A stretch of DNA of 64,000 nucleotides, from the IMG/VR virus record IMGVR_UViG_3300002835_000007, positions 62,001-126,000 of that record, one strand, 5' to 3'. The first letter of the stretch is position 1. Each line of letters opens with the position of its first letter. Under the pieces are notes generated by a model. It saw nothing but the letters and a program-made list of their open reading frames with translations. It had not been told where the DNA came from and did not search any database. Below are positions 1-64,000 of the stretch, piece after piece. The position numbers were made by a program, and so were the translations under genes.

Positions 1-159
1 TATATGCTATCCCAACAACTTATGAAGGTGATAAGACATATGCAGCAGTGTTGCATACTGGAGATAAAATGGAGTATGTTAAGACTGGTGTTAAATCATA
101 TGAAAAAGCAATTGAGTTAGGTTTGAAGGACGCATTACTAATCTTAAAACAAAAGAAAA

Positions 160-381
160 ATGGATAATAGTAGAAGAATAGTATTTGTTGTGATTTTTAT
201 AGTGGCAGTACTCACGTTACTTGGTATTGTTAGTAAATCACATAGACAGAATAATATTGTAATCAGAACAGCAACACAAGAATTTATTGTTAATGATTAT
301 TATCAAGATGAAAATTGTATTGAGTTTAATTATGATGGTGAATTGAGAACCATTTGTGGTGACTACGAAATAATAGAATGA
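160..381 (+). CDS. hypothetical membrane protein
   Basis: ORF with N-terminal hydrophobic helix; overlaps next gene. Confidence 0.7.
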   Translation: MDNSRRIVFVVIFIVAVLTLLGIVSKSHRQNNIVIRTATQEFIVNDYYQDENCIEFNYDGELRTICGDYEIIE

Positions 382-602
382 GTAGGTGTGATGAATGGAA
401 TGGGACATATGGTCACATTGCTAATTACCTTATAGACAAAAAAGGTATGCCAGATAGAAAAGCATTTGCTGCCGCTAAAACATTGGTGTATAAATACACT
501 GATTCAGTTAAGTTCAAAGGTTCTTTCAGCGACAGAGTTATGTATGTCAGAAAGAATTATAGTAGTTTTATGAATTATTTAAATAATAATTTGGTTGTTT
601 AA
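378..602 (+). CDS. hypothetical protein
   Basis: ATGA-coupled ORF, no motif recognised. Confidence 0.7.
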   Translation: MSRCDEWNGTYGHIANYLIDKKGMPDRKAFAAAKTLVYKYTDSVKFKGSFSDRVMYVRKNYSSFMNYLNNNLVV

Positions 603-625
603 ATTATTATTAGTACATTTGTTTT

Positions 626-958
626 ATGAAAAGATTTATAATTTTATTGTTTTTAATTTCAACGAATTTTTCTTTTACTCAAGTATCAAAAGGAAAAATA
701 ATTGACAGCGTATATTCTTATGTTAAAATAACAAAGATTGATGAAGGTAAGTATACTAAAATCGAAGGTATAGGAAAATACAAAGACAAAGATATCACAG
801 TTTACAATAATTGGTATGAACCACTTTGGCCAATATACAGTTTAAGTGTAGGAATATATATTTATCGTAAGATTTATATTGTAAAAGAAACAAAAAATGG
901 TAAAACGATAAAATTTGGAAGAACTAATTATATTGATTTTATAGTTCCAGCAGAATAA
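626..958 (+). CDS. hypothetical secreted protein
   Basis: signal-peptide-like N-terminus; TACATTTG promoter element just upstream. Confidence 0.7.
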   Translation: MKRFIILLFLISTNFSFTQVSKGKIIDSVYSYVKITKIDEGKYTKIEGIGKYKDKDITVYNNWYEPLWPIYSLSVGIYIYRKIYIVKETKNGKTIKFGRTNYIDFIVPAE

Positions 959-973
959 TTAAAAATAAATTTT

Positions 974-1495
974 ATGAAGTTAACATTATTAATGATATTA
1001 CTATCATTCACATTATTTGGTCAAGATTCTATTGAAGTTGTAGAAAGAACTTATTTAGATAAAAACACATTAACTTTTAGTGATTTTAAAGGTTGTGACT
1101 CTAATCAAACAATTAGAGTTGTTTATGATTATGATATATCAACTGCTGTTTCTTCTATTTTATCTGAAAGATATAAAAAATTTGAAGTCTTTCATGAAGA
1201 TATCGTTGAAGGTAACTATTATTTTATTAAACGAGCAGCAATTGATTCTAATAAAAATGTTTTAGCTATAAACATATTCTCAAATGGTCTTGAAGATTTT
1301 ATTCAATACGTTATATGTAATGTTGAAAGCGATAATGAAATCATGACTGATTTGCTAAGACGCAGAACAAAAAAGATTTATGTTAATTACTTTCAAGTGA
1401 TATCGAAAAACAATGAGCAAAGTGAGTTTGTTGCTGTTACTATTGAAAGAAGAATGTCAATAGAAAAGTATTTACTGTTTAATAAAAAAGAATGA
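974..1495 (+). CDS. hypothetical secreted protein
   Basis: signal peptide ending ...TLFG-Q, Bacteroidota Q-rule-like. Confidence 0.7.
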   Translation: MKLTLLMILLSFTLFGQDSIEVVERTYLDKNTLTFSDFKGCDSNQTIRVVYDYDISTAVSSILSERYKKFEVFHEDIVEGNYYFIKRAAIDSNKNVLAINIFSNGLEDFIQYVICNVESDNEIMTDLLRRRTKKIYVNYFQVISKNNEQSEFVAVTIERRMSIEKYLLFNKKE

Positions 1496-1695
1496 ATATG
1501 ATATTAGTTTGGACACTTAGAATTATAACTTTTATATTAGGTATAGTACCTCTTATATTAGCAATACCAGCTGGATTGTTATATGTAATCTCAGAAGGTT
1601 TAGAGGATTATCTTTACTTTAAGGAGATTAAAGATAAAGATAGATTTCAAAAAGAAATGTTAGATAACATAAAAGAAAAATCAAAAAACCTATGA
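1492..1695 (+). CDS. hypothetical membrane protein
   Basis: hydrophobic N-half; coupled to neighbours. Confidence 0.65.
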   Translation: MNMILVWTLRIITFILGIVPLILAIPAGLLYVISEGLEDYLYFKEIKDKDRFQKEMLDNIKEKSKNL

Positions 1696-2369
1696 AGTGG
1701 TTAATTGTGTTTTTATTATTGGTTAGTTTTAAAAGTGTTGGTCAGACTTATAATTTGAGCAACACTTTAGGTTTTAACTATACCGATAATCAAGTTAAAG
1801 CTTATTCTGGTTCTTTCATTTCATCTAATGGTTATGAAAAAAAATGGTTTTCTATTAATAATTCATTGAATGAAAACATTACATACGTAGGTAAAATAAC
1901 ACAACATGAATTCGCTAATAAACTAACGTTGGCTTTATCACAAGGAAAACATAGTGCGTTCATTAACTATCAGACAAACTATTCGTTGACCAGAAATTTA
2001 AACATGGATAACTTATTAGGGATTGGTTATGGCAGACGTGATTCTATTGGTTCATTTAAAATAAGATATTCATATGGTGTGTTGTATCAAAAGATAAACA
2101 ATACTGGTGCAACATATCTTAGACATTCAGTTAGGTTGAAGTTAAATCACACTATAAATAAGTTTACACTATCTTCTGAATACTACTACCAACCATATAT
2201 TATGAATATTAGAAACACAACACTATATGGTACTACTACTATTAGTTACAAACTTAAATACATTTCAATTAGTATTGTTGACGTATTGAATGTTTTTACC
2301 ATATCTAATATTAAAACAATTCACTCCTTATCCATAGGTTTAAGTTATCAAACAAATTTTACAAAATAG
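1692..2369 (+). CDS. putative outer-membrane beta-barrel protein (DUF481-like)
   Basis: signal peptide (SVG-Q), alternating amphipathic Tyr/Gly-rich strands, GIGYG, RHSVRLKL, YYQP, C-terminal LSIGLSY. Confidence 0.55.
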   Translation: MKWLIVFLLLVSFKSVGQTYNLSNTLGFNYTDNQVKAYSGSFISSNGYEKKWFSINNSLNENITYVGKITQHEFANKLTLALSQGKHSAFINYQTNYSLTRNLNMDNLLGIGYGRRDSIGSFKIRYSYGVLYQKINNTGATYLRHSVRLKLNHTINKFTLSSEYYYQPYIMNIRNTTLYGTTTISYKLKYISISIVDVLNVFTISNIKTIHSLSIGLSYQTNFTK

Positions 2370-2373
2370 CGTT

Positions 2374-3018
2374 ATGATTAAACAAGAATGTACTTTTTAT
2401 CCAGAAACTTATAACATAAAAAGTTATAAAGAGTTTAATGATGATAATCTTATTGTTCATACGGAATACGATGAAGATAACAATAAGGTTTACATGGAAT
2501 TTAACTACCCAGATAAACCAACTGAATGGATGAGAAGAAAATTTAAAGAAGGTACTAAAAACGAAAATGGTGAAATAGTATTTTATGAGGATAATAAAGG
2601 TATATTCAAACATGTCTATTATGAAAAAGATGTTAGAATATCTGTTAAAAATGGTTTTGATACTATCAATAGACTTAATTACACTAAGAGAATTGAAACC
2701 GTAGATGTAAGTATCAATGGCGAAGATTTAAATATTAAATTTCAAGCAATACTTGAAATAGATAAAGATTATTTATTTTATACTAATAGATATGAGCACC
2801 ACTCTACTTATATGTCAATAGAGTACAATAGTGGTTATTTTGAAGAAATATATTATAAAGACTTACATAATAATAAAACAATAATACATTCTGATTTATT
2901 ATATGACTTATTTAATTATAAATGGATATTGGATAAGTATAGAATTGTTCTGCATTCTAACAATTATAGAAAAGATAATTATTTTTCTAGAGAAAATAAC
3001 CGATTGTACTTGTATTAA
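2374..3018 (+). CDS. hypothetical protein
   Basis: 214 aa ORF, no motif recognised. Confidence 0.7.
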   Translation: MIKQECTFYPETYNIKSYKEFNDDNLIVHTEYDEDNNKVYMEFNYPDKPTEWMRRKFKEGTKNENGEIVFYEDNKGIFKHVYYEKDVRISVKNGFDTINRLNYTKRIETVDVSINGEDLNIKFQAILEIDKDYLFYTNRYEHHSTYMSIEYNSGYFEEIYYKDLHNNKTIIHSDLLYDLFNYKWILDKYRIVLHSNNYRKDNYFSRENNRLYLY

Positions 3019-3057
3019 TTACTATTATTTTGTACATTTGTAGAAACAATTAAAAAT

Positions 3058-3285
3058 ATGGAATCATTTAACCAATACATGAAAGACTTTTTACTTATGC
3101 AGCAAAAAGCAATGGGGTTTATGTATGAAAATACACCAACTCCAGTATCGATTACAAAAGATTTTGATAAATTCGTTAAAAACAGCATAGAGTTTCATCT
3201 TGCTGCACAAGATTATCACAAATCAATAGTTAAAATGTTAGAATCTATGAAAAATATATCTGACATTTACAAAATAAAACCTTAA
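3058..3285 (+). CDS. hypothetical protein
   Basis: ORF with upstream TACATTTG element. Confidence 0.7.
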   Translation: MESFNQYMKDFLLMQQKAMGFMYENTPTPVSITKDFDKFVKNSIEFHLAAQDYHKSIVKMLESMKNISDIYKIKP

Positions 3286-3296
3286 TACTTAGTATC

Positions 3297-3692
3297 ATGT
3301 TAGAAATATTACTTATGGATGATGAACTCACTAGCAGAATAGCTAGGCTCATCATACACGCAGAAGCAAATCCGTTTGATTTTGACACAATGAAACATGC
3401 GTCTGAAAACAGATTACCTATTATACCAGAAGGTTGTGATGATTTTGAAATATTATTACCATTAGATATTAGAGTTGTCTATACAGTGGAAGAACATCCA
3501 AAAGGTGTTTGTAAACACATATCTATATCACAAGATATGGACAGCCCAAGTAATGGTAATTTGTTAGTTATTTTAAATCATTTTGGGTTTAATACTAATT
3601 TAAAAGATAGCAAAGCTTATGCTTACATTGAAAACTGTATTGTTAATGGTGTGAAGTGTAAAGCAGTTAATGTAATTGAAAACTTATATTAA
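3297..3692 (+). CDS. hypothetical protein
   Basis: 131 aa ORF. Confidence 0.7.
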   Translation: MLEILLMDDELTSRIARLIIHAEANPFDFDTMKHASENRLPIIPEGCDDFEILLPLDIRVVYTVEEHPKGVCKHISISQDMDSPSNGNLLVILNHFGFNTNLKDSKAYAYIENCIVNGVKCKAVNVIENLY

Positions 3693-3693
3693 T

Positions 3694-4251
3694 ATGGATG
3701 ATATATTAAAAGAAATTTATAATTTTTCTAGTCAAAAATGTATTAATAATACGTTATTCGATTATGGTATTGTTGGGAGTGAAGGGTATGGCGAAACTGG
3801 GTATAAATCTTTTAATATAATCATTGATAACTATAAAGAATATTTTAATGAAGATACCGTTTTTTATGATTTAGGTTCTGGTTTGGGGAAATTAGTTTTC
3901 CATGTAGGAATCATGTGCAATGCTAAAAAATCATGCGGCATTGAATATAGTGAAAGACGATATCAACATTCAATTAATACTTTAAACCAATATAAGTTTG
4001 ATAATATAAGTTTTATTAATGACAATTTTATAAACGTTGATATATCTGATGCGACAGTAATTTATTTAGATAACACTTTGTTTCCAACACATATTGATGA
4101 ACAAATTTATAATAAAATACCTAAAGATTGTATTGTATTTTCAAGAAAAATGTTTAAGCAATCAAAATTAAATGGTGAATTAATCAGAAAAAGAATAGCA
4201 GCAATTACTGAATATTGTACTATTGATGTTTACACAATGATAAAAAAATAA
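3694..4251 (+). CDS. DOT1-like class I SAM-dependent methyltransferase
   Basis: YGET, FYDLGSGLGK (motif I), GIEYS, DATVIYLDN; start moved to ATG 3694. Confidence 0.7.
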   Translation: MDDILKEIYNFSSQKCINNTLFDYGIVGSEGYGETGYKSFNIIIDNYKEYFNEDTVFYDLGSGLGKLVFHVGIMCNAKKSCGIEYSERRYQHSINTLNQYKFDNISFINDNFINVDISDATVIYLDNTLFPTHIDEQIYNKIPKDCIVFSRKMFKQSKLNGELIRKRIAAITEYCTIDVYTMIKK

Positions 4252-4252
4252 T

Positions 4253-4417
4253 ATGAAACAACCTTGTAAATTTGACCATAATGGTGAATGTTTAATTTGT
4301 GATAATTGGATTAGTGATTGTGCCTATATTCGTATGCTGAATAAAGATTACAAATACGAAACAAAAGAAGAATTAGAAGAAATGTTTAAAGATGAATTAG
4401 ATGAAGAGAGTTTATGA
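4253..4417 (+). CDS. small Cys-rich hypothetical protein (54 aa, not in ORF track)
   Basis: MKQPCKFDHNGECLICDNWISDC...; fills the gap between two genes. Confidence 0.55.
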   Translation: MKQPCKFDHNGECLICDNWISDCAYIRMLNKDYKYETKEELEEMFKDELDEESL

Positions 4418-4910
4418 ATATTTCAGTACTTATAAAACTGAAGACACTTTAAAAAGACATGGCAGAGTAACACAACTTGATATTGATTTTATAGATAGTT
4501 TAGAATTAATTGACTTACACTACGATGGAGAAAAATATACTTGGAAAGATGAAGCAACAAACATATATAGTACGACTATAATTGTTTGCACCGAAGATGA
4601 GTTAAATAGAATAAAACAAATTGATTTTAACTTACATCATGATGCAGAAGGATATTCAAAAGTATCTGAAGTTACTGAAGAAGTATTGATGGGAATATAT
4701 AATTACGATAAGTTTGGTTTTGCCAGAGAAAACGTAATGATTATGCTGCATGGTTGGAGAAAGATTTATCTAGAAGAAGATGATGTGTTGGATAAAATAA
4801 GCAGATATGGTGCTGACTCATTAACACAACAAGAAAAAGATTTTTTGGAAACTGGTGTATTAAATAATCCTTTTTTATACGAAATTATTGAAGATGATTT
4901 GGAAGATTAA
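4401..4910 (+). CDS. hypothetical protein
   Basis: 169 aa ORF; C-terminal DDVLDKISRYGADSLT motif. Confidence 0.7.
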   Translation: MKRVYEYFSTYKTEDTLKRHGRVTQLDIDFIDSLELIDLHYDGEKYTWKDEATNIYSTTIIVCTEDELNRIKQIDFNLHHDAEGYSKVSEVTEEVLMGIYNYDKFGFARENVMIMLHGWRKIYLEEDDVLDKISRYGADSLTQQEKDFLETGVLNNPFLYEIIEDDLED

Positions 4911-4948
4911 AATATTCTTCTTACATTTGTAATATAAATTTAAAAACT

Positions 4949-5164
4949 ATGGGAATAATAATTTTTGCAGCATTGATAATAACAATAGTTAATATCTTTA
5001 ATACTAAAGAACTAACAGATGTTTTAAGTGAAACTATGTTTGATAATAAAACATTTTATAGAATATGTCTTATACCTCCAATCGGTCTTATCACATATTG
5101 TATATTTATTATACTAATACTTATAGTGTCTTTAGTAGAAACCATTATAAATATTTGGAAGTAA
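4949..5164 (+). CDS. hypothetical membrane protein
   Basis: two hydrophobic segments; promoter upstream. Confidence 0.65.
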   Translation: MGIIIFAALIITIVNIFNTKELTDVLSETMFDNKTFYRICLIPPIGLITYCIFIILILIVSLVETIINIWK

Positions 5165-5279
5165 TATGAAACATAAAATATATGGTATAATAGGTGACAT
5201 CCTAATTATAACTGGCGGCATCATGATTGGTATCGGACTTATTTCTGTGATAATGCTTTGGAAGATTAAATAAAACTGT

Positions 5280-5909
5280 ATGAAACTACTAAAAGACAAT
5301 AACGAATATAGTCTTATCAATATTGATAGATTTTTAGTTGCAACCACAGATAAAACTATATTAAAAACATCACCAGAGAAGTACAAACTTTCCAAAACTC
5401 AATGCGATGAAATCTTTGAGTTTGTTGATATTGAAAAACTAGGTGAAGAACTGGCATGGAAAATATCAAACAAAACCAATCATGGGTTATCAAGGTTTAA
5501 TATAATTAGGTCGTCATTTATCAATGGCTACCATAATTGTCAAGAAGTGCAAGGGTTTAAATTTAAAGCCTCTGACATGATTGAATTTGCTGCTTGGATG
5601 AACAAGTTAACTCCAGCTCAAAAAGTCTCTGTATGGTCAAAAAATGGTGAGCATAAAGGGTTGTTCACAATGGATGAAGAACAACTATTTGAAAAATGGT
5701 TGCATGAAAAAAGCGAGATAAGAGTTAAGTATGAATTAGACTTGGATGCACCTTGTCCTACATGTGGTGAATCAGAAAATCTACATGGTAACTATGATTA
5801 TGCTCAGAAAGATAGACCATTAATAGAAACATTGTGTAACGAATGTGGAAACATATATGCTACACCATTGTTAGATAAAAACGGATGTATAACATTGATA
5901 AAACTATGA
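5280..5909 (+). CDS. hypothetical protein with C-terminal zinc ribbon
   Basis: CPTC...CNEC. Confidence 0.65.
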   Translation: MKLLKDNNEYSLINIDRFLVATTDKTILKTSPEKYKLSKTQCDEIFEFVDIEKLGEELAWKISNKTNHGLSRFNIIRSSFINGYHNCQEVQGFKFKASDMIEFAAWMNKLTPAQKVSVWSKNGEHKGLFTMDEEQLFEKWLHEKSEIRVKYELDLDAPCPTCGESENLHGNYDYAQKDRPLIETLCNECGNIYATPLLDKNGCITLIKL

Positions 5910-6181
5910 GTACTAATAAACGTGTAAAAGAAACTTTTGATAAGTTGGGTAAAGATTTGATTATATCTAAACAAGGGTGTGATACAAAGAAGATGTTGGA
6001 AGATATAAAAAACAAAGTAGAAATCAAAAAAGCTGTCGGTGAAATAATTGATATGTTAACAGAAGATTCTATAATGGTTGATGCATGGTGGACTGATTTA
6101 ACCGATGAACAAGAACAAGAAATTTATGGTAAATTGGAAGAAATAATCACCAGAAGATTTGGTAAAATAAAAAATTATTAG
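5906..6181 (+). CDS. hypothetical protein
   Basis: ATGA coupling at 5906. Confidence 0.65.
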   Translation: MSTNKRVKETFDKLGKDLIISKQGCDTKKMLEDIKNKVEIKKAVGEIIDMLTEDSIMVDAWWTDLTDEQEQEIYGKLEEIITRRFGKIKNY

Positions 6182-6204
6182 TACATTTATAAAAAATAAA
6201 TATT

Positions 6205-6384
6205 ATGACAATAGAAATGGAAGAAGGGTTTGAATTAACCCAAGAGATTAAAGATATGGCTAGAGGCTATGACGCATACTATAGGTATATTGATAACTAT
6301 GGTCAGATGAAAGACGCTGAATACGAAAATGAGAGAATAATGAAAACATTAAGACCTCTAGGTGTCAAACGTATAACTCAATAA
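6205..6384 (+). CDS. hypothetical protein (59 aa, not in ORF track)
   Basis: MTIEMEEGF...RITQ, A-rich leader. Confidence 0.55.
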   Translation: MTIEMEEGFELTQEIKDMARGYDAYYRYIDNYGQMKDAEYENERIMKTLRPLGVKRITQ

Positions 6385-6387
6385 GTC

Positions 6388-6624
6388 ATGACACCAGAAG
6401 AAGCAGATAAGCTCAATTTAGAAGCAGCATTAGAAAATGGAGATGCTTTAGCTTTTCCATTTATTTCTAAATATGAAAGCCAAGAAGGTTTAACTAAAAG
6501 AGAATATATGGCAACTCAATTAATGTCTGGTTTGCTATCACATGGACATGATACTAGAACTGCTCTTGAGTATTCGGTAAAATCCGTTGATTTATTATTA
6601 GTTGAATTAAATAAAAATAAATAA
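6388..6624 (+). CDS. conserved phage hypothetical protein
   Basis: AFP...GLTKREYMATQLMSGL...LLVEL pattern common in small phage proteins. Confidence 0.7.
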   Translation: MTPEEADKLNLEAALENGDALAFPFISKYESQEGLTKREYMATQLMSGLLSHGHDTRTALEYSVKSVDLLLVELNKNK

Positions 6625-6629
6625 GATAG

Positions 6630-6788
6630 ATGATAACTTATACTGAAGAAGATTTAATGAAAGCTATTAATCTTGCACAAGAACCAATCACTATGAAAGA
6701 TAAAATTTGGGGGTTGCATAATGTGTATAGAACTATAGGTGAAATTATTGAACAGATTAATTTAGAAAAAGAAAATGAAGAAAATTGA
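6630..6788 (+). CDS. hypothetical protein (52 aa, not in ORF track)
   Basis: MITYTEEDLMKAI... Confidence 0.5.
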   Translation: MITYTEEDLMKAINLAQEPITMKDKIWGLHNVYRTIGEIIEQINLEKENEEN

Positions 6789-7239
6789 ATTAAATAATAG
6801 AACAATAGAAAATAAACAACTATATAATTTCTTTATGGTTGACCTTTTAATTGATGGCGAAACTATTGATACTGGCAACGCACCTAACGGTTCTTATTAC
6901 TTCTGGAAAGACCTAGAAGAAGCAAGTCAAAAAGCTATGAAACGTCTTGAAGATAACAATGATGAAAAAATGAAAAGAACATTTCATGTTGGTGGGCTGC
7001 AATCAATTATGTTAACCAAAGAACAACGAGACACACAATTCAAAAACTTTATGGTTAAACGCTATGATAACTTAGATATTGATAAATTAACTGGTATTAT
7101 TAATCATGCAATCGATTCAATTGAACTGAAGGGACCAACTAATGGTGAACATCCAAATCCATTCCTTAAATTTAAATTGACAGATGATTTTATAAAAACA
7201 ATCATTGCTAACGTTGTTTCAGAATATATTAAAGAATAA
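6775..7239 (+). CDS. hypothetical protein
   Basis: 154 aa ORF. Confidence 0.7.
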   Translation: MKKIELNNRTIENKQLYNFFMVDLLIDGETIDTGNAPNGSYYFWKDLEEASQKAMKRLEDNNDEKMKRTFHVGGLQSIMLTKEQRDTQFKNFMVKRYDNLDIDKLTGIINHAIDSIELKGPTNGEHPNPFLKFKLTDDFIKTIIANVVSEYIKE

Positions 7240-7241
7240 CT

Positions 7242-7424
7242 ATGATTACATTAACTATCTTGTGTATCCTATACACATTCTTCGCTTTTAGAAGATTTAA
7301 AACTATTTATGGTACTTATGATATTTTTCATAAACCACCAAAAGTTTGGACGATTGCTTTGGTTTTGACAACTGCTTGGTCAATAAGTTCTGGTATTGTT
7401 TTTTGTTTAATTTATTTACCATAA
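7242..7424 (+). CDS. hypothetical membrane protein
   Basis: two hydrophobic segments. Confidence 0.6.
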   Translation: MITLTILCILYTFFAFRRFKTIYGTYDIFHKPPKVWTIALVLTTAWSISSGIVFCLIYLP

Positions 7425-7457
7425 AAAAAAGTGGAGACTTAATCTCCACTTTTTTTT
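7423..7457. terminator. bidirectional intrinsic terminator
   Basis: A8-GTGGAGA-cttaa-TCTCCAC-T8 between convergent genes. Confidence 0.85.
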
Positions 7458-7458
7458 A

Positions 7459-8898
7459 TTAGTTTAATTCAAATGGTTGGTTGCCAAAGGTCAATTCGAC
7501 ACCACCAATTCCATGTTTTAAATTCAGACCTAAAGATGATGAGTTTATGTTTCTTATAATTTCGGTTGCATCTTCTTGGCTAACGCCAGTGATTGCAATT
7601 GTATCATTTGTTGGGTTATTAATCGTTACTTTATCTCTAATTTGACTAGACATTAATGCTTTATATAAATTAGGCAATTTGAAATATAAGTTTGAGTTTG
7701 TATTTATTTTAATTTTTAATACTTGATTACGTCTAGCTTCTTCAGCTCTTTGTCTAGCTTCTTCCTCTTCTCTTTCTATACGTCTTGCTTCTTCTCGTTC
7801 AGCTCTTTTTCTAGCCTCTTCTTCATCAGCAATTCTTTTTTCCTCTTTAGATTCTTCAGCTCTAAGTTTGTCATAAATACCAGATTCACTATAATATTTG
7901 AATTTAACAAAGTTCTTTAATAAAGGGTTTGTTGCAATTTGTTCATCATAAGTTCTATTATATAGATTTTCCCTCATGGTACCTTCTCTTGCATCTATAT
8001 CACGTGGATTTCTTTCTGCATTTCTAACTAAGTTTTCAGCATAAGTTGGTTCTCTGAAAACTTTATCACGTAATTTTGTTAAAATTCCTTTTGCGATATC
8101 ATCTTCTAATGGATTTTCTACACCTAATGCTGCTATTTCTCGTTTTACTTTTTCAGTTAAATTTCTTAATTTAAAATTATCATCAAACATACTTAAAAAA
8201 ACAAATTCTGCTTTTGGACGCATACTTTGAAGTAAATCTCTTTTATCACTATATTGACTTTGTTCATCATTAGTCATTTCATATTCACCGTATATGATAT
8301 AATCTCTAAGTTTCTCGTAATAACTAGTTAATGTTTTTAAAATTCTTACATAGTCTTTAACTTCTCTTTCAGCTAATTTACGGTCTGTAATTAAACGGTT
8401 TAATCTGTTGAAAGCTTCTTTTCTATCTCTATCGTTATCATCAGTTATAGGTGATGAATATAACATAATAAGACGTTTACCATCATTATGTTTTTCATTA
8501 ATAAATTCATTTATTGCATCACGATTAGTTGCCATTATTCTTGCAGCTTGACCACCATTTAAAGTAGGGTACATAGTAATATTAGGTCCATTAATACTAA
8601 AACTAATTTCTAAAGCATAATCGTTTTCACCCATATATTCGATACCAACATCAGTTAATTTACCATCATGTTGAAAAGAATATCTTTCTTTAAGATATAT
8701 TTTTAAAAATACATTTAATAAACCATATTGTTCTGTTTTTATTTCATATTTAACAGTTCTATAATCATCGCCTTCATGTGCAATAGTATAAGGTGCTGCT
8801 TGACCGATTTCTGTCATTAACATTCTTTCAAAAATGAAATATTGCTCCAACCTCAAATTAGCTTCACGTATATTTTTCTTTTTATCAAATCTTCTCAT
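7459..8898 (-). CDS. paralog A1 of four-gene family (putative virion-internal protein)
   Basis: 479 aa; shared leader MRRFDKKKNIREANLRLEQ; charged coiled-coil insert. Confidence 0.75.
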   Translation of the reverse strand: MRRFDKKKNIREANLRLEQYFIFERMLMTEIGQAAPYTIAHEGDDYRTVKYEIKTEQYGLLNVFLKIYLKERYSFQHDGKLTDVGIEYMGENDYALEISFSINGPNITMYPTLNGGQAARIMATNRDAINEFINEKHNDGKRLIMLYSSPITDDNDRDRKEAFNRLNRLITDRKLAEREVKDYVRILKTLTSYYEKLRDYIIYGEYEMTNDEQSQYSDKRDLLQSMRPKAEFVFLSMFDDNFKLRNLTEKVKREIAALGVENPLEDDIAKGILTKLRDKVFREPTYAENLVRNAERNPRDIDAREGTMRENLYNRTYDEQIATNPLLKNFVKFKYYSESGIYDKLRAEESKEEKRIADEEEARKRAEREEARRIEREEEEARQRAEEARRNQVLKIKINTNSNLYFKLPNLYKALMSSQIRDKVTINNPTNDTIAITGVSQEDATEIIRNINSSSLGLNLKHGIGGVELTFGNQPFELN

Positions 8899-8917
8899 TG
8901 TTTTATATTAGTTTAAA

Positions 8918-9913
8918 TTAATTTATTTCTTCAATATTTTTTATTGTTTTATTATCATAATAAACAATAGCTTTATATGCCTTAAATAAATCATAACCAG
9001 TTTTCTCATTAAAATATTGAAAAAAGTTTTTAGCCTCAGTTGCTGTTACAGATTTTAATAGGTATTCCATATATTCAATACTACCTTGTTGTTTAGGCTC
9101 TAATTTACCTTTTTGTACAAAGAAACTATCTTTATCTTCATCGAACATTTTTATAAATGCATTGTAGAAATCTTCATCATCCAAATCCATTGAACCACGT
9201 TTTATCACGTGAATCATTAAATTTGCTTTTTTCTCATAATTTTTCATTTCATCAGATAACAAATCAACATTAAAGATACCAGAAAGACTACGTATTCTAA
9301 ATTTTTTAAAGTTATTCATTATTTTTGACCTTTTAATTTCAATATCATAATATAAATTATAAAGTTTTTCTCTTAAATCAGTTTCTTTTTTACCACCAGT
9401 TACTGGATATGAATAAACCACTACTAATCTTTTACCTTCTTGAATAGTTTTTTCTACCACTTCTAAAATTGCTGCTCTTACAGTTGCCATAATAGAAAAA
9501 ACTTTGTTAGTATTTAATTCTGGGAAAGAAACGTTACCACTTTCATCTTTAAAAACTCCAAATGAAATATAAACACCAAAGATATCATCTGGTAAATTTT
9601 CACCTTCAAAACCTAATTCTCTAATTAATGATTCAAAATCTGGGTCAAAACCAGAATACAAACTCTTTGCTTTAATACTAATAGATACAAACATGTTCCA
9701 CTCTGTTGATGGGTCTTCATCAGTTATCTCATTTTCATCTTTTGGTACTTTAAAACCAACTCTATGACCCATACTGCCCCAATCACTTACCACTTCATAT
9801 GGATACCCTTTTGAATCTGCGATTTCATTCAAGGTTATCATTTCAAATAAACGGTCTTGTTCCAATCTTAAATTGGCTTCATGTATAATTTTCTTTTTAT
9901 CAAATCTTCTCAT
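8918..9913 (-). CDS. paralog B1 of four-gene family
   Basis: 331 aa; shared leader; EIADSKGYPYE and FKVPKDENEIT shared with B2. Confidence 0.75.
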   Translation of the reverse strand: MRRFDKKKIIHEANLRLEQDRLFEMITLNEIADSKGYPYEVVSDWGSMGHRVGFKVPKDENEITDEDPSTEWNMFVSISIKAKSLYSGFDPDFESLIRELGFEGENLPDDIFGVYISFGVFKDESGNVSFPELNTNKVFSIMATVRAAILEVVEKTIQEGKRLVVVYSYPVTGGKKETDLREKLYNLYYDIEIKRSKIMNNFKKFRIRSLSGIFNVDLLSDEMKNYEKKANLMIHVIKRGSMDLDDEDFYNAFIKMFDEDKDSFFVQKGKLEPKQQGSIEYMEYLLKSVTATEAKNFFQYFNEKTGYDLFKAYKAIVYYDNKTIKNIEEIN

Positions 9914-9919
9914 ATTGTT

Positions 9920-10915
9920 TTAATTATTTAAATAAGGGTCATTTACATCAGAAATAATTTTATTACCATGTTTTATTTCAACTCCATTATTAACATCACT
10001 TTTAAGTTCTGCATTAAATTTTTCTCTAAATTTATTTAAAAATGTTTTAACACTTTCTTTTGATAACATTCTTATACTAGAATAGATGTATGTTCTACCA
10101 TTAACTTCAGAAAAGTTTACATTCAAATTTGGATAAGTATTGTTATCATTTAACACATCTAAATATTTCCAAAATTTATTATATAATTCTTCATCACCAT
10201 CTTTAAAAATTGTAACTTCAAAAGGTTTTGAATCCAATGTTTTAACATTAGCATGAACACTATCATTAGGTTTTAATAAATCAGCATTATAAATCCCACT
10301 ATACCCCCCATAATTGAATTTTTTGAATCGACTTAATATTTTTGACCTTTTAATTTCCATATCGAAATATGTATTATAAAGTTTTTCTCTTAAATAACCA
10401 TCTTTACCACCAGATAATGGATATGACCATATTATTAATAATTGTTTATTATCAGCAAGTTGTCTCAAAATAAATTCATTAATTGCTGCTTTTACAGTTC
10501 CCATAATAGACAAAACTCTTCTACCTTTTAATTCTGGGTAATGCGTAGTATCATATTCATCAATCACACCAAATGATACTTCAATACCAAATATGTTATT
10601 TGGTAAATTGTTAAACGTTTCAGTATCGTTATCGATTATTCTAAGTATAAAGTTTTCAAGACCTAATTTATTTCTACCATCAACACTTATATACATATTC
10701 CATTCTGTTGACGGGTCTATAGCAGTTATCTCATTTTCATCTTTTGGTACTTTAAAACTTACTTTATATCCATTAGAACCCCAATCTTTTAATATTTCAT
10801 ATGGATATCCTTTTGAATCTGCGATTTCATTTAAGTCTATCATTTCAAATAAACGGTTAGCTTCTAATCTCAAGTTAGCTTCAAATATATTTTTCTTTTT
10901 ATCAAATTTTCTCAT
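9920..10915 (-). CDS. paralog B2 of four-gene family
   Basis: 331 aa; same motifs as B1. Confidence 0.75.
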   Translation of the reverse strand: MRKFDKKKNIFEANLRLEANRLFEMIDLNEIADSKGYPYEILKDWGSNGYKVSFKVPKDENEITAIDPSTEWNMYISVDGRNKLGLENFILRIIDNDTETFNNLPNNIFGIEVSFGVIDEYDTTHYPELKGRRVLSIMGTVKAAINEFILRQLADNKQLLIIWSYPLSGGKDGYLREKLYNTYFDMEIKRSKILSRFKKFNYGGYSGIYNADLLKPNDSVHANVKTLDSKPFEVTIFKDGDEELYNKFWKYLDVLNDNNTYPNLNVNFSEVNGRTYIYSSIRMLSKESVKTFLNKFREKFNAELKSDVNNGVEIKHGNKIISDVNDPYLNN

Positions 10916-10924
10916 TGTTTTATT

Positions 10925-12364
10925 TTAATTATTTGGAACGTCAAATGGTTGACCCCCATAAGTTATTTCTACATGGTCTTGACCATTATTAAAGTCAGAG
11001 TTTAAAGCTGCTCTTATTTCTCTAACTATGCTTTCAGCAACATTTCTATCAATATCTTTTATCTCTATAGAATTACCAATAGTACTTAAAAGATGGTTTA
11101 AAGATGGACGATTCCTCTTTAAACTATTTAAAACACTAATTAATCTACTGTTATCTGAATTTAAATCATATAAACTAGATTGTTCACCTATTTTAATTAT
11201 TAACTTTTGAGCGTTTAATGCATTTGTTATATCGGCATCAATTTCTGCATTAGTCTTTACTGGTTTGTCTTCACCAACAGCTTTAAGATAATCATAGATA
11301 CCTATCTCACCACCTTTCTTGAATTTCACAAAGTTTTTTAATAATGAGTTTGACGCAATTTGTTCATCAAAATATTTATTGTATAAACGTTCTCTCATAG
11401 AACTTTCATCTGCTGGTAAAGCTGTTGATGATACTGGAGCGTTAGCAACTAAATTTTGAATATAATCTACATCGGTTGAATCTATTTTATCACGTAAAAA
11501 ACGTAATACTGAAAAATAAGTTTTAATGTTAATAATATCTTCATTGTCACCCTCTTGAGTTTGTGTTGCAGCTTCTCTTTTTGCTTGTTTTAGTAAATTA
11601 TCTAAATTATATTGTTTATCATATAAACATAACAAGATTCCTTTTTTTGAACCAGCAATATTAAGATTATTAATAAAAGTCTGAGTATTATTCTCATATT
11701 TTTCACTTTCATCACCAGTCATTTTAGGACGATATTCACCGTCAATTAATATTGCTCTAAAAATAATTTCATAATAATAATCCAATAATTTTTGAATTTT
11801 AACATAATTTCTAACCTCTCTTTCAGAAACTGGTCTATTATTCGAAACATAACCTTTTAAAGTGTCTATAGCCCTTTCTCTAGCCTTATCATTATTATCT
11901 TCAACTGGAGATGAAAATACCATAATTAGACGATAACCTTTAGCTGCCATCTCATCAATATATTCACTAGTAGCTTTAGTGTTTGTCGCCATGATTTGTG
12001 CTGCTTGAGAGTTTATTGTACCGTAAGTACTAATATTACTCTTTTCAGTTGTTTTAACACCAAAACTAATACCAATACAATAATCTTTTTCATCCATTTC
12101 TTCAATACCAACACGGTCAAATCTATATTCTAGTCTGTTAAAATCACTTTTAAAATATTTAGAAATAGTTAATTCCATAGTTACTAAACCATATTGTTCT
12201 GTTTTTATTTCATATCTAACGTTTCTATAACCGTCATCTTCATATGAAATAGTATAAGGTGCTGCTTCACCAATTTCTGTCATTAACATTCTTTCAAAAA
12301 CAAATTCTTGCTCTAATCTCAAATTGGCTTCACGTATAATCTTCTTTTTGTCAAATCTTCTCAT
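10925..12364 (-). CDS. paralog A2 of four-gene family
   Basis: 479 aa; FERMLMTEIG.AAPYTI and YEIKTEQYGL shared with A1. Confidence 0.75.
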   Translation of the reverse strand: MRRFDKKKIIREANLRLEQEFVFERMLMTEIGEAAPYTISYEDDGYRNVRYEIKTEQYGLVTMELTISKYFKSDFNRLEYRFDRVGIEEMDEKDYCIGISFGVKTTEKSNISTYGTINSQAAQIMATNTKATSEYIDEMAAKGYRLIMVFSSPVEDNNDKARERAIDTLKGYVSNNRPVSEREVRNYVKIQKLLDYYYEIIFRAILIDGEYRPKMTGDESEKYENNTQTFINNLNIAGSKKGILLCLYDKQYNLDNLLKQAKREAATQTQEGDNEDIINIKTYFSVLRFLRDKIDSTDVDYIQNLVANAPVSSTALPADESSMRERLYNKYFDEQIASNSLLKNFVKFKKGGEIGIYDYLKAVGEDKPVKTNAEIDADITNALNAQKLIIKIGEQSSLYDLNSDNSRLISVLNSLKRNRPSLNHLLSTIGNSIEIKDIDRNVAESIVREIRAALNSDFNNGQDHVEITYGGQPFDVPNN

Positions 12365-12380
12365 TAATAAATTATTTATT

Positions 12381-12389
12381 TATAAATAT
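12381..12389 (-). promoter_or_regulatory. putative late promoter ATATTTATA
   Basis: same motif precedes the genes at 43600, 47551(-), 52626, 56017 and 59279(-). Confidence 0.5.
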
Positions 12390-12477
12390 AACAAATTATT
12401 GTATAAATGGAATATTATTTGTAAATTTGTATCATTAAATTAATATTTATGACGCAAGAAGAATATAAAGAATTAGT

Positions 12478-12735
12478 ATGGGAAAGATATTAACAGCAGA
12501 AGAGTTTTTAATCATTAATGATGATAAAGATTTTAGATTATCAATGTCGGGTAGATATGTTTCTGAAATGATGATTGCATTTGCTAAAGTTCATGTAGAA
12601 GCTGCATTGAAAGAAGCAAGTGAGAATGCTGAAACAGAGGAAGGAATAGGTAATCCTTATGACCCAAACGACATATATTATGTAGTAGATAAAGATTCAA
12701 TCTTAAATAGTTACCCATTAACTAATATAAAATAG
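12478..12735 (+). CDS. conserved phage hypothetical protein
   Basis: MIAFAKVHVEAALKEASE...DKDSILNSYPL pattern. Confidence 0.7.
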   Translation: MGKILTAEEFLIINDDKDFRLSMSGRYVSEMMIAFAKVHVEAALKEASENAETEEGIGNPYDPNDIYYVVDKDSILNSYPLTNIK

Positions 12736-12855
12736 TATGGAATATACAGAGAAATATACCCCATGGGAATTGAAAGAATTATTGAAAAATGGTAAACTTT
12801 AATTTGTTTTATTAAAATATTATTCATACATTTGTATTATAAAATAACCAATGAT

Positions 12856-13266
12856 ATGGAAAAATTCGTAACATACGAACAAGCACTAGCACTAAAAGAA
12901 ATTGGGTATGATAAATACTCATGGTTTGGTATGGAATACTCACTATACAAAGCAGATGGTAAACATACTTTCTATGCTAATGGTATTGGTGATGAAACTT
13001 ATATCTCTGCACCACTTAAATCAGAAGTTATGAATTGGTTTGAAACCGAACATCAGTTATTTGGCGACATACATACTGATTGTACAACTGAACCTAAGTT
13101 TTGTTATGTTGTTAATAAATTCTTTGGCTATCCAAATGATTTAACAGAAAAAGAATGGCGATGGGAACTTGGAAACTATTCTGTTTTATATAGAACAAGA
13201 GAACAAGCACAAAATGAACTTATAGATTATCTAATCGATATTGTTAAATATAATTTGGATAAGTAA
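12856..13266 (+). CDS. conserved phage hypothetical protein
   Basis: FVTYEQALALKEIGYD...SAP; start moved downstream of promoter. Confidence 0.7.
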   Translation: MEKFVTYEQALALKEIGYDKYSWFGMEYSLYKADGKHTFYANGIGDETYISAPLKSEVMNWFETEHQLFGDIHTDCTTEPKFCYVVNKFFGYPNDLTEKEWRWELGNYSVLYRTREQAQNELIDYLIDIVKYNLDK

Positions 13267-13304
13267 AATATTATTCATACATTTGTATTATAAAATTAAA
13301 AGAT

Positions 13305-13607
13305 ATGATGTTAACTTTAAATAAAATAACAGAAAGAATCACTTTAATAGTAGAACAATTAAGAGCAACAGATTGGAGAGATGCTATTCCACATTATGAA
13401 TATGATTTAGCAAAAAGTTTGGAAGCTCAATTGATAATGTTTACTGCTGGATTTAAAGCATGTCAAGATGCTGTTATATTTGAAGCAAATCATGTGCTTG
13501 ACCCAGAAACAGAAATCGAAGTTCCCAAACAATGGGAACAATATTTTGAAAAGGAACAAAAAGAATACCAAGAGTATTTAAGACTTAAAGCAAAATACGA
13601 AAAGTAA
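13305..13607 (+). CDS. hypothetical protein
   Basis: own promoter; C-terminal EYLRLKAKYE. Confidence 0.7.
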   Translation: MMLTLNKITERITLIVEQLRATDWRDAIPHYEYDLAKSLEAQLIMFTAGFKACQDAVIFEANHVLDPETEIEVPKQWEQYFEKEQKEYQEYLRLKAKYEK

Positions 13608-13647
13608 AATGTAAAATATTTAAACACTCATTAAAATACTATAACTA

Positions 13648-13815
13648 ATGTATAAACTACCTATATCAGAATTAAAGCAGATTAAAAACTCTTTAATTCA
13701 AACAAATAATTCTTTAATTGAATGTGAAGAAATATTAAAAAATTATAAGGTCGTTGATTTGATAAAAGAAAATCAACGATTAATAGAGTTACTAACAACT
13801 AAATATTACATATGA
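13648..13815 (+). CDS. hypothetical protein (55 aa, not in ORF track)
   Basis: MYKLPISELK...; ATGA-coupled to next gene. Confidence 0.5.
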   Translation: MYKLPISELKQIKNSLIQTNNSLIECEEILKNYKVVDLIKENQRLIELLTTKYYI

Positions 13816-14036
13816 AAACATTTAAAAGAAAATACCGAATAGTTAAAGATGACTATTTAGGATATGAAGTTCAATCACGTATATGGTGGTTTCCTTTCTG
13901 GTTGCAATGTAGAAGTAGTATAGGTGCTGCAAATACACACCCTACAATTGAAAAGGCTAAAGAATTTATTTATAGACGAGTTAATGGACTCCACACACGT
14001 GTGGTAATGGAATACAATCCTCATTTAGAAAAGTAA
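13812..14036 (+). CDS. hypothetical protein
   Basis: YRIV...YEVQ.RIWWFPFW pattern. Confidence 0.7.
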   Translation: MKTFKRKYRIVKDDYLGYEVQSRIWWFPFWLQCRSSIGAANTHPTIEKAKEFIYRRVNGLHTRVVMEYNPHLEK

Positions 14037-14040
14037 TAGT

Positions 14041-14286
14041 ATGGAAAATAATAACATTATAGGTGCAATCTTTGGGATGATTATTGTTGGTTGTTTATTT
14101 ACACTTATTGGTGTTGATATACATAAAGACTTAACAGTAATCGATACTCGTGTGCAAACAATTGATGGCAAAACATATGATTGTACCGAAGCACATGCAC
14201 ATAATAATGGTATGACGTATATAAGAAAACCTTATTATATGCAAATACCAACAAAAACTGTTAAACTAATTAAAAGATTAGATTGA
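14041..14286 (+). CDS. hypothetical membrane protein
   Basis: N-terminal TM helix. Confidence 0.65.
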   Translation: MENNNIIGAIFGMIIVGCLFTLIGVDIHKDLTVIDTRVQTIDGKTYDCTEAHAHNNGMTYIRKPYYMQIPTKTVKLIKRLD

Positions 14287-14287
14287 T

Positions 14288-14524
14288 ATGAAAAAAGAAA
14301 CATTAGAAGAAGCTGCTGAAAGACATGACGCAGATAGAGATTCATTTATTGCTGGTGCTAAATACATGACTGAAAGAATGTATTCAGAAGAAGAAGTAAG
14401 AGCTATGATTGAGAAAGCATTGACTCATAATGATTATAATTTTTGTGGGTCATTGGTTACAGCACAAGGTGAAATAAGAACTGCCAATTTTGGAATCTGG
14501 TTTGAAGAAAATAAAAAGAAATAA
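14288..14524 (+). CDS. conserved phage hypothetical protein
   Basis: ETLEEAAE...FIAGAK...ERMYSEEEV...WFE pattern. Confidence 0.7.
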   Translation: MKKETLEEAAERHDADRDSFIAGAKYMTERMYSEEEVRAMIEKALTHNDYNFCGSLVTAQGEIRTANFGIWFEENKKK

Positions 14525-14525
14525 G

Positions 14526-14696
14526 ATGAGACATGTTAAATTTACTTTTCACGATGATGAAATAAAAGAAGGCGTAATCGTTGAAGATGTACACTTCGCT
14601 GGTGGGTATAAAGTAATACACGAAAACTGCATCCTAGCACTACACCTAGTTACAATAATAGAAGAACAAACATCTCAACCCAAAGAAGAAGAATAA
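14526..14696 (+). CDS. hypothetical protein
   Basis: ATG at 14526. Confidence 0.55.
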   Translation: MRHVKFTFHDDEIKEGVIVEDVHFAGGYKVIHENCILALHLVTIIEEQTSQPKEEE

Positions 14697-14699
14697 TCA

Positions 14700-15077
14700 A
14701 TGTATAGACAAGAAACAATACTATATAAAGATACATACAATATACACATAACAAAAGACTATGTAGATAATATCCTTATAGAAGAAATTCACTATAATAG
14801 AAACAATAGAATAATATATAAGAACAATATTGAATGTGAAGTAAAATATTTCTATGATGTAAATGTAAAATATGAACTACAGTTATCTAAAAATATTAAA
14901 CAAGAAAATATCTTACGTAAAATAACACAAGATACAAAAAACTTTGGTAGTGAAAAACATTATATAATAAATGATAACACTTGTACATATTTCTGTACAA
15001 TGAATAATCATGACGCAATAAAATACATAAAAGAATATATAAAAACATATATACTAAAATCTAACAATCTTATATGA
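14700..15077 (+). CDS. hypothetical protein
   Basis: ORF in G-poor DNA. Confidence 0.5.
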   Translation: MYRQETILYKDTYNIHITKDYVDNILIEEIHYNRNNRIIYKNNIECEVKYFYDVNVKYELQLSKNIKQENILRKITQDTKNFGSEKHYIINDNTCTYFCTMNNHDAIKYIKEYIKTYILKSNNLI

Positions 15078-15304
15078 ATAATAACGCAAATAAGTATATA
15101 AGAAAAAAGTTTAAAGTATTCTTTGGCAATATGAAATCACCCACAATGTACGCAGAACTTAATAACGGAAAATATACAAAAACATTCCAGAATGAACATG
15201 GTAATATAGTGTCAGATTTTATTACCATAGAAGAATATGCAGCAGCACTAGGGCATATCCTCCTAAGAGAAAATGGCTACAAATACTTTGAGAATAAAAC
15301 ATAA
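15074..15304 (+). CDS. hypothetical protein
   Basis: ATGA-coupled ORF. Confidence 0.6.
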   Translation: MNNNANKYIRKKFKVFFGNMKSPTMYAELNNGKYTKTFQNEHGNIVSDFITIEEYAAALGHILLRENGYKYFENKT

Positions 15305-15454
15305 CTATACTATGTCACATGTATACATACATAACAATTTTTATATGACAATACTAATATCATCATATAACTTATACGATAATTTAATAGTAATATAACA
15401 CCAGTGTACCACATACCCATATACTGTGGGGAACGTAGTTCCCATCAAGTACAA

Positions 15455-15480
15455 CTTGTACAGATTTCTGTACAAGGTAT
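15455..15480. repeat. TGTACA-N6-TGTACA palindromic motif (copies also at 14981, 31216 reversed, 39273, 41114)
   Basis: CTTGTACAGATTTCTGTACAAG; 15458-15480 is the exact reverse complement of 31216-31238. Confidence 0.75.
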
Positions 15481-15732
15481 GGATATGACGTACTTATTTG
15501 TACCTACATTAGCACGCAAATATTATGTGGCGATTTTGAGCCAAAAAACGGGTTTTTGTGGTAAAAAGTGGTAAATAGTGTAAGTAAATGGTACAAAGAA
15601 TTAGTAAATGGCGTTTTTTACCTAAAAATAGGGTATGGACATAGATTTTCCATAGGGGAAAATAAGTTAAAGAAACCTTTATGCCCTTTAAAAACACGCA
15701 ACCACTTTTTCAGCCGAAATTTACGGACACAA

Positions 15733-15748
15733 TGTTTCACGTGGAACA
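15733..15748. promoter_or_regulatory. parS: parS-like centromere site
   Basis: TGTTTCACGTGGAACA; reverse complement TGTTCCACGTGAAACA fits the bacterial consensus TGTTNCACGTGAAACA; intergenic. Confidence 0.75.
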
Positions 15749-16019
15749 TTACCACAAAAACGTGCATAGTAAGTCAGCCCAGCCCAGTAAAAATATTGGC
15801 ACAAGTTATTGCCCCTACTTAAAAAAGTAAGGGTATAAATTTATGCACCAAATCTCGTGGAAAGGGTGTGCAAATATAATATGTCAAATTTCACTTTGTC
15901 ATAAGCGTTAAAATTAATATTTAAATTTCAGTATACAAATGTAAGCATAATATTTTAATCTACCAAACTTTTTTGCAATTTATAATCATTCTAAATAAGG
16001 GTTGTTAAAAAAAGTTTAG

Positions 16020-16082
16020 GGTAGGTTGGAGTCTACTCTTCTGAAACTTGTTAAGTCAGCACGTATCTCTTTCAAACCTACA
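16020..16082 (-). ncRNA. dispersed sRNA-like element copy 1
   Basis: AGAGUAGACUCC core, CUGA...UCAG hairpin, promoter TTAG-N20-TACATTTG on minus strand. Confidence 0.6.
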
Positions 16083-16294
16083 ATACAAATGTAGGTATAA
16101 TAAATTTAATATCCTAATAAAAAAAATTTTTTTATTAATTATTTTTTTATTATATTACACACGCACATATGTACACGTGTACATTTATAGAATAGTGGTA
16201 TTAAAATTTTTTTTAATTATTTTTTATAAAGTAGTAGGATATTAAAAAAGTTTATATATCTTTGTAGGGTATTAATCAATTAAAACAATTACAT

Positions 16295-17011
16295 ATGAGT
16301 TTGGTATTTAAACACAAAGACACTATTCAAGTTGTTACGTTAGCAACAACAAAGAATGACAAAATTGAATCTAATAAGAAACGTAAGATAGTACAAACGT
16401 ACACGTTTTCTTATAAGCAATTTGAGTTAGTTAAGAAACGTTTTGAAACGAATGAAGCAATTGGCATGAAAAACTTTTTTAGTAACGCAGATAGCAATTG
16501 TTTGGATTGTCCTTTCAATTCTTATGGCAAATGTTATACACATAAATTTAATCAATACGTTGGTTTTATTTCATCTTTAAAAAGTGTATTTAGAAAGTTT
16601 GGTAGTATAGACAATATACCTAACTTTGATATTTCAATGTTAGACAAAGTTACCAAAATGAGCAAAGGTACTTATGTACGTTTCGGAACGTATGGTGAAC
16701 CAAGTTTGCACCCAATTGAATTAATTCGTTCTATGGTAAAAGTATGCGACAATTGGACGGGTTATACGCACCAATGGAATAAAACTAATTTAGGTGATTA
16801 TTTTATGGCAAGTACGCATACAACAAGTGAGCAACAAAGTGCTGAAATTTTAGGTTATAGGTCGTTTGTAGCAACTGAAAATAAGTTAGGGTATGTTGGT
16901 TGCCCAGCGAGTAAAGAAATGGGTTATAAGTCGAGTTGTAGTGCTTGTAATTTATGTAGTGGAAAGTTAGGAACTAAAACAAATAAAAGTATAGAAATTA
17001 TCCTACATTAA
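16295..17011 (+). CDS. Cys-rich conserved phage protein (possible Fe-S/metal-binding, Gp88-like)
   Basis: CLDCP...CY, RFGTYGEP, TGYTHQW, CPAS...CSACNLC. Confidence 0.6.
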   Translation: MSLVFKHKDTIQVVTLATTKNDKIESNKKRKIVQTYTFSYKQFELVKKRFETNEAIGMKNFFSNADSNCLDCPFNSYGKCYTHKFNQYVGFISSLKSVFRKFGSIDNIPNFDISMLDKVTKMSKGTYVRFGTYGEPSLHPIELIRSMVKVCDNWTGYTHQWNKTNLGDYFMASTHTTSEQQSAEILGYRSFVATENKLGYVGCPASKEMGYKSSCSACNLCSGKLGTKTNKSIEIILH

Positions 17012-17111
17012 TGTAGGGTAATTTTTTTTAAAACTTTTTATATAAAGTAGTAGGAAATTAAAAAAGAATGTTTATATTTGTAATGTATTAATCAATTAAA
17101 TAAAATAAATT

Positions 17112-17471
17112 ATGGGACGTTATTATTCGGGTGACATTGAAGGAAAGTTTTGGTTTGCACTACAATCTTCGGATTGTGCAGATAGGTTTGGTGTAAGTGG
17201 ACAACAACCAAACATATTAGAGTACTATTACGAAGAAAGTGATTTAGAAGGTGTGGAAGAAGAAATTGCTAATATTGAGCAAAGTTTGGGTGAACAAATA
17301 AAAGTCATAGAAGACTTTTTTAGAACAAACAATGGTTACAATGATAGTATGTTGGCAGAGGCAAATATTACCACAAGTGAATTAAGTGATTACGCAGATT
17401 TATGTTTGGGTATACAAATAAGGGATTGTATAAAAGAAAATGGTGCTTGTCGTTTTGACGCAGAATGTTAA
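17112..17471 (+). CDS. conserved phage hypothetical protein
   Basis: MGRYYSGDIEGKFWFALQSSD; own promoter. Confidence 0.75.
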   Translation: MGRYYSGDIEGKFWFALQSSDCADRFGVSGQQPNILEYYYEESDLEGVEEEIANIEQSLGEQIKVIEDFFRTNNGYNDSMLAEANITTSELSDYADLCLGIQIRDCIKENGACRFDAEC

Positions 17472-17527
17472 AAAATTATCCCCTACTAAAATAGTAGGGG
17501 TTTTTGTTTTTAATTTTTATTTTTTTT

Positions 17528-17592
17528 ATATGGACGTGACGGAGTCTAGTCTTCCATTCCCACGGCACGTATCGATTATCAATCATCTACAA
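17528..17592 (-). ncRNA. dispersed sRNA-like element copy 2
   Basis: CCGU-GGGA-AUGG hairpin + AGACUAGACUCC; promoter CTTG-N20-TACATTTG. Confidence 0.65.
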
Positions 17593-17742
17593 TACAAATG
17601 TAGAAATAATAAATTAGATATGCAAGAAAAAAGTGATTAAAAATAAAAATAATTTTTTTTTCATTATTTTATATAAAAAGTTTGGAAATTAAAAAAAAAG
17701 CGTTACATTTGTAATGTATTAATAATCTAAAAAACAAATAAG

Positions 17743-18627
17743 ATGAACACACAAGAAAAAGTACAAGAAATTTTAAAGTCTAATGGATTAGATTTTACAA
17801 TTGAAAAAGCACCTATGATGGCTTTAAATTCTAATGGTATCTATGTACCAAGTGAGTATTTCGGTTTGATTAATTCAAGCACGAATGAAGTGATTAACAC
17901 CGTAAAAGAGGGTTATACGGTATCTCAAAACGAAGAGGTTGTTGAGTTGGTTATGCGTGGAATTGAACCTTTCGGAAACGATATTCAAGTTACCAAAGGT
18001 GGTGCGTTGAATGGTGGACGCAAAGTGTTTTTACAACTTGCTATCAATGGTGACGGCAAAGTTAATGGTGACACTATTAAGAAGTATATTACTATCGTGG
18101 ATAGTAATGACGGCAGTACGGGTCTATCGGTAGGTATTGGTGATTTAACTATGAGTTGCAGTAACCAATTTTTTAAGTTCTACAAAAGTGGACAATCTAA
18201 ATTTCGTCATACGGCAAGTTTGGAACGTAGAATCAAAGAAATTCCTTTCCTTATTGAAACGGCTTTATCTGAATCATTAAGACAAATTGAAATCTACAAT
18301 CAATTTGCAAGTACGCAAGTTTCACGTGATTTGGCACACAAAATGGTTAAACACTTATTAGGGTTTGACAAAGTGTATACAAGTGTAAAAGACTTGTCAG
18401 ATAAGTCTACACGTAGTATAAACAAAATGGATGCTTTATACAACGCTATTGAACGTGAAATGAATAGCAAAGGTGACACGTTGTGGGGTTTACATAGTGG
18501 AATTACATATTACACTACACACGAATTGTCAGCACCAAAACGTGACAATGGTAAAGTTGAAACTTTGTTACAAGGAACGGGTTACAATATGAACCAAGCA
18601 AGTTTGGAATTTGCTTTAAATTACTAA
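17743..18627 (+). CDS. DUF932 (DUF945/LGT_TIGR03299-like) domain protein
   Basis: LDFTIEK.P, Y.V.QNEE, L.GGRKVF, S.DGS, C.NQ, RHT. Confidence 0.75.
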   Translation: MNTQEKVQEILKSNGLDFTIEKAPMMALNSNGIYVPSEYFGLINSSTNEVINTVKEGYTVSQNEEVVELVMRGIEPFGNDIQVTKGGALNGGRKVFLQLAINGDGKVNGDTIKKYITIVDSNDGSTGLSVGIGDLTMSCSNQFFKFYKSGQSKFRHTASLERRIKEIPFLIETALSESLRQIEIYNQFASTQVSRDLAHKMVKHLLGFDKVYTSVKDLSDKSTRSINKMDALYNAIEREMNSKGDTLWGLHSGITYYTTHELSAPKRDNGKVETLLQGTGYNMNQASLEFALNY

Positions 18628-18738
18628 CAAAGTTACAAGGGGGTTATCAACACCCCCTTGTAAATAACTTTATTTGCAAAGGTCGAATTTATTTTGTACC
18701 TTTGCAAATTTTTTTCTTATATGGTAAAAAAAATATAA

Positions 18739-18800
18739 GGTAGGTTGGAGTCTACTCTTTCAAGATTTCCCTCGACCCGTTTCGGTTATCACCACCAACA
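18739..18800 (-). ncRNA. dispersed sRNA-like element copy 3
   Basis: UCGAGG-GAAA-UCUUGA hairpin + core; promoter TTTG-N20-TACCTTTG. Confidence 0.65.
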
Positions 18801-18932
18801 AAACAAAGGTAGGGATAATATATTTAAAAAACAAACTTTTGTTGCATAAAAAAAAATAATTATTTTCTCACAAAATAGTTGCAGAATTAAAAATAATGTT
18901 TATCTTTGTAGGGAACAATAAAACAAAACACA

Positions 18933-19472
18933 ATGAAAAATTTAAATGACGTAAGATTAATGGCAGAAACATTAATGACAAAACAATTCACGTTTAACAC
19001 GTACCATGGGGTTTATACATTGAGTGGTGAACAATTAGGTTATACGTTTAAGTTTGATAGTGCAAAACGTAGATTTGGTTGCTGTAGTTATGGTAAAAAA
19101 ACTATTGGTTTATCTATGCCACTATGTAATGAAAATTTAGATAAAATAGACACAAAGATTACTGACACTATGTTGCACGAATTGGCACACGCATTTTGTG
19201 TTCACGTGTATGGTGTAAGGGACGGAAGAGGTCATGGGTACAATTGGCAACATATTGCAAAACAAATTGGTTGTGACGCTAAAAGATGTTTTAGTAGTGA
19301 TAGTGTTAATTTACCTAAATCAAAATATACTTTGTTATGTGAGAGTTGTGGTAAAGAAACACCAAAACACAAAGTGATTAGAAAGACTTATGCTTGTGCT
19401 AAATGTTGTGATGAACATAACAACGGAAAATTCAGTTATGATTATCAATTAAAATTAGTTACGAATTATTAA
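18933..19472 (+). CDS. SprT-like zinc metalloprotease
   Basis: RFGCC, HELAH, GHG..W, C-terminal CxxC...CxxC. Confidence 0.85.
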   Translation: MKNLNDVRLMAETLMTKQFTFNTYHGVYTLSGEQLGYTFKFDSAKRRFGCCSYGKKTIGLSMPLCNENLDKIDTKITDTMLHELAHAFCVHVYGVRDGRGHGYNWQHIAKQIGCDAKRCFSSDSVNLPKSKYTLLCESCGKETPKHKVIRKTYACAKCCDEHNNGKFSYDYQLKLVTNY

Positions 19473-19477
19473 AAAAG

Positions 19478-19510
19478 ATTTGCATAAGTGAAAACTTATG
19501 CTTATCTTTG
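19478..19510 (+). promoter_or_regulatory. promoter with hairpin-forming spacer (representative of a family in 19-39 kb)
   Basis: TTT-GCATAAG-tgaaaa-CTTATGC-TTATCTTTG; same sequence near 22609, 23870, 34067. Confidence 0.75.
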
Positions 19511-19532
19511 ATTAAACAAAACAATAAAAGTT

Positions 19533-19763
19533 ATGAAAGATTTATTTGAAACACCAGAGTTGATACCAAACGAAGTACAAGCAATATTGGAATCATTTGA
19601 TGAGGATAGTGGAAACACCTATTTTGAGTTAGATAGGATATTGAGTGAGATAGAACCATTGGGTTATACCTTTGATTACTATTTGGACGCAGAACCATAT
19701 GGGTTAAGACCTATGGGTATGGAATTGGAAGAGTTAGAGGGTTGGGAACATATTAATGATTAA
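19533..19763 (+). CDS. hypothetical acidic protein
   Basis: DLFETPELIP...GYTFDYYLDAEPY. Confidence 0.75.
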   Translation: MKDLFETPELIPNEVQAILESFDEDSGNTYFELDRILSEIEPLGYTFDYYLDAEPYGLRPMGMELEELEGWEHIND

Positions 19764-20025
19764 TGTTATGAAAATAGTTAAAAGTTGTTTACGTAGTACT
19801 GACGATATAAAATACGAGAGGGTATTAGAAACAAGTACACACATTTATTTTTATCCAATGGGCGACCACAAAGATAAAAAATTATTTGCTAAAAAACATA
19901 ATAGGGTTATGAATCTAATTGCCGAGGGTGATTATGTTGATAATGAGATAATGGAAATTTTTGCAAGTGGGAATTATAGTTGGGTAAGTAAGAAATTTGA
20001 AAATAAATTTGGAAAATTGAAATAG
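19756..20025 (+). CDS. hypothetical protein
   Basis: overlapping ORF. Confidence 0.65.
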   Translation: MINVMKIVKSCLRSTDDIKYERVLETSTHIYFYPMGDHKDKKLFAKKHNRVMNLIAEGDYVDNEIMEIFASGNYSWVSKKFENKFGKLK

Positions 20026-20063
20026 TTTATTTATCTTTGTTGAAACAATTAAAAACAAATATT

Positions 20064-20903
20064 ATGAGAAATGAATTTAACAATTTAGTAGAAACTTTAA
20101 AACGTTGGGACTTGTATCAAATAGGTGATGAAGTTGATATGGCGTTGACAGATTTGTCTGATAAGATAGCAGAAGTTGAAAAACGTATTGAATGTGTTAA
20201 ACGTACTAATGTTGATAGTCACGAGATACTATTTACTAATCAAGTTAAATTGGAAGAAAGTATTGGGTATGATAATGTAGAGATACTACAAAGAAGTGTT
20301 ACTGATATTAACATTGCATTAGATTTAACCATTAATGAACCAATAGAGTGTAATTGGTATGGTTTATTCGAAGAACCAAAAGAAGAAATAGAGGATAAAT
20401 TTAAACCTAGAAGTGTAGCAGAATATGTTGCAACATTACCCAAGGAAGAACCAAAGGTATTAATACCAAAAGATAGTATTGTTGAGTGGAAAGAAACAAG
20501 ACAATATTATAGTGTTAATGGTGGTGCTAAAGCGAGAGTAACCGAAGACTATACAACGGAACACGAAAGTAACGATAATTGTGTTAAAGTTGAATGGTTG
20601 GATGAAAAAGCAAATAACCAACAAAATGGTGGCTATTTTAGAGATATGTTTAAAGAAGACTTTGAGTTACCAAGTGTACCAACTTTTTTATGTTATTCAG
20701 ATGATAACCATAATATTGTAAAAGACATTATTGCGAAGTTAAAAGTAATTGATGTTGACGGAGAAACTATGCAGTATATCTTAAAGGAAGTTGGTATGGA
20801 AGACCAAATGTTAAGGCAACTAATAATGAGTAGTACTGAAAGTAATACAAAAGATTTGTTGGAAGAGAAACGAATTTTGAGTAACCAAGGTAAATTAGTT
20901 TAA
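20064..20903 (+). CDS. hypothetical protein
   Basis: start moved to ATG downstream of promoter. Confidence 0.75.
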   Translation: MRNEFNNLVETLKRWDLYQIGDEVDMALTDLSDKIAEVEKRIECVKRTNVDSHEILFTNQVKLEESIGYDNVEILQRSVTDINIALDLTINEPIECNWYGLFEEPKEEIEDKFKPRSVAEYVATLPKEEPKVLIPKDSIVEWKETRQYYSVNGGAKARVTEDYTTEHESNDNCVKVEWLDEKANNQQNGGYFRDMFKEDFELPSVPTFLCYSDDNHNIVKDIIAKLKVIDVDGETMQYILKEVGMEDQMLRQLIMSSTESNTKDLLEEKRILSNQGKLV

Positions 20904-20993
20904 AATAAAATTAAAAAGATTGGATGAATGTTATTGTTTATCCAATCTTTATTCTTATATTTGTTAAACAAACCAATTAAAACTTTAGAACCT

Positions 20994-21188
20994 ATGGATT
21001 ATAGTATGTATTTATTTAGCAACCTTATCAAATTTTATGACAAGGAATTTGCTGACGCTTGTTATGACGAGCAATGGGATGATTTGCCAAGTTTATATGA
21101 TGAGTATGACAAAAGCAAATTCAATGTTGACACCAAAGGTGAATACGAATGTATGGAAAATTTCTTAAAAGATAAGTACAACAAATAA
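20994..21188 (+). CDS. hypothetical protein
   Basis: start moved to ATG 20994. Confidence 0.65.
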   Translation: MDYSMYLFSNLIKFYDKEFADACYDEQWDDLPSLYDEYDKSKFNVDTKGEYECMENFLKDKYNK

Positions 21189-21264
21189 TTTAATAATAAT
21201 CCAATTTATATTTGGTAGATTGGATTATTATTCTTATATTTGTTAAACATTAAAAATAAAGATT

Positions 21265-21702
21265 ATGGGAAGTTTTAGTTGGAACAAAGCAGATGAATTA
21301 ACGAACACTGAAAATGTTGCTTATGGTACACCTTTTAAATTCTTAATACCAAAAGAATTTGGTGGTGGGTTTATCAAAGATTACTATCAAGATTATGGTG
21401 AACTAGGAACAAAAGAAATTAGTGGTGAACCTAAATACGATATGTATGAACTATTAGCATTTTGGAACAATGCAGAGGATTTGAAATTTGAGGGTGAATA
21501 TCCATTGATGAAACAAATTGATGAACATACTGATTACAATAGAAGTAAAGGTATTGACATTGGTTGTTACGATGAACAAATATTAAAACTTAAATACCCT
21601 TTAAAATTAGTTTCAGCTTCATTCAAAGGTACGTATGAAGATTTGGAGACTTGTAGTTTAGGTGACCCCGACCAAGGGTTTTTTCCAAGAAGAAGAAATT
21701 AA
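21265..21702 (+). CDS. conserved phage hypothetical protein
   Basis: MGSFSW...Y.DYG...D.YELLA.WN...DPDQG. Confidence 0.75.
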   Translation: MGSFSWNKADELTNTENVAYGTPFKFLIPKEFGGGFIKDYYQDYGELGTKEISGEPKYDMYELLAFWNNAEDLKFEGEYPLMKQIDEHTDYNRSKGIDIGCYDEQILKLKYPLKLVSASFKGTYEDLETCSLGDPDQGFFPRRRN

Positions 21703-21785
21703 AAATAATTTAAAAATAACCTATCAAATATTTGGTAGGTTATTTTATTTTTACTATATTTGTATTGTAATCAAAAACAAACATT

Positions 21786-22202
21786 ATGAAAACTAAAAGA
21801 GAATTAGCAGAAAAACAAATTGAGTTACAAAACAGAGTTAATGCAGTAGCAAGTATTAATATTGTAACGTGTGGAAATTGTGGTAGTGTATTATTACACG
21901 ATAGAATGGATTCTGAAATTGAATGTGCGTGTTGCAAGTCAGTAATGGATTTATCTGATTGTCCCGATTTATGGTATGAGGGTTGCCAAAATAATAGTGA
22001 GTTTGACGAAGAAGAAATCTTAACAAAACAAATTAGTGTTGAAGACGTTGTAAGGGTTGCTATGGATTTAAAAATGAATCCGAGTATTGCAGAGATTAAC
22101 GAAGTATTAAAATACTACGATAGTGAAGCAGAGGAAGACAAAACGGCAACGTGGGAATTGATTGTGGAGAACTTATTGTATAATTGTGTTGCACCAAAAT
22201 AA
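21786..22202 (+). CDS. zinc-ribbon protein
   Basis: VTCGNCG...ECACC. Confidence 0.7.
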   Translation: MKTKRELAEKQIELQNRVNAVASINIVTCGNCGSVLLHDRMDSEIECACCKSVMDLSDCPDLWYEGCQNNSEFDEEEILTKQISVEDVVRVAMDLKMNPSIAEINEVLKYYDSEAEEDKTATWELIVENLLYNCVAPK

Positions 22203-22283
22203 TTTAAAATAAAATAACAAAAGATTTGGATAATCGAAATATTATCCTTATCTTTGTTTCACAAACAAATTAAAACTAATATT

Positions 22284-22592
22284 ATGAATGACATCGCAAA
22301 ATTAAAAAGTTTAATATCTGAAGTTAAAGATATTGATAGACCAAAGTTTGACAGAGTATACAATGAAGTACTTTTTCCAAGAATGGTTAACGTGGCAGAA
22401 AAATGGAAAAAAAATGAATTGTCCATTGGTAGTTATCAAAATGATGATACACACAACAAAGTAGTTGGTGAATTATTTGATGATAGCAATCTACAAAGAT
22501 TGGTTGAAACCAAAATGAAACCTTACCTTGAAGAAAAAGGATTCAAAGTTGTTATTTGCAGTCCGAGTTATTATGTTTATATTCGTTGGTAA
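22284..22592 (+). CDS. hypothetical protein
   Basis: own promoter; start moved to 22284. Confidence 0.7.
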   Translation: MNDIAKLKSLISEVKDIDRPKFDRVYNEVLFPRMVNVAEKWKKNELSIGSYQNDDTHNKVVGELFDDSNLQRLVETKMKPYLEEKGFKVVICSPSYYVYIRW

Positions 22593-22667
22593 AATAAATT
22601 AAAAAAAGATTTGCATAAGTGAAAACTTATGCTTATCTTTGTTTCACAAACAAAAACAATAAGAGTT

Positions 22668-22931
22668 ATGGCAACAATGACAAAGACAGAATTTTTCGCA
22701 AAGTATGGTGGTGGATTGGTAGTGGCAGAAGAGGATAGTGTAGAATATGGTGACTATCTTTTTTTACACCCCGAAGAAATTGATAGGGTGAAAGAATTTG
22801 ATACGGAAGAGTATCAAGTTGTATCGGTACACGAAACCGAGGACGGAGAAGACATCGTTGATATGGGCGACATTGACTATGGTACACAACCATACAAATA
22901 TGGTTATTTTGTAATTGAAAAAGGAATTTAG
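22668..22931 (+). CDS. hypothetical acidic protein
   Basis: own promoter; start moved to 22668. Confidence 0.7.
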   Translation: MATMTKTEFFAKYGGGLVVAEEDSVEYGDYLFLHPEEIDRVKEFDTEEYQVVSVHETEDGEDIVDMGDIDYGTQPYKYGYFVIEKGI

Positions 22932-22934
22932 ATT

Positions 22935-23261
22935 ATGACACCAAGTGAAGTAAGAAACAAGTTAGAACTATTAGGGTTAATAGTGAATAACAAAGCAGTA
23001 TCTTTTACAAAGTTTAAGAGTATTGCAGACGCACACCAATATGGTAGCAGAGGGAATAAAATCTACATAGTATTTTATGGACACCCAAAAGAAAATATGT
23101 TTGCGTTTTATCCCCCACAAACGACTAAAAAAGAGTCTATGGATATAGCATACCAATATTATCTTACAATGGTTGAGAACGCAGATATAAACGAATTTAC
23201 CTATGGTAACGTTTGTTGGACTGATAGGGGTTATCCATTAAACTATCGCAAAGTGGGGTGA
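22935..23261 (+). CDS. hypothetical protein
   Basis: followed by terminator at about 23250-23273. Confidence 0.7.
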   Translation: MTPSEVRNKLELLGLIVNNKAVSFTKFKSIADAHQYGSRGNKIYIVFYGHPKENMFAFYPPQTTKKESMDIAYQYYLTMVENADINEFTYGNVCWTDRGYPLNYRKVG

Positions 23262-23292
23262 CCCACTTTTTTTGTGCGTGTAAAAAAATAAA

Positions 23293-23343
23293 AGGCACGT
23301 TGGAGTCTACTCTTCCATTCCCACGGCACGTCTAACTTGACAA
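23293..23343 (-). ncRNA. dispersed sRNA-like element copy 4
   Basis: CCGU-GGGA-AUGG + core; promoter CTTG-N20-AATCTTTG. Confidence 0.6.
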
Positions 23344-23475
23344 TACAAAGATTGCAATAATAATTGACATATGCAAGTAAAATAGCAAAAAAAATAATTT
23401 TATTTTTTTTTAATAAAAGTGTTGTGGGAATGGAAATAATTACTATCTTTGTAGAGAACAATTAAACAAACGATT

Positions 23476-23853
23476 ATGAAACGAATTAAAGTTAGATTCA
23501 ATTTAGGTAGAGGTAAGAACTTTATGAAATGGAAAGTTCAATACCCTAATGGTGAAGTTGAATATTATGACCCTACAAGCACTCAATTGGTGATGGTGAA
23601 TTGTCAGTTAGGCAACCATAAGAAAGTCGCTGAAAAGATTTATAATGGGGGTGAAAAAGTTGTGTGTGCGTGGGTATTGTGTGAATCAATTGTGATTAAC
23701 ACAAATAAGTTTTTACAACTTGATACCTATTGTCATAGAATTAAATACAATCCAAGGGTGCAACCAAATTGGTTGTTAAATGGTGAAGTAGTGGATAATC
23801 AAAAGTATGAACAAATTGGTAGTGTTGATTTTGGTTTATATAAAATAATATAA
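23476..23853 (+). CDS. conserved phage hypothetical protein
   Basis: KVRFNLGRGKNFMKW...K.VCAWV...YNPR. Confidence 0.75.
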   Translation: MKRIKVRFNLGRGKNFMKWKVQYPNGEVEYYDPTSTQLVMVNCQLGNHKKVAEKIYNGGEKVVCAWVLCESIVINTNKFLQLDTYCHRIKYNPRVQPNWLLNGEVVDNQKYEQIGSVDFGLYKII

Positions 23854-23924
23854 AACATTTTTAAAAAAGATTTGCATAAGTGAAAACTTATGCTTATCTT
23901 TGATAAACATTAAAACAAAACATT

Positions 23925-24137
23925 ATGAGTGAAGAAAAAGTTTATTTAGGACAAATTGAAAAAGGGTTAACAAAAGTAAAAGTATATTACAATCCGAATG
24001 GTTACGTAATTGACATTTACTTTAATGGTAGAATCCAAGCAGAGTGTGAGTTATTAGATGACGACCACGTATGGAGAGAATTGAAAGAAAGAGGTTTTAA
24101 AAAATCTTTTATAAAAGTTATAATTTCTATGTTATAA
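23925..24137 (+). CDS. hypothetical protein
   Basis: own promoter. Confidence 0.65.
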   Translation: MSEEKVYLGQIEKGLTKVKVYYNPNGYVIDIYFNGRIQAECELLDDDHVWRELKERGFKKSFIKVIISML

Positions 24138-24200
24138 ATTTGGAATTAACAAAAATAGTAATTATATTTGTAGTGTATTAATCAATAAAAATAAATAGTT

Positions 24201-25040
24201 ATGCCAAACTGGATTACAAACAACGTAAGAATCATTGCTGATGAAACTTTATTAGCAAAGATTAGAGAAGAAGTAAAAGGAACACCATATAGTAATGGTG
24301 AAGACAAAGAATTTGATTTTAATCAAATTGCACCAATACCAACTGAATTGGTAGGTACAACAAGTCCTTGTCGCATTATTACACAAGAGGAATACGATAT
24401 ACAAGAGGAACGTATTACCAAAGGTGAATTAACGGAAAGTGAAGTACGTTTTGGAGTATCGAGAGGTATTACAAAAGAAATGCACGATGATTTTATTGAA
24501 CGATTTGGTTATGCTGATTGGTATGGGTGGCAAATTAGTAATTGGGGTACAAAGTGGAACGCAAGTGATGTGTATTGGAGTGATGATAATGAGAGTGTAA
24601 GTTTTAATACTGCGTGGAGTACACCTTTCAACTTATTTTTAAAACTATCTGAAAAATATCCCGAAGCACGTATTGAAGTTGAATATGCTGATGAAGACTT
24701 TGGTTACAATGTAGGAACTTATACTTTGGTAGGTGGAGTTGAAATTGAAGAAAATGTACCCGAAGGTGGCACACGTGAAGCATACGAAATGGCTCTTAAT
24801 ATTCAAGGTGGTGAAGACTATTATTTAGGTGATGATTTTTGTGATGTAGATGAAGACGAGGAATTATCAAAGTTTACAAATTCAATGATTGAAATTGCAT
24901 ACGATAGAGATTATATGCCAACCGAGGATTGTGGCTATGCAAGGAATGTGTTGGAACGATTTAAAGAGATTGCGTTGGCAAATGAAAACTTTGAGTTGGT
25001 TGCAACAATACAAAAGGAATTAGAAAAAGTAGAAAAATAA
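24201..25040 (+). CDS. DUF1281/YubB ferredoxin-like domain protein
   Basis: MPNW, FDFN.I.P.P, WY.W...NWGTKWN, F.TAWS.P. Confidence 0.75.
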   Translation: MPNWITNNVRIIADETLLAKIREEVKGTPYSNGEDKEFDFNQIAPIPTELVGTTSPCRIITQEEYDIQEERITKGELTESEVRFGVSRGITKEMHDDFIERFGYADWYGWQISNWGTKWNASDVYWSDDNESVSFNTAWSTPFNLFLKLSEKYPEARIEVEYADEDFGYNVGTYTLVGGVEIEENVPEGGTREAYEMALNIQGGEDYYLGDDFCDVDEDEELSKFTNSMIEIAYDRDYMPTEDCGYARNVLERFKEIALANENFELVATIQKELEKVEK

Positions 25041-25118
25041 TTTAAAATAATGGCACTATCATTTGGTAGTGTCATTTCTTTTTACTATCTTTGTTATAAC
25101 AAATAAAACATAGAACTT

Positions 25119-25358
25119 ATGACAAACGGAGATTTAAACTTTGACATTGATAAAATCAAATGGAATCAAGAATCAATTGAGAATGATATAACTAAAATGG
25201 CTATATCAAAAGAAGAGGATTTTAATTTAGATTTTCCTTATCTTATTGATGTGGAAGATACAAGTTACTCTTATGCTACGGAAGAAGAACGAGATAATGA
25301 CTATGAAGAATTGTGTAAAATTTTAACAAAAAATACTCAAAAATATTTTTATAATTGA
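25119..25358 (+). CDS. hypothetical protein
   Basis: own promoter. Confidence 0.65.
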   Translation: MTNGDLNFDIDKIKWNQESIENDITKMAISKEEDFNLDFPYLIDVEDTSYSYATEEERDNDYEELCKILTKNTQKYFYN

Positions 25359-25399
25359 AATATTATACTTATCTTTGTTAAAACAAAACAATAGAACTT

Positions 25400-25648
25400 A
25401 TGAGCAAGCCAAGATTTTTTCAAGCAGTATTAAAAGAAGTAAAAGGAAATGTGTTAGACCACGTTTACCCTTATTTGAAAGGTGCAGACCAATTAACATT
25501 AGAAGAACGTATGGGTAGTTTTAACGCTAATTGTCCAGAGTGTGATTGTAATAGTTGGATTTTATTACCAAAAGAAAGTGTAGCAGTTACACAAGGTGGG
25601 AAACCATATTGTGAGTGTATGAATTGTGGGTTAATGACGCACCTATAA
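25400..25648 (+). CDS. zinc-ribbon protein
   Basis: CPEC...CMNC. Confidence 0.7.
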   Translation: MSKPRFFQAVLKEVKGNVLDHVYPYLKGADQLTLEERMGSFNANCPECDCNSWILLPKESVAVTQGGKPYCECMNCGLMTHL

Positions 25649-25728
25649 AATTATTAAAATAATCCAATTTATATTTGGTAGATTGGATTATTATTCTTAT
25701 CTTTGTTAAAACAATAAAATAAAACAAT

Positions 25729-26241
25729 ATGAAAATCGAATTGAAAAACTTAAAAGTTAATGTAGCGTTTAGTGAAGAAACAACTTGTTTTATTGCTGAC
25801 GTATTTGTAAACGGAAAGAAAGTTGCACACGCTAAAAATGACGGACGTGGTGGTTGCACCGACTATTATCCTTATGAGGGGCAAAGAGAGTTGTTAAAAC
25901 AAGCAGAATTATTTTGCAAAGGGTTACCAAAACGAGAATTTACCTTTGGAGATAAAACACACGAGTTTGACCAAACATTAGAAAGCGTTATTGATGATTT
26001 AGTATTTGCCAAAGAAAAAGAAAAAGAGCAAAAAAAGATTGATAAATTATGTGAAAACCATATTGTTTGGGGTAAACCTAACGGATATAGTTATAAACAA
26101 ATTTCATTCAAGGGCAATCCTAAATTTGCAGAGATTAAAAAATCTATTACGGGACAAAAATCGTTGGAAAGATTAATTGACCGAGTAAAAGGGGAATTGA
26201 AAGTTGGGGAAATTATTTTCAATAAAAATTTGGAATTGTAA
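25729..26241 (+). CDS. conserved phage hypothetical protein
   Basis: SEETTCF.A...NG...NDGRGG. Confidence 0.75.
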   Translation: MKIELKNLKVNVAFSEETTCFIADVFVNGKKVAHAKNDGRGGCTDYYPYEGQRELLKQAELFCKGLPKREFTFGDKTHEFDQTLESVIDDLVFAKEKEKEQKKIDKLCENHIVWGKPNGYSYKQISFKGNPKFAEIKKSITGQKSLERLIDRVKGELKVGEIIFNKNLEL

Positions 26242-26288
26242 TTTCTAATTATTATCTTTGATATTATAAATCAATTAAAACAAATATT

Positions 26289-26582
26289 ATGAACGTAGAA
26301 GAAGCAAAAGCAGTATTGAAAGCAAATGGTTACTTTGTAGATAACCTTTGGCACGTGGAAGACGTTAAGTCTAAATTCAATTGTGATGATGATGAAGCAC
26401 AATACATTTTGGAGCAGTCTTTGACCAATGAAGCAACAATGGAGCAGATTTGGTTTAGTATTGATGAATTTGGAGAAATGGAAAATTTAAAACAAGTAAA
26501 TGACGATGAAGAAGACCGAAAATTTGTTGATGAAAATTTGGAAGAGTTTAAAAAAATTGCAGAGCAATTAAAAAAGAAATAA
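26289..26582 (+). CDS. hypothetical protein
   Basis: own promoter. Confidence 0.7.
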   Translation: MNVEEAKAVLKANGYFVDNLWHVEDVKSKFNCDDDEAQYILEQSLTNEATMEQIWFSIDEFGEMENLKQVNDDEEDRKFVDENLEEFKKIAEQLKKK

Positions 26583-26656
26583 AAATATATCCCATATTAT
26601 TTGGTAGTATGGGATATTATTCTTATCTTTGTATTATAAATAAAACAACAAACATT

Positions 26657-26920
26657 ATGAAAACTTTAAAAATTAAAACGGCAGATTTTATCAATTGGAT
26701 GTATAATAGTGGTGCAGACCAAGACCAAGAGGATATGGCGTTAAACTTAGGTTATAGAATCATTGAGGGATTATTAGACGGAGGTATAACAATTATGCCA
26801 CAAGAAATTTTAGATGAGTGTAATCAAGATATTATACCTTTGAGTATTGTTATAGGGTACGAAAATTCTGATGAGGAAATTGGTGAAGTATTTGATGACT
26901 ATGAAGTTGAACTAATCTAA
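26657..26920 (+). CDS. hypothetical protein
   Basis: start moved to 26657. Confidence 0.7.
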   Translation: MKTLKIKTADFINWMYNSGADQDQEDMALNLGYRIIEGLLDGGITIMPQEILDECNQDIIPLSIVIGYENSDEEIGEVFDDYEVELI

Positions 26921-26929
26921 TCAAACGTT

Positions 26930-27217
26930 ATGAAAGCAGAAATCAAAATTAGCAGCAGTTATGGGTTTGACCATAATTGGACACTAGAAGTATCAACACC
27001 TAAAAAGACTAAAAGTTTTTATTTAGGACAAGATGTTAAGTTTTGTAATAGAGTGTTGGGAATGGAACCAAGTTATATTATAGAGCAAATTGGTACACGT
27101 GAAATTGACCAAGGGACTATAGGGAATAAAAAGTTAGCAGAATTCATTTGCAAGCGTTTAAATGTAAACGGACGAACAATGACTAGTATTGAACCATGGG
27201 GTTTGTGTGCACAATAA
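26930..27217 (+). CDS. hypothetical protein
   Basis: FYLGQDVKFC.RVLG. Confidence 0.7.
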   Translation: MKAEIKISSSYGFDHNWTLEVSTPKKTKSFYLGQDVKFCNRVLGMEPSYIIEQIGTREIDQGTIGNKKLAEFICKRLNVNGRTMTSIEPWGLCAQ

Positions 27218-27243
27218 AATATTAACTATAAAACTAAATCAAA

Positions 27244-27447
27244 ATGGGAATCGAAGAATTATGTATACGAAAAATAGAAAGTGGTATTAGAGCATTAAAA
27301 TTCAAAAGTAAAAAACCAAGTGAGTTGAATCTTTCTCAATACTTTGAAAAACTTAAAAAAACAAATGAGGGTATGCACGATGACTTATTTGAAAAGTATC
27401 GTGGAGCATTAAAAATTTATAAAGAAAGTTTCGAAAACGTTTGGTAG
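27244..27447 (+). CDS. hypothetical protein
   Basis: ORF with A-rich leader. Confidence 0.65.
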   Translation: MGIEELCIRKIESGIRALKFKSKKPSELNLSQYFEKLKKTNEGMHDDLFEKYRGALKIYKESFENVW

Positions 27448-27496
27448 ATTAAAAAAAGAATAGTACATTTGTAGAAACAACTAAACAATACAAGTT

Positions 27497-27703
27497 ATGA
27501 AAGTAAAAGATTTAATTAAACAATTAGAAAAAATTGAAAACCAAGACGCTGAAATAAATTTATTAGGCAACATTGGACACCCCGAAGACGAAGACACCGA
27601 TATGTATTTTAACTTTTTGGAACTTTGGGATGATGGTGAAGAAAGCATTACATTATTTGTTGGGTTAACACCCGAAAATAATAAAGAAACTATTTGCGAG
27701 TAG
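27497..27703 (+). CDS. hypothetical protein
   Basis: MKVKDLIKQLE pattern. Confidence 0.7.
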   Translation: MKVKDLIKQLEKIENQDAEINLLGNIGHPEDEDTDMYFNFLELWDDGEESITLFVGLTPENNKETICE

Positions 27704-27725
27704 TGTTTGTTTTGATTGATGGGAG

Positions 27726-27757
27726 AATGGGTGGTAGCAATACCACTCATTTTTTTT
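27726..27757 (+). terminator. intrinsic terminator
   Basis: AATGGGTGGTA-GCAA-TACCACTCATT followed by T tract. Confidence 0.8.
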
Positions 27758-27762
27758 GGTAT

Positions 27763-27830
27763 GGTTGCCAATGTATGGACGTGTTGGAGTCTAGTCTTCC
27801 ATTCCCACGGCACGTCTAACTGATTGACCT
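27763..27830 (-). ncRNA. dispersed sRNA-like element copy 5
   Basis: CCGU-GGGA-AUGG + AGACUAGACUCC; promoter TTAG...TACATTTG. Confidence 0.65.
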
Positions 27831-27929
27831 TACAAATGTAAGATAAAAAAAATTAATATCCTAACAAAAAAAGTTTTTTTATTTAAAAAAGATTTATTAT
27901 CTTTGTTGAAACAAATTAAATTAAAAGTT

Positions 27930-28262
27930 ATGGCAGACATTTATTCAGCACCGAAAGAAATTAAAGTACCTAACATTAATGGTACTATGCAGAAGTATGC
28001 AGAGGAAAGCAAACAATACATTGCAGACCTAAAACAACATATCAAAGATATGGGGTACAAAGGTAAAAACGTTGGGGAAATCGTTAGATTTGCAGTAGCA
28101 GACGGATACGCAGAGTATATGGTATTAAGTATGCGACCAATGAAACTTATCCACATACCATTAGATGACGCATATGAATTCCCTTATGCACATTTGATGA
28201 CAGCAAGTGAAATAACAAAGAAACTTGAAGGACAAAAAATGTTGGAACAATTATTTAAATAA
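27930..28262 (+). CDS. conserved phage hypothetical protein
   Basis: GEIVRFAVADGYAEYMV. Confidence 0.75.
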   Translation: MADIYSAPKEIKVPNINGTMQKYAEESKQYIADLKQHIKDMGYKGKNVGEIVRFAVADGYAEYMVLSMRPMKLIHIPLDDAYEFPYAHLMTASEITKKLEGQKMLEQLFK

Positions 28263-28350
28263 AATAATTTAAAAATAACACTATCAAAATTTGGTAGTGT
28301 TATTCTTTTATATTATCTTTACTATTATTAATCAATAAAACAACAAAACA

Positions 28351-28650
28351 ATGGCAACAAGAACATTTAAAATTGGAGAGTATTGCAAAGGGGGTATAAT
28401 TACCGTGAACGCAACAAAAACTAAAATTACCATTATTGGTAAAGAGTGGGACTACTCAAAAGGTAGCAACAAAGGTAGTGACCAATCCAACGCAAAAGAA
28501 TGGACACGCAGAGAGTTTAGTACAAAGTTTAGCAATCCTTATAGAGATATGTATAACTTTTTAAGCGACTTGACTACACACTATTATGCAGAGCAAATAC
28601 TGGAGTGGTGCGAAACTAAAAGTGATATGAATAAACAATTATTTTGGTAA
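28351..28650 (+). CDS. hypothetical protein
   Basis: TFKIGEYCKGGII. Confidence 0.75.
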   Translation: MATRTFKIGEYCKGGIITVNATKTKITIIGKEWDYSKGSNKGSDQSNAKEWTRREFSTKFSNPYRDMYNFLSDLTTHYYAEQILEWCETKSDMNKQLFW

Positions 28651-28721
28651 AATAATTAAAAAAGATTTGGATAAGTGAAAACTTATCCTTATCTTTACTG
28701 AAACAAATAAAACAAAAACAA

Positions 28722-28997
28722 ATGGAAGCAATTTATATATCCCCAATTGGAATGAAAGTTTATGATAATGGTGATGACATTACCATTACGGGCAACCCTA
28801 AAAAAAGCATGACTATAAAAGAGTTTGAGAGTGCTTATGACTTTGAAGAGTTTATACAAGAAAAGATAAATTGTAAAGGCATTGAATTTGATAGCGAGTT
28901 TTGTCAGTTTTTCGCTTATGCTAAAACAAAGCAAAGTGCTATTAAGTTTGTTAATCAAATAGAAAAACATTTTGAAAAAGTTAGAAAAATGTTGTAA
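28722..28997 (+). CDS. hypothetical protein
   Basis: own promoter. Confidence 0.7.
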   Translation: MEAIYISPIGMKVYDNGDDITITGNPKKSMTIKEFESAYDFEEFIQEKINCKGIEFDSEFCQFFAYAKTKQSAIKFVNQIEKHFEKVRKML

Positions 28998-29353
28998 ATA
29001 AATTTGGTAGTTTGAAATAAATTACTTATCTTTACATAAACAAATAAAAACAATATATTATGAGAAGTTTAGCAGATTTAAAACAAGCATTGTCAGAGAA
29101 TAAGCAATTGGTTTGGAATGACCCCGACCCAATCAAAGGAAACGATTACACAATCAATTTCATTGAAGACATTGATGAAGAATTTGATAATGACGATTTT
29201 AGTATGTATCCTATTCTAATTCAATACAATGATTTTGGAAGTGAGGCACAAGTTTATCTACACGAAATTATTTTGAAAAAAGATTAAAATAAATTTGGTA
29301 GATTGAAATAATTTACTTATCTTTACATAAACAAATAAAAACAATATATTATG
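28997..29353 (+). repeat. about 65 bp near-identical promoter/leader direct repeats flanking gene 29060-29287
   Basis: AAATAAATTTGGTAG.TTGAAATAA.TTACTTATCTTTACATAAACAAATAAAAACAATATATTATG ending at 29062 and 29353. Confidence 0.85.
29060..29287 (+). CDS. hypothetical protein
   Basis: VWNDPD...ILIQY..GSEAQV. Confidence 0.7.
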   Translation: MRSLADLKQALSENKQLVWNDPDPIKGNDYTINFIEDIDEEFDNDDFSMYPILIQYNDFGSEAQVYLHEIILKKD

Positions 29354-30013
29354 GGACAGTATTACAAAGCAGTATTTTTGGCAGAGAACCAAAAACCAAT
29401 AGCAAGTGTATCATCTTACGACTTTGGAAGTGGTGCAAAATTAATGGAACATTCTTGGGAGAAAAATCCAATGGTAAGATTTGTTGAACGACAACTTATG
29501 GTTGCACCACAAAAACTTGTTTGGGCTGGCGACTATGCAGACGAGGAAGACCCAACAACACTTTCAAATGCTGAAATAAAATTATTAGCAGACGAAGAAA
29601 GTGAGTATTGGAATAGCAAAGTATTGAAAGAAAAAGGTGTGAACTTATATAGTTTATCTGATACTATCGGTAGAATTACACATACTGAAAGTGTTAAAAG
29701 CAAATATGAACACGATTACAAAGGGGTTGCACCTTTGACGGCAAAGTATTTGGTGAACCACGACAAAAAAGAATTTGTTAATAAAACCAAAACACCAAAA
29801 GATAGTGACGGATGGAAAATACACCCTTTACCATTATTGACTTGTGAGGGCAACGGCAGAGGTGGTGGTGACTTTTTTGTTAGCACCGAAAAGAAACAAG
29901 GCAACGTTGAGTTAATTGGAGTTTGGGCGAGAGATAAAATAAGTGTTGTTTCAAAAAAAGCAGAAATACCAAAAGGCTTTACTGAATTAGTATTTGACCT
30001 AATGGAAAGATAA
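29351..30013 (+). CDS. conserved phage hypothetical protein
   Basis: MGQYY, KLMEHSW, WAGDYAD, IHPLPLLT.EGNGRGGGD. Confidence 0.8.
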   Translation: MGQYYKAVFLAENQKPIASVSSYDFGSGAKLMEHSWEKNPMVRFVERQLMVAPQKLVWAGDYADEEDPTTLSNAEIKLLADEESEYWNSKVLKEKGVNLYSLSDTIGRITHTESVKSKYEHDYKGVAPLTAKYLVNHDKKEFVNKTKTPKDSDGWKIHPLPLLTCEGNGRGGGDFFVSTEKKQGNVELIGVWARDKISVVSKKAEIPKGFTELVFDLMER

Positions 30014-30107
30014 AATAAAATAAGGGTAAAATTAATTTTACCCTTTTTTGTTTGGAATATTGAAATAAATTACTTATCTTTGAAGAAACAAATAAACACT
30101 AGAAATT

Positions 30108-30350
30108 ATGGAATTTAAAGAATGGACACTTGAAGAATTTAACAGAATGTTAGATACCAATATTTTATCAACTGATACTTTTGCAGAAAGTGTTGATAAA
30201 ATAGATGAAGCAGAAGCAAGTTATTTTTATTTATCAATGAATAAAAAAGATTTGATAGATGCAATAAACGCTGAACGTATTGTCTTTGATTTATTAAAAT
30301 GTAATTTAATATTTGTAAAAGAAATTTGTTTATTTATAGCAACTTATTAA
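30108..30350 (+). CDS. hypothetical protein
   Basis: own promoter. Confidence 0.65.
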   Translation: MEFKEWTLEEFNRMLDTNILSTDTFAESVDKIDEAEASYFYLSMNKKDLIDAINAERIVFDLLKCNLIFVKEICLFIATY

Positions 30351-30351
30351 T

Positions 30352-30585
30352 ATGAAAAATATAGATAAAATAACACAAACGTTGGGTGGTTATCCAATAA
30401 AAGATTTAAGGTACAAAGAAAGAGATAATCTATATGTTGGATTGGTACAAGACCCTATTTGTGGTAAACCAAATTTACACAATGGTTATATTGTGGTTGT
30501 ATGGAGAAGAAATGGTAAAGTTGAACCACGTTATGGAAGTGGCAGAACTGATTTAGAAATTGATGTTAAATTAGCAAGGGAATGA
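30352..30585 (+). CDS. hypothetical protein
   Basis: packed ORF. Confidence 0.65.
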   Translation: MKNIDKITQTLGGYPIKDLRYKERDNLYVGLVQDPICGKPNLHNGYIVVVWRRNGKVEPRYGSGRTDLEIDVKLARE

Positions 30586-30920
30586 AATTAGTACAATTTA
30601 TTTATAACGATAATGTTATAGCACAACAAAGTGCAGATATGGAATTAGATAGAGTTGAAGAAGTTAAATGGTTATTGGCAGACGCATATAAATGTTTGCC
30701 CGATGAAATTGAAACAAGGTATGTGGGGTTTAGTTCAATTCCTATTTTATCTAATTACGATGTGAGTAGCAAAGGTATTGAACCATTTAATAGTGGTTAC
30801 CCAAAACAAGCAGATGGTATACTTATGACATTGGATACTAGTGATGATGAATTTTTGGACGCAGTACAAGGAAAAAATATTGAAAGTTTTATTAATAAAC
30901 ATTTGCATTTCTCATTTTAA
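30582..30920 (+). CDS. hypothetical protein
   Basis: ATGA-coupled ORF. Confidence 0.7.
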   Translation: MKLVQFIYNDNVIAQQSADMELDRVEEVKWLLADAYKCLPDEIETRYVGFSSIPILSNYDVSSKGIEPFNSGYPKQADGILMTLDTSDDEFLDAVQGKNIESFINKHLHFSF

Positions 30921-30937
30921 TTGCATACATTTGTTAT

Positions 30938-31216
30938 ATGGAATTTTTAAACATAAAACACAATTCAACTGAATGGGATTACATATGGAACTTTGTTGCT
31001 AATCATCCAATCAATGAGAATATTGATGAACCAATGGTTGCATTGAATGGAGGTGAAGAGTGGCAATATATGGGTAGTTATAAACATAAGGATAAAATTA
31101 TCCACGAAGTTAGACATAGGTTGCACCCAAAAACAAATGGTGTGTATAAACTATCATTAAATGCTAGTGATACGTTTGATGACACTCAAATAGATGTGTT
31201 AGCACCTATCAAGTAA
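30938..31216 (+). CDS. hypothetical protein
   Basis: E.WQYMGS...H..RHR.HP. Confidence 0.7.
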   Translation: MEFLNIKHNSTEWDYIWNFVANHPINENIDEPMVALNGGEEWQYMGSYKHKDKIIHEVRHRLHPKTNGVYKLSLNASDTFDDTQIDVLAPIK

Positions 31217-31344
31217 TACCTTGTACAGAAATCTGTACTCGTGTGGTGTATGGGGGTGTGTGGTGTGTGTTGGGGTGATGAAAAAAAAGTTTAAAAAAAG
31301 TTTAAGAATTATTTGGAAGTTTAAAAAATAATTCATACATTTGT

Positions 31345-31635
31345 AATAAGAAAGAAAGTTTTTGGTAGGTATATGGTGTAGTGGATTAAGTTTCCGAGCA
31401 TAACCAAAAAAACATATATATAGTGAATAGTCTAACTATTAACTTATCGCAGATTGGGGAGTAATTACCTTGGTTGCCAATGAGTATGCGAGTGTGCTAT
31501 CTTGGGTGGGATAGCACCACTATATTATAAAGTATTATCGGTTGTGTGTTGTACCTTAAACACTCTCTTGTTTGTTTGTTGTTTATAGTTATGGCGTGAC
31601 TATTCATATGAGTAGTCACACCCATAATTATTCAA
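31345..31635 (+). ncRNA. candidate structured ncRNA
   Basis: promoter at about 31312-31343, no credible ORF, several nested stems. Confidence 0.45.
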
Positions 31636-31711
31636 GGGACAAAAGTAATCATTATTTTTCACATAACAAAATAATTTTGTTATTTATATTCATTCTAAAT
31701 AATTTCATAAC

Positions 31712-31770
31712 GTTCGCATATGGGCGTGACGGAGTCTACTCTTCTACTCTTGTAGCACGTCCACCGACAA
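31712..31770 (-). ncRNA. dispersed sRNA-like element copy 6
   Basis: CUAC-AAGA-GUAG + core; promoter CTTG-N20-AATCTTTG. Confidence 0.6.
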
Positions 31771-31869
31771 TACAAAGATTGTAATAATATTTTTAAAAAA
31801 CAAGTAAAATAAATTTTTTTATTTAAAAAGTTTTTCTTATATTTGCAAAACAATCTAAATTAACAAGCA

Positions 31870-32337
31870 ATGAAGTATAAATTCAAAGAAGTATTAGTAT
31901 CAAGTTTAATTGTCTTTGGTTGCGTTTATTTATTGAAGACAACTACTATTACTACACACTATACGAAAGTGGCTACAATCAAGCCAAAAGCACCTAAAAA
32001 GAAAAAAGTTAAACATACCAAAGTAATGGTAACTATGTATAACGCAGTTGAAGGACAATGTGATAGTGACCCATACACGACAGCAAGTATGTTAAAAATT
32101 AATCCATTTAAAGCAAGTGAACAAAAGTTTATAGCAATGAGCAGAGATTTATTAAAACGTTGGGGTGGTAAGTTTGACTATAAGCAAAAAGTTAAATTGG
32201 TTGGTTGTGGTGATAAAGACGGAATTTATATTGTTGCCGATTGTATGAACGAAAGATTTACAAATAAAATAGACATACTTGAAACGATTGGCACACCTTT
32301 GTATAAATTTAAAAGTGCAAAAATATTTCCATTATAA
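31870..32337 (+). CDS. 3D-domain (Asp-Asp-Asp) cell-wall protein with N-terminal anchor
   Basis: VTMYNAVEGQCDSDPYTTAS, IAMSRDL, VADCM...KIDIL. Confidence 0.75.
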   Translation: MKYKFKEVLVSSLIVFGCVYLLKTTTITTHYTKVATIKPKAPKKKKVKHTKVMVTMYNAVEGQCDSDPYTTASMLKINPFKASEQKFIAMSRDLLKRWGGKFDYKQKVKLVGCGDKDGIYIVADCMNERFTNKIDILETIGTPLYKFKSAKIFPL

Positions 32338-32393
32338 TTTGGAATTGTCAAATGTAAGTATTATCTTTGTTAAAACAAATTAAATAAAACACA

Positions 32394-32669
32394 ATGGCAA
32401 ATTTTAAACCACAAGTAACGTATATGACAAGTGAAAGTCTACACGATTACAGAGTAGAAAGATATGGTGTAAGAACTGAATACACAACAAAGAAATTCAA
32501 TACTTATACTGAATTAAAGAAAGCATTAAAAGATTATATTTTGGATAATCATATTGGTGAAGACCCAGTTTTTGTTTCACGTAGCAGACGTGGTGAATGG
32601 GGAGAATGGTTTGAGAAGTGGGAAAAAATTAATGGTAAACCTAAAATAACTAAACAAGGGTGGCAGTAG
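32394..32669 (+). CDS. hypothetical protein
   Basis: VSRSRRGEWGEWFE.W. Confidence 0.7.
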   Translation: MANFKPQVTYMTSESLHDYRVERYGVRTEYTTKKFNTYTELKKALKDYILDNHIGEDPVFVSRSRRGEWGEWFEKWEKINGKPKITKQGWQ

Positions 32670-32690
32670 TGTCACCTTTTTTTTATGGTT

Positions 32691-32761
32691 GGTTGCCGTT
32701 CACGTATAGACGTGTCGGAGTCTACTCTTCTACTCTCGCAGCACGTACCTTAATTGTACAA
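32691..32761 (-). ncRNA. dispersed sRNA-like element copy 7
   Basis: CUGC-GAGA-GUAG + core + CACGU-CUAU-ACGUG. Confidence 0.65.
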
Positions 32762-32898
32762 TACAAAGATTGCAATAATATTTGACATATGCAAGCAAAA
32801 AGTGAAAATAATTTTATTTTTATTTTATTACAAAATAGTTGCAGAATTAAAAATAATGTTTATCTTTGTAGGGTATTAATCAATTAAAATAAAACACA

Positions 32899-33558
32899 AT
32901 GGAAAAGTTTGAACAATTAACAAGTTTACAACAAGGTTTAGTAAATAGTTTAATTAGTGAGTTTACAAGGATAAACCCTAAACCAACTAATGGGACATCA
33001 CGTTTTAGTTTTGATACTATTAATGAGTGTCTAAAAGAAGAAGACAGATTCAAAGAAACTATTGCGAAACACAATCTTACAATGATGAAAGTTTTTGTGA
33101 CGCAATTTAAGAGTGACATTAAAGAGTTTGAAAAAGAATTTGGTAAAGTGGTAAATGTTGAGTTGGGGTATAGATACCCTAATAGTGAGCAAGACCAACA
33201 CACGTTGGATAAAATGTTGGAACGAACAAAAGAACAACCATTGGGTGAACATAAAGGTTGGGAAACCCAATTATTTTTTGTCAGCAAAACAAAAAAATAT
33301 AGTAGTGGTGATAGTCGCTTTGATTATTTTAACAACAAACAATACCACAAAATCTATGTTGATTTTAAACGTGAAATTGTTAAAGTAACACTTGAAAGTG
33401 GTAAAGTAGTGCAAGCATACAAAATTGTTGGTTTGACTTATAATACCAACGAATGGTTACATAGAGATAAAGAAAATTGTAAAACATTTATGACATTGGA
33501 CGAATTGATACAAAGTCATAAACCTACACAACAAAAACTTGTTGAGTTGGCACAATAA
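32899..33558 (+). CDS. hypothetical protein
   Basis: 219 aa; promoter shares about 43 identical bp with that of gene 18933. Confidence 0.75.
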   Translation: MEKFEQLTSLQQGLVNSLISEFTRINPKPTNGTSRFSFDTINECLKEEDRFKETIAKHNLTMMKVFVTQFKSDIKEFEKEFGKVVNVELGYRYPNSEQDQHTLDKMLERTKEQPLGEHKGWETQLFFVSKTKKYSSGDSRFDYFNNKQYHKIYVDFKREIVKVTLESGKVVQAYKIVGLTYNTNEWLHRDKENCKTFMTLDELIQSHKPTQQKLVELAQ

Positions 33559-33634
33559 AAATAATTACAAAAGATTTGGAATATTGAAAAGTATTCCTTA
33601 TCTTTGTTATATACTAATTAAAACAATATAAGTT

Positions 33635-33844
33635 ATGAAAATAGAAGTTTATACAATAGATTATCATGGACACGAAGAAAAGTGTATTATTGCTGATAAC
33701 TTTACGGGAAATGGTGGTGGAGATTGGCACTTGGTAACACTTGGTGGGAATAATGAAACCATATTTAATTGTAATACTTGGAATGAAATGCAAAAATTTA
33801 TTGTTAAGTTTAAAGGTGTTAAAAAAGAAGTAAAAATAAATTAA
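33635..33844 (+). CDS. hypothetical protein
   Basis: own promoter. Confidence 0.65.
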   Translation: MKIEVYTIDYHGHEEKCIIADNFTGNGGGDWHLVTLGGNNETIFNCNTWNEMQKFIVKFKGVKKEVKIN

Positions 33845-33917
33845 AAATAATCATTAAAAGATTAGGAATATTGAAATGTATTCCTTATCTTTGTTTCACA
33901 CTAAACAACTAGAAACT

Positions 33918-34079
33918 ATGGAAAAGGAAATTAAAAAAGTATGGGAAGAATTGATTAGTCTTTATGACATCGCAGACCAATTAGAAGACAATGGACAAGA
34001 CGCAGAAGAAGTTAGAATAAAACTAAATAATATTACTGATTTTTTTGTAAAAAACTTTGAAAAAGATTTGCATAAGTGA
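33918..34079 (+). CDS. hypothetical protein
   Basis: start moved to 33918. Confidence 0.6.
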   Translation: MEKEIKKVWEELISLYDIADQLEDNGQDAEEVRIKLNNITDFFVKNFEKDLHK

Positions 34080-34126
34080 AAACTTATGCTTATCTTTGTT
34101 TTATAAATCAATTAAAATAAAATAGT

Positions 34127-34342
34127 ATGGTAAAAGTTTATGTACAAATAACAGCATTTGATAAGAATAGTGCTGATAACATTGGTAGAAGTATTGTTGC
34201 TGATAACAAAGAAAGTTTTAACGAACAAGTTGAGGAATTTGAAAATGAAATACCTTTTACAAAGTTTTATGTTGAAATGGTTGCTGATGATGTTTTAACT
34301 GATGAACAATTAGAAATTGTTGAAGACCACGATGTAAATTAA
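34127..34342 (+). CDS. hypothetical protein
   Basis: own promoter. Confidence 0.65.
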   Translation: MVKVYVQITAFDKNSADNIGRSIVADNKESFNEQVEEFENEIPFTKFYVEMVADDVLTDEQLEIVEDHDVN

Positions 34343-34372
34343 TTTAAAAATATATCCTAAAAACAAAACATT

Positions 34373-34501
34373 ATGAGAACTTTATTTGTATCAACTGAAA
34401 CTTTTACTGATATGTTAGATGGGTTTATCAAATCGGGAGTAACCTTTGAGTCAGAAGAAAAGAATGGAGGTATATTAATTACTTTTACGGGAGGTTATTA
34501 A
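34373..34501 (+). CDS. hypothetical protein (42 aa, not in ORF track)
   Basis: MRTLF...GVTF...ITFTGGY; typical leader; followed by terminator. Confidence 0.55.
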   Translation: MRTLFVSTETFTDMLDGFIKSGVTFESEEKNGGILITFTGGY

Positions 34502-34532
34502 AAATTAAAGGGTATTACACCCTTTTTTTATT

Positions 34533-34606
34533 GGTTGCCGTTGTTCACGTATGGACGTGTTGGAGTCTACTCTTCTACTCTCGTAGCACGTCTGAATCAT
34601 TGACAT
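34533..34606 (-). ncRNA. dispersed sRNA-like element copy 8
   Basis: GACGUG-[CUAC-GAGA-GUAG]-AAGAGUAGACUCCAA-CACGUC. Confidence 0.65.
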
Positions 34607-34738
34607 AACAAATATCGGAATTATAAATCAATTATGCAAGAAAAAAGTAAAAATAATTTTATTTTTATTTTATATAAAATGTTGCACAATTAAAAAAGAA
34701 TGTTTATATTTGTACTATAATCATTAAAACAAAACATT

Positions 34739-35083
34739 ATGAGCAAGACATCAATTAGCAAAAAGTATTTAGAAGTGTTACCAAACGACAAAAACATTAC
34801 ACACTTAAAAGTTGAATTATACTATGATTTAGGTGGTATGAACTATTTTAGTGGTAGTGTTGAGGGTAGAGGTATAAAACTTTCAGTTAGCCCAGTACAA
34901 CGTAACAAAAATGAAGGTGGGGTTGTATGGGAAAGTTACACAGCATTTAGTGGGTTTAAAAAACTTGTAAAAGAAATGACAAGGTTTAATCAAAAAACTT
35001 GTAATACCTTTATTTTATCTGAAACGGAAGAAGAAGAAATCGTTAAAGTAGTATTGAATCATAATTGGTTAAAATTAAAATAA
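34739..35083 (+). CDS. conserved phage hypothetical protein
   Basis: LKVELYYDLGGMNYFSG..E.RG..LSVSPV. Confidence 0.75.
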   Translation: MSKTSISKKYLEVLPNDKNITHLKVELYYDLGGMNYFSGSVEGRGIKLSVSPVQRNKNEGGVVWESYTAFSGFKKLVKEMTRFNQKTCNTFILSETEEEEIVKVVLNHNWLKLK

Positions 35084-35158
35084 AAAAAGTTAAAAAAGGT
35101 TTGCATAATCAAAAGATTATGCTTATCTTTGTTTCATAATCATTAAAACATACACAAG

Positions 35159-35353
35159 ATGAAAATTTCGCAGTACAATTGGAGTTGGTGGTTCGTTTCC
35201 ACTTTGATAGTTATCCTTATCGGATTAATGGTAGGAATGGGTGGCAGAACACAAACCGAAGAGTTGGTTGCCAATACTATGATGATAGTTGGTATGGTAT
35301 CGTTTATCCCTTGCTTATATGTAGGGTGTAAACCAACACAAGAAAAAAATTAA
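35159..35353 (+). CDS. small two-TM membrane protein
   Basis: two hydrophobic helices; own promoter. Confidence 0.65.
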   Translation: MKISQYNWSWWFVSTLIVILIGLMVGMGGRTQTEELVANTMMIVGMVSFIPCLYVGCKPTQEKN

Positions 35354-35431
35354 AAAAAGTTAAAAAAGGTTTGGAATTGTAAAAACAATTCCTTACCTTT
35401 GATAAAAGAAATCAATTAAAAAACAAACATT

Positions 35432-35659
35432 ATGAAAAAAGAATTATTTATTTTGGCAGTATTAGGTATAGTAGGTCAAATTGTTTCACTAGTAGGTATA
35501 TTTTTCTATTCAGAAACCAATGACGCATTAATGATAAACTTATGGAGTTTTCTAACCTTTGGGTGTTTATCGGCTGTTGTGTTGTTTGTAGACAAGAAAC
35601 AAACTGAAAACAAGATGAAAGAAGAATTTAAAGATATAGAAGAATTAGAAGAAAATTAA
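35432..35659 (+). CDS. small two-TM membrane protein
   Basis: two hydrophobic helices; own promoter. Confidence 0.65.
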   Translation: MKKELFILAVLGIVGQIVSLVGIFFYSETNDALMINLWSFLTFGCLSAVVLFVDKKQTENKMKEEFKDIEELEEN

Positions 35660-35870
35660 AATATAGTAGGAAAGGGTTTATATGAGAGGAAAATACTCTG
35701 CTGAACCTCGTAGACTTGGTAACGATACATCATTGCATAATTAGTTCCCCTTTCCGTATTGTTTATCACTAATTATGCTTTGACAAACCTTTCATATTGT
35801 AAATGACTTAGAGGAATGTTTCGTTAGAGGTGTTGTTGGGAATAGGGTTTACCTATTCCCAATTCCTATT
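35660..35870 (+). ncRNA. candidate pseudoknotted ncRNA
   Basis: three 8-10 bp long-range helices plus terminal hairpin; no ORF. Confidence 0.4.
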
Positions 35871-35899
35871 TATACAACTTTGTTTTTTCATTTTTATTT

Positions 35900-35964
35900 T
35901 GTTCACGTATGGACGTGTTGGAGTCTACTCTTCTACTCTCGCAGCACGTACCTTAATCGTACAT
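35900..35964 (-). ncRNA. dispersed sRNA-like element copy 9
   Basis: CUGC-GAGA-GUAG + core; promoter GTTG...TATCTTTG. Confidence 0.65.
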
Positions 35965-36100
35965 AACAAAGATAGTAATAATATTGACTTGTGCAACAAA
36001 AAAAGTAAAAAAAAATAATTTATTTATTTTTCACAATATAGTAGGAAATTAAAAAAGAATGTTTATCTTTGTAAGGTATTAATCAATAAAACAAATTACA

Positions 36101-36721
36101 ATGGGTTACACAACTGATTTTAGTGGTAGATTTGAACTTAACAAGGAGTTAAGTCCAAAGATGGAACAATACTTAAAATTGTTCAACGAAACACGCAGAA
36201 TGGAAAGAAACACTGATGAAGTGTTTGGAGTACAAGGTGAGTTTTACGTATTTGGTGGTGGAAGTTTTGGACAAGACCACGAAGACAATGTAGTAGATTT
36301 TAATGAGCCACCAAGCACTCAACCAAGTCTTTGGAATCAATGGACACCTAGCGATGACCGAATGGGTATTGAGTGGGATTGTGGTGAGAAGTTTTATAAC
36401 TATACTGAATGGTTAGTTTATCTTATTCACAAAATTCTAGCACCGAATGGTTATGTCCTTAATGGAGTGGTAGAATATAGTGGTGAGGAAGTTGGTGATG
36501 TTGGTGAAATAGTTGTTGTTGATAATAGAGTATTTGTCAGAGAGAAATACCAAGATGGCGACAATGGGGAAAGTACACCACAAAACGCACAAAAGTTTGG
36601 CAGAGTTAATGGCAACTATGTTTATATCAAAGACTTTATGAGAACTGATGTAGTGTTGATTTTAGATGGTACTGATAACGAATTACCTAATGGGGTTGTA
36701 AAGTTATTAGAAAATAACTAA
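36101..36721 (+). CDS. conserved phage hypothetical protein
   Basis: MGYTTDFSGRF, QPSLWNQW, EKFY.Y.EWL.YLI, GY.LNG. Confidence 0.8.
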   Translation: MGYTTDFSGRFELNKELSPKMEQYLKLFNETRRMERNTDEVFGVQGEFYVFGGGSFGQDHEDNVVDFNEPPSTQPSLWNQWTPSDDRMGIEWDCGEKFYNYTEWLVYLIHKILAPNGYVLNGVVEYSGEEVGDVGEIVVVDNRVFVREKYQDGDNGESTPQNAQKFGRVNGNYVYIKDFMRTDVVLILDGTDNELPNGVVKLLENN

Positions 36722-37177
36722 AACATTTTAAAAAAAGATTTGGATAATCGAAAGATTATCCTTATCTTTGTTTCACAAACAAATTAAAACAAAAAGTTAT
36801 GTTAGGCAAAATCGTTTATTTAGGAATCTTATTAGGAGGATTAGCAGTAATCAAATTAGTGTGTAATTATTTAGATAAAAGAAATGAAATTTAAAGAAAT
36901 AACCTTAACCCAGCACGAAATGCAACAAGCATTAAAGAGTAGTGTTCACAAGTCTAAAAAAGCGTTTCAACGCAAAGATAAACATAAAAAGAATTATATT
37001 AACAAGTTAATGCAAGAGGATTATGTATGATAAAGAAATAATGTTGATTGAAATCTATTATGGGGTTTCAATCAACGCAAAAAACTAAATTGTGTTTGTT
37101 TAGTGTTTTGATTATAACGAGGAAGTGGTTGCCGAATGGTTGCCACTTTTTTTATGCAGTAACGCACACACGAAACA

Positions 37178-37230
37178 TATACACGCAACGGAGTCTACTC
37201 TTCTACTCTCGTAGCACGTCTTACTGACAT
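37178..37230 (-). ncRNA. dispersed sRNA-like element copy 10
   Basis: CUAC-GAGA-GUAG + core; promoter GTTG...TATCTTTG. Confidence 0.6.
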
Positions 37231-37367
37231 AACAAAGATAGAAATAATTTTGATATATCCAACACAAAAATGAAAATAATTTAAAAAAAATTAAATGCTA
37301 ATTATAGTATGTTGTGGCAACAAGATTCAATGCTTATATTTGTAGTATAACTTTAAAACAATATATT

Positions 37368-37607
37368 ATGGAATGCACATTAGAAAATTTAGAGAGAGTA
37401 TTTAAAATCATTATTGAGCAACACGCAGACAATAATGAACACGCAGAATTTGACGATGAAAGTGATTTAGTTGATGTAGTCAAAAGAGTAGTTGAATGGT
37501 TGGATGAAGAACCTACATTTTGTTGTCAAAATTGTGGTGGTGGGTTTACACGTGATGAAATGGTATTTGGTGATGATGTAGATTTATGTAAAGATTGTGC
37601 AAAATAA
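37368..37607 (+). CDS. zinc-ribbon protein
   Basis: CQNC...CKDC; start moved to 37368. Confidence 0.65.
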   Translation: MECTLENLERVFKIIIEQHADNNEHAEFDDESDLVDVVKRVVEWLDEEPTFCCQNCGGGFTRDEMVFGDDVDLCKDCAK

Positions 37608-37667
37608 ATTTGCATAATCAAAACATTATGCTTATCTTTGTTAAACAAACAATTTAAAACTTATATT

Positions 37668-37991
37668 ATGTCAAGCAAAAACTTAAACAAAGATTTAGAA
37701 CAATTAGAAAAACAAGTTTACCACTACTTTAATGAGTTGTTGGAGAAACAAGAAGAAATAGTAATCTTTGATGAATGTGATTTAGAACACGACACACCCG
37801 ATGATTACCTTGAAATGCGTAATGATATTACGGGAAACGTGTTTGATGTCCACCCACTAAAAGTAACCCAAAATGGAATACTTGTAGTTGAAGCAGACGG
37901 AAGTTTTGTAAGACACTTGATTAAGTTGCAAGATTTATCAAGCACACAAGACAAAATTACCCTAATAGAATTAATGGAAAATAGTTTGTAA
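37668..37991 (+). CDS. hypothetical protein, tandem paralog 1
   Basis: VIFDE.DLE.DTPD.YLE.R...TGNVFDVHPLKV shared with next gene. Confidence 0.75.
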   Translation: MSSKNLNKDLEQLEKQVYHYFNELLEKQEEIVIFDECDLEHDTPDDYLEMRNDITGNVFDVHPLKVTQNGILVVEADGSFVRHLIKLQDLSSTQDKITLIELMENSL

Positions 37992-38069
37992 AAAACTATA
38001 AAAAGATTTGGATAAGTGAAAACTTATCCATATCTTTGTTGTATAAATAAACAATTAAAATAAACTAAA

Positions 38070-38423
38070 ATGAGAATAAGTGCTTTAAAAAGAGATATAG
38101 ATGTTTTAAAAACACATATCCAAATGACATTCGAGGAAATGTTATATCAACAAAAAGAATTTGTTATCTTTGATGAAAAAGATTTAGAAAATGACACACC
38201 CGATAATTACCTAGAAATTAGAGATAAAGAAACGGGCAACGTATTTGATGTACACCCACTAAAAGTTCTTAAAGTTGGTAATTACTACGATATTGAAGTA
38301 GTAACGGCAGACGGAAAATTTACAAAACATTCAATTAAAATGTGGGATTTATCAATAGAGGATAGAATTAATTTAATTGAATTAATGGACAAATGTTTGG
38401 TAGATAATGATAACGAAATATAA
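38070..38423 (+). CDS. hypothetical protein, tandem paralog 2
   Basis: same motif as 37668-37991. Confidence 0.75.
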   Translation: MRISALKRDIDVLKTHIQMTFEEMLYQQKEFVIFDEKDLENDTPDNYLEIRDKETGNVFDVHPLKVLKVGNYYDIEVVTADGKFTKHSIKMWDLSIEDRINLIELMDKCLVDNDNEI

Positions 38424-38485
38424 ACAAATAAACTTGCATAAGTCAAAACTATTCACTATCTTTACGGAAACAAATAATTAATACT

Positions 38486-38869
38486 ATGTATACTTTAATC
38501 GACACAAAGAAAAACAAAGAACTTGCAACATTAAATTCTAAACAAGAATTGATTGACAAAGTTAATTTAATCGCTAATGACGATAAATTTAGAATCGCAC
38601 CAATCAACACTATTGAAGATTGTTTTGAGTATATCAATCAATATACATTGGACTATGATTTAGTCAAAGATAGTGAAGTTAATTCGTTTATCGAAACTTA
38701 TGGTATTGAAGTTGATGAAAATGAATCAGACCACTATGTTGAACTAATGATGGACGACCACAAATGTATAAAATGGAAAGGTAAAGAATATTATATAGGT
38801 GAAAATCTAAATTTAGATGAAGTCGAAGATAGTGTTTATATGATAATAGCATATTCACTACACGTATAA
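38486..38869 (+). CDS. hypothetical protein
   Basis: own promoter. Confidence 0.7.
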   Translation: MYTLIDTKKNKELATLNSKQELIDKVNLIANDDKFRIAPINTIEDCFEYINQYTLDYDLVKDSEVNSFIETYGIEVDENESDHYVELMMDDHKCIKWKGKEYYIGENLNLDEVEDSVYMIIAYSLHV

Positions 38870-38952
38870 AATAAATTAAAATAAATGGTACTATCGTTTG
38901 GTAGTACCATTTATATTTACTATCTTTACATAAACAAATAAACATAAACACA

Positions 38953-39249
38953 ATGAGAACAATTACTGAAAAAGCAATCGAAAAGTTTTTAAATGCTGAA
39001 ACTTTTAAAAATGGTAACACAAGTGTAGAAGTTTTGCCTAACGTAACAATACTAAAACTATTTGGCAACGCAATCGCTTATCAATACAACGACCCCGAAA
39101 GAACCTTATCAATTACTAATTGTGGGTATGAAACGGCAACAACAAAAGAAAGGTTAAATGGTTTACCTAACGTAAAAATAAATCAAACCAAAGGTAAATG
39201 GTTTCTGAATGATGTTGAATGGGACGGAAATTTAATTGATGTAAATTAA
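38953..39249 (+). CDS. conserved phage hypothetical protein
   Basis: NT.V...L.GN.IA...G..T.TTKERLNGL. Confidence 0.75.
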   Translation: MRTITEKAIEKFLNAETFKNGNTSVEVLPNVTILKLFGNAIAYQYNDPERTLSITNCGYETATTKERLNGLPNVKINQTKGKWFLNDVEWDGNLIDVN

Positions 39250-39404
39250 TAACTAAATGGTAGGTGCGACCTATGTACATATTTCTGTACATTGGTTGCC
39301 ACCACACCCCCTAATTTAATCAATTAGTTGTTATCAAATAAAAAATATAATGTTTGAATAATAATACTTACAATAAGTAAATTATAAGACAAAAAAAAAT
39401 GAGA

Positions 39405-39665
39405 CTACTTTGGTAGTCTCATTCTTGGGTTGGTATACCCAGTGAGTTCGTTAAAGCCCCACTTGATGTGAGTCTTTTCGCCATAAACGGCAGACGAACT
39501 TTTGTATGGTTGGTGAACGTAATCGTTCAACATTTCCCATTTGGTCATTCCCATACCATAGCCGTTATAACGATATGTTCTGAAGAATGCAACGCCATCT
39601 TGACGTATACCAACTTGAACTGAACGTCCATACGTATCAGTTCCGTGAAAACAATTTGCTTCCAT
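39405..39665 (-). CDS. hypothetical protein
   Basis: start moved to MEANC; minus-strand promoter at about 39723-39755. Confidence 0.7.
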   Translation of the reverse strand: MEANCFHGTDTYGRSVQVGIRQDGVAFFRTYRYNGYGMGMTKWEMLNDYVHQPYKSSSAVYGEKTHIKWGFNELTGYTNPRMRLPK

Positions 39666-39999
39666 AACAAAAAGAAAAAAAATAAGTAAGAAAAAGAACT
39701 TTTGTCCCTCATTTGGACGATACAAAGATAAACATAATTTTTAAATAACCAAACATTTTTTAATCTTTTTTTATTTTTTTTTATTCCTATCTAATCTTAT
39801 TTATAACATTAATCTTTATACTATTCTTATTCTTTTTTTGCTTGTATTGTTGCTTGTAATAAACTTTAAATACTAAACCAATACATAATACCAAAACAAC
39901 TTTAAAACGTCTTAAAACGAATTAAAATAAGAGCAAAAAATAATTTAAAAATAATTCACTTTTTTCTTGCATATCTAAAATCTAATTACGATATTTGTA

Positions 40000-40068
40000 T
40001 TGTCAATGATTGATAATCGAGACAAGTTGCTAACCAAAGCAAAAGACTAGACTCCGACACGTCTATAC
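40000..40068 (+). ncRNA. dispersed sRNA-like element copy 11 (inverted)
   Basis: UUGCU-AACCAA-AGCAA + AA + GACUAGACUCC; promoter CTTG...GATATTTG. Confidence 0.6.
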
Positions 40069-40125
40069 TTTTTTAACGTATGCCAATAAAAAAAAGAGTT
40101 CATTTAATGAACCCTTTTCAGTCGG

Positions 40126-40545
40126 TTAAAGACTTGCACAAGTCGGACCTAACCCACGTTCGATGGATTGTGCGTCCGTTAACGTGCGTCCACAACGTAT
40201 GCAATTGCCCGTATGCATAACTTGAACCTTCTCATCCAACAAGTCGAACTTGCTTTGTTCAACCCTTTCAAGCACCCAACAAATTGCTGTTGCCGATGGC
40301 GAGTTAACCACTTGCCCTTTTTGGTAAATCTTACCCTTGAAATAAGACCCCAAACGAACGAATTTTTGGTACTCTTGTTCAACGCTAATATGCGTGTACC
40401 AATTGCCCTTAAATTTAGAACGAGAGATAGCATACGTGTAGTCTTTGCCCGTAGCAATAGACTTAATAGTGAAATCAGAACCACTATTGTTTTTTTCAGC
40501 CTTGATAACTGAAAAAAGAGCCGAAGATGAAATAATGTGTGACAT
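40126..40545 (-). CDS. DUF6011-like zinc-finger protein
   Basis: CIRCGRTLT...SIERGLGPTC. Confidence 0.75.
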   Translation of the reverse strand: MSHIISSSALFSVIKAEKNNSGSDFTIKSIATGKDYTYAISRSKFKGNWYTHISVEQEYQKFVRLGSYFKGKIYQKGQVVNSPSATAICWVLERVEQSKFDLLDEKVQVMHTGNCIRCGRTLTDAQSIERGLGPTCASL

Positions 40546-40681
40546 AAGGAAAAAATTTAAATGAATAACTTATTACAAAGATAATACTTTTTTTCATTCC
40601 CACAATACCTTAACGAAAAAAAAAATAAAATTATTTTTAATAATTGTTTGCATATATCATTTCTATTATCTATCTTTGTTT

Positions 40682-40756
40682 TGTCAATGATTGATAGTCG
40701 AGACAAGTCGCTAAGCAAAGTGAGAGAGTAGACTCCGACACGTCCATACGTGAACG
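40682..40756 (+). ncRNA. dispersed sRNA-like element copy 12 (inverted)
   Basis: UCGCU-AAGCAA-AGUGA + GA + GAGUAGACUCC; promoter TTTG-N20-TATCTTTG. Confidence 0.65.
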
Positions 40757-40783
40757 AACTATACTAAATAAAAAAGGGGATTT

Positions 40784-41002
40784 TTAAACCCCCAATTTTT
40801 CAAAGATAGGACGACTAATTTCGTTTCTAATAAGCATAGGTATTAGATACTCAAATAAGTCGTCAGATTCAATCTTTAGACGTTCATACTTAACTTTTGG
40901 TATGTCAGCCCTAACGTCATTTCCAACTTGTTCGGCAAAGAATTTTTCACCTTCCCTAACTAATAGACAATTTCCAACTTGTCTTACAACTACACGTAAC
41001 AT
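40784..41002 (-). CDS. hypothetical protein
   Basis: own minus-strand promoter. Confidence 0.65.
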   Translation of the reverse strand: MLRVVVRQVGNCLLVREGEKFFAEQVGNDVRADIPKVKYERLKIESDDLFEYLIPMLIRNEISRPIFEKLGV

Positions 41003-41132
41003 AAAGAACGATTTTGAATTACCCTACAAAGATAACATTAATTTTGATTCCCACAATACCCTAACCAAAAAAAAATTAATATAAACGAAAAAAGTCCATA
41101 AGGTATAACCCTATGGACAGATTTCTGTACAT

Positions 41133-41456
41133 TTAGTACTCAACTTCAACGTCACGTGCTTGTGCGTGCACGTATTCCAAGAACTTGTCGTCATTCAAGA
41201 CGATAGGTTCGTGCCACACGATTTCGTGTTCGGTATACGTATACCGATACCCCTCGTTAGACTCGTCTTGTAGCAGACGTTTGAAAGCGTTTATTGAGCG
41301 TTCCTCGTCATACATAAGGTAATCAACATTAAGGTTGACTTGAAAGATTTTACCACCTTTCTTTTTCCAATGTTGTGGACATTCCCCTTGACCATCCCAC
41401 GTGTGAGCAGCATAGTTTTCCTCAACTTGTGCGTAAATGTTTACCAATGTTTTCAT
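41133..41456 (-). CDS. conserved phage hypothetical protein
   Basis: Q..ENY.AH.WDG.GECPQ.WK.KGG. Confidence 0.75.
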   Translation of the reverse strand: MKTLVNIYAQVEENYAAHTWDGQGECPQHWKKKGGKIFQVNLNVDYLMYDEERSINAFKRLLQDESNEGYRYTYTEHEIVWHEPIVLNDDKFLEYVHAQARDVEVEY

Positions 41457-41658
41457 AACAAAAAAGTATTAAAAAATAAATAAAAAAAGAACTAACGCCC
41501 AACCGAAGTACATATCATATCCTCAATTGAACAATACAAAGATAGGGATAAATTTTAAATAACCAAAACTTTTTTCACTTTTTTTTTTCAAAGTTATTAA
41601 CACTAAATTGTTAATAACTTTTTTTAAAAAAAAACTTGCATATTAAAAAAATAAAACC

Positions 41659-41709
41659 CAGGTTGGAGTCTACTCTTCCATTCCCACGGCACGTACCTTA
41701 ATTGTACAC
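41659..41709 (-). ncRNA. dispersed sRNA-like element copy 13
   Basis: CCGU-GGGA-AUGG + core; promoter CTTG-N20-TATATTTG. Confidence 0.6.
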
Positions 41710-41873
41710 TACAAATATAGGAAGGATAAATTTAATATGCAAGCAAAAGTTATTAACAATTCAATTTTTTTTATTGTTAATAACTTTGAGTGAATTATTT
41801 TTAATTTTTTGTTGCAATAGTCAATTTAATGTGTAACTTTGTCAAAGTTATTAATCATTAAAACTTTTAAATT

Positions 41874-42458
41874 ATGAAAACGCAAACACAAAACAACAAC
41901 GTAGTAGCAGTAGGTAAAACAATCAAAGGTACAACCTTTGTAGGTACTACATATAGAAACGCACAAGGCGAATTAAGTAAACAACTTATCGTTAGTGGTA
42001 TTAGTTACGAAAATTGTTTAATGAATGATTTTAATTCATTACAAGCAAATCAAACTACTATCTTTGAAAAGTTGGAAAAAACTTATTCTATCGACTTAAT
42101 TACTTTGGCTTACAATAACCTTTTTTCAAGCCTTGAAAAAAGATTATCTAACCCAGAAACGAAAGCAAAATTATTGGCTGAAAAAGATAGTACAATAGTA
42201 CGTTCACAAGCCCAAATTGAGGCTTATACGCACCTTGCAAAAGGTATTAAAGTACATAACGAAACAAACGAAATTCATGTGTTTGGTTTAGTAGTTAAAA
42301 AACGTGTTTTGGAAGCAGTCGAATACAAAGAAACGAAAAGCAAAGAATTGACAATCGTACAAAACAAAATCAAAAAACTTTGCGACTTTAAGCAAAGCAA
42401 ATATAAAACTTTCATCTTTCAGCAAGGCGAATTTAAAATGCAAGGATTGACACTATAA
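41874..42458 (+). CDS. conserved phage hypothetical protein
   Basis: 194 aa; followed by GAAA-loop terminator at about 42462-42491. Confidence 0.75.
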   Translation: MKTQTQNNNVVAVGKTIKGTTFVGTTYRNAQGELSKQLIVSGISYENCLMNDFNSLQANQTTIFEKLEKTYSIDLITLAYNNLFSSLEKRLSNPETKAKLLAEKDSTIVRSQAQIEAYTHLAKGIKVHNETNEIHVFGLVVKKRVLEAVEYKETKSKELTIVQNKIKKLCDFKQSKYKTFIFQQGEFKMQGLTL

Positions 42459-42742
42459 CAAAAGAAAGTACCGAAAGGTACTTTTTTTTTTGCCTATACA
42501 TTTTTAATTACAAAACACGTTTTAATTAGTTTTAAGACGTGTTTTTGTTGTTAGGTATACAAAGATATTACTTTTAATAGAAAGTTGCTTAAAACGGCTA
42601 ATTACCCCCTATACGGCAGTCCTCCCTATGTACCCCCTCCTTGTAACCCCCCTCCGTTAGCCCTCCCGTATGTTGGGTGTATGTGGGGCTTGATGCTGTT
42701 CACGAAATTTTTTTTGGGAAAATTTTTTGACTTTATTTTTAG

Positions 42743-42851
42743 GACCCCTTATTTAAAAAAATTTTTTTCTGGAAAAAGTTGCAACAAAAAAAGGAGACCC
42801 CCTATTTTAAAAAAATTTTTTTCGGAAAAAGTTGCAGCAAAAAAAAAGGAG
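42743..42851. repeat. two tandem ~53 bp A/T-tract repeats
   Basis: GACCCC..ATTT.AAAAAAATTTTTTTC(T)GGAAAAAGTTGCA.CAAAAAAAGGA repeated twice. Confidence 0.8.
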
Positions 42852-43529
42852 TTAGTCGTTTTTAAAATTATAGTCATATAGGGTTTTTATAAACGCTAGG
42901 AAATCTGCTTCTGTAAGTTCATTTTTCATAGTGTTAACAATTGACGCAACAAGGACCACGTTATCTTTTGTGTATCCTTTTTTAGAATCTATTCTATCAA
43001 TAGAGAGTCCGTATATATTCATTTTAGTATCTTGTGAACCTACGGATGATATGTCAAGAATCTGGCCGCTATATTTGCATTTATAATTTTGTTCTATTAG
43101 TAGGTTGTTTATAAAGTCTTCATCTATATCGAAGTTAAGGTCTTTTTTTTTGGCTCTATGTTTTGCTGACAGTATTCTACATTTAATGATATTATTTTTA
43201 ACCCATTTATGTTGTCTTATAAGATATTTTTTTTTATCTATGTCGGATAGTTTTTGGTATCTTACAGAAGAGTCTTTATTGATGCAGTCTTTGCATTTTT
43301 TCTTATTATCTTTTTTAAATTTATTAATATCATTTTGACCACAGATTAAGCAGTTGCAATATAGTTTTGTTGAGTTTTTTAATATTTTATTTAGGATGGA
43401 TGATGTTATATTATATTTTTCCGTTAAGTCTTTTTTAAGGGCTTCGGTATTAACATATTCATCTATGATAACATTTTTAAGTTTATCGTTAATAAATCTA
43501 TTATTTTTTCCATCGAATAAAATTTCCAT
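42852..43529 (-). CDS. HNH-type (homing-like) endonuclease
   Basis: RAKKK.L.FDI...Q..KC.YSG...SIDRIDS.KGY..DNV.LV....N.MK. Confidence 0.75.
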   Translation of the reverse strand: MEILFDGKNNRFINDKLKNVIIDEYVNTEALKKDLTEKYNITSSILNKILKNSTKLYCNCLICGQNDINKFKKDNKKKCKDCINKDSSVRYQKLSDIDKKKYLIRQHKWVKNNIIKCRILSAKHRAKKKDLNFDIDEDFINNLLIEQNYKCKYSGQILDISSVGSQDTKMNIYGLSIDRIDSKKGYTKDNVVLVASIVNTMKNELTEADFLAFIKTLYDYNFKND

Positions 43530-43599
43530 AATAAAACGTTTTATTTAATATTATGGTCTGTATTAAAATAAGTCAATATTTATAAATAAAATTAATTAA

Positions 43600-44418
43600 A
43601 TGAAAAATATTATAAAGACATTATTAAGGGAAAGTTTATTGGACGAAGGTACTATTGAGATACCTAACGATGTGATTCAGAAATTTGGGGTATTATTTGA
43701 TTTAATAAAAACTAATTTGGATGATTATAAGCAGAAGACATTAAATAGGTCTTATAATAATCCTTTGATAGCATTTAAAGATTATTTTAAATTAAAAGAT
43801 AATGCTGGTAAACCGTTAAATATTGATGTTGGGTTATATAATGATGGTAAAGATGTTGGTGCTGGTAGGATGGATACAATTACAGATACAGTATTGTTAA
43901 ATTTGGCGTTTTTTGATTATGATGCCAATACTTTTTCAGCTTTGCTTAATCATGAGTTGGTTCACGCTATGGACCCATTGGTTAGGGATAAGCATGTGTT
44001 CAATAAGTATTATGATAAGAAGGGTGCTGAGCCTAGTGGTAGTAAATTTGCGTTAAGTAAAGGAGACCCTAAGAGTGAGTATGATAAAAGTTATGATAAG
44101 TATTTAAAATCTCAGCATGAATATACAGCAAACATATCTACTTTAATTACGATTATTAGAAAAGTTTTTGGTAAAGATGCGAACAAGCAGAAATGGTTGT
44201 GGTGGTTTATTGAGAATTTAACAGCATATAATAAAGCTGATGCTATGTATTTTGGTGTTGTAGAACATATGGAAGATATAAAAGCTGCTAAATTATTTAA
44301 GAGTGAAAATGATTTATATAGTTTTATTGTTGAGTTATTTTCTCTTAAACCTTTAACAGCTGATGAGAAAAGTTATAAAAAATTAAAAAACGACATTTAT
44401 AAGGGATTACAAAAATAA
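43600..44418 (+). CDS. HExxH zinc-peptidase-like protein, putative virion protein
   Basis: HELVHAMD...Y..SQHE; leader IKTLLRESLLDE; late-type promoter. Confidence 0.6.
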   Translation: MKNIIKTLLRESLLDEGTIEIPNDVIQKFGVLFDLIKTNLDDYKQKTLNRSYNNPLIAFKDYFKLKDNAGKPLNIDVGLYNDGKDVGAGRMDTITDTVLLNLAFFDYDANTFSALLNHELVHAMDPLVRDKHVFNKYYDKKGAEPSGSKFALSKGDPKSEYDKSYDKYLKSQHEYTANISTLITIIRKVFGKDANKQKWLWWFIENLTAYNKADAMYFGVVEHMEDIKAAKLFKSENDLYSFIVELFSLKPLTADEKSYKKLKNDIYKGLQK

Positions 44419-44475
44419 TTTAAAAAAACTTGTAATATAATAAATTAGTGTGTAGTTTTGATAAAAACATTTATT

Positions 44476-45135
44476 ATGGAGTTCAAAATTAAAGAGTATG
44501 ATTTAAGATTTATCGTTGATAAGAATATTGTTTTAAAGCATGACACTATTGTTTCTTTAAGCTCTACCCCACCTACAACAAAAGAAGATTTTTATTGGGT
44601 TGATTCTATCTCTGATGATTCATTGGGATTTATGTATGGTTTATATGGTATTGATGAAAAATATCATGGTGGTAGTTTATATCCTTTGCTGCCAGTTATT
44701 GTTTCAAATGAGTTATTAAACATAAGCGATTTATTTTACGTTAACGGTGTTATACATGAAGTAAACGGATTGTTTATGGATGAAGAGGAGAGATGGAAAG
44801 TTATTGATGAGAACGGTGGACTTTTTTATGAAGCTGAAGTTTTAAAATTAATTGCCACGCCAGACCAAATTGGTTGGGTATATAATGAGGGGCCACCACA
44901 CGACCATAATTATAACTGGGTTGATTCAAGATACTTAGAGCAGATACACAATAGATTATTTATTAACTGTGTTAAGGATGGATTTAAGATTACAATTGCG
45001 GTTGATGAGGAATGTGTTGTTGGTGGTGAAGAATGTAGGGGTGAATTAAGGTTGGTTCCTATGCTGCATGAAGACAAAGCGATTATTGATGGGTATGGAT
45101 TATTAAAAAAATCTTCATCAGTATTTGTTTATTAG
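44476..45135 (+). CDS. hypothetical protein
   Basis: start moved to ATG 44476. Confidence 0.7.
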   Translation: MEFKIKEYDLRFIVDKNIVLKHDTIVSLSSTPPTTKEDFYWVDSISDDSLGFMYGLYGIDEKYHGGSLYPLLPVIVSNELLNISDLFYVNGVIHEVNGLFMDEEERWKVIDENGGLFYEAEVLKLIATPDQIGWVYNEGPPHDHNYNWVDSRYLEQIHNRLFINCVKDGFKITIAVDEECVVGGEECRGELRLVPMLHEDKAIIDGYGLLKKSSSVFVY

Positions 45136-45175
45136 AAAAAAGTTTTTTACATTTGTGTTTTAAAATAAATTTATC

Positions 45176-46399
45176 ATGAAAAACAAAAAAGAACAAAGTG
45201 AGTTTACTAGTACGTTATTGCATAAAGATGTTAATAATGTAAAAAGGGATAGATTGGTTGATATCTACAAGCAAGACAAACAAAAAGCCAGAATCATATT
45301 TGAGAATGCTAATAGAGACGGATACAGTGAGAATACTATTTGGTTGTTTGAATATCCCAACAAAGATTTTAGAATTGTTTCATTTACCAACAATATTAGT
45401 TTTTCAAAAAACAATATTATGTATAGACGTAATAAGACGAACCATATCTTCATATATAAACATGAGACCAAATCTTTTTACTTTAAACTTAATGGTCTTA
45501 TGAAACCGTTGACTGTTGCAAACTTTAATGCGTTTACCAATTGGAAAGTTAGAGAACATTTTATTAATAAATTTGGTTGGTTGCGAAATGCTTTAGATGT
45601 TACTAGTTGTTATTCATTAACGTTGACAACCATTAACAAGAAGAAGTTATTTAACAAGGAAAAATTAATAAAGCATGTATATGGTGTTAACCATAATGTT
45701 GCAAAAGTTTTGGATATTGCTATTAAGGAAAATGATAATATAAAGTTTCTTTGGAAGCAGTATAAGCATTTGTTTATAAACTTAGATAAACTAACGCCAG
45801 AATTTTTTAAAAACCATTTAATTTATGACACATGTAGATTTGCTCAATCTTTTGGTGAGAAAATAAATTGTGCATGGAAAGCGAAAAGGATTAAACAGTT
45901 TCATGACATGTTGTATAAAAAACACATTGATGTGATATTAGAGTTTGAACCGTTATCGATGTTATCAAACAAAACGGTTTATTTAGATTTTGCTGCTTTT
46001 TCTAATTATCAGATTCTTAAAACAAATCATGATTTAATTTCTGAGGGTAAGAAACAAAGTCATTGTGTTGGTACATATGGACCACAAGTAAACAATGGTA
46101 CATGTTCTATATTATCTATTGGTCAGTACACGTTAGATTTAAGGTATGGAATTCAATGGAATAGACCTAAATTAAATATGATGGATTCAGAAAAAACATT
46201 ATTTATAAATCAGTTTAGAGGTTATGGCAACTGTGACGCACCAAAAGAATTGTATGACGAGGTTAACGCATATTTAGATGAGTTTAACAAAGATATTAAA
46301 AAGTATGAAGAAGGTTTTAAGAAAGAGTGTATGAATGTTTTCCATGATAGTTTACCAAATCCATTGGGTGAGTTTATTGAAGATGATTTACCGTTTTAA
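45176..46399 (+). CDS. PcfJ-like domain protein
   Basis: HD, L..EG..Q.HCV.TY, TL, Q.RG..N in C-terminal domain. Confidence 0.7.
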   Translation: MKNKKEQSEFTSTLLHKDVNNVKRDRLVDIYKQDKQKARIIFENANRDGYSENTIWLFEYPNKDFRIVSFTNNISFSKNNIMYRRNKTNHIFIYKHETKSFYFKLNGLMKPLTVANFNAFTNWKVREHFINKFGWLRNALDVTSCYSLTLTTINKKKLFNKEKLIKHVYGVNHNVAKVLDIAIKENDNIKFLWKQYKHLFINLDKLTPEFFKNHLIYDTCRFAQSFGEKINCAWKAKRIKQFHDMLYKKHIDVILEFEPLSMLSNKTVYLDFAAFSNYQILKTNHDLISEGKKQSHCVGTYGPQVNNGTCSILSIGQYTLDLRYGIQWNRPKLNMMDSEKTLFINQFRGYGNCDAPKELYDEVNAYLDEFNKDIKKYEEGFKKECMNVFHDSLPNPLGEFIEDDLPF

Positions 46400-46402
46400 A
46401 AT

Positions 46403-46431
46403 AAAAAAGGGGTTTTGCAACCCCTTTTTTT
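46403..46431. terminator. bidirectional terminator
   Basis: AAAAAAGGGGTT-ttgc-AACCCCTTTTTT between convergent genes. Confidence 0.85.
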
Positions 46432-47551
46432 ATTTTTTAAATTTAGCACTTAAAGTTCTAAACTCTCGTTTTTCATCATTTGTTAGTTCTTGACCACGTT
46501 CTTGTTTTCTAACTAAGTCTTGGTAAGTTCTATATCTTCTTTTATCTTTATCTGATAATGAGCTAATATCGAAATCTGGTTCATTTCTAAGACTAATTAA
46601 ATCTCTTTCACCTTTTTTGATATCATTGTTTTGTAAATATTGTTCTGCGTTTTCTGAATCTGATTGTAAGAAAGTTTTTATTTCTTCTTCGGATGGTTCT
46701 TTACCTACTTTTTGTTTATATGCGGTTCTGAAATCCATTCTTAATTTTTGTTTTTTTCTTTCTGGGTCAGCAGACATTTGTTGGTAAGAATCAGTATTTT
46801 TGGCATCACCATATGATGTATATGCATCAAAACCAGGGGTATTAATAATAACGTAATCCAATATCATTTCACCATAAATCAAATAAGCTTTTATTATTGC
46901 ATCTGAAGCTGGAGAACCAGGCACATCATAATCTACGTCAACAACACCATCTAACCCTTTATCATTTATTAAATTAATAATATTTTGTTTTAATTTTGAA
47001 TCTTTAATTCCATATATAAAACTAACTAATTTTTGGTTATCTTGTAGGTATTCAGTTTCTTTTGAAAATTTTCTACCGCTACTTGTTTTAATAACAGAAT
47101 TATCGTCAGCTGATTGTAAACCTTTTCTAGTAATAGCAAAATTATCTCTAGGTTCATTGGCTGACCCAAGTGGTCCGTTAGTGTTAAGACTGTGTTCGAT
47201 ACCTCTATTAGCCATAATATTAAACCACATGTAACTAGCGTTTTTTCTAATAAAACCTATTTTATCATTTTTTTTATTATTAGCAGCAGATACAGTATTA
47301 GTTCCCAATCTTGCGTCACCACGTGGTGAAATTAATATTGGTAATACTGCTTGACCTTCATATTCACTATCAAAATATTGTTTAACATTATCATCTACAT
47401 CAGAGTTAGGACCATACATTTCTTGTGCTTTAGCAATCTTAAACATTGTTTTAAAAACGTCAGACATACTAGAGTCAAAATCAGATTTGGCTTCTAACAT
47501 ATTAAAGTTTTTTCTAAGTGATTCTTTTATTAGTTTTTTAATATTAACCAT
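46430..47551 (-). CDS. hypothetical protein, putative virion protein
   Basis: leader IKKLIKESL...MLE; late-type promoter at 47565-47573. Confidence 0.65.
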   Translation of the reverse strand: MVNIKKLIKESLRKNFNMLEAKSDFDSSMSDVFKTMFKIAKAQEMYGPNSDVDDNVKQYFDSEYEGQAVLPILISPRGDARLGTNTVSAANNKKNDKIGFIRKNASYMWFNIMANRGIEHSLNTNGPLGSANEPRDNFAITRKGLQSADDNSVIKTSSGRKFSKETEYLQDNQKLVSFIYGIKDSKLKQNIINLINDKGLDGVVDVDYDVPGSPASDAIIKAYLIYGEMILDYVIINTPGFDAYTSYGDAKNTDSYQQMSADPERKKQKLRMDFRTAYKQKVGKEPSEEEIKTFLQSDSENAEQYLQNNDIKKGERDLISLRNEPDFDISSLSDKDKRRYRTYQDLVRKQERGQELTNDEKREFRTLSAKFKK

Positions 47552-47638
47552 AAGTTTTTTATTTTATAAATATATAAATATTAATATAAGTGTTTGTTTT
47601 GTTAAAATAATAGAGTATATTAGGGAAAAATAAAGTAT

Positions 47639-48142
47639 ATGGATTTAAAATGTATTAATGATTGGGATGCTTATCATAGAAATCGAAAAACAAAACCTAT
47701 TGATTTTAAGATTGATTTGAAGATTAAAACATGGGAAGATTATAAAATTGAGATGGAGTTTAAAATGAAGCAAACTCTTATATTGGCATTTTGTGACCCA
47801 GAAACTCATGAAGCTTTTTATTTGCATGAACACGAAAAATGGCATCTTATAAACGGTAAACGTTACGATGACAAAGAAATAAATTTTAAAGATAACTGGG
47901 ATTTGTTAATGTATGCTGTTGAATGTATTGAGGGAATGGGTTATTTCAGCACTATTGAAAAGTTCAAAGATGTAAACACACATAGAATGTGGTTCAATGA
48001 ATGTGCAACGTTTGCTGAGTATGGCAGCGGTGCGAGGGAGGTGACAAAAAAAGAAACAATATATGAAGCAGTGTTAGATTTTTGTGAAACATATGTTAAA
48101 AAGAATTTAGATAAAATAATAGATAATGGTGGAAAAATATAA
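47639..48142 (+). CDS. hypothetical protein
   Basis: F...WD.LM.AVE.IE...Y.AV..F phage pattern. Confidence 0.7.
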   Translation: MDLKCINDWDAYHRNRKTKPIDFKIDLKIKTWEDYKIEMEFKMKQTLILAFCDPETHEAFYLHEHEKWHLINGKRYDDKEINFKDNWDLLMYAVECIEGMGYFSTIEKFKDVNTHRMWFNECATFAEYGSGAREVTKKETIYEAVLDFCETYVKKNLDKIIDNGGKI

Positions 48143-48512
48143 AATAACAGAAGAAAACGCAAGTGGTAATTGTCCAGAGTGTGGACATTCATGGGACAAA
48201 GGTGATGCAATGGATGCATTAAAAAGTAATTACCCTACGTTAAATGAAGAGGATTTATTGAATCAAGCTAAAAGGTTATATAATTGGACACCAGAGAACC
48301 CTAGAAGGTTCAGTCATTTAATTTATATTGAACCATCAGACGGTGATTATGATTTTACTGGACAGAACGGTTATTATCAATGTCCTAATTGCAATATTGC
48401 ATGGGATGATATTGATGGGTCTAGGACTGAAAAGTATAAGGTTATATTGGATGACCATGGAGCCATGAAAAAGTTATTGAACGAACTTATGGAGAAGAAC
48501 AAAAATAAATAA
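48126..48512 (+). CDS. zinc-ribbon protein
   Basis: CPEC...CPNC. Confidence 0.7.
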   Translation: MVEKYKITEENASGNCPECGHSWDKGDAMDALKSNYPTLNEEDLLNQAKRLYNWTPENPRRFSHLIYIEPSDGDYDFTGQNGYYQCPNCNIAWDDIDGSRTEKYKVILDDHGAMKKLLNELMEKNKNK

Positions 48513-48574
48513 TCTTTAAATAAATTTGACAATTTGTTAACATCATATTACCTATGAATTATCTATTTATAGGT

Positions 48575-49279
48575 ATGGAAATAATGTTATCAATTGTTAT
48601 ACCTTGTAAAAACGAAGAAAGATACATAGGTAAGTTATTAGATTGTTTAGTTGAACAGAATTTACCACAAAATGTGGAGGTAATCATAGCTGACGCTGAA
48701 TCGACTGACAATACAATCAAAATTATAAATTCTTATTTTGATTTATTACCCAATTTAAAAATAATAAAAGGTGGTTTGCCATCTGTTGGAAGGAATCTTG
48801 GTGCTTTAGAGGCTGAAGGTGAAATTTTATTGTTTTTAGATTCGGACACTTATTTTAAAAACACAACATTAATTTTAGATTCTTTAAAAGTTTTCAAAAA
48901 AAAGAGAGCTGATTTATTGGGTTGTTTATTAAATATTGAAAACAATTTAAAGATAAAGATTGTTTATAGTTTTTGTAATATAATTTTCTATTTATCAAAA
49001 TTAGATAAACCATTTGTTGTTGGGTCTTACATGATGATAAATAAAGATATGTTTTTCAAGATTGGTGGTTTTGATGAATCACTTATGCATTGTGAAGATT
49101 ATTTTCTAAGCAAAGAAATAAACCCAGAAAGATATGTTATTTTAAATGAATACACATATACTGATGATAGACGTTTTAAAAAATTGGGAGTGATAAATAT
49201 GATAAAATATTTCATAAACAATACAATAAAGAAGAATAACAAAGAGTATTTTAAAAAAGACGTTGGTTATTGGTTATGA
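48575..49279 (+). CDS. glycosyltransferase family 2
   Basis: SIVIPCKNEE, DAESTDNT, GRNLGA, LFLDSD, GGFDE, ED. Confidence 0.9.
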   Translation: MEIMLSIVIPCKNEERYIGKLLDCLVEQNLPQNVEVIIADAESTDNTIKIINSYFDLLPNLKIIKGGLPSVGRNLGALEAEGEILLFLDSDTYFKNTTLILDSLKVFKKKRADLLGCLLNIENNLKIKIVYSFCNIIFYLSKLDKPFVVGSYMMINKDMFFKIGGFDESLMHCEDYFLSKEINPERYVILNEYTYTDDRRFKKLGVINMIKYFINNTIKKNNKEYFKKDVGYWL

Positions 49280-49995
49280 ATTATAGAACGGTTATAATTT
49301 CGGATTTACATTTAGGTTCAACTTATTCTAGGACAGAGGACATATCTAGATTTTTGGAGGAGATTAAATGTGAGACATTGATATTGAATGGTGACATTAT
49401 TGATGGATGGGCTTTAAAAAGAGGTAACTCTTGGTCGCAAGAACACATGAGATGTGTTAGAAAGATAATGAAAAAGGCTTATAAGACTAAAGTTTTATGG
49501 ATTAGAGGGAATCATGATGATTTTTTACATGATTTTATACCAATGAGTTTAGGTAATATAAAGATTATTGAGAATTATGAACTATATGCTTTGAATGGAA
49601 AGAAGTATTTAGTGCTGCATGGTGATATCTTTGATGTTTTTGTTAACGAAATGAAATGGTTGGCCAAGATTGGTTCTATTGGTTATGATTTAACACTTTG
49701 GTTAAACAAGTGGTATAACAAATACCGAGCATTTAGGGGTAAGGAATATTTTTCATTGTCAAAAAGAATAAAAAGTTCTGTAAAGAGTGCAACTAATTTC
49801 ATTGGTGATTTTGAAAACCATATGGTATCGCATTCAAAGTCGTTGAATTTTGATGGTGTTATTTGTGGACACATACATAAAGCTGAAATCAGAGTTATTG
49901 ATGGTATTGAATATATGAATTCTGGTGATTGGGTTGAATCTAATACAGCGTTGGTTGAAGACCATTCTGGTAATTGGTCGCTAATTCATTATTAA
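49276..49995 (+). CDS. UDP-2,3-diacylglucosamine diphosphatase-like metallophosphoesterase (LpxH family)
   Basis: ISDLHLG, GDIIDGW, GNHD, HGD.FD, GHIH, Y.NSGDWVE. Confidence 0.85.
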   Translation: MNYRTVIISDLHLGSTYSRTEDISRFLEEIKCETLILNGDIIDGWALKRGNSWSQEHMRCVRKIMKKAYKTKVLWIRGNHDDFLHDFIPMSLGNIKIIENYELYALNGKKYLVLHGDIFDVFVNEMKWLAKIGSIGYDLTLWLNKWYNKYRAFRGKEYFSLSKRIKSSVKSATNFIGDFENHMVSHSKSLNFDGVICGHIHKAEIRVIDGIEYMNSGDWVESNTALVEDHSGNWSLIHY

Positions 49996-50621
49996 CTTTT
50001 AGGTGGTCTTTTACTGGTACTTGATTTTGGTTTAAGTGCCGCAGCGATTTTAGCTTTTGGGTGTATTTTCTTTTTATCTGTTGGTAATTTCTTTTTCTTA
50101 GGACGTTTTTTATATTTTTTAACTTCAAATATACGTTCTTTGAATGGTTTTAATTTTATGTTGTAAGGTTCTCTTTCTAGCAGACTGATATCTAATGTCC
50201 ATTCATGTTTAGAACGCTCTTTATGGGTCTCAAATGACTCTAAAATATGCTTCTGTATTTGTTCCATTGACCATTTGTTTACGTTAGCTAATTGACTATA
50301 GCATACTTTTTCAGACCCCATGGCCATAGCTCTACCTATATGTTTGGTCAAATGGCAGTTTGGACACAGTGATATAAGACCTACTAGTTTTTGAATATGG
50401 TTTTCATCATCGTATTCCCATATTTCGTGACATTCAACGTTATGTCTTTTACCTTGATTTTTACCAGTGTCGCCACAGATTTCACATTTGTTACCAGCGG
50501 CAGTGTAGGATATTTTTCTAATTTTATCCCATTCTTCTGTTTTAACAGTTGTTCTTACATTTGAGTAATGACATGTTGTTGGGATAAGTTCTACCAATAA
50601 TTGTTTTTTAGTTTTTGCCAT
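49992..50621 (-). CDS. HNH endonuclease-like protein
   Basis: WDKIR, CEICG, ECHE.W.YD, LCPNCH..KH; basic tail. Confidence 0.75.
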   Translation of the reverse strand: MAKTKKQLLVELIPTTCHYSNVRTTVKTEEWDKIRKISYTAAGNKCEICGDTGKNQGKRHNVECHEIWEYDDENHIQKLVGLISLCPNCHLTKHIGRAMAMGSEKVCYSQLANVNKWSMEQIQKHILESFETHKERSKHEWTLDISLLEREPYNIKLKPFKERIFEVKKYKKRPKKKKLPTDKKKIHPKAKIAAALKPKSSTSKRPPKS

Positions 50622-50701
50622 GATAAAAAATAATATTTTTTATTAAAATGTAAATAATTTGTTTTATTTAAAAAATATTTATAAATTTGTAAAAAAAAGT
50701 T

Positions 50702-51286
50702 ATGAAAAAAATATTTTATTTATTTTTAGTTTTATTTTTATTTTCTTGTGAGAAAGAAAGTAAATTTGCAAGTGATACTTATAATTATAATTTTACATCA
50801 AAAGAAGACACCAAAAAAATTTCTAGATGGGGAAAATTTTTAGTTATTGGTGGCACGATGTTTATTAATAATCATGAAACTGGTGAGATGGTTAAGTATA
50901 GTCATTTTGACAGTTTAAAAACTGTTTCAAGTCTAAGGTGGGGTGGGGCATACTTTGATATTGAAAATATTGAAAAGGATGTGACAACTTATTCATTTTA
51001 TAAACCGTTTAATTACCCAGGTAATGGTCGTTTAATTATTAATGATGATTCCACAAAACATTATATGGTTAATTATATTGGAATGAATACAACAATAATT
51101 GAAGACCCAATAGAAGGTATGCAGCAACAATTGATGGGTGGTAGTTCAAGACCTTTTACTTTGTATGTTATAGATTATGAAAATAAGATTTTAGGTATGA
51201 GAATTAACCAAATAGAATGTAGTATTAATGGTTATAATTGCAATACTTGGAATGAAATAAGATTACAAAAAATTGAAGAATGGTAA
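50702..51286 (+). CDS. putative lipoprotein
   Basis: lipobox LFSC followed by EKE. Confidence 0.7.
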   Translation: MKKIFYLFLVLFLFSCEKESKFASDTYNYNFTSKEDTKKISRWGKFLVIGGTMFINNHETGEMVKYSHFDSLKTVSSLRWGGAYFDIENIEKDVTTYSFYKPFNYPGNGRLIINDDSTKHYMVNYIGMNTTIIEDPIEGMQQQLMGGSSRPFTLYVIDYENKILGMRINQIECSINGYNCNTWNEIRLQKIEEW

Positions 51287-51529
51287 CTACAAGTTTAGAT
51301 ATTGTTTTATTGATAGTTTAGCGATATCTTCACGGCAATAAAATACTAATTTAAGGACTGACAATAAGTCACCCCTTAATTTAATATGTGATTGTTCATC
51401 GCTTAAAAAATAGACACCACCGTTATCTAAAACAATTGCTCTTTTGAAACGAGTTTTATCTTTTATCCTCATGATAGGATAATTTCGTTTCAAAAAATTA
51501 ATAATTAGTTTATATTCGGTTTCGTCCAT
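51287..51529 (-). CDS. hypothetical protein
   Basis: 80 aa ORF. Confidence 0.6.
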   Translation of the reverse strand: MDETEYKLIINFLKRNYPIMRIKDKTRFKRAIVLDNGGVYFLSDEQSHIKLRGDLLSVLKLVFYCREDIAKLSIKQYLNL

Positions 51530-51636
51530 TTAAAAAATATTATGGTCACCAATATGGTTATCCCATTCATCAATAATAACAATTTCTAATGCTTCATTTT
51601 CCATACAAATAAATATGCAGCTTAATTAAAAACTAT

Positions 51637-51945
51637 ATGCAAAAATTTAATAATTATGTTTATTTAAGTATATGTGAAATAACTTATAAATTATATAAGT
51701 CATCTCATTTTATGACTTATGTTAATTATTGTAAAACCTTAAAGGTTTCAATAGAAACCAATTCTATCGATAATAAAGAAACAGCACAGATTATAAAGGT
51801 TTTCAATTATCTGAATAAAATATATGGTTTTTCAGATGTTGAGTCTTTAGATTATTTAAAAAAGTTTTTAAAATTAGACACTTTAATTGAGTTTCAGAAG
51901 TGTGTGGAGGCTGAAAAAAACGCTAGTGGTAATTTGTTTGATTAG
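51637..51945 (+). CDS. hypothetical protein
   Basis: start uncertain. Confidence 0.5.
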   Translation: MQKFNNYVYLSICEITYKLYKSSHFMTYVNYCKTLKVSIETNSIDNKETAQIIKVFNYLNKIYGFSDVESLDYLKKFLKLDTLIEFQKCVEAEKNASGNLFD

Positions 51946-52190
51946 TATGGTTTAATTTTGATTAAACCATTTTTATATTGTACTTTTTTGATTTGTAGGT
52001 ATTCTTTGATGATTGATAATACATAGTCAGTATTTAATGGAGGGCAAAATATTAATCTAGTTAAATCCATTAGTTTATTTATTGCTGTTTGTTCTGACCT
52101 TTTATGGCCGCAAACATAAATATAAATTGCTGGATGTGAATCTGGAAACTCTTTATTTAAAAATCTTAATATAATTGTTTTATCAGTCAT
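51942..52190 (-). CDS. hypothetical protein
   Basis: 82 aa ORF. Confidence 0.6.
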   Translation of the reverse strand: MTDKTIILRFLNKEFPDSHPAIYIYVCGHKRSEQTAINKLMDLTRLIFCPPLNTDYVLSIIKEYLQIKKVQYKNGLIKIKPY

Positions 52191-52250
52191 TGATTTTTTG
52201 ATTTATATTTAGTATATTTATAACTATAACAAAAATATAAATTTAAGTAA

Positions 52251-52574
52251 ATGGCAATAGACGTTACAAAAAACAATTTTGAAGATGTTTTAAAAGAAAA
52301 AAACATCACAGTATTAGACTTTTGGGCCCCATGGTGTGGTCCTTGCAAAATGCTGCTTCCAGTGATTGATTCATTATCTGAATCTAACAAAGACAATAGC
52401 GTTACTATCGGTAAGGTTAATGTTGATGAGAACATTGATATAGCACAAAAATATTCAATTAGAGGTGTTCCAACAGTTATCTTTATGGATAGCAAAGGTG
52501 AGGAACTAAATCGGGTTGTGGGGTATAAAGACGAAAAAAGTTTTCAAGAAATTATCAACCAATTATTAAACTAA
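52251..52574 (+). CDS. trxA: thioredoxin
   Basis: LDFWAPWCGPCK, KVNVDEN, IRGVPT. Confidence 0.95.
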   Translation: MAIDVTKNNFEDVLKEKNITVLDFWAPWCGPCKMLLPVIDSLSESNKDNSVTIGKVNVDENIDIAQKYSIRGVPTVIFMDSKGEELNRVVGYKDEKSFQEIINQLLN

Positions 52575-52625
52575 AAAAAAGGCCCCACAAGGGGCCTTTT
52601 TATTTTAATTAAGATATTTATAGAT

Positions 52626-52964
52626 ATGAAAAAGAAAATTATAATAACAGAATCTCAATTAAAAACTCTTAAACAAAATCTATTTGAAGCTAATGCTCAT
52701 AGCAACATGGTTAAGACGTTAAAAGAGTTTTTAGACAATTATTATGAACGAGTTGATGCATACGTTAGAGAGGGTGGAGAATACTTTAATGAAATCAAAA
52801 TAAAGAATAAGATTGATGAAGAGTTAATGTCAGTAAAGTCATTATATGAATACATGAATTATAAATTTGATGTTAATGAAGAATTTATAAAACAAGTTAT
52901 TAGAGACTGGGTTTCTGGAACAATTAATGATGATTATCAGTTGAGTAAAAACGTATCATTATAA
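52626..52964 (+). CDS. hypothetical protein, putative virion protein
   Basis: leader MKKKIIITESQL...LFE; late-type promoter. Confidence 0.65.
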   Translation: MKKKIIITESQLKTLKQNLFEANAHSNMVKTLKEFLDNYYERVDAYVREGGEYFNEIKIKNKIDEELMSVKSLYEYMNYKFDVNEEFIKQVIRDWVSGTINDDYQLSKNVSL

Positions 52965-52968
52965 TGAG

Positions 52969-53283
52969 ATGAAACTTAAATCTAAAATAAAAAAGATACT
53001 TAGAGATAACTATGGTAATTTCATTACTAGATTAGAAACTGAGTATGAATATAAGTTGACTGAACAACTAATCAATGACAATAAAAAGATTGAATGGTTG
53101 ACTTATAATCAAGTTATTTTAGAGATTAAAAATTCATTAAATGATATGGTTAAGGTAAAAGAATTACAATATAAACTAACTGATAATTTAGACCCTAACG
53201 CTGCTTGTATTGAAGTCATAGAGTCTTTAAATTTCTTAAATCCAGAGTTAGAAAGGTTATACTATAAAATTAAAAATTTTTAA
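52969..53283 (+). CDS. hypothetical protein
   Basis: weak similarity to 53363-53707 (EIK...KE..Y...D..D.N....E.I). Confidence 0.65.
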   Translation: MKLKSKIKKILRDNYGNFITRLETEYEYKLTEQLINDNKKIEWLTYNQVILEIKNSLNDMVKVKELQYKLTDNLDPNAACIEVIESLNFLNPELERLYYKIKNF

Positions 53284-53362
53284 TTTAATAATATAAATTT
53301 TAAGGTTAATCCGAATGATTTTGATATTTATTAGTAAATAACTTTTATTAATAAATTTAACG

Positions 53363-53707
53363 ATGACAACAAAAAAAAGTCTATTAAACCAGTCAAATAA
53401 AAACAATCGTACATTTTTAGATAAAGCTTATAACACTTACATTAGTAACATTTTAGATACAATTGATGAGGAGAAGGCTGGGAGATGGGAGATATATGAA
53501 TTAATTATCGATGAGATTAAAAAAGACACAAAAAGAGATTACATAAAAGAAGTAAAATATCGTTTTAGTGATGGTGAAGACCATAACAAAGTTATATTAG
53601 AAATCATAGATAGGGAGAACGAAATAGTCAACGATTTAGTTTGGTTTTTAAAGAAAAGAATTGAGGAATTTATCGATGAAGATTATTTTAATCAATTTTT
53701 AAAATAA
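53363..53707 (+). CDS. hypothetical protein
   Basis: 114 aa ORF. Confidence 0.65.
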   Translation: MTTKKSLLNQSNKNNRTFLDKAYNTYISNILDTIDEEKAGRWEIYELIIDEIKKDTKRDYIKEVKYRFSDGEDHNKVILEIIDRENEIVNDLVWFLKKRIEEFIDEDYFNQFLK

Positions 53708-53756
53708 GATTGATTAAATCATTTTATTTTAGTATATTTGAATAAAATAATTTTAT

Positions 53757-55175
53757 ATGGAACAAATAAACGTTAAAGATAGATTAACTTTTTTAGCTGA
53801 ATTGTTTGATGTTTTCGAATGTGACTCTAAAGATAATCAAACAAATATAACCAATAAATTAGAACAATTGGTTGGACAAGGTTACACACCACAACTTATT
53901 AAATCAAGTTTTGGTGAAGTGATAGGTATTTTATCTGAAAAGATTAATGAAAAAGAACGTAAATTAAAAATAGTTAGCGTTTGTTCTTCAGTATTTTCTG
54001 ATATGATTGGTGCCGACCCAACAGATAATAAAATTTATTTGCAATGGATGTTAAATTTATTTACTAGATTAATCAAGGATGACAACAAAAACTCTATTGA
54101 TATTGCTGTCAGATTGGTTATGGAAGATTTACCACAAGCAAATAAGTATTTAACTATTTTTGAGGACAATAAGAGGAAACGAAAATTTAAAGAATTATGC
54201 AACGGTAGTTACATTTTAAAAGATGTTAAAGACCCAACGGACATTAATCAGTATAAATCGTTATCCCAATTGTTTGACGCTGTTGACCCATTTATTGAAA
54301 AGACTCCAAGTGCGTTAGAAAGAACACTTTTAAAATTTGTAGAGATAGGTCAAGCGGAGATACCAGTTAGAGATAGAAAGTTTACTCTCTTTATACCTAA
54401 ATCAACAGAAGCCAATGTAGCTTTTGATAATTTTGCTAACTGGTGTACTGCTAGGAAAGGTAATGGTATGTTTAAAAATTATACAGAGAATTATAAAAAA
54501 CCTAACGGTGATAAGTCTAATATTTATATTATAGTACCAAACGAATTCTTTGAAGGTAAGACTAGTGAGGTGTTTCAGATTCACTTTGAAACTAATCAGT
54601 TAAAGGATAGACATAATGGTCAGAATGTAAGTATTTTTGAGAAAGTATTAATGGAGAGTGAAGGTATTACTAATTTTTTCTATGAAGAATTAATAGGGAT
54701 GGCCAAGGCACATAAAAAAGGTATTGAAAACAATGTTTATTTAGATTATTTAATTAAGTTTGGTTTTGCAGAAAGTCTTTTTGAATTGATTGAAGACACT
54801 ACACCGACAATAAGATTTATGACAAGAGAAATACCTAGGTTGCCAGATATTAGTAAGTTTAAAATTTTAGACCAATTAATTATCTGCAATGCTAAAATGG
54901 TTGAGCTGCACCCATCTATTGGTAAATTGGATAAGTTAGAAATGCTTGTATTGACTGAAAACAATATTAAGTCATTACCAAAAGAGATTGGTAATTTGAA
55001 AAAGTTACAATTTTTAAACATAATTGGGAATCCTATTACGGAGATTCCAGAAGAAATAAAATATTTAGACAAATCTAACGGTGGGTCTTTATATAGAATA
55101 GGTGTAAAAGAAGAAGACATAGGTTCTGAAAACTTTAAAAAATTAAAGGAGTTGTTACCAACAGCTTTAATTTAA
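53757..55175 (+). CDS. leucine-rich-repeat protein
   Basis: C-terminal LPDISKFKILDQL / LHPSIGKLDKLEML.L..N.I.SLP.EIGNL..L..L...GN.I; central WCT motif. Confidence 0.8.
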   Translation: MEQINVKDRLTFLAELFDVFECDSKDNQTNITNKLEQLVGQGYTPQLIKSSFGEVIGILSEKINEKERKLKIVSVCSSVFSDMIGADPTDNKIYLQWMLNLFTRLIKDDNKNSIDIAVRLVMEDLPQANKYLTIFEDNKRKRKFKELCNGSYILKDVKDPTDINQYKSLSQLFDAVDPFIEKTPSALERTLLKFVEIGQAEIPVRDRKFTLFIPKSTEANVAFDNFANWCTARKGNGMFKNYTENYKKPNGDKSNIYIIVPNEFFEGKTSEVFQIHFETNQLKDRHNGQNVSIFEKVLMESEGITNFFYEELIGMAKAHKKGIENNVYLDYLIKFGFAESLFELIEDTTPTIRFMTREIPRLPDISKFKILDQLIICNAKMVELHPSIGKLDKLEMLVLTENNIKSLPKEIGNLKKLQFLNIIGNPITEIPEEIKYLDKSNGGSLYRIGVKEEDIGSENFKKLKELLPTALI

Positions 55176-55223
55176 AGATAAGGGGACCTAATAGGCCCCT
55201 TTTTTATTTTAATATAATACGTT

Positions 55224-55730
55224 ATGGAATGGAAAAGAAACGACAAATTAATCGATGAACCAATAATTGAATATTTGGAAAAAGTTATCGAAGAAGAATT
55301 AACTAAAGGTTATTCAATGAGAGTATCAATTGGTACTGACTCACAAAAAGCTGAAAAAGGAACTTATAAGTTCGCTACTGTTATCCTTATTAAAACAAGT
55401 GAGGATTTAGGTGGTGTTGTTGTTGGACGTGGTGGTTTAATCATTTCGTCAACATATTATCATGCCTTTAAACAGACTAATAAAGAGTTGGTTAATGAGA
55501 GAATGGTATATGAAGTTGGTAAGTCGGTTGAAGTCGCTTATGGATTAGCACCGTTGTTAGATTTATATGATATTCCATTAGAAATACACGCTGACATTAA
55601 TCCAGACCCAACACATGAGTCTAACAAAGCTTTACAACAAGCTGTTGGTTATATTTTAGGTATGGGTTATGAGTTCAAGGTTAAACCAGATGCATGGGCT
55701 GCTTCTTCTGCTGCCGATAAAAAATGTTAA
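55224..55730 (+). CDS. RNase H-like YkuK (DUF458) family protein
   Basis: IGTDSQ, FAT, EV.KS, EIHADIN, KPDA.AAS.AAD. Confidence 0.85.
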   Translation: MEWKRNDKLIDEPIIEYLEKVIEEELTKGYSMRVSIGTDSQKAEKGTYKFATVILIKTSEDLGGVVVGRGGLIISSTYYHAFKQTNKELVNERMVYEVGKSVEVAYGLAPLLDLYDIPLEIHADINPDPTHESNKALQQAVGYILGMGYEFKVKPDAWAASSAADKKC

Positions 55731-55784
55731 TTAAATCTTTATATTTTGAAACATTATTTATATATTTATACTAAAATGGTTATT

Positions 55785-55940
55785 ATGAAAAAATATGGGT
55801 TAACGAATAAATCTGGAGATGTTATAAATACAATTTCAGCTAATAATTTTGAAGAAGCTATAGAATTCTTTTGTTTTAGAAAAAAATTTGATAGGAACAC
55901 ATTATTGCATTTATTTGATGTGGTTGAAATTGAAAATTAA
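55785..55940 (+). CDS. hypothetical protein
   Basis: start moved to MKKYG. Confidence 0.55.
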   Translation: MKKYGLTNKSGDVINTISANNFEEAIEFFCFRKKFDRNTLLHLFDVVEIEN

Positions 55941-56016
55941 TTTTTAATAAATTGTGTTTTTTAAAAAATAACACATATTTATAAATAAAAATAAGATTTA
56001 ATTAAAACTTAGAAAA

Positions 56017-56223
56017 ATGTCAAACGGTAAAAAAGTTGTTGCTATTAAAGAATCTAAATTAATAGATTTGATAGATAATATTGTTAATGAAGCTGTTGCT
56101 ATCCAAAAACAAGAATGGATTCAAGAAAACGCTAAAGCTAACGAGAATAAAAATGCTATCTTAGAAGGTAAAATTGCTAAGTTAGAAGCTAAATTCAAAG
56201 CTTTAACTGAAAGTAAAAAATAA
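56017..56223 (+). CDS. small coiled-coil protein, putative virion protein
   Basis: KKVVAIKESKLIDLIDNIVNE leader; late-type promoter. Confidence 0.65.
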   Translation: MSNGKKVVAIKESKLIDLIDNIVNEAVAIQKQEWIQENAKANENKNAILEGKIAKLEAKFKALTESKK

Positions 56224-56314
56224 TATCTATCGTTTAGTAAAGAAATTAAAATTAGGTTGGGAAATAATTCTCAACCTTTTTTTGTTTTGAGTTCATATTT
56301 ATTTTAAAAGTTTT

Positions 56315-57004
56315 ATGAATTCAATTATTGAAAAGTTACAAAGAGAAGAAAAACCATTAACATCAGTCGTAGAAAAAGATGAGTTTATTGTTGCAAGCGA
56401 AACAGCATTTGATTGTTTGTTTGATGGAACTTCAACATTTTACCCATGGAAATTACCTTCTACCCTACCCAAACAATTTAAGATAGGTGTTATTGTAGGT
56501 TCTAGTGGTTCTGGTAAATCAACTTTGTTAAAACATTTTGGTTTGGAAGAACAACCAACATGGGATGACAATAAATCAATCATATCACATTTTGAAAATC
56601 CAGAGGACGGAATCAATAGATTAAGTTCAGTTGGATTCAATTCTATACCATCATGGTATAAACCATATAGTGTATTATCCAACGGAGAGAAATTTAGGGC
56701 TGATTTAGCTCGTAAGATAACATCAAATGCTGTCATAGATGAATACACCTCGGTAGTTGATAGAAATGTTGCTAGAGCGGCTTCTGTGGCTTTATCTAGA
56801 TACGTTAAAAATAATGACGTAACAAATATTGTAATATCCACATGTCATATGGATGTGGTCGAATGGCTGGAGCCAGATTGGGTTATTAATACGGACACGG
56901 GTGAACTGATGGACGGTTTTTTTTTGTCCGCCCAGAAATCAATGTCAAAGTATATCGCACAACAAATGATGGTTGGGGAATGTTTAAAGACCATCACTAT
57001 TTAG
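56315..57004 (+). CDS. ABC-type ATPase (N-terminal part of ATPase-GNAT fusion)
   Basis: Walker A GSSGSGKST, signature LSNGE, Walker B VIDEYTS, switch H. Confidence 0.85.
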   Translation: MNSIIEKLQREEKPLTSVVEKDEFIVASETAFDCLFDGTSTFYPWKLPSTLPKQFKIGVIVGSSGSGKSTLLKHFGLEEQPTWDDNKSIISHFENPEDGINRLSSVGFNSIPSWYKPYSVLSNGEKFRADLARKITSNAVIDEYTSVVDRNVARAASVALSRYVKNNDVTNIVISTCHMDVVEWLEPDWVINTDTGELMDGFFLSAQKSMSKYIAQQMMVGECLKTITI

Positions 57005-57408
57005 ATTCAAGTATAAATAAAGCGTCTAGATGTTATGTTGCAGTATGGGAAGATACGGTTATTGGTTTTTTATCATCAATAACTATGCCTAGTGGTACAT
57101 TAAAAAACGCATGGAGGGGTCATAGAGTCGTTGTGCTGCCAGATTTTCAAGGAATGGGTATAGGTGTTAGATTTATTGAAGCAGTCGCTCAAATACACTT
57201 AGATGAAAGTCATAGATTTTTTTCTAGAAGTTCACACCCTAAGATGTATGATTATATGATTAAATCGAATAAATGGAAACCAACATCTAAGAATAAGAAA
57301 TTAAGGACTGACGTAACGCATGATAAGTTATTCAACAATCATTACGTTGATAATAAAAGAATATGTGGCAGTTTTGAATATATTGGTGAAATAAAAAAGG
57401 AGGTTTAA
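56917..57408 (+). CDS. GNAT-like acetyltransferase, reached by a -1 shift at the T9 run (first ATG 56980)
   Basis: -1 frame reads FFVRPEINVKVYR...W.MFKDHHYL; R.VVLPDFQGMGIG acetyl-CoA motif. Confidence 0.75.
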   Translation, partial: FFFVRPEINVKVYRTTNDGWGMFKDHHYLDSSINKASRCYVAVWEDTVIGFLSSITMPSGTLKNAWRGHRVVVLPDFQGMGIGVRFIEAVAQIHLDESHRFFSRSSHPKMYDYMIKSNKWKPTSKNKKLRTDVTHDKLFNNHYVDNKRICGSFEYIGEIKKEV

Positions 57409-57419
57409 AACCTCCTTTT
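57394..57419. terminator. bidirectional terminator
   Basis: AAAAGGAGGTT-taa-AACCTCCTTTT between convergent genes. Confidence 0.8.
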
Positions 57420-57424
57420 CTTAT

Positions 57425-58870
57425 TTAGTTACCATAATATTTTATTGCGTCTTGAGCTGTTATACCTATTCCTTTTTCTTGCATTTCTTTATTGAAATCT
57501 TGTTGTTGTATTGGTCCTTGTTTGATGTAATTTATTGCATTTTTAAAATACTCTGAATCTCTAATAGTTTTTAAAGGACTTACACCATAAGGTTGTTTAC
57601 TAGATTTAGCAACTGTATAATCAGCAATTTTATCACCTTTATTAAAAGAAGCGTTGCTTCTCATTTCTTCTTTTTTTGTTTGACCAAAACCATGTATTGC
57701 TAATTCTATTTCAGATGGTTTTTCCTTGAACGCCCAACCACCACTAGCATTACCTTGTTGGTCTTTAAATAATTTAGCCTTAACAGTTTTAGTTTGACCA
57801 TTATTTGCAGTAACTGTTATTAATTTAATACCTTGTTGTTCTTCTTCTGGAGTTAAAACAGTGTTTTCATCAGCAGCGTCTACAACAGTATATTCAATAC
57901 CATGTACGTTTGTGTTATAACCATGTACATCACCTTCTTTAGCACATGATTGAACTAAACCACTTGCAGCGATTAAACACGCAAAAACAAATTCTCTAGC
58001 ACCTTCTTCTAAATTAGGGTTTAATAATTTTTCTTCTCCATTAGGGTATATTAATTTTACTGGTACATCGTCAACCATATCTGCTGGTACACCAGCTTTC
58101 ATTAATTCATTATCTAAATTTTTTGGTTCGTTTGGTTGTAGATTTTCTCTAAGCAATTTTTTAATAAAACTTTTTGTTTCATTTGTTTTTTTACCCCAAT
58201 ACTTTTTAGCTTCTTTTTCCATTTTTTCAATTCTATCATAATAATCTGGAAATTCAGATACATGGTCTTCAGCAATTTCAGTTTGTTTTTCTTCATCACT
58301 AGTGTGCTCAGATTCAATCTTTTTTCCTTTTTTTATTTGGTCTTTAACCATTTTTGTTGTAACATCAAATTTATCAGCAATTTCTTTTGGTGTTAGCTTA
58401 TCAGCTTTACCACCTTTTAATTTGTTTGATTCGTTAAGTTTTTTCTTATCCATAATTTTTTTTATTAAATTGAAGGTGATTATAAACACTGAACCACCAG
58501 GCAGCATAAACACAGCACCATACCCTAAACTTTTTAAAAGTTTTTTAAGGTCATCACCTATTTTTGTTTTTTGTTCTTTTGTTAATTCTTGACCAGTTTT
58601 GATTGATTTAACAATTGTCTTTACTGCATCTGAAGTGTTAACTACATTATCTTTGATTGAATCTTTAATGTTAACTATCGCAGCATACATTTTATCTCTA
58701 CCTACAGCGATTAAACTTTCATTTAGTTCTTCTAATTCTTCTGTTTTAACATTAGCGTGAAGAGCACCTAAATAATCATTAACATCACCAGTAGTACAAC
58801 CAACTTTTTTTTCGCTACCTTTTTTATAAACGCAATCTTTATCACCAACTTCTCTATGTGTATATGGCAT
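57425..58870 (-). CDS. multi-module putative virion protein with DUF5661-like domain
   Basis: KGGKAD...G..IE.EHT.D...EIA.DH..E.PDYY; modules separated by LNE/LLRE linkers. Confidence 0.6.
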   Translation of the reverse strand: MPYTHREVGDKDCVYKKGSEKKVGCTTGDVNDYLGALHANVKTEELEELNESLIAVGRDKMYAAIVNIKDSIKDNVVNTSDAVKTIVKSIKTGQELTKEQKTKIGDDLKKLLKSLGYGAVFMLPGGSVFIITFNLIKKIMDKKKLNESNKLKGGKADKLTPKEIADKFDVTTKMVKDQIKKGKKIESEHTSDEEKQTEIAEDHVSEFPDYYDRIEKMEKEAKKYWGKKTNETKSFIKKLLRENLQPNEPKNLDNELMKAGVPADMVDDVPVKLIYPNGEEKLLNPNLEEGAREFVFACLIAASGLVQSCAKEGDVHGYNTNVHGIEYTVVDAADENTVLTPEEEQQGIKLITVTANNGQTKTVKAKLFKDQQGNASGGWAFKEKPSEIELAIHGFGQTKKEEMRSNASFNKGDKIADYTVAKSSKQPYGVSPLKTIRDSEYFKNAINYIKQGPIQQQDFNKEMQEKGIGITAQDAIKYYGN

Positions 58871-58874
58871 AATC

Positions 58875-59279
58875 TTATTCGTATATTTCTGGGTGTATTC
58901 TACCCCATTTTCTTATTATCACACCAGCAACTGCATTAGCTTCATTTTCAAATTCACTACCATCCGCACCTGGGTCTTCCGCATCTTCAAAAGCACCACT
59001 TATATTTTGTTTATGATGAACTAATTCATGAGCAATTGACCTACATACATCGATAATTGCTCTATCTTTAACATAAATCTTAACTCTTTTATCACCATTA
59101 TTGTAGTAAGCTGTTGTTCTTAAATCTGGTGTTTTTTTAAACGCTAATTCAACTTTAACATCATCTTCTATTTTAAGATAATCTTTTGCAAAATTTACGA
59201 AATCAGCAACGTCTCTAACATCAGTTTCATCTTTTGTTAAAAGTCTTTCTCTTAATAATTGTTTAATTGTTGGTTTCAT
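58875..59279 (-). CDS. HExxH zinc metallopeptidase
   Basis: RSIAHELVHHKQ...ENEANA.AG. Confidence 0.75.
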   Translation of the reverse strand: MKPTIKQLLRERLLTKDETDVRDVADFVNFAKDYLKIEDDVKVELAFKKTPDLRTTAYYNNGDKRVKIYVKDRAIIDVCRSIAHELVHHKQNISGAFEDAEDPGADGSEFENEANAVAGVIIRKWGRIHPEIYE

Positions 59280-59325
59280 ACATATAAATATAAAAAAAGG
59301 CTGAAAAAAATTCAGCCTTTAATTA

Positions 59326-61839
59326 TTATTTTGTTTTTTTAGTCTTTGCTTGCTTTATGACCAATTCTTCTTTCTTCTCATCGAATGAAACTTCTATGGT
59401 TTCACCCTCTTTGAAATTTTCATTTAGAATCTCATCGGCTACTGTGTCCTCAACATAATGTTGGATTGCTCTAGCTAATGGTCTAGCACCATATGCTTCG
59501 TCATAACCTTGTCTTCCTAAGAATTCAATAGCTTCTTTGGTCACATTTAATTTATAACCCATTTCGATTACACGTTCTTCAAGTTTTTTGATTTCCAAGT
59601 AAATAATTTTATGGATATCTTCTTGTGATAAACTTTTGAATACGATAGCTTCATCAATACGATTTAAAAACTCTGGTTTGAATTTTTTCTTTAATGCTTT
59701 TTCAATAATTGAACGAGCTCTATTTTCTTCACCAACAATTGATGCTGCTGTTTCAAACCCCATTGTTTGACCAAATGTTGCAACTTCTTTAACACCAATG
59801 TTTGATGTCATAATAATAAGAGAGTTTTTAAAGTTAATTTTTCTACCTAAACCATCTGTTAGATGTCCTTCATCTAATAATTGAAGTAAAATATTGAAAA
59901 CATCTTCATGTGCTTTTTCAATCTCGTCAAATAAAATAACACAATGTGGTTTACGTCTAACTTTTTCAGTTAACTGACCACCTTGGTCATAACCAACGTA
60001 ACCTGGAGGTGGACCTACTAATCTAGATACCGAATGTTTCTCCATGTATTCTGACATGTCAATTCTAATTAAAGATTCTGCGTCACCATAAACTTGCTCT
60101 GCTAAAAATTTAGCTAACAACGTTTTACCGACACCAGTAGGACCTAAGAAGATAAATGAACCAACTGGTTTGTTTTTATCTTTAATTCCAATTCTATTTC
60201 TTTTGATTGCTTTAATAACTTTAGTTACTGCTTCATCTTGACCAATAACTTTACCCATTAACTCTTTATCTAAGTTCATTAATCTTTTACTTTCTTGTGT
60301 AGATATTTTTGTTAACGGAATACCAGTCATCATTGAAACCACCTCAGAAATAATTTCAACACCAACTTCAGTAACTTTTTTATCTAAAGTTGATTGCCAT
60401 TCAGCCATTACTTTTTCTAACTCTTCAGTGATTTTTTTCTCATCATCACGAAGTTTAGCTGCTTCTTCATATTTTTGTTTTTTTACAACATCTTTTTTCT
60501 TTTCGTTGATTTCTTTAATTTTTGATTCTAATTCTTTAATGTTTTCTGGTTTTTCAACACCAACATTAGTTGTTGCACCAGCTTCATCCAATACATCAAT
60601 AGCTTTATCTGGCATAGACCTATCCATGATATATCTAGCAGATAATTTAACACATTCTTCAATTGCTTCGTCAGTGTATTTTACTTTATGATGATTTTCA
60701 TATTTTTCTTTGATATTGTTTAAGATAACTTTTGTTTCTTCCAATGTTGGTTCTTCAACAAGTACTTGTTGGAAACGTCTAGTCAACGCACCATCTTTCT
60801 CAATGTTTTCTCTGTATTCATCTAATGTTGTTGCACCAATTACTTGCAGCTCACCACGTGCTAAAGCTGGTTTAAAGATGTTTGAAGCATCTAGTGAACC
60901 AGAAGCATTACCAGCACCTACAATTGTATGTAACTCATCTATAAACAAGACAACATCTGGATTTGCTTTACATTCTTCTAGAACAGCTTTCATTCTTTCT
61001 TCAAACTGTCCACGATATTTTGTACCAGCAACAATTGACGCTAAGTCTAAACTATAAATTTTCTTGTTGATTAATGTTCTAGGTGCGTTACCGTCTTTAA
61101 TAAGTTGAGCAAGTCCTTCAACAATAGATGTTTTACCAACACCAGGCTCACCTATCAAAACTGGATTATTCTTTTTTCTTCTAGATAAAATTTGAGATAC
61201 TCTTTTGATTTCTTTTTCACGACCAACAACTGGGTCAATTTCACCTTTTTCAACAGCTTTAGATACATCTCTACAGAAATTATCTAACACTGGAGTTTTA
61301 CTTTTGTTTTCAACAATTTTACTTTTCTTTCTAAAACTTTCAGTTTCGTCATTATCATCATCAATTGAACTGTTAGTAAACTTATCACCAGATGGTGAAT
61401 CTAACTTAACAATTCGTCTAAAATCGTAATAGTTTAACCCAATTTTGCTTAAAAATTCAGAAATATTATTTTTATTGTTCAACATAACTAATAGTATATG
61501 TTGCGTGTCAATCATGTTATGATTTAACTCTTCACATTGTTTTTCTAATTCTTTGATTAACGTTTTTGTTTCATCTGAAAATGGTAACGTTTTTCTAGTG
61601 CTAGTATAACCTCTAGGTGTTAAATCATTTTTTCTAATAAAATCAGAAAACTTATCATATAAATCTATAACATCAAGTTTAAAATGGTCTTTTAACATTT
61701 TTGTACACGTGTTATCATTGTCTGCTAATATAGATAAAAGGATATGTTCTGGTCTTACTTTAACATCTTCAAAAGCTTTAGCTTCTCCAGCTGATTTGCT
61801 CATAATCTGTTTTACTTTTGGGTAAACTTCTCTATTCAT
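59326..61839 (-). CDS. clpC: ATP-dependent Clp protease ATP-binding subunit (ClpC-like)
   Basis: Clp-N repeats, GEPGVGKT, UVR-like YEEAAKLRD, GPTGVGKT, GYVGY, MGF loop, GARPL. Confidence 0.92.
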   Translation of the reverse strand: MNREVYPKVKQIMSKSAGEAKAFEDVKVRPEHILLSILADNDNTCTKMLKDHFKLDVIDLYDKFSDFIRKNDLTPRGYTSTRKTLPFSDETKTLIKELEKQCEELNHNMIDTQHILLVMLNNKNNISEFLSKIGLNYYDFRRIVKLDSPSGDKFTNSSIDDDNDETESFRKKSKIVENKSKTPVLDNFCRDVSKAVEKGEIDPVVGREKEIKRVSQILSRRKKNNPVLIGEPGVGKTSIVEGLAQLIKDGNAPRTLINKKIYSLDLASIVAGTKYRGQFEERMKAVLEECKANPDVVLFIDELHTIVGAGNASGSLDASNIFKPALARGELQVIGATTLDEYRENIEKDGALTRRFQQVLVEEPTLEETKVILNNIKEKYENHHKVKYTDEAIEECVKLSARYIMDRSMPDKAIDVLDEAGATTNVGVEKPENIKELESKIKEINEKKKDVVKKQKYEEAAKLRDDEKKITEELEKVMAEWQSTLDKKVTEVGVEIISEVVSMMTGIPLTKISTQESKRLMNLDKELMGKVIGQDEAVTKVIKAIKRNRIGIKDKNKPVGSFIFLGPTGVGKTLLAKFLAEQVYGDAESLIRIDMSEYMEKHSVSRLVGPPPGYVGYDQGGQLTEKVRRKPHCVILFDEIEKAHEDVFNILLQLLDEGHLTDGLGRKINFKNSLIIMTSNIGVKEVATFGQTMGFETAASIVGEENRARSIIEKALKKKFKPEFLNRIDEAIVFKSLSQEDIHKIIYLEIKKLEERVIEMGYKLNVTKEAIEFLGRQGYDEAYGARPLARAIQHYVEDTVADEILNENFKEGETIEVSFDEKKEELVIKQAKTKKTK

Positions 61840-61948
61840 AATTTATATTTAATTTAGTTTAATTATGTGCAAAAATACATATAATTTTTTAATTAGTCAA
61901 TCTTGACTTCTAACATAAATATTAGTATATTTGTATAAAAAGTAAATA

Positions 61949-62191
61949 ATGAATTCAAATATTATACCTACCTTTAGAAAGGTTGAATTGTTAGTCAAAA
62001 CAGTTGTAAATGACGTAGTTATGCCTTCGTTAAGTAAGGTTGAATTTGAAGATGCTGGAATGTTCATAACTGGTAACTACGTGGTAATCACCACGAAAGA
62101 ATATAATGAAGAGATTAAAGAAGTTATCCAAACATCAAAAATATTTCATTTAAATGAGATAAATTCTTATAGAACACATAATAAAAAATAA
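61949..62191 (+). CDS. hypothetical protein
   Basis: own promoter. Confidence 0.65.
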   Translation: MNSNIIPTFRKVELLVKTVVNDVVMPSLSKVEFEDAGMFITGNYVVITTKEYNEEIKEVIQTSKIFHLNEINSYRTHNKK

Positions 62192-62207
62192 ATAAAAATA
62201 AAAAAGT

Positions 62208-62675
62208 ATGATTTTAAAAAGAAAAGAAAAAGACGGAATCGTAAAAGCAATTTATTCGTCATCAAACATTTGTGCATCGGTTTACAACACTGTTACAAAT
62301 GAATTAACAATTATTTTCAGTAATGGAGGCCAATACAAATACGTTGATGTTGCAGCAACTGATTACATGCGTTTTGAAACAGCAGATAGTCAAGGTTCAG
62401 TGTTAAACACAAACATCAAAAAATACACTAGCAGCAAATTGGATAATGTTGACACAACTGAAATATTAAAAGAAGTAGAACAAATTAAAGATTTAGAAGT
62501 ATCACAGATTACACCAGATGCTGCTGTAAAAGAAATGTTACAAAACATGAGTGATATTATCAGCAACTATTTGAAAAATGGTAATGTAACAACAGCTTCA
62601 TTAACTGGATTAAAAGATAAAATTTCAACTTTTGAAAAAGTTAAAAATTTAAAACCAGAAATTGTCCATGAATAA
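62208..62675 (+). CDS. KTSC domain protein
   Basis: SSNI...Y......L.I.F..G..Y.Y.DV...Y..F..A.SQG. Confidence 0.75.
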   Translation: MILKRKEKDGIVKAIYSSSNICASVYNTVTNELTIIFSNGGQYKYVDVAATDYMRFETADSQGSVLNTNIKKYTSSKLDNVDTTEILKEVEQIKDLEVSQITPDAAVKEMLQNMSDIISNYLKNGNVTTASLTGLKDKISTFEKVKNLKPEIVHE

Positions 62676-63939
62676 TCTAGATAAAACTTATACAGATTTA
62701 TTAAAAGACATTTTAGAAAATGGTACTCAGAAAGGTGATAGAACTGGAACGGGTACCATTTCTGTCTTTGGGAGACAAATTCGTCACAAAATGAGTGATG
62801 GTTTTCCACTTCTTACAACAAAGAAGATGTATATGAAAGGTATTATAACTGAACTTATATGGTTCTTACGTGGTGATACCAACATCAAATACCTTTTGGA
62901 TAATGATTGTCATATTTGGAATGGTGATGCTTATAAGAACTATTGGAATAGTATAGAAACCTCAGAATATGATGGATTTGGGCCTACATCAATTAAGTTA
63001 CCAACATTAACACAAGAAGAATTCATCAACAAAATCAAAACAGATGATAAGTTTGCTAATAAGTGGGGTGATTTAGGTCCAGTATATGGTAAGCAATGGA
63101 GAAGTTGGGGTGGTATAGATACAGACTCATTTTTAAATACAGATAATATTGAAGACCCATTATTAGGTGGTAGAGGTTTATTTTTTAAAGAATATGAGAT
63201 AGACCAAATCGCAAACCTAATCAATGACCTTAAAAACAATCCAGATTCAAGACGTTTGATGGTAAACGCTTGGAATGTTGGAGAATTAGATTCAATGGTA
63301 CTTCCACCTTGTCATTATGGATTTCAAGTTTATACAAGAGAATTGAGTTTGGAAGAAAGAAAAGTTATTGCTAAAAAAGTATTACCAATATTAAATACAT
63401 TTTTAGGAAACCAAAGTGAAGAAGGTTGGATAGAACAATGTGAAAAATTAAATATCCCAACCAGAGCAATTTCATTAATGTGGAATCAACGTTCAGTGGA
63501 TACATTCTTAGGTTTACCATTCAACATTGCTTCTTATGGATTGTTATTGGAAATCATTGCAAAAGAAGTTAATATGGTTCCAGATGAATTAATAGGGAAC
63601 TTGGGTGATGTTCACTTGTATTCAAATCATGTTGAACAAGCCATGGAACAGATTGGTAGATACTTGAGAGTTGATGAAAGAGTTTGTATGTGTTATGAGA
63701 ATCCTAAATTGGATTTAAGTAGATTACAAGAAGGAATGAGTGATGAAAAATTCACAAAAGTGTGTGATGAGTTTGAAATACCCAAAAGAACTAGAGAACC
63801 ATATCCATTACCTACACTAAATATTAAACTTCATTTTAATAATGAACCATCATTTGTTCCAGAACAATGGTTGATTGATGATTTTGAAATAATAGGTTAT
63901 AAAGCCCACCCAACTATAAAAGCACCATTATCAAATTAA
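62668..63939 (+). CDS. thyA: thymidylate synthase
   Basis: DRTGTGT, FPLLTTKK, ELIWFL.G, LGPVYGKQWR, SRR, LPPCH, QRSVD..LG.PFN, HLY.NH. Confidence 0.95.
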   Translation: MNNLDKTYTDLLKDILENGTQKGDRTGTGTISVFGRQIRHKMSDGFPLLTTKKMYMKGIITELIWFLRGDTNIKYLLDNDCHIWNGDAYKNYWNSIETSEYDGFGPTSIKLPTLTQEEFINKIKTDDKFANKWGDLGPVYGKQWRSWGGIDTDSFLNTDNIEDPLLGGRGLFFKEYEIDQIANLINDLKNNPDSRRLMVNAWNVGELDSMVLPPCHYGFQVYTRELSLEERKVIAKKVLPILNTFLGNQSEEGWIEQCEKLNIPTRAISLMWNQRSVDTFLGLPFNIASYGLLLEIIAKEVNMVPDELIGNLGDVHLYSNHVEQAMEQIGRYLRVDERVCMCYENPKLDLSRLQEGMSDEKFTKVCDEFEIPKRTREPYPLPTLNIKLHFNNEPSFVPEQWLIDDFEIIGYKAHPTIKAPLSN

Positions 63940-64000
63940 AAATTAAAAATATATGCCAGAAAGAAGCGACAATTATAGTGACTTAATTCCTCACCATAGA

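What the first reader, a model, noticed from the sequence alone, without database searches (positions are those of the whole stretch)
16020..41870. Each sRNA element is half of a back-to-back promoter module that flips with gene orientation
Seen: the repeating unit is [terminator of previous cluster] <- sRNA <- promoter | AT-rich spacer | promoter -> first gene of the next cluster. First genes are 16295, 17743, 18933, 23476, 27930, 31870, 32899, 34739, 36101, 37368 and 41874. In the minus-strand block (39.4-41.5 kb) copies 11 and 12 are inverted together with genes 39405-39665 and 40126-40545. Several upstream terminators look bidirectional (e.g. about 34506-34529) and could end the sRNA. Inference: the element is a fixed part of the cluster head. 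It may couple sRNA dose to early transcription, insulate clusters, or act as a unit of recombinational shuffling.
Basis: partly seen in the sequence, partly recalled or inferred. Interest (0 to 1): 0.7.

Follow-up and report, generated by a model that had tools for sequence, protein, structure and literature searches.

The report
Multi-copy phage small RNA gene cassette
The 13 repeats are real: each is a small structured-RNA gene with its own host-type promoter, set back-to-back with a gene promoter, and it belongs to an undescribed RNA family shared by unrelated environmental phages; its function is unknown and its transcription untested.

Summary
Observation confirmed. The window lies in a 206-kb fragment of a T4-like jumbo phage from lake water, with Bacteroidota-type promoters. 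It holds 13 copies of one module; none occur elsewhere in the 206 kb.

Each module reads: [terminator or U-run] <- conserved element <- promoter (TTG-N20-TAnnTTTG) | AT-rich spacer | promoter -> ATG. Eleven copies lie antisense to plus-strand genes. Two are mirrored in the minus-strand block.

The element behaves as an RNA read from the reverse promoter:
- Its hairpin keeps pairing while its sequence changes.
- The hairpin has more G.U than A.C cells and mostly GNRA loops in that sense.
- An invariant 12-mer, AGAGUAGACUCC, follows the hairpin.
- A U-run often comes next.

The family is wide, with at least 118 IMG/VR stretches. It occurs in jumbo phages, in ~60-kb phages, and in cultured Tenacibaculum phage Larrie. 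These three share only thymidylate synthase. The element is almost absent from 185,579 bacterial and archaeal species genomes and has no Rfam match.

In relatives the promoter-RNA cassette is as often co-oriented with its neighbours as divergent. Some homologous head genes lack it.

Function is unknown. The most likely role is a dosed, host-directed small RNA or decoy. No transcript data exist.

The parts
16010..16080 (-). RNA element copy 1 (hairpin P2, invariant AGAGUAGACUCC, then AACCUACCC and a U-run)
   Evidence: Covariance model R1, 47 bits; U-run follows
17523..17586 (-). RNA element copy 2
   Evidence: R1, 73.6 bits; shared two-way terminator at 17480-17500
18729..18796 (-). RNA element copy 3 (6-bp P2 with GAAA loop; U-run follows)
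   Evidence: R1, 52.8 bits
23284..23347 (-). RNA element copy 4 (U-run follows)
   Evidence: R1, 71.3 bits
27768..27831 (-). RNA element copy 5
   Evidence: R1, 72.9 bits
31713..31771 (-). RNA element copy 6
   Evidence: R1, 62.7 bits
32699..32757 (-). RNA element copy 7
   Evidence: R1, 74 bits
34544..34607 (-). RNA element copy 8
   Evidence: R1, 75.8 bits; two-way terminator at 34507-34525
35902..35960 (-). RNA element copy 9
   Evidence: R1, 74.8 bits; orthologue in G001 has a compensatory change in P2
37172..37235 (-). RNA element copy 10
   Evidence: R1, 59.9 bits
40006..40073 (+). RNA element copy 11 (mirrored; U-run follows)
   Evidence: R1, 64.3 bits
40687..40754 (+). RNA element copy 12 (mirrored)
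   Evidence: R1, 59.2 bits; hairpin 40776-40793 beyond it
41647..41705 (-). RNA element copy 13 (U-run follows; tandem with the minus-strand gene 41133-41456 and divergent from 41874)
   Evidence: R1, 66.2 bits; 100% identical module in G001
16086..16264 (.). Module 1: back-to-back promoter pair with AT-rich spacer (RNA promoter on the minus strand, gene promoter on the plus strand, ATG 16295)
17595..17711 (.). Module 2 promoter pair (ATG 17743)
18804..18908 (.). Module 3 promoter pair (ATG 18933)
23346..23451 (.). Module 4 promoter pair (ATG 23476)
27833..27905 (.). Module 5 promoter pair, only 9 nt between the -33 elements (ATG 27930)
31773..31845 (.). Module 6 promoter pair, 9-nt spacer (ATG 31870)
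32764..32868 (.). Module 7 promoter pair (ATG 32899)
34609..34712 (.). Module 8 promoter pair (ATG 34739)
35967..36071 (.). Module 9 promoter pair (ATG 36101)
37233..37342 (.). Module 10 promoter pair (ATG 37368)
39723..39997 (.). Module 11, mirrored: RNA promoter on the plus strand (ends 39997), degenerate adjacent gene promoter, next good minus-strand promoter ending 39723 (ATG 39712)
40576..40678 (.). Module 12, mirrored promoter pair (ATG 40545 on the minus strand)
41712..41841 (.). Module 13 promoter pair (ATG 41874)
17480..17500 (.). Two-way intrinsic terminator shared by the upstream gene and RNA copy 2
   Evidence: called on both strands
34507..34525 (.).
   Evidence: called on both strands
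40776..40793 (.). Terminator hairpin beyond RNA copy 12; a U-rich tract follows it in both senses

Best explanation
Each repeat is a self-contained small-RNA gene.

What the sequence and comparisons show:
- A host-type (Bacteroidota sigma-A) promoter drives a transcript of about 50-70 nt where a U-run follows. Where the neighbouring gene's two-way terminator is used, the transcript would be about 95-125 nt.
- The RNA has a clamp hairpin (P2, 4-8 bp). Its sequence is free but its pairing is kept.
- An invariant single-stranded 12-mer, AGAGUAGACUCC, follows the hairpin directly.

What is inferred:
- In this phage the RNA gene was copied together with a gene-facing promoter and the AT-rich DNA between them. 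That explains 13 back-to-back cassettes that head gene groups and flip with them.
- The same RNA occurs in unrelated phages that share no other non-metabolic gene, and it is missing from bacterial genomes. It therefore most likely acts in trans on a conserved host component.
- The 12-mer would be the contact surface. The 13 promoters would supply a high dose as soon as host polymerase reads the region.
- The divergent layout itself is a local, convenient packaging (shared AT-rich upstream DNA, shared terminators). It is not needed for the RNA's function.
For: Copies and layout.

Own promoter: every copy here and in G001, and 20 of 20 copies in relatives, has one. So does cultured phage Larrie.

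P2 structure:
- Pairs are 85-100% paired, with CG/UA swaps in 12, 15, 5 and 17 cells across 35 distinct sequences. No shuffle or slid partner comes near.
- RNAalifold recovers exactly these four pairs, all with compensatory changes.

Strand:
- P2 has 8/13/9 G.U cells against 1/2/5 A.C cells.
- Sense hairpins are more stable than antisense ones (Wilcoxon p=5e-4), with GAGA, GGGA, GAAA, GUAA, GGAA or UACG loops.
- In 29 of 32 copies that have a U-run, the last predicted helix encloses the motif. In 26 of 32 it ends within 4 nt of the U-run.

Breadth: at least 118 IMG/VR stretches, with 74 further model hits.

Unrelated carriers: only thymidylate synthase is shared by this phage, G052 and Larrie. 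No neighbouring protein is shared across lineages.

Phage restriction: two hits in 185,579 species genomes, both on candidate-phyla MAG contigs.

Orientation is free in relatives.
Against: - No RNA data: one metatranscriptome held only stray pieces. Transcription, ends and timing are all inferred.
- Five of the 13 copies lack a convincing terminator in the RNA sense. They could instead run antisense into the upstream gene.
- Only P2 is solid. The outer helix P1 is 60-78% paired, shows no G.U excess, and is not recovered by RNAalifold.
- No target was found. No complement of 10 nt or more exists in the 206 kb. A match to 16S rRNA is at chance level.
- The host genome is not available.
- 'Early' expression is a guess from gene content.
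Confidence: 0.6

Rival explanations
1. Cis-acting leader element: an attenuator, riboswitch-like or nut-like antitermination site. The hairpin plus conserved linear motif, placed just after a promoter and before a U-run, would decide whether polymerase stops or reads on. It would read into downstream genes where the element is co-oriented, or antisense through the upstream group in this phage.
For: - It always lies next to a promoter.
- In 26 of 32 copies the helix enclosing the motif ends within 4 nt of a U-run.
- It is co-oriented with downstream genes in G016, in the ~60-kb phages and in half of the wider family.
- Five window copies have no terminator and would read on.
Against: - In co-oriented cases a further promoter usually sits between the U-run and the next gene.
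- In this phage, G001 and Larrie nothing co-oriented lies downstream to regulate.
- The motif does not resemble boxA (own knowledge).
- P2 loops are not conserved.
Confidence: 0.15
2. Promoter-coupling or insulator module. What matters is a divergent promoter firing next to the gene promoter, through shared AT-rich upstream DNA and negative supercoiling between the two. A short terminated transcript keeps neighbouring groups apart. The RNA product itself would have no role.
For: - The back-to-back geometry is tight and regular in 12 of 13 modules.
- The whole module, including the forward promoter and leader, is repeated as a unit (families D5, D6 and D9).
- Two-way terminators are shared.
Against: - It does not explain an invariant 12-mer and a covarying hairpin kept across unrelated phages.
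- It does not explain cassettes that are tandem rather than divergent.
Confidence: 0.1
3. DNA-level site. The near-palindrome GAGT-AG-ACTC would be bound or cut by a protein, acting as an operator, a recombination or nicking site, or an origin. The neighbouring promoter would be incidental or would provide activating transcription.
For: - The motif has 4-bp inverted half-sites (read directly from the sequence).
- Module boundaries coincide with differences between this phage and G001, and a truncated copy sits in G001.
- Assembled contigs break at the modules.
Against: - The adjacent hairpin shows compensatory changes with G.U pairs, which points to a single strand.
- No protein is shared by the three carrier lineages that could recognise a DNA site.
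- The fixed promoter-to-motif polarity holds in every copy.
- Contig breaks are expected at any repeat.
Confidence: 0.07

Closest known systems
Phage- and prophage-encoded small regulatory RNAs with their own promoter and intrinsic terminator (for example lambda OOP, DicF, IsrK; own knowledge; recent examples listed)
   Same: A short non-coding transcript, a dedicated promoter, a hairpin plus U-run end, and a conserved single-stranded stretch that could act as a seed.
   Different: No sequence or Rfam relation. It is present in 13 copies in one genome. It is shared by unrelated lytic phages. The hairpin sequence is free while a 12-mer is invariant. No complementary target has been found.
RNA anti-CRISPRs (Racr, solitary repeat units; Camara-Wilpert et al. 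2023, own knowledge)
   Same: Small phage RNAs, each with its own promoter, containing a hairpin plus a short conserved flank. They are thought to titrate a host defence component, and dose matters.
   Different: Racrs copy the host's CRISPR repeat, including the hairpin sequence. Here the hairpin sequence varies freely. No repeat-like match could be tested because no host genome is available.
lambda nut and rrn boxB-boxA antitermination sites (own knowledge)
   Same: A hairpin of variable sequence, often with GNRA-like loops, next to a conserved linear element just downstream of a promoter.
   Different: In this phage the element faces away from the genes. The motif is unlike boxA. A U-run and usually a fresh promoter follow it.
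Type III antitoxin RNA repeats (ToxI) and phage pseudo-ToxI (own knowledge)
   Same: A multi-copy short RNA unit in phages whose dose counters a host system.
   Different: ToxI units are tandem and are processed from one transcript. Here the units are dispersed over 26 kb, each with its own promoter.
Divergent promoter pairs coupled by supercoiling (ilvY-ilvC, leu-500; own knowledge)
   Same: Back-to-back promoters separated by short AT-rich DNA.
   Different: Those systems need no conserved transcript. Here the transcript is the conserved part, and the divergent layout is optional.

Membership tests
Bacteroidota sigma-A promoter (-33 TTTG / -7 TAnnTTTG) | A -7 box TAnnTTTG with TTG about 19-21 nt upstream | tested here: met
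   Found 98 times against 22 in shuffles. Present upstream of all 13 elements, with two -33 variants, and of 20 of 20 copies in relatives. The E. coli consensus is not enriched.
Bacteroidota sigma-A promoter (-33 TTTG / -7 TAnnTTTG) | A mapped transcription start site | not testable with these tools
   No usable RNA run was found.
Stand-alone small RNA gene | Conserved secondary structure with compensatory changes | tested here: met
   Hairpin P2 meets this. The outer helix P1 does not.
Stand-alone small RNA gene | An intrinsic terminator in the RNA sense | tested here: inconclusive
   Eight of 13 window copies have a U-run or a two-way hairpin and five have none. In relatives, 26 of 32 folds end within 4 nt of a U-run.
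Stand-alone small RNA gene | No conserved reading frame | tested here: met
   Length-changing indels occur inside the element. An AUG is present in only a few leaders, and in different frames (read from the sequences).
Base-pairing trans-acting sRNA | A complementary target site | tested here: not met
   No complement of 10 nt or more exists in the 206-kb record. A 16S rRNA match is at chance level (P about 0.5). Host mRNAs could not be searched.
RNA anti-CRISPR (solitary repeat unit) | Resemblance to a CRISPR repeat of the host, including its hairpin | not testable with these tools
The free hairpin sequence argues against membership.
nut / boxB-boxA antiterminator | Lies in the leader of the operon it acts on, in the same orientation | tested here: not met
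   In the window the element is antisense to both neighbours in 11 of 13 copies and divergent from the gene on its promoter side in 13 of 13.
N4-type hairpin promoter for a virion RNA polymerase | A 5-7 bp stem with a 3-nt loop just upstream of the start, facing early genes | tested here: not met
   Loops are 4-7 nt. The element faces away from genes here and is preceded by a host-type promoter. No phage polymerase was found among the large ORFs of this record.
Any Rfam 15 family / tRNA | A covariance-model or ARAGORN match | tested here: not met
   There were no matches at gathering score. Nothing relevant appeared at E<=5 over five copies. ARAGORN found no tRNA or tmRNA.

The most novel reading that the evidence does not exclude
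A horizontally traded RNA decoy used by many unrelated phages that probably infect Flavobacteriia-like hosts. The clamp hairpin would present the invariant AGAGUAGACUCC to a conserved host factor, such as a defence nuclease, an RNA-binding regulator or a signalling molecule. The phage would overwhelm that factor by dose, with 13 promoter-equipped genes in this jumbo phage. This would be an RNA-based host-takeover or counter-defence tool of a new type, testable at once in Tenacibaculum with phage Larrie.
Probability: 0.22. Interest if true: 0.85.

Novelty: new variant of a known kind. Interest (0 to 1): 0.62.

Why it matters
Small RNAs of lytic environmental phages, and of phages of Bacteroidota in particular, are almost unknown.

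This is a compact RNA with a clear signature. It is kept unchanged in a 12-base stretch across phages that otherwise share nothing. It is amplified to 13 promoter-driven copies in one genome. That pattern points to a common, important host target.

One carrier, Tenacibaculum phage Larrie, is cultured together with its host. The RNA, its partner and its effect on infection can therefore be tested directly.

The finding also gives a clean example of how a promoter-RNA cassette is reused, in either orientation, as a building block at gene-group boundaries in mosaic phage genomes.

Tried and rejected
- Rfam, at gathering scores and at E<=5: nothing. A 33-bit MicX match on the other strand is far below the cut-off of 75.
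- tRNA or tmRNA: none.
- Close or cultured relatives by DNA: none for the window. A cultured T4-like Flavobacterium phage (immuto) has no element.
- Transcript evidence: one riverine metatranscriptome held four stray pieces, none at an element.
- Population variants: contigs from four lake runs break at the modules, and all joints have short sides typical of repeats. No dependable rearrangement was seen. Depth over the c13 module is 5-15 times that of its flanks, which may only mean shared or repeated sequence.
- Seed complement in the phage: only one 9-mer, which is chance level.
- 16S rRNA helix 42 complementarity (GGAGUCUGC, confirmed in E. coli): runs of this length arise in about half of shuffled motifs, so this was rejected.
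- Partner protein by neighbourhood: a small protein family flanks the element in the ~60-kb phages. It has no homologue in this genome, and it has no Pfam or PHROG name.
- Shared proteins across three carrier genomes: only thymidylate synthase.
- Outer helix P1, and a long-range pairing of the 5' end with AACCUAC: seen in some copies but not general.
- Small peptide: no conserved frame.
- Phage-polymerase promoter: rejected on orientation and on the host promoter upstream.
- Comparisons with Cas12a and Cas13b repeats, the sarcin-ricin loop, tRNA arms and preQ1 aptamers were made from memory only. They gave no convincing likeness.

Full report
CONTEXT
The window is bases 62,001-126,000 of a 205,931-base IMG/VR virus record, judged 58% complete. 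It has 27-34% G+C and is found in many lake and freshwater metagenomes. The record has a terminase, a portal, a T4-type major capsid protein and a DNA polymerase. No RNA polymerase was seen among its large ORFs. The closest cultured capsid is that of a Flavobacterium myovirus, at 41% identity. The E. coli promoter consensus is not enriched (98 found, 110.6 expected). The Bacteroidota form, TTG-N18-22-TAnnTTTG, is enriched (98 found, 22 in shuffles). Region 16-42 kb is packed with small genes of unknown function, including a DUF932 protein and a SprT-like protein.

The core GGAGTCTASTCTTY occurs 13 times against 0.66 expected, and nowhere else in the 206 kb. Aligned in gene orientation (A1), every copy shows the same order:
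- a hairpin with a T-run, or just an A/T-rich stretch;
- the core;
- 0-14 variable bases;
- the reverse complement of a promoter;
- an AT-rich spacer;
- a forward promoter;

The reverse -7 box lies 42-58 nt from the core. The spacer between the -33 elements is mostly about 40 nt and 78-100% A+T. The forward -7 box lies 24-32 nt before the ATG. Copies 11 and 12 are mirrored within the minus-strand block. Copy 11's adjacent forward promoter is degenerate, and the next good one lies about 270 nt further on.

IT IS AN RNA, READ AWAY FROM THE GENES
In the sense downstream of the reverse promoter, the element reads as follows:
- a leader;
- (G)ACG(U/G)G;
- a 4-8 bp hairpin (P2);
- RAGAGUAGACUCC;
- either CACGUC or CCUACC;
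- often a U-run.

Evidence for P2:
- Its sequence changes while pairing is kept. In the 17 copies of this phage and G001, its four modelled pairs are 88-100% paired, and three of them show double changes.
- With 35 distinct sequences from relatives they are 85-98% paired, with 12, 15, 5 and 17 doubly changed cells. No shuffle or slid partner comes near.
- The same holds in 65 further distinct sequences.
- RNAalifold, run without my structure, returns exactly these four pairs, all with compensatory changes.

Evidence for the strand:
- P2 has 8, 13 and 9 G.U cells against 1, 2 and 5 A.C cells in the three alignments.
- Hairpins are more stable in this sense (p=5e-4). Their loops are mostly GAGA, GGGA, GAAA, GUAA or GGAA, with one UACG.

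The outer helix I first drew (P1) is not dependable. It is 60-78% paired, has no G.U excess and is not recovered by RNAalifold. Indels inside the element and the lack of a common frame rule out a peptide.

3' ENDS
In the window, five copies (c1, c3, c4, c11, c13) carry a U-run 8-13 nt after the motif. Three (c2, c8, c12) reach a two-way hairpin 60-75 nt on. Five (c5, c6, c7, c9, c10) have nothing convincing. Among 32 distinct copies with a U-run, the last predicted helix encloses the motif in 29, and it ends within 4 nt of the U-run in 26.

RELATIVES
Three IMG/VR contigs are the same phage at 99.99-100% identity. One 29.5-kb contig (G001) is 72-89% identical and has four copies at orthologous places.

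The capsid protein finds 597 relatives. My covariance model hits 7 of 50 of their records, with six copies in G009, five in G017 and six in G016. It finds none in the group at 58% capsid identity, which includes a complete 294-kb genome. Every one of these 20 copies has its own -33/-7 promoter 30-76 nt upstream of the motif.

Carriers fall into three kinds:
- Jumbo phages with Bacteroidota promoters.
- Genomes of 58-66 kb, some complete with terminal repeats, holding one or two copies. These are co-oriented with a block of small genes.
- The cultured Tenacibaculum phage Larrie (Cbastvirus, 77.5 kb), with about four copies in unannotated gaps. The copy at 18812 repeats the window's layout exactly: gene <- promoter | promoter -> RNA -> U-rich tail, then a two-way hairpin at the end of the preceding gene.

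This phage, a 64.5-kb carrier (G052) and Larrie share only thymidylate synthase at BLASTP 1e-4. No protein next to the element is common to them. In 185,579 bacterial and archaeal species genomes the 19-base pattern hits twice, both on contigs of candidate-phyla MAGs. The motif is not in Rfam, and it was not found in the searchable literature.

IS THE BACK-TO-BACK MODULE OBLIGATORY? NO
- In the window and G001, the gene on the promoter side is divergent in 17 of 17 cases. In other jumbo relatives it is divergent in 14 of 20 and tandem in 6 of 20, including four in a row in G016.
- In the wider set, copies with Bacteroidota promoters are antisense to both neighbours 13 times and co-oriented with both 13 times. 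The rest are mostly co-oriented.
- Gene 40126-40545, headed by divergent copy 12, has a 60%-identical homologue in G016 with the element 120 nt upstream in the same orientation.
- The order copy 2 - DUF932 gene - copy 3 - SprT-like gene is kept in G017. By contrast, homologues of head genes 23476, 27930 and 37368 have no element within 1-3 kb.
- Head-type forward promoters without an RNA partner occur at 17014-17109 and 24151-24203.

The unit that evolution keeps is therefore promoter-RNA-(U-run). In this phage the larger module, including the forward promoter and leader, has been multiplied as a block (repeat families D5, D6 and D9).

HINTS OF EXCHANGE AT MODULES
- The c13 module is identical to G001 over about 250 nt, beside a gene region that is 78% identical overall.
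- G001 has a truncated extra copy fused to the c10 orthologue.
- The 2.2-kb inverted block carrying c11 and c12 is missing from G001, with its right edge at the c13 module.
- Metagenome contigs break at the modules, but this gave no trustworthy joints.

HOW IT MOST LIKELY WORKS
Shown:
- a multi-copy unit;
- a dedicated promoter motif;
- a covarying hairpin;
- an invariant 12-mer;
- wide distribution restricted to phages;
- free orientation.

Inferred:
- Host polymerase makes a short RNA from each cassette.
- The hairpin holds the 12-mer in an exposed position.
- The RNA acts in trans on a host component common to the hosts of these unrelated phages.
- Copy number sets the dose.

I found no target. 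There is no complement of 10 nt or more in the phage. An 11-bp match to 16S rRNA helix 42 is what chance gives.

The rivals are a cis-acting attenuator or antiterminator, a promoter-coupling or insulating device with an irrelevant product, and a DNA site. They are listed with their evidence in the rival explanations. The first stays open because five copies lack a terminator, and because half of the wider family sits upstream of co-oriented genes.

VERDICT
The element is a new, widespread phage RNA family of unknown function, and a cultured system is available to test it.

Noticed in passing
window 19482-19501, 22613-22632, 23874-23893, 28669-28688, 34070-34089, 35103-35122, 36742-36761, 38009-38030 and about 16 more: About 24 internal promoters carry an 8-bp hairpin exactly between the -33 TTTG and the -7 TAnnTTTG. 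Its arms covary (GCATAAGT/ACTTATGC, GGATAATC/GATTATCC, GGAATTGT/ACAATTCC). The scan calls them terminators on both strands, so a terminator appears to be built into the promoter spacer.
   Followed up: partly
window 17014-17109 and 24151-24203: Forward promoters of the 'cluster head' type, with the GTATTAATCAAT leader, that have no RNA element beside them (families D5 and D15).
   Followed up: no
window about 15936, 18677 and 31640 (minus strand): Further minus-strand promoter matches 70-90 nt beyond RNA copies 1, 3 and 6. What they drive is unclear; only very short minus-strand ORFs follow.
   Followed up: no
L022 about 2845-2905 (G001): A truncated extra copy of the element (TATGGACGTGTCGGAGTCTAG...) is fused just upstream of the orthologue of copy 10. 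It looks like a recombination scar inside the invariant motif.
   Followed up: partly
window 39374-41615: The whole minus-strand block, carrying copies 11 and 12 and four small genes, is absent from relative G001. G001 has about 400 nt of other sequence there.
   Followed up: partly
window 7459-12364 (minus strand): Two 479-aa and two 331-aa ORFs of identical length, arranged alternately, which look like a duplicated pair. The three I scanned (both 479-aa ORFs and one 331-aa ORF) have no Pfam match; their similarity to each other was not compared.
   Followed up: no
window 59326-61839 (-), 62662-63939 (+), 53757-55175 (+): The phage encodes a full ClpB/ClpA-type two-ring AAA+ protein. It also has a thymidylate synthase of 425 aa whose Pfam match comes in two stretches (a possible insertion), and a leucine-rich-repeat protein.
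   Followed up: no
L256-L259 (G052, a 64.5-kb phage with terminal repeats): The genome has a 2,936-aa ORF with no PHROG match. The motif GCTATACA[C/T] (often TGCTATACAC) occurs seven times on the coding strand of the small-gene block. A hairpin with a 3-nt loop (GGGTGTATAGCATACAGCCC) lies 45 nt upstream of its RNA element. This may be a phage-specific promoter system.
   Followed up: partly
L141-L215 (the ~60-kb carrier phages): A conserved 75-125 aa protein family (motif KRFVVRKSLIG...YNHD...MPCW) lies directly before or after the RNA element, often in two or three copies. It has no Pfam or PHROG name and no homologue in this genome.
   Followed up: partly
window 37638-37991 and 38070-38423: Neighbouring genes that share a 127-nt stretch at 79% nucleotide identity and look like paralogues. 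G001 has only one of them.
   Followed up: no

What the first reader, a model, noticed from the sequence alone, without database searches (positions are those of the whole stretch)
19478..38465. Promoters whose -33/-7 spacer is itself a covarying hairpin (fused terminator-promoter cassettes)
Seen: many single-gene promoters read TTT-[stem-loop]-TTATCTTTG with compensatory changes. Examples: GCATAAG-tgaaaa-CTTATGC (~19481, 22612, 23873, 34070), GGATAAG-tgaaaa-CTTATCC (~28669, 38010), GGATAATC-GAAA-GATTATCC (~36742), GCATAATC-AAAA-GATTATGC (~35103), GGAATTGT-AAAA-ACAATTCC (~35373), GGAATATT-GAAA-AGTATTCC (~33578). The U-rich -7 box follows the stem directly, so the same ~32 bp could terminate the upstream transcript and start the next. 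Established analogy: promoter/stem-loop PeSL cassettes that shuffle genes in variable regions of T4-type phages. Alternatives are an RNA processing/stability hairpin or a cruciform used for shut-off.
Basis: partly seen in the sequence, partly recalled or inferred. Interest (0 to 1): 0.65.

Follow-up and report, generated by a model that had tools for sequence, protein, structure and literature searches.

The report
Terminator hairpins nested inside phage promoters
In a giant T4-type phage of Bacteroidota from lake water, many small genes are separated by a ~40-base cassette in which a hairpin, conserved in shape but not in sequence, exactly fills the gap between the two promoter boxes. One short element therefore probably ends one transcript, starts the next and acts as a joint for shuffling genes.

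Summary
In window 19.4-38.1 kb, 13-14 single-gene promoters of the Bacteroidota type (-33 TTTG / -7 TAnnTTTG) carry an 8-bp stem plus 4-nt loop (mostly GAAA). It runs from the G of the -33 box to 2 nt before the -7 box. Five of the eight stem positions show compensated double changes.

The pairing beats column shuffles and slid registers in the window. It does so again in 99 distinct spacers from other viral contigs chosen only by their flanks. Bacterial promoters with the same flanks rarely have it.

G·U mismatches outnumber A·C. The hairpin sits about 19-20 nt after the preceding stop codon. It has an A-tract before it and a T-rich tail after it. It shares its geometry with this genome's GC-rich terminators, and a generic terminator scan flags it.

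The phage has a T4-type capsid and portal. Relatives carry the same small genes in permuted order with cassettes at the joins.

Best reading: a PeSL-like composite terminator/promoter cassette, adapted to Bacteroidota promoters, with the stem-loop nested inside the promoter rather than upstream of it. Termination itself is inferred, because no RNA data were available.

The parts
19472..19510 (+). H-type cassette: A-tract, -33 TTTG, 8-bp/GAAA hairpin 19482-19501, -7 box 19503-19510
   Evidence: (dG -13.9, z -5.8)
22218..22256 (+). H-type cassette, 7-bp stem with 6-nt loop (hairpin 22228-22247)
22603..22641 (+). H-type cassette, identical 39-mer to 19472-19510 (hairpin 22613-22632)
23864..23902 (+). 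H-type cassette, identical 39-mer (hairpin 23874-23893)
25339..25377 (+). Degenerate H-type cassette (6 A-T pairs, -33 is TTTT; dG -1.4)
28659..28697 (+). H-type cassette with C-G to G-C swap at stem pair 2 (hairpin 28669-28688)
33568..33606 (+). H-type cassette, different stem with one U·G wobble (hairpin 33578-33597)
33855..33893 (+). H-type cassette, 7 pairs, -33 reads TTAG (hairpin 33865-33884)
34060..34098 (+). H-type cassette, identical 39-mer (hairpin 34070-34089); the upstream ORF's TGA lies in the loop
35093..35131 (+). H-type cassette, AAAA loop, outer helix AGGT/ATCT with G·U (hairpin 35103-35122)
35363..35401 (+). H-type cassette, AAAA loop, -7 box TACCTTTG with a matching AGGT upstream (hairpin 35373-35392)
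36732..36770 (+). H-type cassette (hairpin 36742-36761)
37602..37640 (+). H-type cassette, 7 pairs, no outer helix (hairpin 37612-37631)
38000..38038 (+). H-type cassette (hairpin 38010-38029)
20915..20963 (+). L-type cassette: long hairpin whose loop holds the -33 TTG, T-rich spacer, -7 box
21192..21242 (+). L-type cassette: hairpin loop holds -33 TTTGG
21713..21762 (+). L-type cassette
25049..25093 (+). L-type cassette, stem with a G·U wobble
25658..25705 (+). L-type cassette
26587..26631 (+). L-type cassette
28274..28321 (+). L-type cassette
38881..38928 (+). L-type cassette
30022..30082 (+). GC-rich terminator whose T-run runs into the -33 box of the next promoter
18900..39300 (+). Array of about 50 co-directional small ORFs, mostly of unknown function, each with its own promoter (hyperplastic region)

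Best explanation
The element is a composite terminator/promoter cassette of a T4-type phage that infects a member of the Bacteroidota. It is the counterpart of the PeSL cassettes of T4-like coliphages.

About 40 bp carry, in order: an A-rich tract; the -33 box TTTG; an 8-bp stem with a GNRA-type tetraloop that fills positions -33 to -14 exactly; and the T-rich -7 box TAnnTTTG.

As DNA, the boxes recruit host RNA polymerase with sigmaA. Transcription starts about 5 nt after the final G, so the hairpin is not part of the cassette's own transcript.

As RNA made from the upstream gene, the hairpin folds about 19-20 nt after that gene's stop codon. It is followed by UUAUCUUUG(U)UU. The A-tract can pair with this U-tract, giving about -12 to -17 kcal/mol. 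The hairpin then acts as an intrinsic terminator, ending the upstream transcript on top of the next promoter.

Each small gene thus becomes an insulated, portable unit. The conserved flanks, identical over up to 39 nt, serve as patches of homology through which genes are gained, lost and permuted.

Shown: the anatomy, the covariation, phage specificity, terminator-like geometry, T4-type identity, and permuted gene order in relatives. Inferred: promoter activity, termination, and recombination at the cassette.
For: Covariation in the window: 65.1% of cells paired against 51.8% in shuffles (0/500); covariation score 0.387 against 0.10-0.17 for slid registers.

Covariation in 99 distinct spacers from other IMG/VR contigs chosen only by flanks: 70.6% against 58.1% (0/500), score 0.394 against 0.204, and 7 of 8 pairs with double changes.

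Phage specificity: 37% of viral spacers have at least 7 of 8 pairs (null 7.6%), against 9% of bacterial ones (Fisher 4e-7). Several of the 10 bacterial positives lie on short MAG contigs that hold several cassettes.

RNA-level hints: non-Watson-Crick pairs are G·T/T·G 32 against A·C/C·A 7, and 11 against 1 in stems with a single defect. The loop is GAAA in 24 of 36 hairpin spacers, against 26 of 294 non-hairpin spacers.

Folding: z-scores of -4.6 to -6.4 for nine cassettes. The inner hairpin is -4.6 to -9.2 kcal/mol and the extended fold -12 to -17.4 in 12 of the 14 cassettes.

Terminator likeness: a generic scan flags them, 37 sites against 5.6 +/- 3.0 expected. The genome's GC-rich terminators have the same 8-bp plus tetraloop plus T-run build.

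Other overlaps of a terminator with a promoter exist. The -33 box can lie in the hairpin loop (8 in the window, many elsewhere), or the T-run can serve as the -33 box (30022-30082).

Position: the upstream stop codon is 18-20 nt before the hairpin in 10 of 14 cassettes. In other contigs, 40 of 52 hairpin cassettes lie 14-25 nt from the stop, against 12 of 36 non-hairpin ones (p = 6e-5).

Promoter identity and TSS position come from PMC6847099 and the Bacteroidota-dominated hits.

T4-type identity: Gp23 at E = 1.5e-62 and portal at 2.5e-73. Three cassette-bearing relatives carry Gp23 at E of about 1e-63, and two more match it more weakly.

Shuffling: gene order is permuted in relatives L063, L080, L117 and L011. 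At the L063 junction, two genes that are 6 kb apart in the window are joined by one cassette with a different, fully compensated stem. One metagenome contig skips three cassette-flanked genes.
Against: There are no RNA data of any kind: all 24 runs that hold the phage are DNA.

The stems are AT-rich and short, and the U-tract is interrupted (UUAUCUUUG), so termination may be weak or partial.

In two cassettes (25339-25377 and 34060-34098) the upstream ORF seems to end inside the hairpin.

Covariation of the outer helix is inconclusive: one compensated case, one G·U case, and one family of four with an A·C mismatch.

The G·U excess could partly reflect composition, because the 5' arm is G/A-rich and the 3' arm T-rich. 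The sequences are also not independent.

Many read laying joints have short sides (24-62 nt). They may only show that one cassette copy matches another.

The complete relative G001 has at most 7 such hairpins (3 with a full 8-pair stem) among 85 promoters, so the hairpin is dispensable.
Confidence: 0.66

Rival explanations
1. The hairpin is an RNA 3'-end stability or processing element. Transcription reads through several genes, and the hairpin only protects or defines the 3' ends of processed mRNAs; it does not release the polymerase.
For: The RNA-level signals are the same as for termination: covariation, G·U tolerance, a GNRA loop, and position after the stop codon. The weak stems and interrupted U-tract argue for poor termination.
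Against: The A-tract/T-tract symmetry and the match to the genome's own canonical terminators are specific to terminators. Every gene has its own promoter, so polycistronic read-through is not needed.
Confidence: 0.13
2. The feature acts at the DNA level. The palindrome is a recombination or cleavage target, for example a small cruciform recognised by a junction-resolving enzyme, or it is kept perfect by template switching during replication. Transcription would be incidental.
For: The PeSL authors speculated that the stem-loop might be bound by a recombination protein (PMC2839356). Cassettes sit at gene-order breakpoints. Quasi-palindrome correction could produce two-sided changes without selection on RNA.
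Against: G·T mismatches greatly outnumber A·C, and a cruciform needs both strands to pair. Arms of 8 bp are very short for extrusion. The conserved GNRA loop, the fixed distance from stop codons and the T-rich tail are not explained.
Confidence: 0.08
3. The palindrome is an operator for a dimeric phage or host regulator that sits between the -33 and -7 boxes and shuts the promoters off or turns them on.
For: Dyad symmetry between promoter elements is the classic place for operators. The feature is phage-specific.
Against: More than 25 different stems keep only their complementarity, and one protein could not read them all. G·U-type defects are tolerated but A·C ones are not. The loop, not the arms, is the conserved part.
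Confidence: 0.05
4. A single-stranded DNA hairpin is part of promoter recognition, as in the early promoters of phage N4, and is read by a phage-modified polymerase or a phage sigma factor.
For: The phage encodes 2-3 ORFs with a Sigma70_r2 domain. G·T pairs are also tolerated in DNA hairpins, and GAAA loops stabilise them.
Against: No phage RNA polymerase was found in the 206 kb held. The flanks alone are a full host promoter, and many neighbouring promoters lack the hairpin. The -33 to -14 region is not melted in open complexes (general knowledge).
Confidence: 0.04
5. It is a chance by-product of AT-rich spacers and of shared ancestry among duplicated cassettes.
For: Spacers are AT-rich with an A-rich centre. 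Four copies are identical and so are not independent.
Against: No shuffle of 500 reaches the observed pairing or covariation in two independent sets, and slid registers fail as well. The distribution is bimodal. Bacterial spacers with the same flanks rarely pair.
Confidence: 0.02

Closest known systems
PeSL (promoter-early stem-loop) cassettes of T4-like myoviruses (Arbiol et al. 2010, PMC2839356; Comeau et al. 2014, PMC4122927)
   Same: Both are short intergenic cassettes combining a strong host-type promoter, an AT-rich tract and a stem-loop terminator. Both are clustered in hyperplastic regions of small ORFans of T4-type phages, flank single genes, and sit at insertion, deletion and permutation breakpoints between relatives.
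   Different: The promoter is the Bacteroidota -33/-7 type, not sigma-70. No Shine-Dalgarno sequence is present. The stem-loop is nested inside the promoter (from -33 to -14), or its loop carries the -33 box, instead of lying just upstream. Stems are AT-rich with a GNRA loop rather than G-run/C-run. Terminator activity, promoter activity and mini-circles are untested here.
Canonical intrinsic (Rho-independent) terminators with paired A-tract and U-tract
   Same: A stem with a tetraloop (GNRA), a T-rich tail and an upstream A-tract complementary to the tail. It lies just after a stop codon and scores as terminator-like on both strands.
   Different: The stem has only 2-3 G-C pairs. The U-tract is interrupted because it must also spell the -7 box. 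The element doubles as a promoter.
Bacteroidota sigmaA promoters (-33 TTTG / -7 TAnnTTTG)
   Same: The boxes, the 20-nt spacing, the distance to the start codon and the lack of a Shine-Dalgarno sequence all fit.
   Different: Host promoters with identical flanks almost never have a self-complementary spacer.
Hairpin early promoters of phage N4
   Same: A small hairpin lies within a promoter.
   Different: N4 hairpins are read as single-stranded DNA by a virion RNA polymerase. Here the flanks are a complete host promoter and no phage polymerase was found.
MerR-type operators in promoter spacers
   Same: Dyad symmetry lies between the two promoter elements, with a long spacer.
   Different: Here the arms vary freely in sequence and only complementarity is kept. 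The 20-nt spacing is the normal one for this promoter type.

Membership tests
PeSL cassettes of T4-like phages | Carried by a T4-type myovirus | tested here: met
   Gp23 major capsid PF07068 at E = 1.5e-62 and T4 portal PF07230 at E = 2.5e-73 in the same record. Three cassette-bearing relatives carry Gp23 at E of about 1e-63, and two more match it more weakly.
PeSL cassettes of T4-like phages | Repeated intergenic motif clustered in a hyperplastic region of small, mostly unknown ORFs | tested here: met
   About 50 co-directional ORFs lie in 18.9-39.3 kb, nearly all without family hits. Cassettes lie between them. In the complete relative G001, 46 of 85 such promoters lie in 10-40 kb.
PeSL cassettes of T4-like phages | Near-consensus host-type (early) promoter in the cassette | tested here: met
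   By sequence only: TTTG, 20 nt, then TAnnTTTG, with the start codon 23-32 nt after the box. Consensus from PMC6847099. Activity and timing were not tested.
PeSL cassettes of T4-like phages | Stem-loop located just upstream of the promoter's -35 element | tested here: not met
   In the 14 H-type cassettes the stem-loop occupies the spacer. In 8 L-type cassettes its loop holds the -33 box. Only a few (such as 30022-30082) have it upstream.
PeSL cassettes of T4-like phages | Stem-loop is an effective transcription terminator (reporter assay) | not testable with these tools
   Only sequence criteria are available. No RNA runs hold the phage.
PeSL cassettes of T4-like phages | Indels and gene exchanges between relatives have their breakpoints at the cassettes | tested here: met
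   Gene order is permuted in L063, L080, L117 and L011. The L063 junction is shown. One contig in run X21 skips three genes. Because cassettes fill the intergenic space, breakpoints cannot be placed more finely.
PeSL cassettes of T4-like phages | Mini-circles formed by recombination between neighbouring cassettes | not testable with these tools
   This needs inverse PCR or raw long reads. The runs available were contigs only.
Intrinsic terminator | Stable stem-loop directly followed by a U-rich tract, downstream of a stop codon on the coding strand | tested here: met
   inner hairpin -4.6 to -9.2 kcal/mol, 9 of the 12 nt after the stem are T in six of the 14 cassettes (7-8 in the others), and the stop codon lies 18-20 nt upstream in 10 of 14.
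Intrinsic terminator | RNA 3' ends at the U-tract | not testable with these tools
   No RNA run holds the phage.
Bacteroidota sigmaA promoter | -7 TAnnTTTG (no G at the nn positions) and -33 TTTG at the canonical spacing, upstream of a leader without a Shine-Dalgarno sequence | tested here: met
   The flank pattern hits mostly Bacteroidota genomes.
Operator of a dimeric DNA-binding protein | Conserved half-site sequence | tested here: not met
   At least 25 different stems occur among spacers with 8 of 8 pairs. 7 of 8 pairs change on both sides.

The most novel reading that the evidence does not exclude
Nesting the terminator inside the promoter is not just compaction. It couples the two events. 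Polymerase that terminates at the hairpin is released, or stays bound, on the -7 box of the same cassette and re-initiates there without leaving the DNA. A train of cassettes would then work as a stop-and-restart relay that resets every transcript at each gene and keeps polymerase on the phage's early region. The same design would make each gene a self-contained mobile unit across a whole clade of giant T4-type phages of Bacteroidota.
Probability: 0.12. Interest if true: 0.75.

Novelty: new variant of a known kind. Interest (0 to 1): 0.56.

Why it matters
PeSL cassettes have been described only in T4-like phages of Proteobacteria, with sigma-70 promoters. This finding extends them to giant T4-type phages of Bacteroidota in lakes.

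It also shows a more extreme design. A terminator stem-loop is fitted base for base into the spacer of a promoter, so about 40 bp are read twice: as DNA by sigma factor and as RNA by the elongating polymerase.

It gives:
- a compact natural terminator-plus-promoter part for Bacteroidota genetics;
- a clear case of selection on RNA shape inside a promoter;
- a handle on how hyperplastic regions of large phages shuffle single genes.

The element is frequent in IMG/VR contigs, so it could help annotate transcription units and hyperplastic regions in uncultured Bacteroidota phages.

Tried and rejected
- **Phage collection, megablast:** window 19-39 kb gave nothing.
- **Phage collection, short blast with one cassette:** gave only a weak hit in the huge uncultured phage LR745206, whose 40-kb neighbourhood has a few partial hairpin spacers.
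- **Nearest cultured relative:** by capsid this is Flavobacterium phage immuto, 41% identity over part of the protein. It has no array of such promoters, 3 matches against 4 in the control, so it gives no experimental handle.
- **RNA evidence:** none of the 24 runs that hold the phage is RNA.
- **Read laying on four DNA runs:** joints fall at cassettes, but most have sides of only 24-62 nt and may simply be one cassette copy matching another. Only the X21 contig that skips three genes is counted as evidence.
- **Outer helix covariation** (AAAGAT with ATCTTT): inconclusive.
- **G·U versus A·C in the L-type hairpins:** 10 against 5, not decisive.
- **Rfam:** no family in the window.
- **Conserved ~100-nt intergenic repeat:** no convincing consensus fold.
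- **Sigma-70 promoter scan:** no enrichment, 100 against 115 expected.
- **Rules of the session:** No other genetic code was used.

Full report
**What the window is**

The window is bases 62,001-126,000 of a 205,931-bp IMG/VR virus record. The record has 30% G+C and CheckV rates it 58% complete. It occurs in many lake and freshwater metagenomes from 2016 to 2025, all of them DNA runs.

The record encodes a T4-type major capsid protein (PF07068, E = 1.5e-62) and a T4-type portal (PF07230, E = 2.5e-73). It also has two or three ORFs with a Sigma70_r2 domain. No RNA polymerase beta subunit or T7-like polymerase was found in the part held.

The nearest cultured capsids are those of Flavobacterium phage immuto and Rhodothermus phage RM378. 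Relatives that share the cassette are giant T4-type phages of 288-327 kb.

Window 18.9-39.3 kb is an array of about 50 small co-directional ORFs, almost all without family hits.

**The promoter**

The TTATCTTTG box is the Bacteroidota -7 element TAnnTTTG, and the TTTG 20 nt upstream is the -33 element. Of 85 candidates genome-wide, 65 have exactly 20 nt between TTG and TA. The start codon follows 23-32 nt after the box, with no Shine-Dalgarno sequence.

In Flavobacterium johnsoniae the final G of the box is at -5 (PMC6847099). The start site therefore lies about 5 nt after the box. The same flank pattern scanned over 185,579 species genomes returns mostly Bacteroidota. Sigma-70 type promoters are not enriched.

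**The observation**

Of 51 candidate boxes in the region, 11 have 8 of 8 mirrored pairs in one fixed register, 3 have 7, one has 6, and the rest have 5 or fewer.

The hairpin is an 8-bp stem with a 4-nt loop, mostly GAAA and sometimes AAAA. It begins with the G of the -33 box and ends one base before the T that precedes the -7 box. That places it at -33 to -14.

Ten different sequences occur. Pairs 2, 4, 5, 6 and 7 show two-sided compensated changes, and the C-G to G-C swap at pair 2 occurs in two different stem backgrounds.

On an unselected alignment of 37 promoters, pairing and covariation exceed all 500 column shuffles and all six slid registers.

**Beyond the window**

A scan of IMG/VR with only the flanks fixed (9 nt, then 19 free positions, then 9 nt) gave 183 sites and about 100 distinct spacers. 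Of these, 26 have 8 of 8 pairs and 13 have 7 of 8, with very diverse stems.

On the 99 distinct sequences from other records:
- 70.6% of cells pair, against 58.1 +/- 1.3 in shuffles (0/500);
- the covariation score is 0.394, against 0.204 in shuffles and 0.12-0.20 for slid registers;
- 7 of 8 pairs change on both sides.

The same flank pattern in bacterial genomes gives 9% hairpin spacers, against 37% in viral contigs (Fisher 4e-7). Several of the 10 bacterial positives lie on short MAG contigs that hold several cassettes, or on contigs of only 1.6-2 kb, and are probably phage. The hairpin is therefore a phage addition, not a property of the promoter type.

**RNA or DNA**

In stems with at least 6 Watson-Crick pairs, the defects are G·T or T·G 32 times and A·C or C·A 7 times. 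In stems with a single defect the count is 11 against 1. This is the asymmetry expected if the + strand folds on its own.

The loop is GAAA in 24 of 36 hairpin spacers, but in only 26 of 294 non-hairpin ones.

Composition bias and relatedness weaken these counts. They support an RNA-level function but do not prove it.

**Terminator likeness**

Folded as RNA, nine cassettes have z-scores of -4.6 to -6.4. The fold extends outwards: the A-rich tract just before the -33 box pairs with the T-rich part of the -7 box across a small internal loop. This gives -12 to -17.4 kcal/mol in 12 of the 14 cassettes. This is the A-tract/U-tract symmetry of strong and bidirectional terminators.

A generic terminator scan finds 37 sites in 20 kb, against 5.6 +/- 3.0 expected. 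It lists the strong H-type hairpins on both strands.

The genome's undoubted GC-rich terminators have the same build: 8 bp, a GNRA-type loop, two bases, then a T-run.

The stop codon of the preceding ORF lies 18-20 nt before the hairpin in 10 of 14 cassettes. In other contigs, 40 of 52 hairpin cassettes lie 14-25 nt after a stop codon, against 12 of 36 non-hairpin cassettes (p = 6e-5).

Neighbouring promoters without a spacer hairpin mostly have a terminator overlapping them in another register. In eight cassettes the hairpin loop carries the -33 box and the T-rich spacer is the tail. In others the T-run of an upstream terminator runs into the -33 box. The common denominator of all three layouts is a stem-loop followed by a T-rich run.

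**Gene shuffling**

Relatives share the window's small genes at 40-86% amino-acid identity, but in permuted order and always on the same strand. Cassettes are 85-94% identical where the genes themselves are 65-75% identical or unrelated.

In L063, the homologue of gene 22284-22592 is joined to the homologue of gene 28722-28997 by one cassette. Its stem differs from both window copies at several pairs yet is perfectly complementary.

One contig of run X21 joins the homologue of ORF 32899-33558 to that of ORF 34373-34501 through a cassette, skipping three cassette-flanked genes. The other joints in that table have short sides and may be cross-matches between copies.

Four window cassettes are identical over 39 nt.

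**Comparison with what is known**

PeSLs are small cassettes of a sigma-70 early promoter, an AT-rich tract and a stem-loop just upstream of the promoter. They lie in the hyperplastic regions of T4-like phages. They have been shown to terminate and to promote in reporter assays, and to recombine into mini-circles (PMC2839356, PMC4122927).

The present element shares the phage type, the location, the composition and the association with shuffling. It differs in three ways: the promoter type, the AT-rich stem with a GNRA loop, and the nesting of the stem-loop inside the promoter. I therefore rate it a new variant of a known kind. The positional feature of the PeSL definition is not met, and the functional features could not be tested.

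**Limits**

No RNA data exist for this phage in the runs on offer. Promoter timing (early or not) is unknown, and the host is inferred only from promoter type and relatives. Covariation of the outer helix is inconclusive. The complete relative G001 has at most 7 such hairpins, 3 of them with a full 8-pair stem, among 85 promoters, so the hairpin is an optional refinement.

Noticed in passing
window 17520-17620, 23305-23400, 31715-31800, 32700-32800, 34545-34645, 35905-36000, 37190-37280 (+); 40650-40760 and about 39936-40096 (-): A conserved intergenic repeat of about 100 nt, in at least 9 copies with a nearly invariant core of about 40 nt. It lies between a GC-rich terminator and a third, hairpin-less promoter type. 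It has no Rfam match and no convincing consensus fold. Its function is unknown.
   Followed up: partly
window 20915-20963, 21192-21242, 21713-21762, 25049-25093, 25658-25705, 26587-26631, 28274-28321, 38881-38928: A second way of fusing terminator and promoter. A hairpin of 9-16 bp flanked by A- and T-tracts carries the -33 TTTGG in its loop, and the T-rich tail serves as the promoter spacer. This layout is also common in other viral contigs (53 distinct examples).
   Followed up: partly
G000 2,000-80,000 versus window 18,900-39,000; sigma-like ORFs at G000 53,020, 34,937 and 148,936: Two spatially separate flavours of the -7 box occur: TACATTTG upstream of the region and TATCTTTG within it. 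The phage also encodes 2-3 proteins with a Sigma70_r2 domain. Whether the flavours mark temporal classes or different sigma factors is open.
   Followed up: no
window 7459-12364, minus strand: Four adjacent paralogous ORFs of 479, 331, 331 and 479 aa. The pairs are 40% and 45% identical. All four share a nearly identical N-terminus of about 20 residues. None has a Pfam or PHROG match.
   Followed up: partly
window 34077-34079 (also 25356-25358): The stop codon of the upstream ORF lies inside the cassette hairpin (a TGA in the loop at 34077-34079). A terminating ribosome would cover the 5' arm there.
   Followed up: no
window 21706-21719, 28265-28278, 22200-22213, 21186-21199, 33837-33850, 34340-34353: An A/T motif just upstream of many cassettes contains TAA in all three reading frames. 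It gives 12 matches against 4.0 +/- 2.1 expected. It would stop any ORF recombined in upstream of the cassette.
   Followed up: partly
window 29027-29059 and 29318-29350: Two adjacent genes (29060-29287 and 29351-30013) have identical -7 boxes and identical 25-nt leaders. Their spacers form a weaker hairpin shifted by one base and containing a G·U pair.
   Followed up: no
window 39401-39420: A perfect 8-bp hairpin with T-runs on both strands lies at the point where the + strand array meets minus-strand genes. It is probably a bidirectional terminator.
   Followed up: no
L072 (IMGVR_UViG_3300044530_001678): A 47.8-kb contig from another sample is 100% identical to window 33402-41000 over 7.6 kb. 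The same phage was therefore assembled independently.
   Followed up: no

What the first reader, a model, noticed from the sequence alone, without database searches (positions are those of the whole stretch)
56315..57408. ABC-ATPase and GNAT joined by a probable programmed -1 frameshift at a T9 run
Seen: GAC GGT TTT TTT TTG (T9 at 56917-56925). The 0 frame ends 26 codons later in a nondescript tail. The -1 frame is open from the T run and reads FFVRPEINVKVYR...WGMFKDHHYL into the acetyltransferase, so coding-like sequence begins well before ATG 56980. T TTT TTT is a slippery heptamer and T9 also permits transcriptional slippage. From recall, ABC-ATPase/acetyltransferase fusions have been proposed as Mom-like phage DNA-modifying enzymes. 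Inference: the ratio of ATPase to fusion is regulated, possibly linked to the motif avoidance above.
Basis: partly seen in the sequence, partly recalled or inferred. Interest (0 to 1): 0.6.

Follow-up and report, generated by a model that had tools for sequence, protein, structure and literature searches.

The report
Conserved frame-shifting site joining ATPase and acetyltransferase
A run of nine T's in this lake phage is a conserved recoding site, not an error: one gene makes a short ATPase and, after a slip of one base, a longer ATPase-acetyltransferase fusion, and related phages, including Streptococcus and Lactococcus phages, have the same break.

Summary
T9 lies at 56917-56925. The ABC-ATPase frame (56315-57004) stops 26 codons later. 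The -1 frame is open from 56905 and encodes a complete GNAT domain that ends at 57408.

T9 is not an assembly error. Independent contigs from other studies bridge it without an indel. All 31 related viral loci whose GNAT part is 61% or more identical have the same 0 to -1 break, and the 120 closest protein clusters are 225-255 aa, so none is a fusion.

The slip site is conserved while the flanking codons drift. Of 24 distinct sequences, 21 have T9, one has T8, and two have A_AAT_TTT in phase.

More distant relatives (43-49% identity) are in-frame fusions, and one PHROG profile runs continuously across the junction.

A second clade has a -1 break at the same linker. It includes Streptococcus, Lactococcus and Oenococcus phages and several metagenome bins. 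Its sites are A_AAG_GGC or A7-A10 runs; Enterococcus phage 9184, which branches apart, has A_AAA_AAG.

A start at ATG 56980 would lose GNAT strand beta1 and most of helix alpha1.

Best reading: programmed recoding that yields a 229-aa ATPase and a 364-aa fusion. Whether RNA polymerase or the ribosome slips is unresolved, and no RNA data were available. I found no report of this recoding. The family's predicted role in DNA-base acylation is untested.

The parts
56254..56277 (+). Terminator-like hairpin of the upstream gene. The ABC-GNAT gene appears to be its own transcription unit.
   Evidence: 10-pair stem followed by a T tract.
56315..57004 (+). ORF A in the 0 frame, 229 aa. It is a complete ABC-type ATPase domain (residues 1-203) followed by a 26-codon tail read in the 0 frame after the T run.
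   Evidence: PF00005; phrog_11143 positions 39-194; MetN-type nucleotide-binding domains.
56498..56524 (+). Walker A motif (GSSGSGKST, residues 62-70).
   Evidence: Read from the translation. Pfam ABC_tran matches residues 56-82. These residues lie in the predicted dimer interface.
56675..56689 (+). ABC signature motif (LSNGE, residues 121-125).
   Evidence: translation; invariant L-S-x-G in alignment A4. It contacts Walker A of the other copy in the predicted dimer.
56729..56743 (+). Walker B motif (AVIDE, residues 139-143). The switch histidine H178 is at 56846-56848.
   Evidence: translation; D-E and C-H are invariant in A4.
56917..56925 (+). T9 slip site. T_TTT_TTT is in phase with the 0 frame (GG[T TTT TTT] TTG). 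It encodes the inter-domain linker (FFF).
   Evidence: T9 in 21 of 24 distinct clade sequences, T8 in one, and A_AAT_TTT in two. There is no indel in bridging contigs from other runs.
56926..57408 (+). The -1 frame part of the fusion, a complete GNAT acetyltransferase domain. The frame is open from 56905 and the stop is TAA at 57406-57408. The fusion product is 364 aa.
   Evidence: PF00583, PF13508; phrog_11143 positions 200-354; alignments; model, pLDDT 84; Foldseek matches to whole GNAT domains.
56944..56961 (+). GNAT strand beta1 (VKVYRT). It lies upstream of the first ATG in this frame.
   Evidence: strand at residues 10-15 of the 163-aa part. The RPxIxhxh motif is conserved with in-frame fusions.
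56980..56982 (+). ATG, the first canonical start in the -1 frame and Met22 of the GNAT part. It lies inside helix alpha1.
   Evidence: It is conserved as ATG in 23 of 24 clade sequences and is GTG in one. No conserved Shine-Dalgarno sequence precedes it.
57002..57004 (+). TAA stop of the 0 frame. It is created by the conserved HHYL codons of the GNAT frame (..TAT TTA read as ..ATT TAA).
   Evidence: The same coincidence occurs in most of the related out-of-frame loci whose junctions were printed.
57148..57165 (+). GNAT acetyl-CoA-binding loop (QGMGIG).
   Evidence: Q78, G79, G81 and G83 are invariant or nearly invariant in A2/A3. That this is the CoA loop rests on established knowledge of GNAT motif A.
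57395..57419 (+). Terminator-like hairpin overlapping the stop codon, shared with the convergent gene at 57425-58870.
   Evidence: 11-pair stem. One search shows it is palindromic and that a similar copy lies at window 46399-46435.

Best explanation
One gene gives two proteins by programmed recoding at the T9 run. Standard decoding yields a 229-aa stand-alone ABC-type ATPase: the full nucleotide-binding domain plus a 26-residue out-of-frame tail. In a fraction of expression events the reading frame changes by a net -1 inside the run, and translation continues into a complete GNAT domain. This gives a 364-aa ATPase-GNAT fusion with the same architecture as the in-frame relatives (junction ..ELMDGFFFVRPEINVK..).

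Two routes give the identical fusion protein. In the first, RNA polymerase slips on T9 and adds one U. In the second, the ribosome slips -1 on U_UUU_UUU. For this window I lean towards transcriptional slippage as the main route (about 0.5 of total probability), with ribosomal -1 frameshifting at about 0.35. In relatives that carry A_AAT_TTT, A_AAA_AAG or A_AAG_GGC, ribosomal frameshifting is the only plausible route.

Shown here: the frames, the homology across the junction, the conservation of the break and of the run, and the position of the site in the inter-domain linker.

Inferred: that slippage actually occurs, how efficient it is, and that the short and long forms assemble through the canonical ABC head-to-tail dimer, so that the ratio sets how many GNAT domains each ATPase dimer carries.

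Inferred from the literature only: that the enzyme acylates a nucleic-acid base.
For: (1) T9 is not an error. Contigs from other studies bridge the run without an indel: X9 record 25 has 0 differences, and X13 record 13 is a variant strain with 3 SNPs and 0 gaps. No T10 contig was reported in 4 runs.

(2) The break is conserved. All 31 related viral loci whose GNAT part is 61% or more identical have the 0 to -1 break, and all 32 loci at 43-49% identity are in-frame fusions. The 120 best protein clusters (76-100% identity) are 225-255 aa and none is about 364 aa.

(3) The slip site is conserved against a background of synonymous drift. Of 24 distinct sequences, 21 have T9, one has T8 and keeps T_TTT_TTT, and two have A_AAT_TTT in phase. 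In L041 and L042 the -1 frame opens only one codon before the run.

(4) Homology is continuous across the junction. phrog_11143 (357 positions) matches ORF A up to G201 at profile position 194, and the -1 frame product from R9 at profile position 200. Alignments A2-A4 show the RPxIxhxh..W..F..HHYL block upstream of ATG 56980.

(5) Structure. The 163-aa -1 frame part folds as a whole GNAT domain (pLDDT 84, pTM 0.80). Strand beta1 is at residues 10-15 and Met22 lies inside helix alpha1. Foldseek aligns about 155-165 columns to complete GNAT domains. In the in-frame relative L047 the homologous position falls in the coil between the ATPase domain and beta1.

(6) The break recurs elsewhere in the family. 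On the tree, clade I has 27 rows, all -1. Clade II has 11 of 15 rows at -1, and these include Streptococcus, Lactococcus and Oenococcus phages. The -1 label needs only 6 changes on the tree, against about 35 when labels are shuffled. The sites sit just before the RP motif: AC[A AAG GGC] in Oenococcus and A7-A10 runs in L130, L131, L155 and L143. Enterococcus phage 9184, which sits outside both clades on a long branch, has GC[A AAA AAG]. A homopolymer of 7 or more bases lies in the linker in 36 of 50 -1 loci, against 4 of 104 in-frame loci.

(7) Points favouring the polymerase. Runs of 9 A's or T's are the known substrate for bacterial transcriptional slippage (PMC5009743). In clade II, A9/A10 runs occur in -1, +1 and in-frame members alike. 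No downstream stimulatory structure was detected.

(8) Dimer. The ATPase domain is predicted to form the canonical dimer, with Walker A against the signature motif. The score is 0.80 and the best control 0.00. That mark was reached by 21 of 30 proteins solved as pairs of one chain and by 0 of 23 solved as single chains. The runs agree in at least 100% of contacts and the partner pLDDT is at least 90. The counts hold only roughly because ATP rode along, and the pass may reflect the model's memory of solved ABC dimers.
Against: There is no RNA or protein evidence. No RNA run holds the locus, and only assembled contigs, not raw reads, could be laid. Minor T10 variants and mRNA heterogeneity therefore could not be measured.

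No conserved stimulatory RNA structure or upstream Shine-Dalgarno-like element was found. The consensus fold is -5.5 kcal/mol with no covarying pairs, and the window's own fold has z = +1.0.

In E. coli test constructs U_UUU_UUU is less shift-prone than A_AAA_AAG (PMC5009743).

In the 54 nt between the run and ATG 56980, both frames are about equally conserved at the amino-acid level (0.62 against 0.63), so this short stretch alone does not show which frame is read.

ATG 56980 is itself conserved (23 of 24 sequences, GTG in the other), which leaves room for an additional independently started product.
Confidence: 0.85

Rival explanations
1. These are two independent genes. The ATPase ORF ends at 57004, and a shortened acetyltransferase starts at ATG 56980, possibly by termination-reinitiation coupling because the 0-frame stop lies 22 nt downstream. 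No recoding occurs.
For: ATG 56980 is conserved in 23 of 24 clade sequences and is GTG in the other one, whereas in-frame relatives have variable residues at that position. In L087/L088 the -1 ORF begins with TTG just before the RRP motif and there is no slippery site, so a true split seems to exist in at least one lineage.
Against: A product started at ATG 56980 would lack strand beta1 and most of helix alpha1 of the GNAT fold. The 21 codons upstream of the ATG are homologous to in-frame fusions and are open in all clade members. The invariant T run and its replacement by in-phase heptamers would have no explanation. No conserved Shine-Dalgarno sequence precedes the ATG.
Confidence: 0.07
2. 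The site is a DNA-level phase-variation (contingency) locus. The tract toggles between T9 (off) and T10 (fusion on) through replication slippage, and assemblies happen to show the majority state.
For: Homopolymer tracts are classic contingency loci (established knowledge). In clade II, relatives with A9/A10 tracts occur in -1, +1 and in-frame states, so tract length has changed over evolutionary time.
Against: No T10 was seen in 31 related loci, in 120 protein clusters or in 4 independent runs. A switching locus should show both states among so many independent assemblies. Relatives with A_AAT_TTT have no tract that could switch.
Confidence: 0.04
3. The break is an assembly or sequencing error. 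The real genome has T10 and a plain in-frame fusion gene.
For: Homopolymers are error-prone on some platforms, and T10 would give exactly the architecture of the in-frame relatives.
Against: The same T9 occurs in independent assemblies from different studies and years, including a variant strain. It also occurs in dozens of diverged relatives. Cultured phage and prophage records from many different strains and studies have the same kind of break.
Confidence: 0.03
4. The gene is a decaying pseudogene. A frameshift mutation killed the fusion, and the GNAT part is a remnant that is no longer translated.
For: Sporadic breaks of this kind do exist in the family. Examples are the in-frame TGA in Tenacibaculum phage pT24, the second break in Javan420, and the misplaced break in L107, a long-read assembly.
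Against: The GNAT frame stays open and 61-100% identical, with all catalytic-loop residues kept, across a clade whose ATPase part has diverged to 62% identity. An untranslated remnant would have accumulated stops.
Confidence: 0.01

Closest known systems
Phage lambda tail assembly chaperone G/GT (-1 ribosomal frameshift)
   Same: A phage gene whose short product and C-terminally extended trans-frame product are both made (PMC5009743). From my own knowledge, not checked here: the shift is conserved across very diverse phages while the slippery sequence itself varies. The ABC-GNAT family shows the same pattern.
   Different: The protein family and role are unrelated (enzyme versus assembly chaperone). 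Here many lineages use long homopolymers (T9, A9-A10) rather than heptamers. Many family members are plain in-frame fusions, which is not the case for G/GT.
dnaX tau/gamma (E. coli A_AAA_AAG ribosomal frameshift; Thermus thermophilus transcriptional slippage on an A run)
   Same: Recoding decides whether an ATPase carries its C-terminal domains. Different lineages reach the same two-product outcome through the ribosome or through RNA polymerase (PMC5009743). The same mixture is suggested here by heptamers in some lineages and 9-10-base runs in others.
   Different: In dnaX the long form is the 0-frame product and slippage truncates it. In this window the short form is the 0-frame product and slippage extends it. 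Only the in-frame A10 members of clade II (L116, L120, L129) would behave like dnaX.
Shigella flexneri mxiE and spa13 (transcriptional slippage)
   Same: Slippage by RNA polymerase on a homopolymer joins overlapping ORFs into an extended product, in about 25-30% of products for spa13 (PMC5009743). From memory, the mxiE site is also a run of nine T's.
   Different: These are bacterial virulence-plasmid genes with unrelated functions. Slippage there is shown experimentally; here it is only inferred.
ABC ATPase-GNAT predicted DNA-base acyltransferase (Iyer et al. 2013, as cited in PMC7824862; JGI name 'ABC-type ATPase with predicted acetyltransferase domain'; phrog_11143)
   Same: It is the same protein family. 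Both halves of the window's gene match phrog_11143 end to end, and the closest database proteins carry the JGI name. The jumbo-phage paper names Tenacibaculum phage pT24 as a carrier, and pT24 is among the homologs found here.
   Different: The family is described as a fusion protein, and I found no mention of recoding. The activity is a prediction only. The window's phage lacks the ParB_N and ASCH neighbours seen in Firmicute phages.
TmcA / NAT10 (ATPase-coupled GNAT that makes N4-acetylcytidine in RNA)
   Same: The working principle may be similar: a GNAT acetyltransferase whose action on a nucleic-acid base is coupled to an ATPase domain (established knowledge). In Streptococcus phages the downstream gene is an ASCH-domain protein, a family shown to hydrolyse N4-acetylcytidine (PMC6972931).
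   Different: The ATPase here is ABC-type, not helicase-type. No sequence match to TmcA was seen in the Pfam or NCBIfam scans. This is an analogy, not membership.
Phage Mu Mom
   Same: Both are phage GNAT-superfamily enzymes linked to acyl modification of DNA bases (PMC7824862).
   Different: Mom has no ATPase. The window's GNAT matches only the general Pfam models Acetyltransf_1, 7 and 10, and its structural neighbours are generic GNATs.

Membership tests
Programmed -1 ribosomal frameshift cassette | Slippery heptamer X_XXY_YYZ in phase with the 0 frame | tested here: met
   GG[T TTT TTT] TTG. This is weak as evidence on its own, because any T9 contains an in-phase heptamer. It is informative in the relatives: A_AAT_TTT (L037, L038, L040), A_AAA_AAG (Enterococcus 9184) and A_AAG_GGC (Oenococcus) are all in phase.
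Programmed -1 ribosomal frameshift cassette | An overlapping -1 ORF whose product is homologous to the continuation of in-frame relatives | tested here: met
   The phrog_11143 profile is continuous across the junction; alignments A2-A4.
Programmed -1 ribosomal frameshift cassette | The break and the shift site are conserved among diverged homologs | tested here: met
   31 of 31 clade loci have the break. The 120 closest protein clusters are all short. On the tree the -1 state is clustered and long-lived.
Programmed -1 ribosomal frameshift cassette | Stimulatory element: a downstream hairpin or pseudoknot, or an upstream Shine-Dalgarno-like sequence | tested here: not met
   RNAalifold on 24 sequences gives -5.5 kcal/mol with 0 covarying pairs. 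The window's downstream 85 nt fold at -10 kcal/mol with z = +1.0. Not all natural sites have a stimulator, so this lowers the claim but does not exclude it.
Programmed -1 ribosomal frameshift cassette | The trans-frame protein is detected | not testable with these tools
   No proteomic or ribosome-profiling data are available for this uncultured phage.
Programmed transcriptional slippage | Homopolymeric A or T run of about 9 or more bases in the coding strand | tested here: met
   T9 in the window and in 21 of 24 distinct clade sequences; A9-A10 in L130, L143 and L105. The threshold is taken from PMC5009743.
Programmed transcriptional slippage | Run length maintained beyond what protein coding requires | tested here: met
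   In the T-run sequences, 65 of 66 Phe codons in the run are TTT, against 83% TTT genome-wide. The sequences are related, so this is suggestive rather than a formal test.
Programmed transcriptional slippage | mRNA population heterogeneous in run length while the DNA is uniform | not testable with these tools
   No RNA run holds the locus, and only contigs could be laid.
ABC ATPase-GNAT family (phrog_11143; 'ABC-type ATPase with predicted acetyltransferase domain') | N-terminal ABC-type nucleotide-binding domain with Walker A, signature, Walker B and switch His | tested here: met
   PF00005 is over its cut-off. The motifs were read and are invariant in A4. PDB sequence matches are MetN-type domains.
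ABC ATPase-GNAT family (phrog_11143; 'ABC-type ATPase with predicted acetyltransferase domain') | C-terminal GNAT fold with the Q/RxxGxG CoA loop | tested here: met
   PF00583 and PF13508 are over their cut-offs; model with pLDDT 84; Foldseek finds GNATs at E = 1e-6; QGxGxG is invariant.
ABC ATPase-GNAT family (phrog_11143; 'ABC-type ATPase with predicted acetyltransferase domain') | Both domains in one polypeptide | tested here: inconclusive
   The DNA encodes them in two frames. A single polypeptide requires the inferred slip.
ABC ATPase-GNAT family (phrog_11143; 'ABC-type ATPase with predicted acetyltransferase domain') | ATP-dependent acylation of a DNA base (the predicted activity) | not testable with these tools
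   This is a prediction quoted in PMC7824862. The original paper is not held.
Mom family | Sequence or profile match to Mom-type GNAT domains | tested here: not met
   The Pfam and PHROG scans return only general acetyltransferase models and phrog_11143.

The most novel reading that the evidence does not exclude
The ABC|GNAT linker is an ancient, family-wide recoding switch comparable in spread to the tail-chaperone G/GT frameshift. It is maintained in at least two large clades, including prophages of Streptococcus pyogenes and the dairy phage P335. Lineages interchange ribosomal heptamers and polymerase-slippage homopolymers, and even in-frame A10 members make two products. The purpose would be to fix the stoichiometry of an ATPase dimer that carries fewer than two acyltransferase domains, for a still unknown nucleic-acid base modification.
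Probability: 0.35. Interest if true: 0.75.

Novelty: new member of a known kind. Interest (0 to 1): 0.6.

Why it matters
Recoding sites conserved across many phage lineages are few; the tail-chaperone G/GT frameshift is the classic example. This looks like another. It sits in an enzyme family predicted to modify DNA bases, and it occurs in cultured, tractable systems: Streptococcus pyogenes prophages such as 315.4, Lactococcus phage P335, Oenococcus phages and Enterococcus phage 9184.

It also has an annotation consequence. Many database entries are split into an 'ABC transporter ATP-binding protein' or 'putative ABC iron siderophore transporter' plus a truncated 'hypothetical protein' or GNAT, and none of the phage records I inspected joins the two.

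If the short-to-long ratio matters, the family offers a natural comparison of ribosomal and transcriptional slippage serving one function. It also gives a handle for finding out what the ATPase-coupled acetyltransferase does.

Tried and rejected
- Downstream stimulatory RNA: there was no conserved structure and no covariation.
- Codon-position entropy and amino-acid identity in the 54 nt between the run and ATG 56980 did not separate the two frames. I rely on homology and structure instead.
- T9 abundance is not above chance, so the run alone is no evidence.
- NCBIfam and PADLOC gave only generic ABC or P-loop matches and no defence-system assignment.
- Foldseek gave only generic GNAT neighbours and no functional clue.
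- No ASCH or ParB_N gene is present in the window's own 206-kb record, which is 58% complete. The neighbourhood seen in Firmicute phages therefore does not carry over.
- There are no tRNA genes in the window.
- Seven literature searches and term look-ups in the 2016 recoding review (only its first 300,000 of 449,034 characters are held) found no report of a frameshift in this family. Iyer et al. 2013 (PMC3763556) is not held.
- Only assembled contigs, not raw reads or RNA runs, were available. T9/T10 read counts and mRNA heterogeneity could not be measured. Unitig breaks near the run in X11 and X16 do not fall where a T9/T10 polymorphism would place them, and I attribute them to strain SNPs (inference).
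- The window's 364-aa fusion could not be folded as one chain, because it has no single reference. I folded its GNAT part and an in-frame relative instead.
- For the Streptococcus/Lactococcus group I could not identify a canonical heptamer. Only the conserved nucleotides CAG GTT TTT CAA TTC CCC CAC (T5 and C5 runs) stand out, so the slip site there remains open.
Full report
**Observation.** The window is part of a 205,931-bp IMG/VR virus record from lake water; CheckV estimates it as 58% complete. At 56912-56926 the + strand reads GAC GGT TTT TTT TTG, so nine T's lie at 56917-56925. ORF A starts at ATG 56315 and its frame continues for 26 codons past the run to TAA at 57002-57004, giving 229 aa. 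The -1 frame is closed by TGA at 56902-56904 and is then open to TAA at 57406-57408. Its first canonical start codon is ATG 56980. A T9 by itself is not remarkable in this 29% G+C DNA: there are 19 matches against 31 +/- 9 expected. It is, however, the only one of 42 A/T runs of 8 or more bases that lies inside two overlapping long frames on one strand, and no other long ORF in the window encodes FFF.

**What the two frames encode.** ORF A is an ABC-type nucleotide-binding domain. PF00005 scores above its cut-off, and Walker A, the LSNGE signature, Walker B and the switch His all lie upstream of the run. The -1 frame is a GNAT acetyltransferase (PF00583, PF13508). One phage family profile, phrog_11143 (357 positions), matches both. 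It matches ORF A up to G201 at profile position 194, and the -1 product from R9 at profile position 200. The family profile therefore runs straight through the T run with room for about four residues, which is what G-FFFV-R provides. The closest database proteins carry the JGI name 'ABC-type ATPase with predicted acetyltransferase domain'.

**Is T9 real?** Only Logan contigs could be laid; no raw reads were available. Contigs from other studies bridge the run without any indel. X9 record 25 covers 55500-57825 with 0 differences. X13 record 13 covers 56618-57851 and is a variant strain with 3 SNPs, one of them 4 nt before the run, and 0 gaps. No T10 contig was reported in the four runs. The comparative evidence is stronger. 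The 120 best protein clusters (76-100% identical to ORF A) are 225-255 aa long, even though fusions of about 364 aa were within the search's length range. Of the viral contigs that encode a relative, all 31 loci whose GNAT part is 61% or more identical show the same 0 to -1 arrangement, and all 32 loci at 43-49% identity are uninterrupted fusions. An assembly error cannot produce this pattern.

**The slip site is under selection.** Among 24 distinct clade sequences the flanking codons vary freely (for example GAA CTG ATG GAC against GAA TTA CTT CAC), but the run does not. It is T9 in 21 sequences. It is T8 in L021, which keeps T_TTT_TTT in phase. In L037 and L040 (and in L038, whose junction is identical to L037's) it is replaced by GGA AAT TTT, that is A_AAT_TTT, a canonical heptamer in the correct phase. 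In L041 and L042 the -1 frame opens only one codon before the run, which pins the shift to the run. Within the runs, 65 of 66 Phe codons are TTT, against 83% TTT genome-wide; the sequences are related, so this is suggestive only.

**Why not an independent start at ATG 56980?** The residues between the run and that ATG (RPEINVKVYRTTNDGW) align with the RPxIxhxh..W block of in-frame fusions. The 163-aa -1 frame part folds confidently (pLDDT 84, pTM 0.80) as a complete GNAT. Strand beta1 is at residues 10-15, helix alpha1 is at 17-24, and Met22 (ATG 56980) lies inside alpha1. Foldseek aligns about 155-165 columns to whole GNAT domains. A product started at the ATG would lack beta1 and most of alpha1. 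In the model of the in-frame relative L047 (pLDDT 81), the homologous position lies in the coil between the last ATPase strands and GNAT beta1. The slip site therefore encodes the inter-domain linker. I cannot exclude that the conserved ATG (23 of 24 sequences, GTG in one) also gives a minor third product.

**The same break elsewhere in the family.** Cultured phages show it too. In Streptococcus prophages of S. pyogenes, S. agalactiae, S. dysgalactiae, S. mitis and S. phocae, in Lactococcus phage P335, in Oenococcus phage unk162, in Enterococcus phage 9184 and in Thomasclavelia phage TR-TP1, the GNAT homology lies in the -1 frame relative to the ATPase ORF. In the Streptococcus prophages it starts far upstream of the annotated second ORF. 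Enterococcus 9184 has GC[A AAA AAG] and Oenococcus has AC[A AAG GGC], both in phase. Streptococcus and Lactococcus share conserved nucleotides with T5 and C5 runs but no canonical heptamer. Among 80 loci from bacterial and archaeal genome bins, 69 are clean fusions, 8 are -1, one is +1, one has an in-frame stop, and in one the ATPase part was not found. Four of the -1 loci have A7-A10 runs placed exactly before the RP motif (L130, L131, L155, L143). L105 has A9 but needs a +1 change. L087/L088 have no slippery site, and a TTG opens the -1 ORF, so this may be a genuine split. L107 is broken elsewhere in a long-read assembly and is probably an error. On a FastTree of 135 conceptual proteins, the window's clade together with TR-TP1 and L087/L088 forms a 27-row group that is entirely -1 (support 98). 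A second group of 15 rows holds 11 -1 members, including the Streptococcus, Lactococcus and Oenococcus phages; Enterococcus 9184 sits apart on a long branch. The -1 label needs 6 changes on the tree, against about 35 when labels are shuffled. A homopolymer of 7 or more bases lies in the linker in 36 of 50 -1 loci but in only 4 of 104 in-frame loci. Three of those four are in-frame A10 members of the second group. The broken state is therefore old, clustered and tied to slippery sequence. That is the signature of programmed recoding and not of noise.

**Which machine slips?** Both routes give the same 364-aa protein. Ribosomal -1 frameshifting is favoured by the in-phase heptamers in lineages that lack a long run. 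Transcriptional slippage is favoured, for the run-bearing lineages including this window, by three points:
- Run length is held at nine, the length at which bacterial RNA polymerase is known to slip (PMC5009743).
- No conserved downstream structure is present.
- In the second clade, A9/A10 runs serve -1, +1 and in-frame members alike, which only polymerase slippage can accommodate.

In addition, U_UUU_UUU is reported to be less shift-prone than A_AAA_AAG in E. coli constructs. I therefore lean towards transcriptional slippage for this window, at about 0.5 against 0.35 for the ribosome, and regard the question as open.

**How it may work.** The short product is a complete ABC domain. Two copies with ATP are predicted to form the canonical head-to-tail dimer, with Walker A residues 62-69 against signature residues 120-125 of the partner. 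The score is 0.80 and the best control 0.00. That mark was reached by 21 of 30 proteins solved as pairs of one chain and by 0 of 23 solved as single chains. The runs agree in at least 100% of contacts and the partner pLDDT is at least 90. The counts hold only roughly because ATP rode along, and the pass may reflect the model's memory of solved ABC dimers. It is therefore plausible, but only inferred, that short and long forms co-assemble and that slippage efficiency sets the number of GNAT domains per dimer.

[quoted passage not shown] The original paper is not held. Context in cultured phages fits nucleic-acid metabolism. Streptococcus phages have a ParB_N gene upstream, an ASCH gene downstream and then terminase. 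Other phages have DNA polymerase or nucleoside kinase neighbours. ASCH proteins hydrolyse N4-acetylcytidine (PMC6972931), which hints at cytosine acetylation; this is a lead only. The window's own record has neither ASCH nor ParB_N. Its conserved neighbours are an LRR protein and an RNase H-like protein. The gene sits between two terminator-like hairpins.

**Novelty and verdict.** The mechanism class is well known; lambda G/GT, dnaX, mxiE and IS elements are examples. The protein family is also described. I found no report or annotation of recoding in it, and none of the phage records inspected joins the two ORFs. I rate it a new member of a known kind, well supported by comparative evidence but without any RNA or protein data.

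Noticed in passing
L037:252-2021 (also L038): In this relative the ABC-ATPase ORF is 589 aa because an intein (Hint domain plus LAGLIDADG homing endonuclease) is inserted in its N-terminal part. The same gene also carries the A_AAT_TTT shift site, so it would need both protein splicing and recoding.
   Followed up: partly
L003:1450-1800 (Tenacibaculum phage pT24, NC_049383.1): The family's published jumbo-phage example is not frameshifted. It has an in-frame TGA inside the GNAT domain (..NGVPV*INVISPLP..), and the record annotates two 'ABC transporter ATP-binding' ORFs. Whether this is an error, a pseudogene or a readthrough is unknown.
   Followed up: no
L116, L120, L129 (linker about 70 nt upstream of the HHYL codons): In-frame members of the second clade carry an A10 run (CAA AAA AAA AAT AGA CCA) at the same junction where their out-of-frame sisters have A9/A10. 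If RNA polymerase slips there, these genes would make a truncated ATPase as a by-product, as in Thermus dnaX.
   Followed up: partly
L105:2477-2572 (Prevotellaceae bin): An A9 run lies at the junction, but the GNAT frame is +1 rather than -1 relative to the ATPase. This is the only +1 case among about 150 loci. It is compatible with a one-base deletion by polymerase slippage or with an assembly error.
   Followed up: no
L079 (Streptococcus phage Javan420, MK448933.1), about 2306-2339: A second frame break lies inside the GNAT part, in addition to the conserved junction break (two tblastn pieces in different frames). It is probably a mutation or a sequencing error.
   Followed up: no
window 57395-57419 and 46399-46435: A palindromic, terminator-like hairpin of about 38 nt (AAAAGGAGGTTT..AAACCTCCTTTT) sits between convergent genes at both places, and the two copies are about 84% alike. 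It appears to be a repeated bidirectional terminator motif in this phage.
   Followed up: no
window 39391-43235: Thirteen of the window's 15 A/T runs of 9 or more bases fall in about 4 kb that has few long open frames, although G+C there is the highest in the window (0.34 at 40-42 kb). No tRNA genes were found. The nature of this stretch is unexplained.
   Followed up: no
window 59326-61839 (-) and 62662-63939 (+): The phage encodes a full-length ClpB/ClpA-type double-AAA chaperone (837 aa). It also encodes a 425-aa thymidylate-synthase homolog whose Pfam match is split into two stretches over residues 8-336, which suggests an insertion.
   Followed up: no
L087/L088 (Endomicrobiaceae and unclassified bins), about 1572-1678 in L087: These sisters of the window's clade have the -1 arrangement with no slippery sequence. 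The -1 ORF opens with TTG just before the RRP motif and overlaps the ATPase ORF by 106 nt. The fusion may have become two separately translated genes in this lineage.
   Followed up: no
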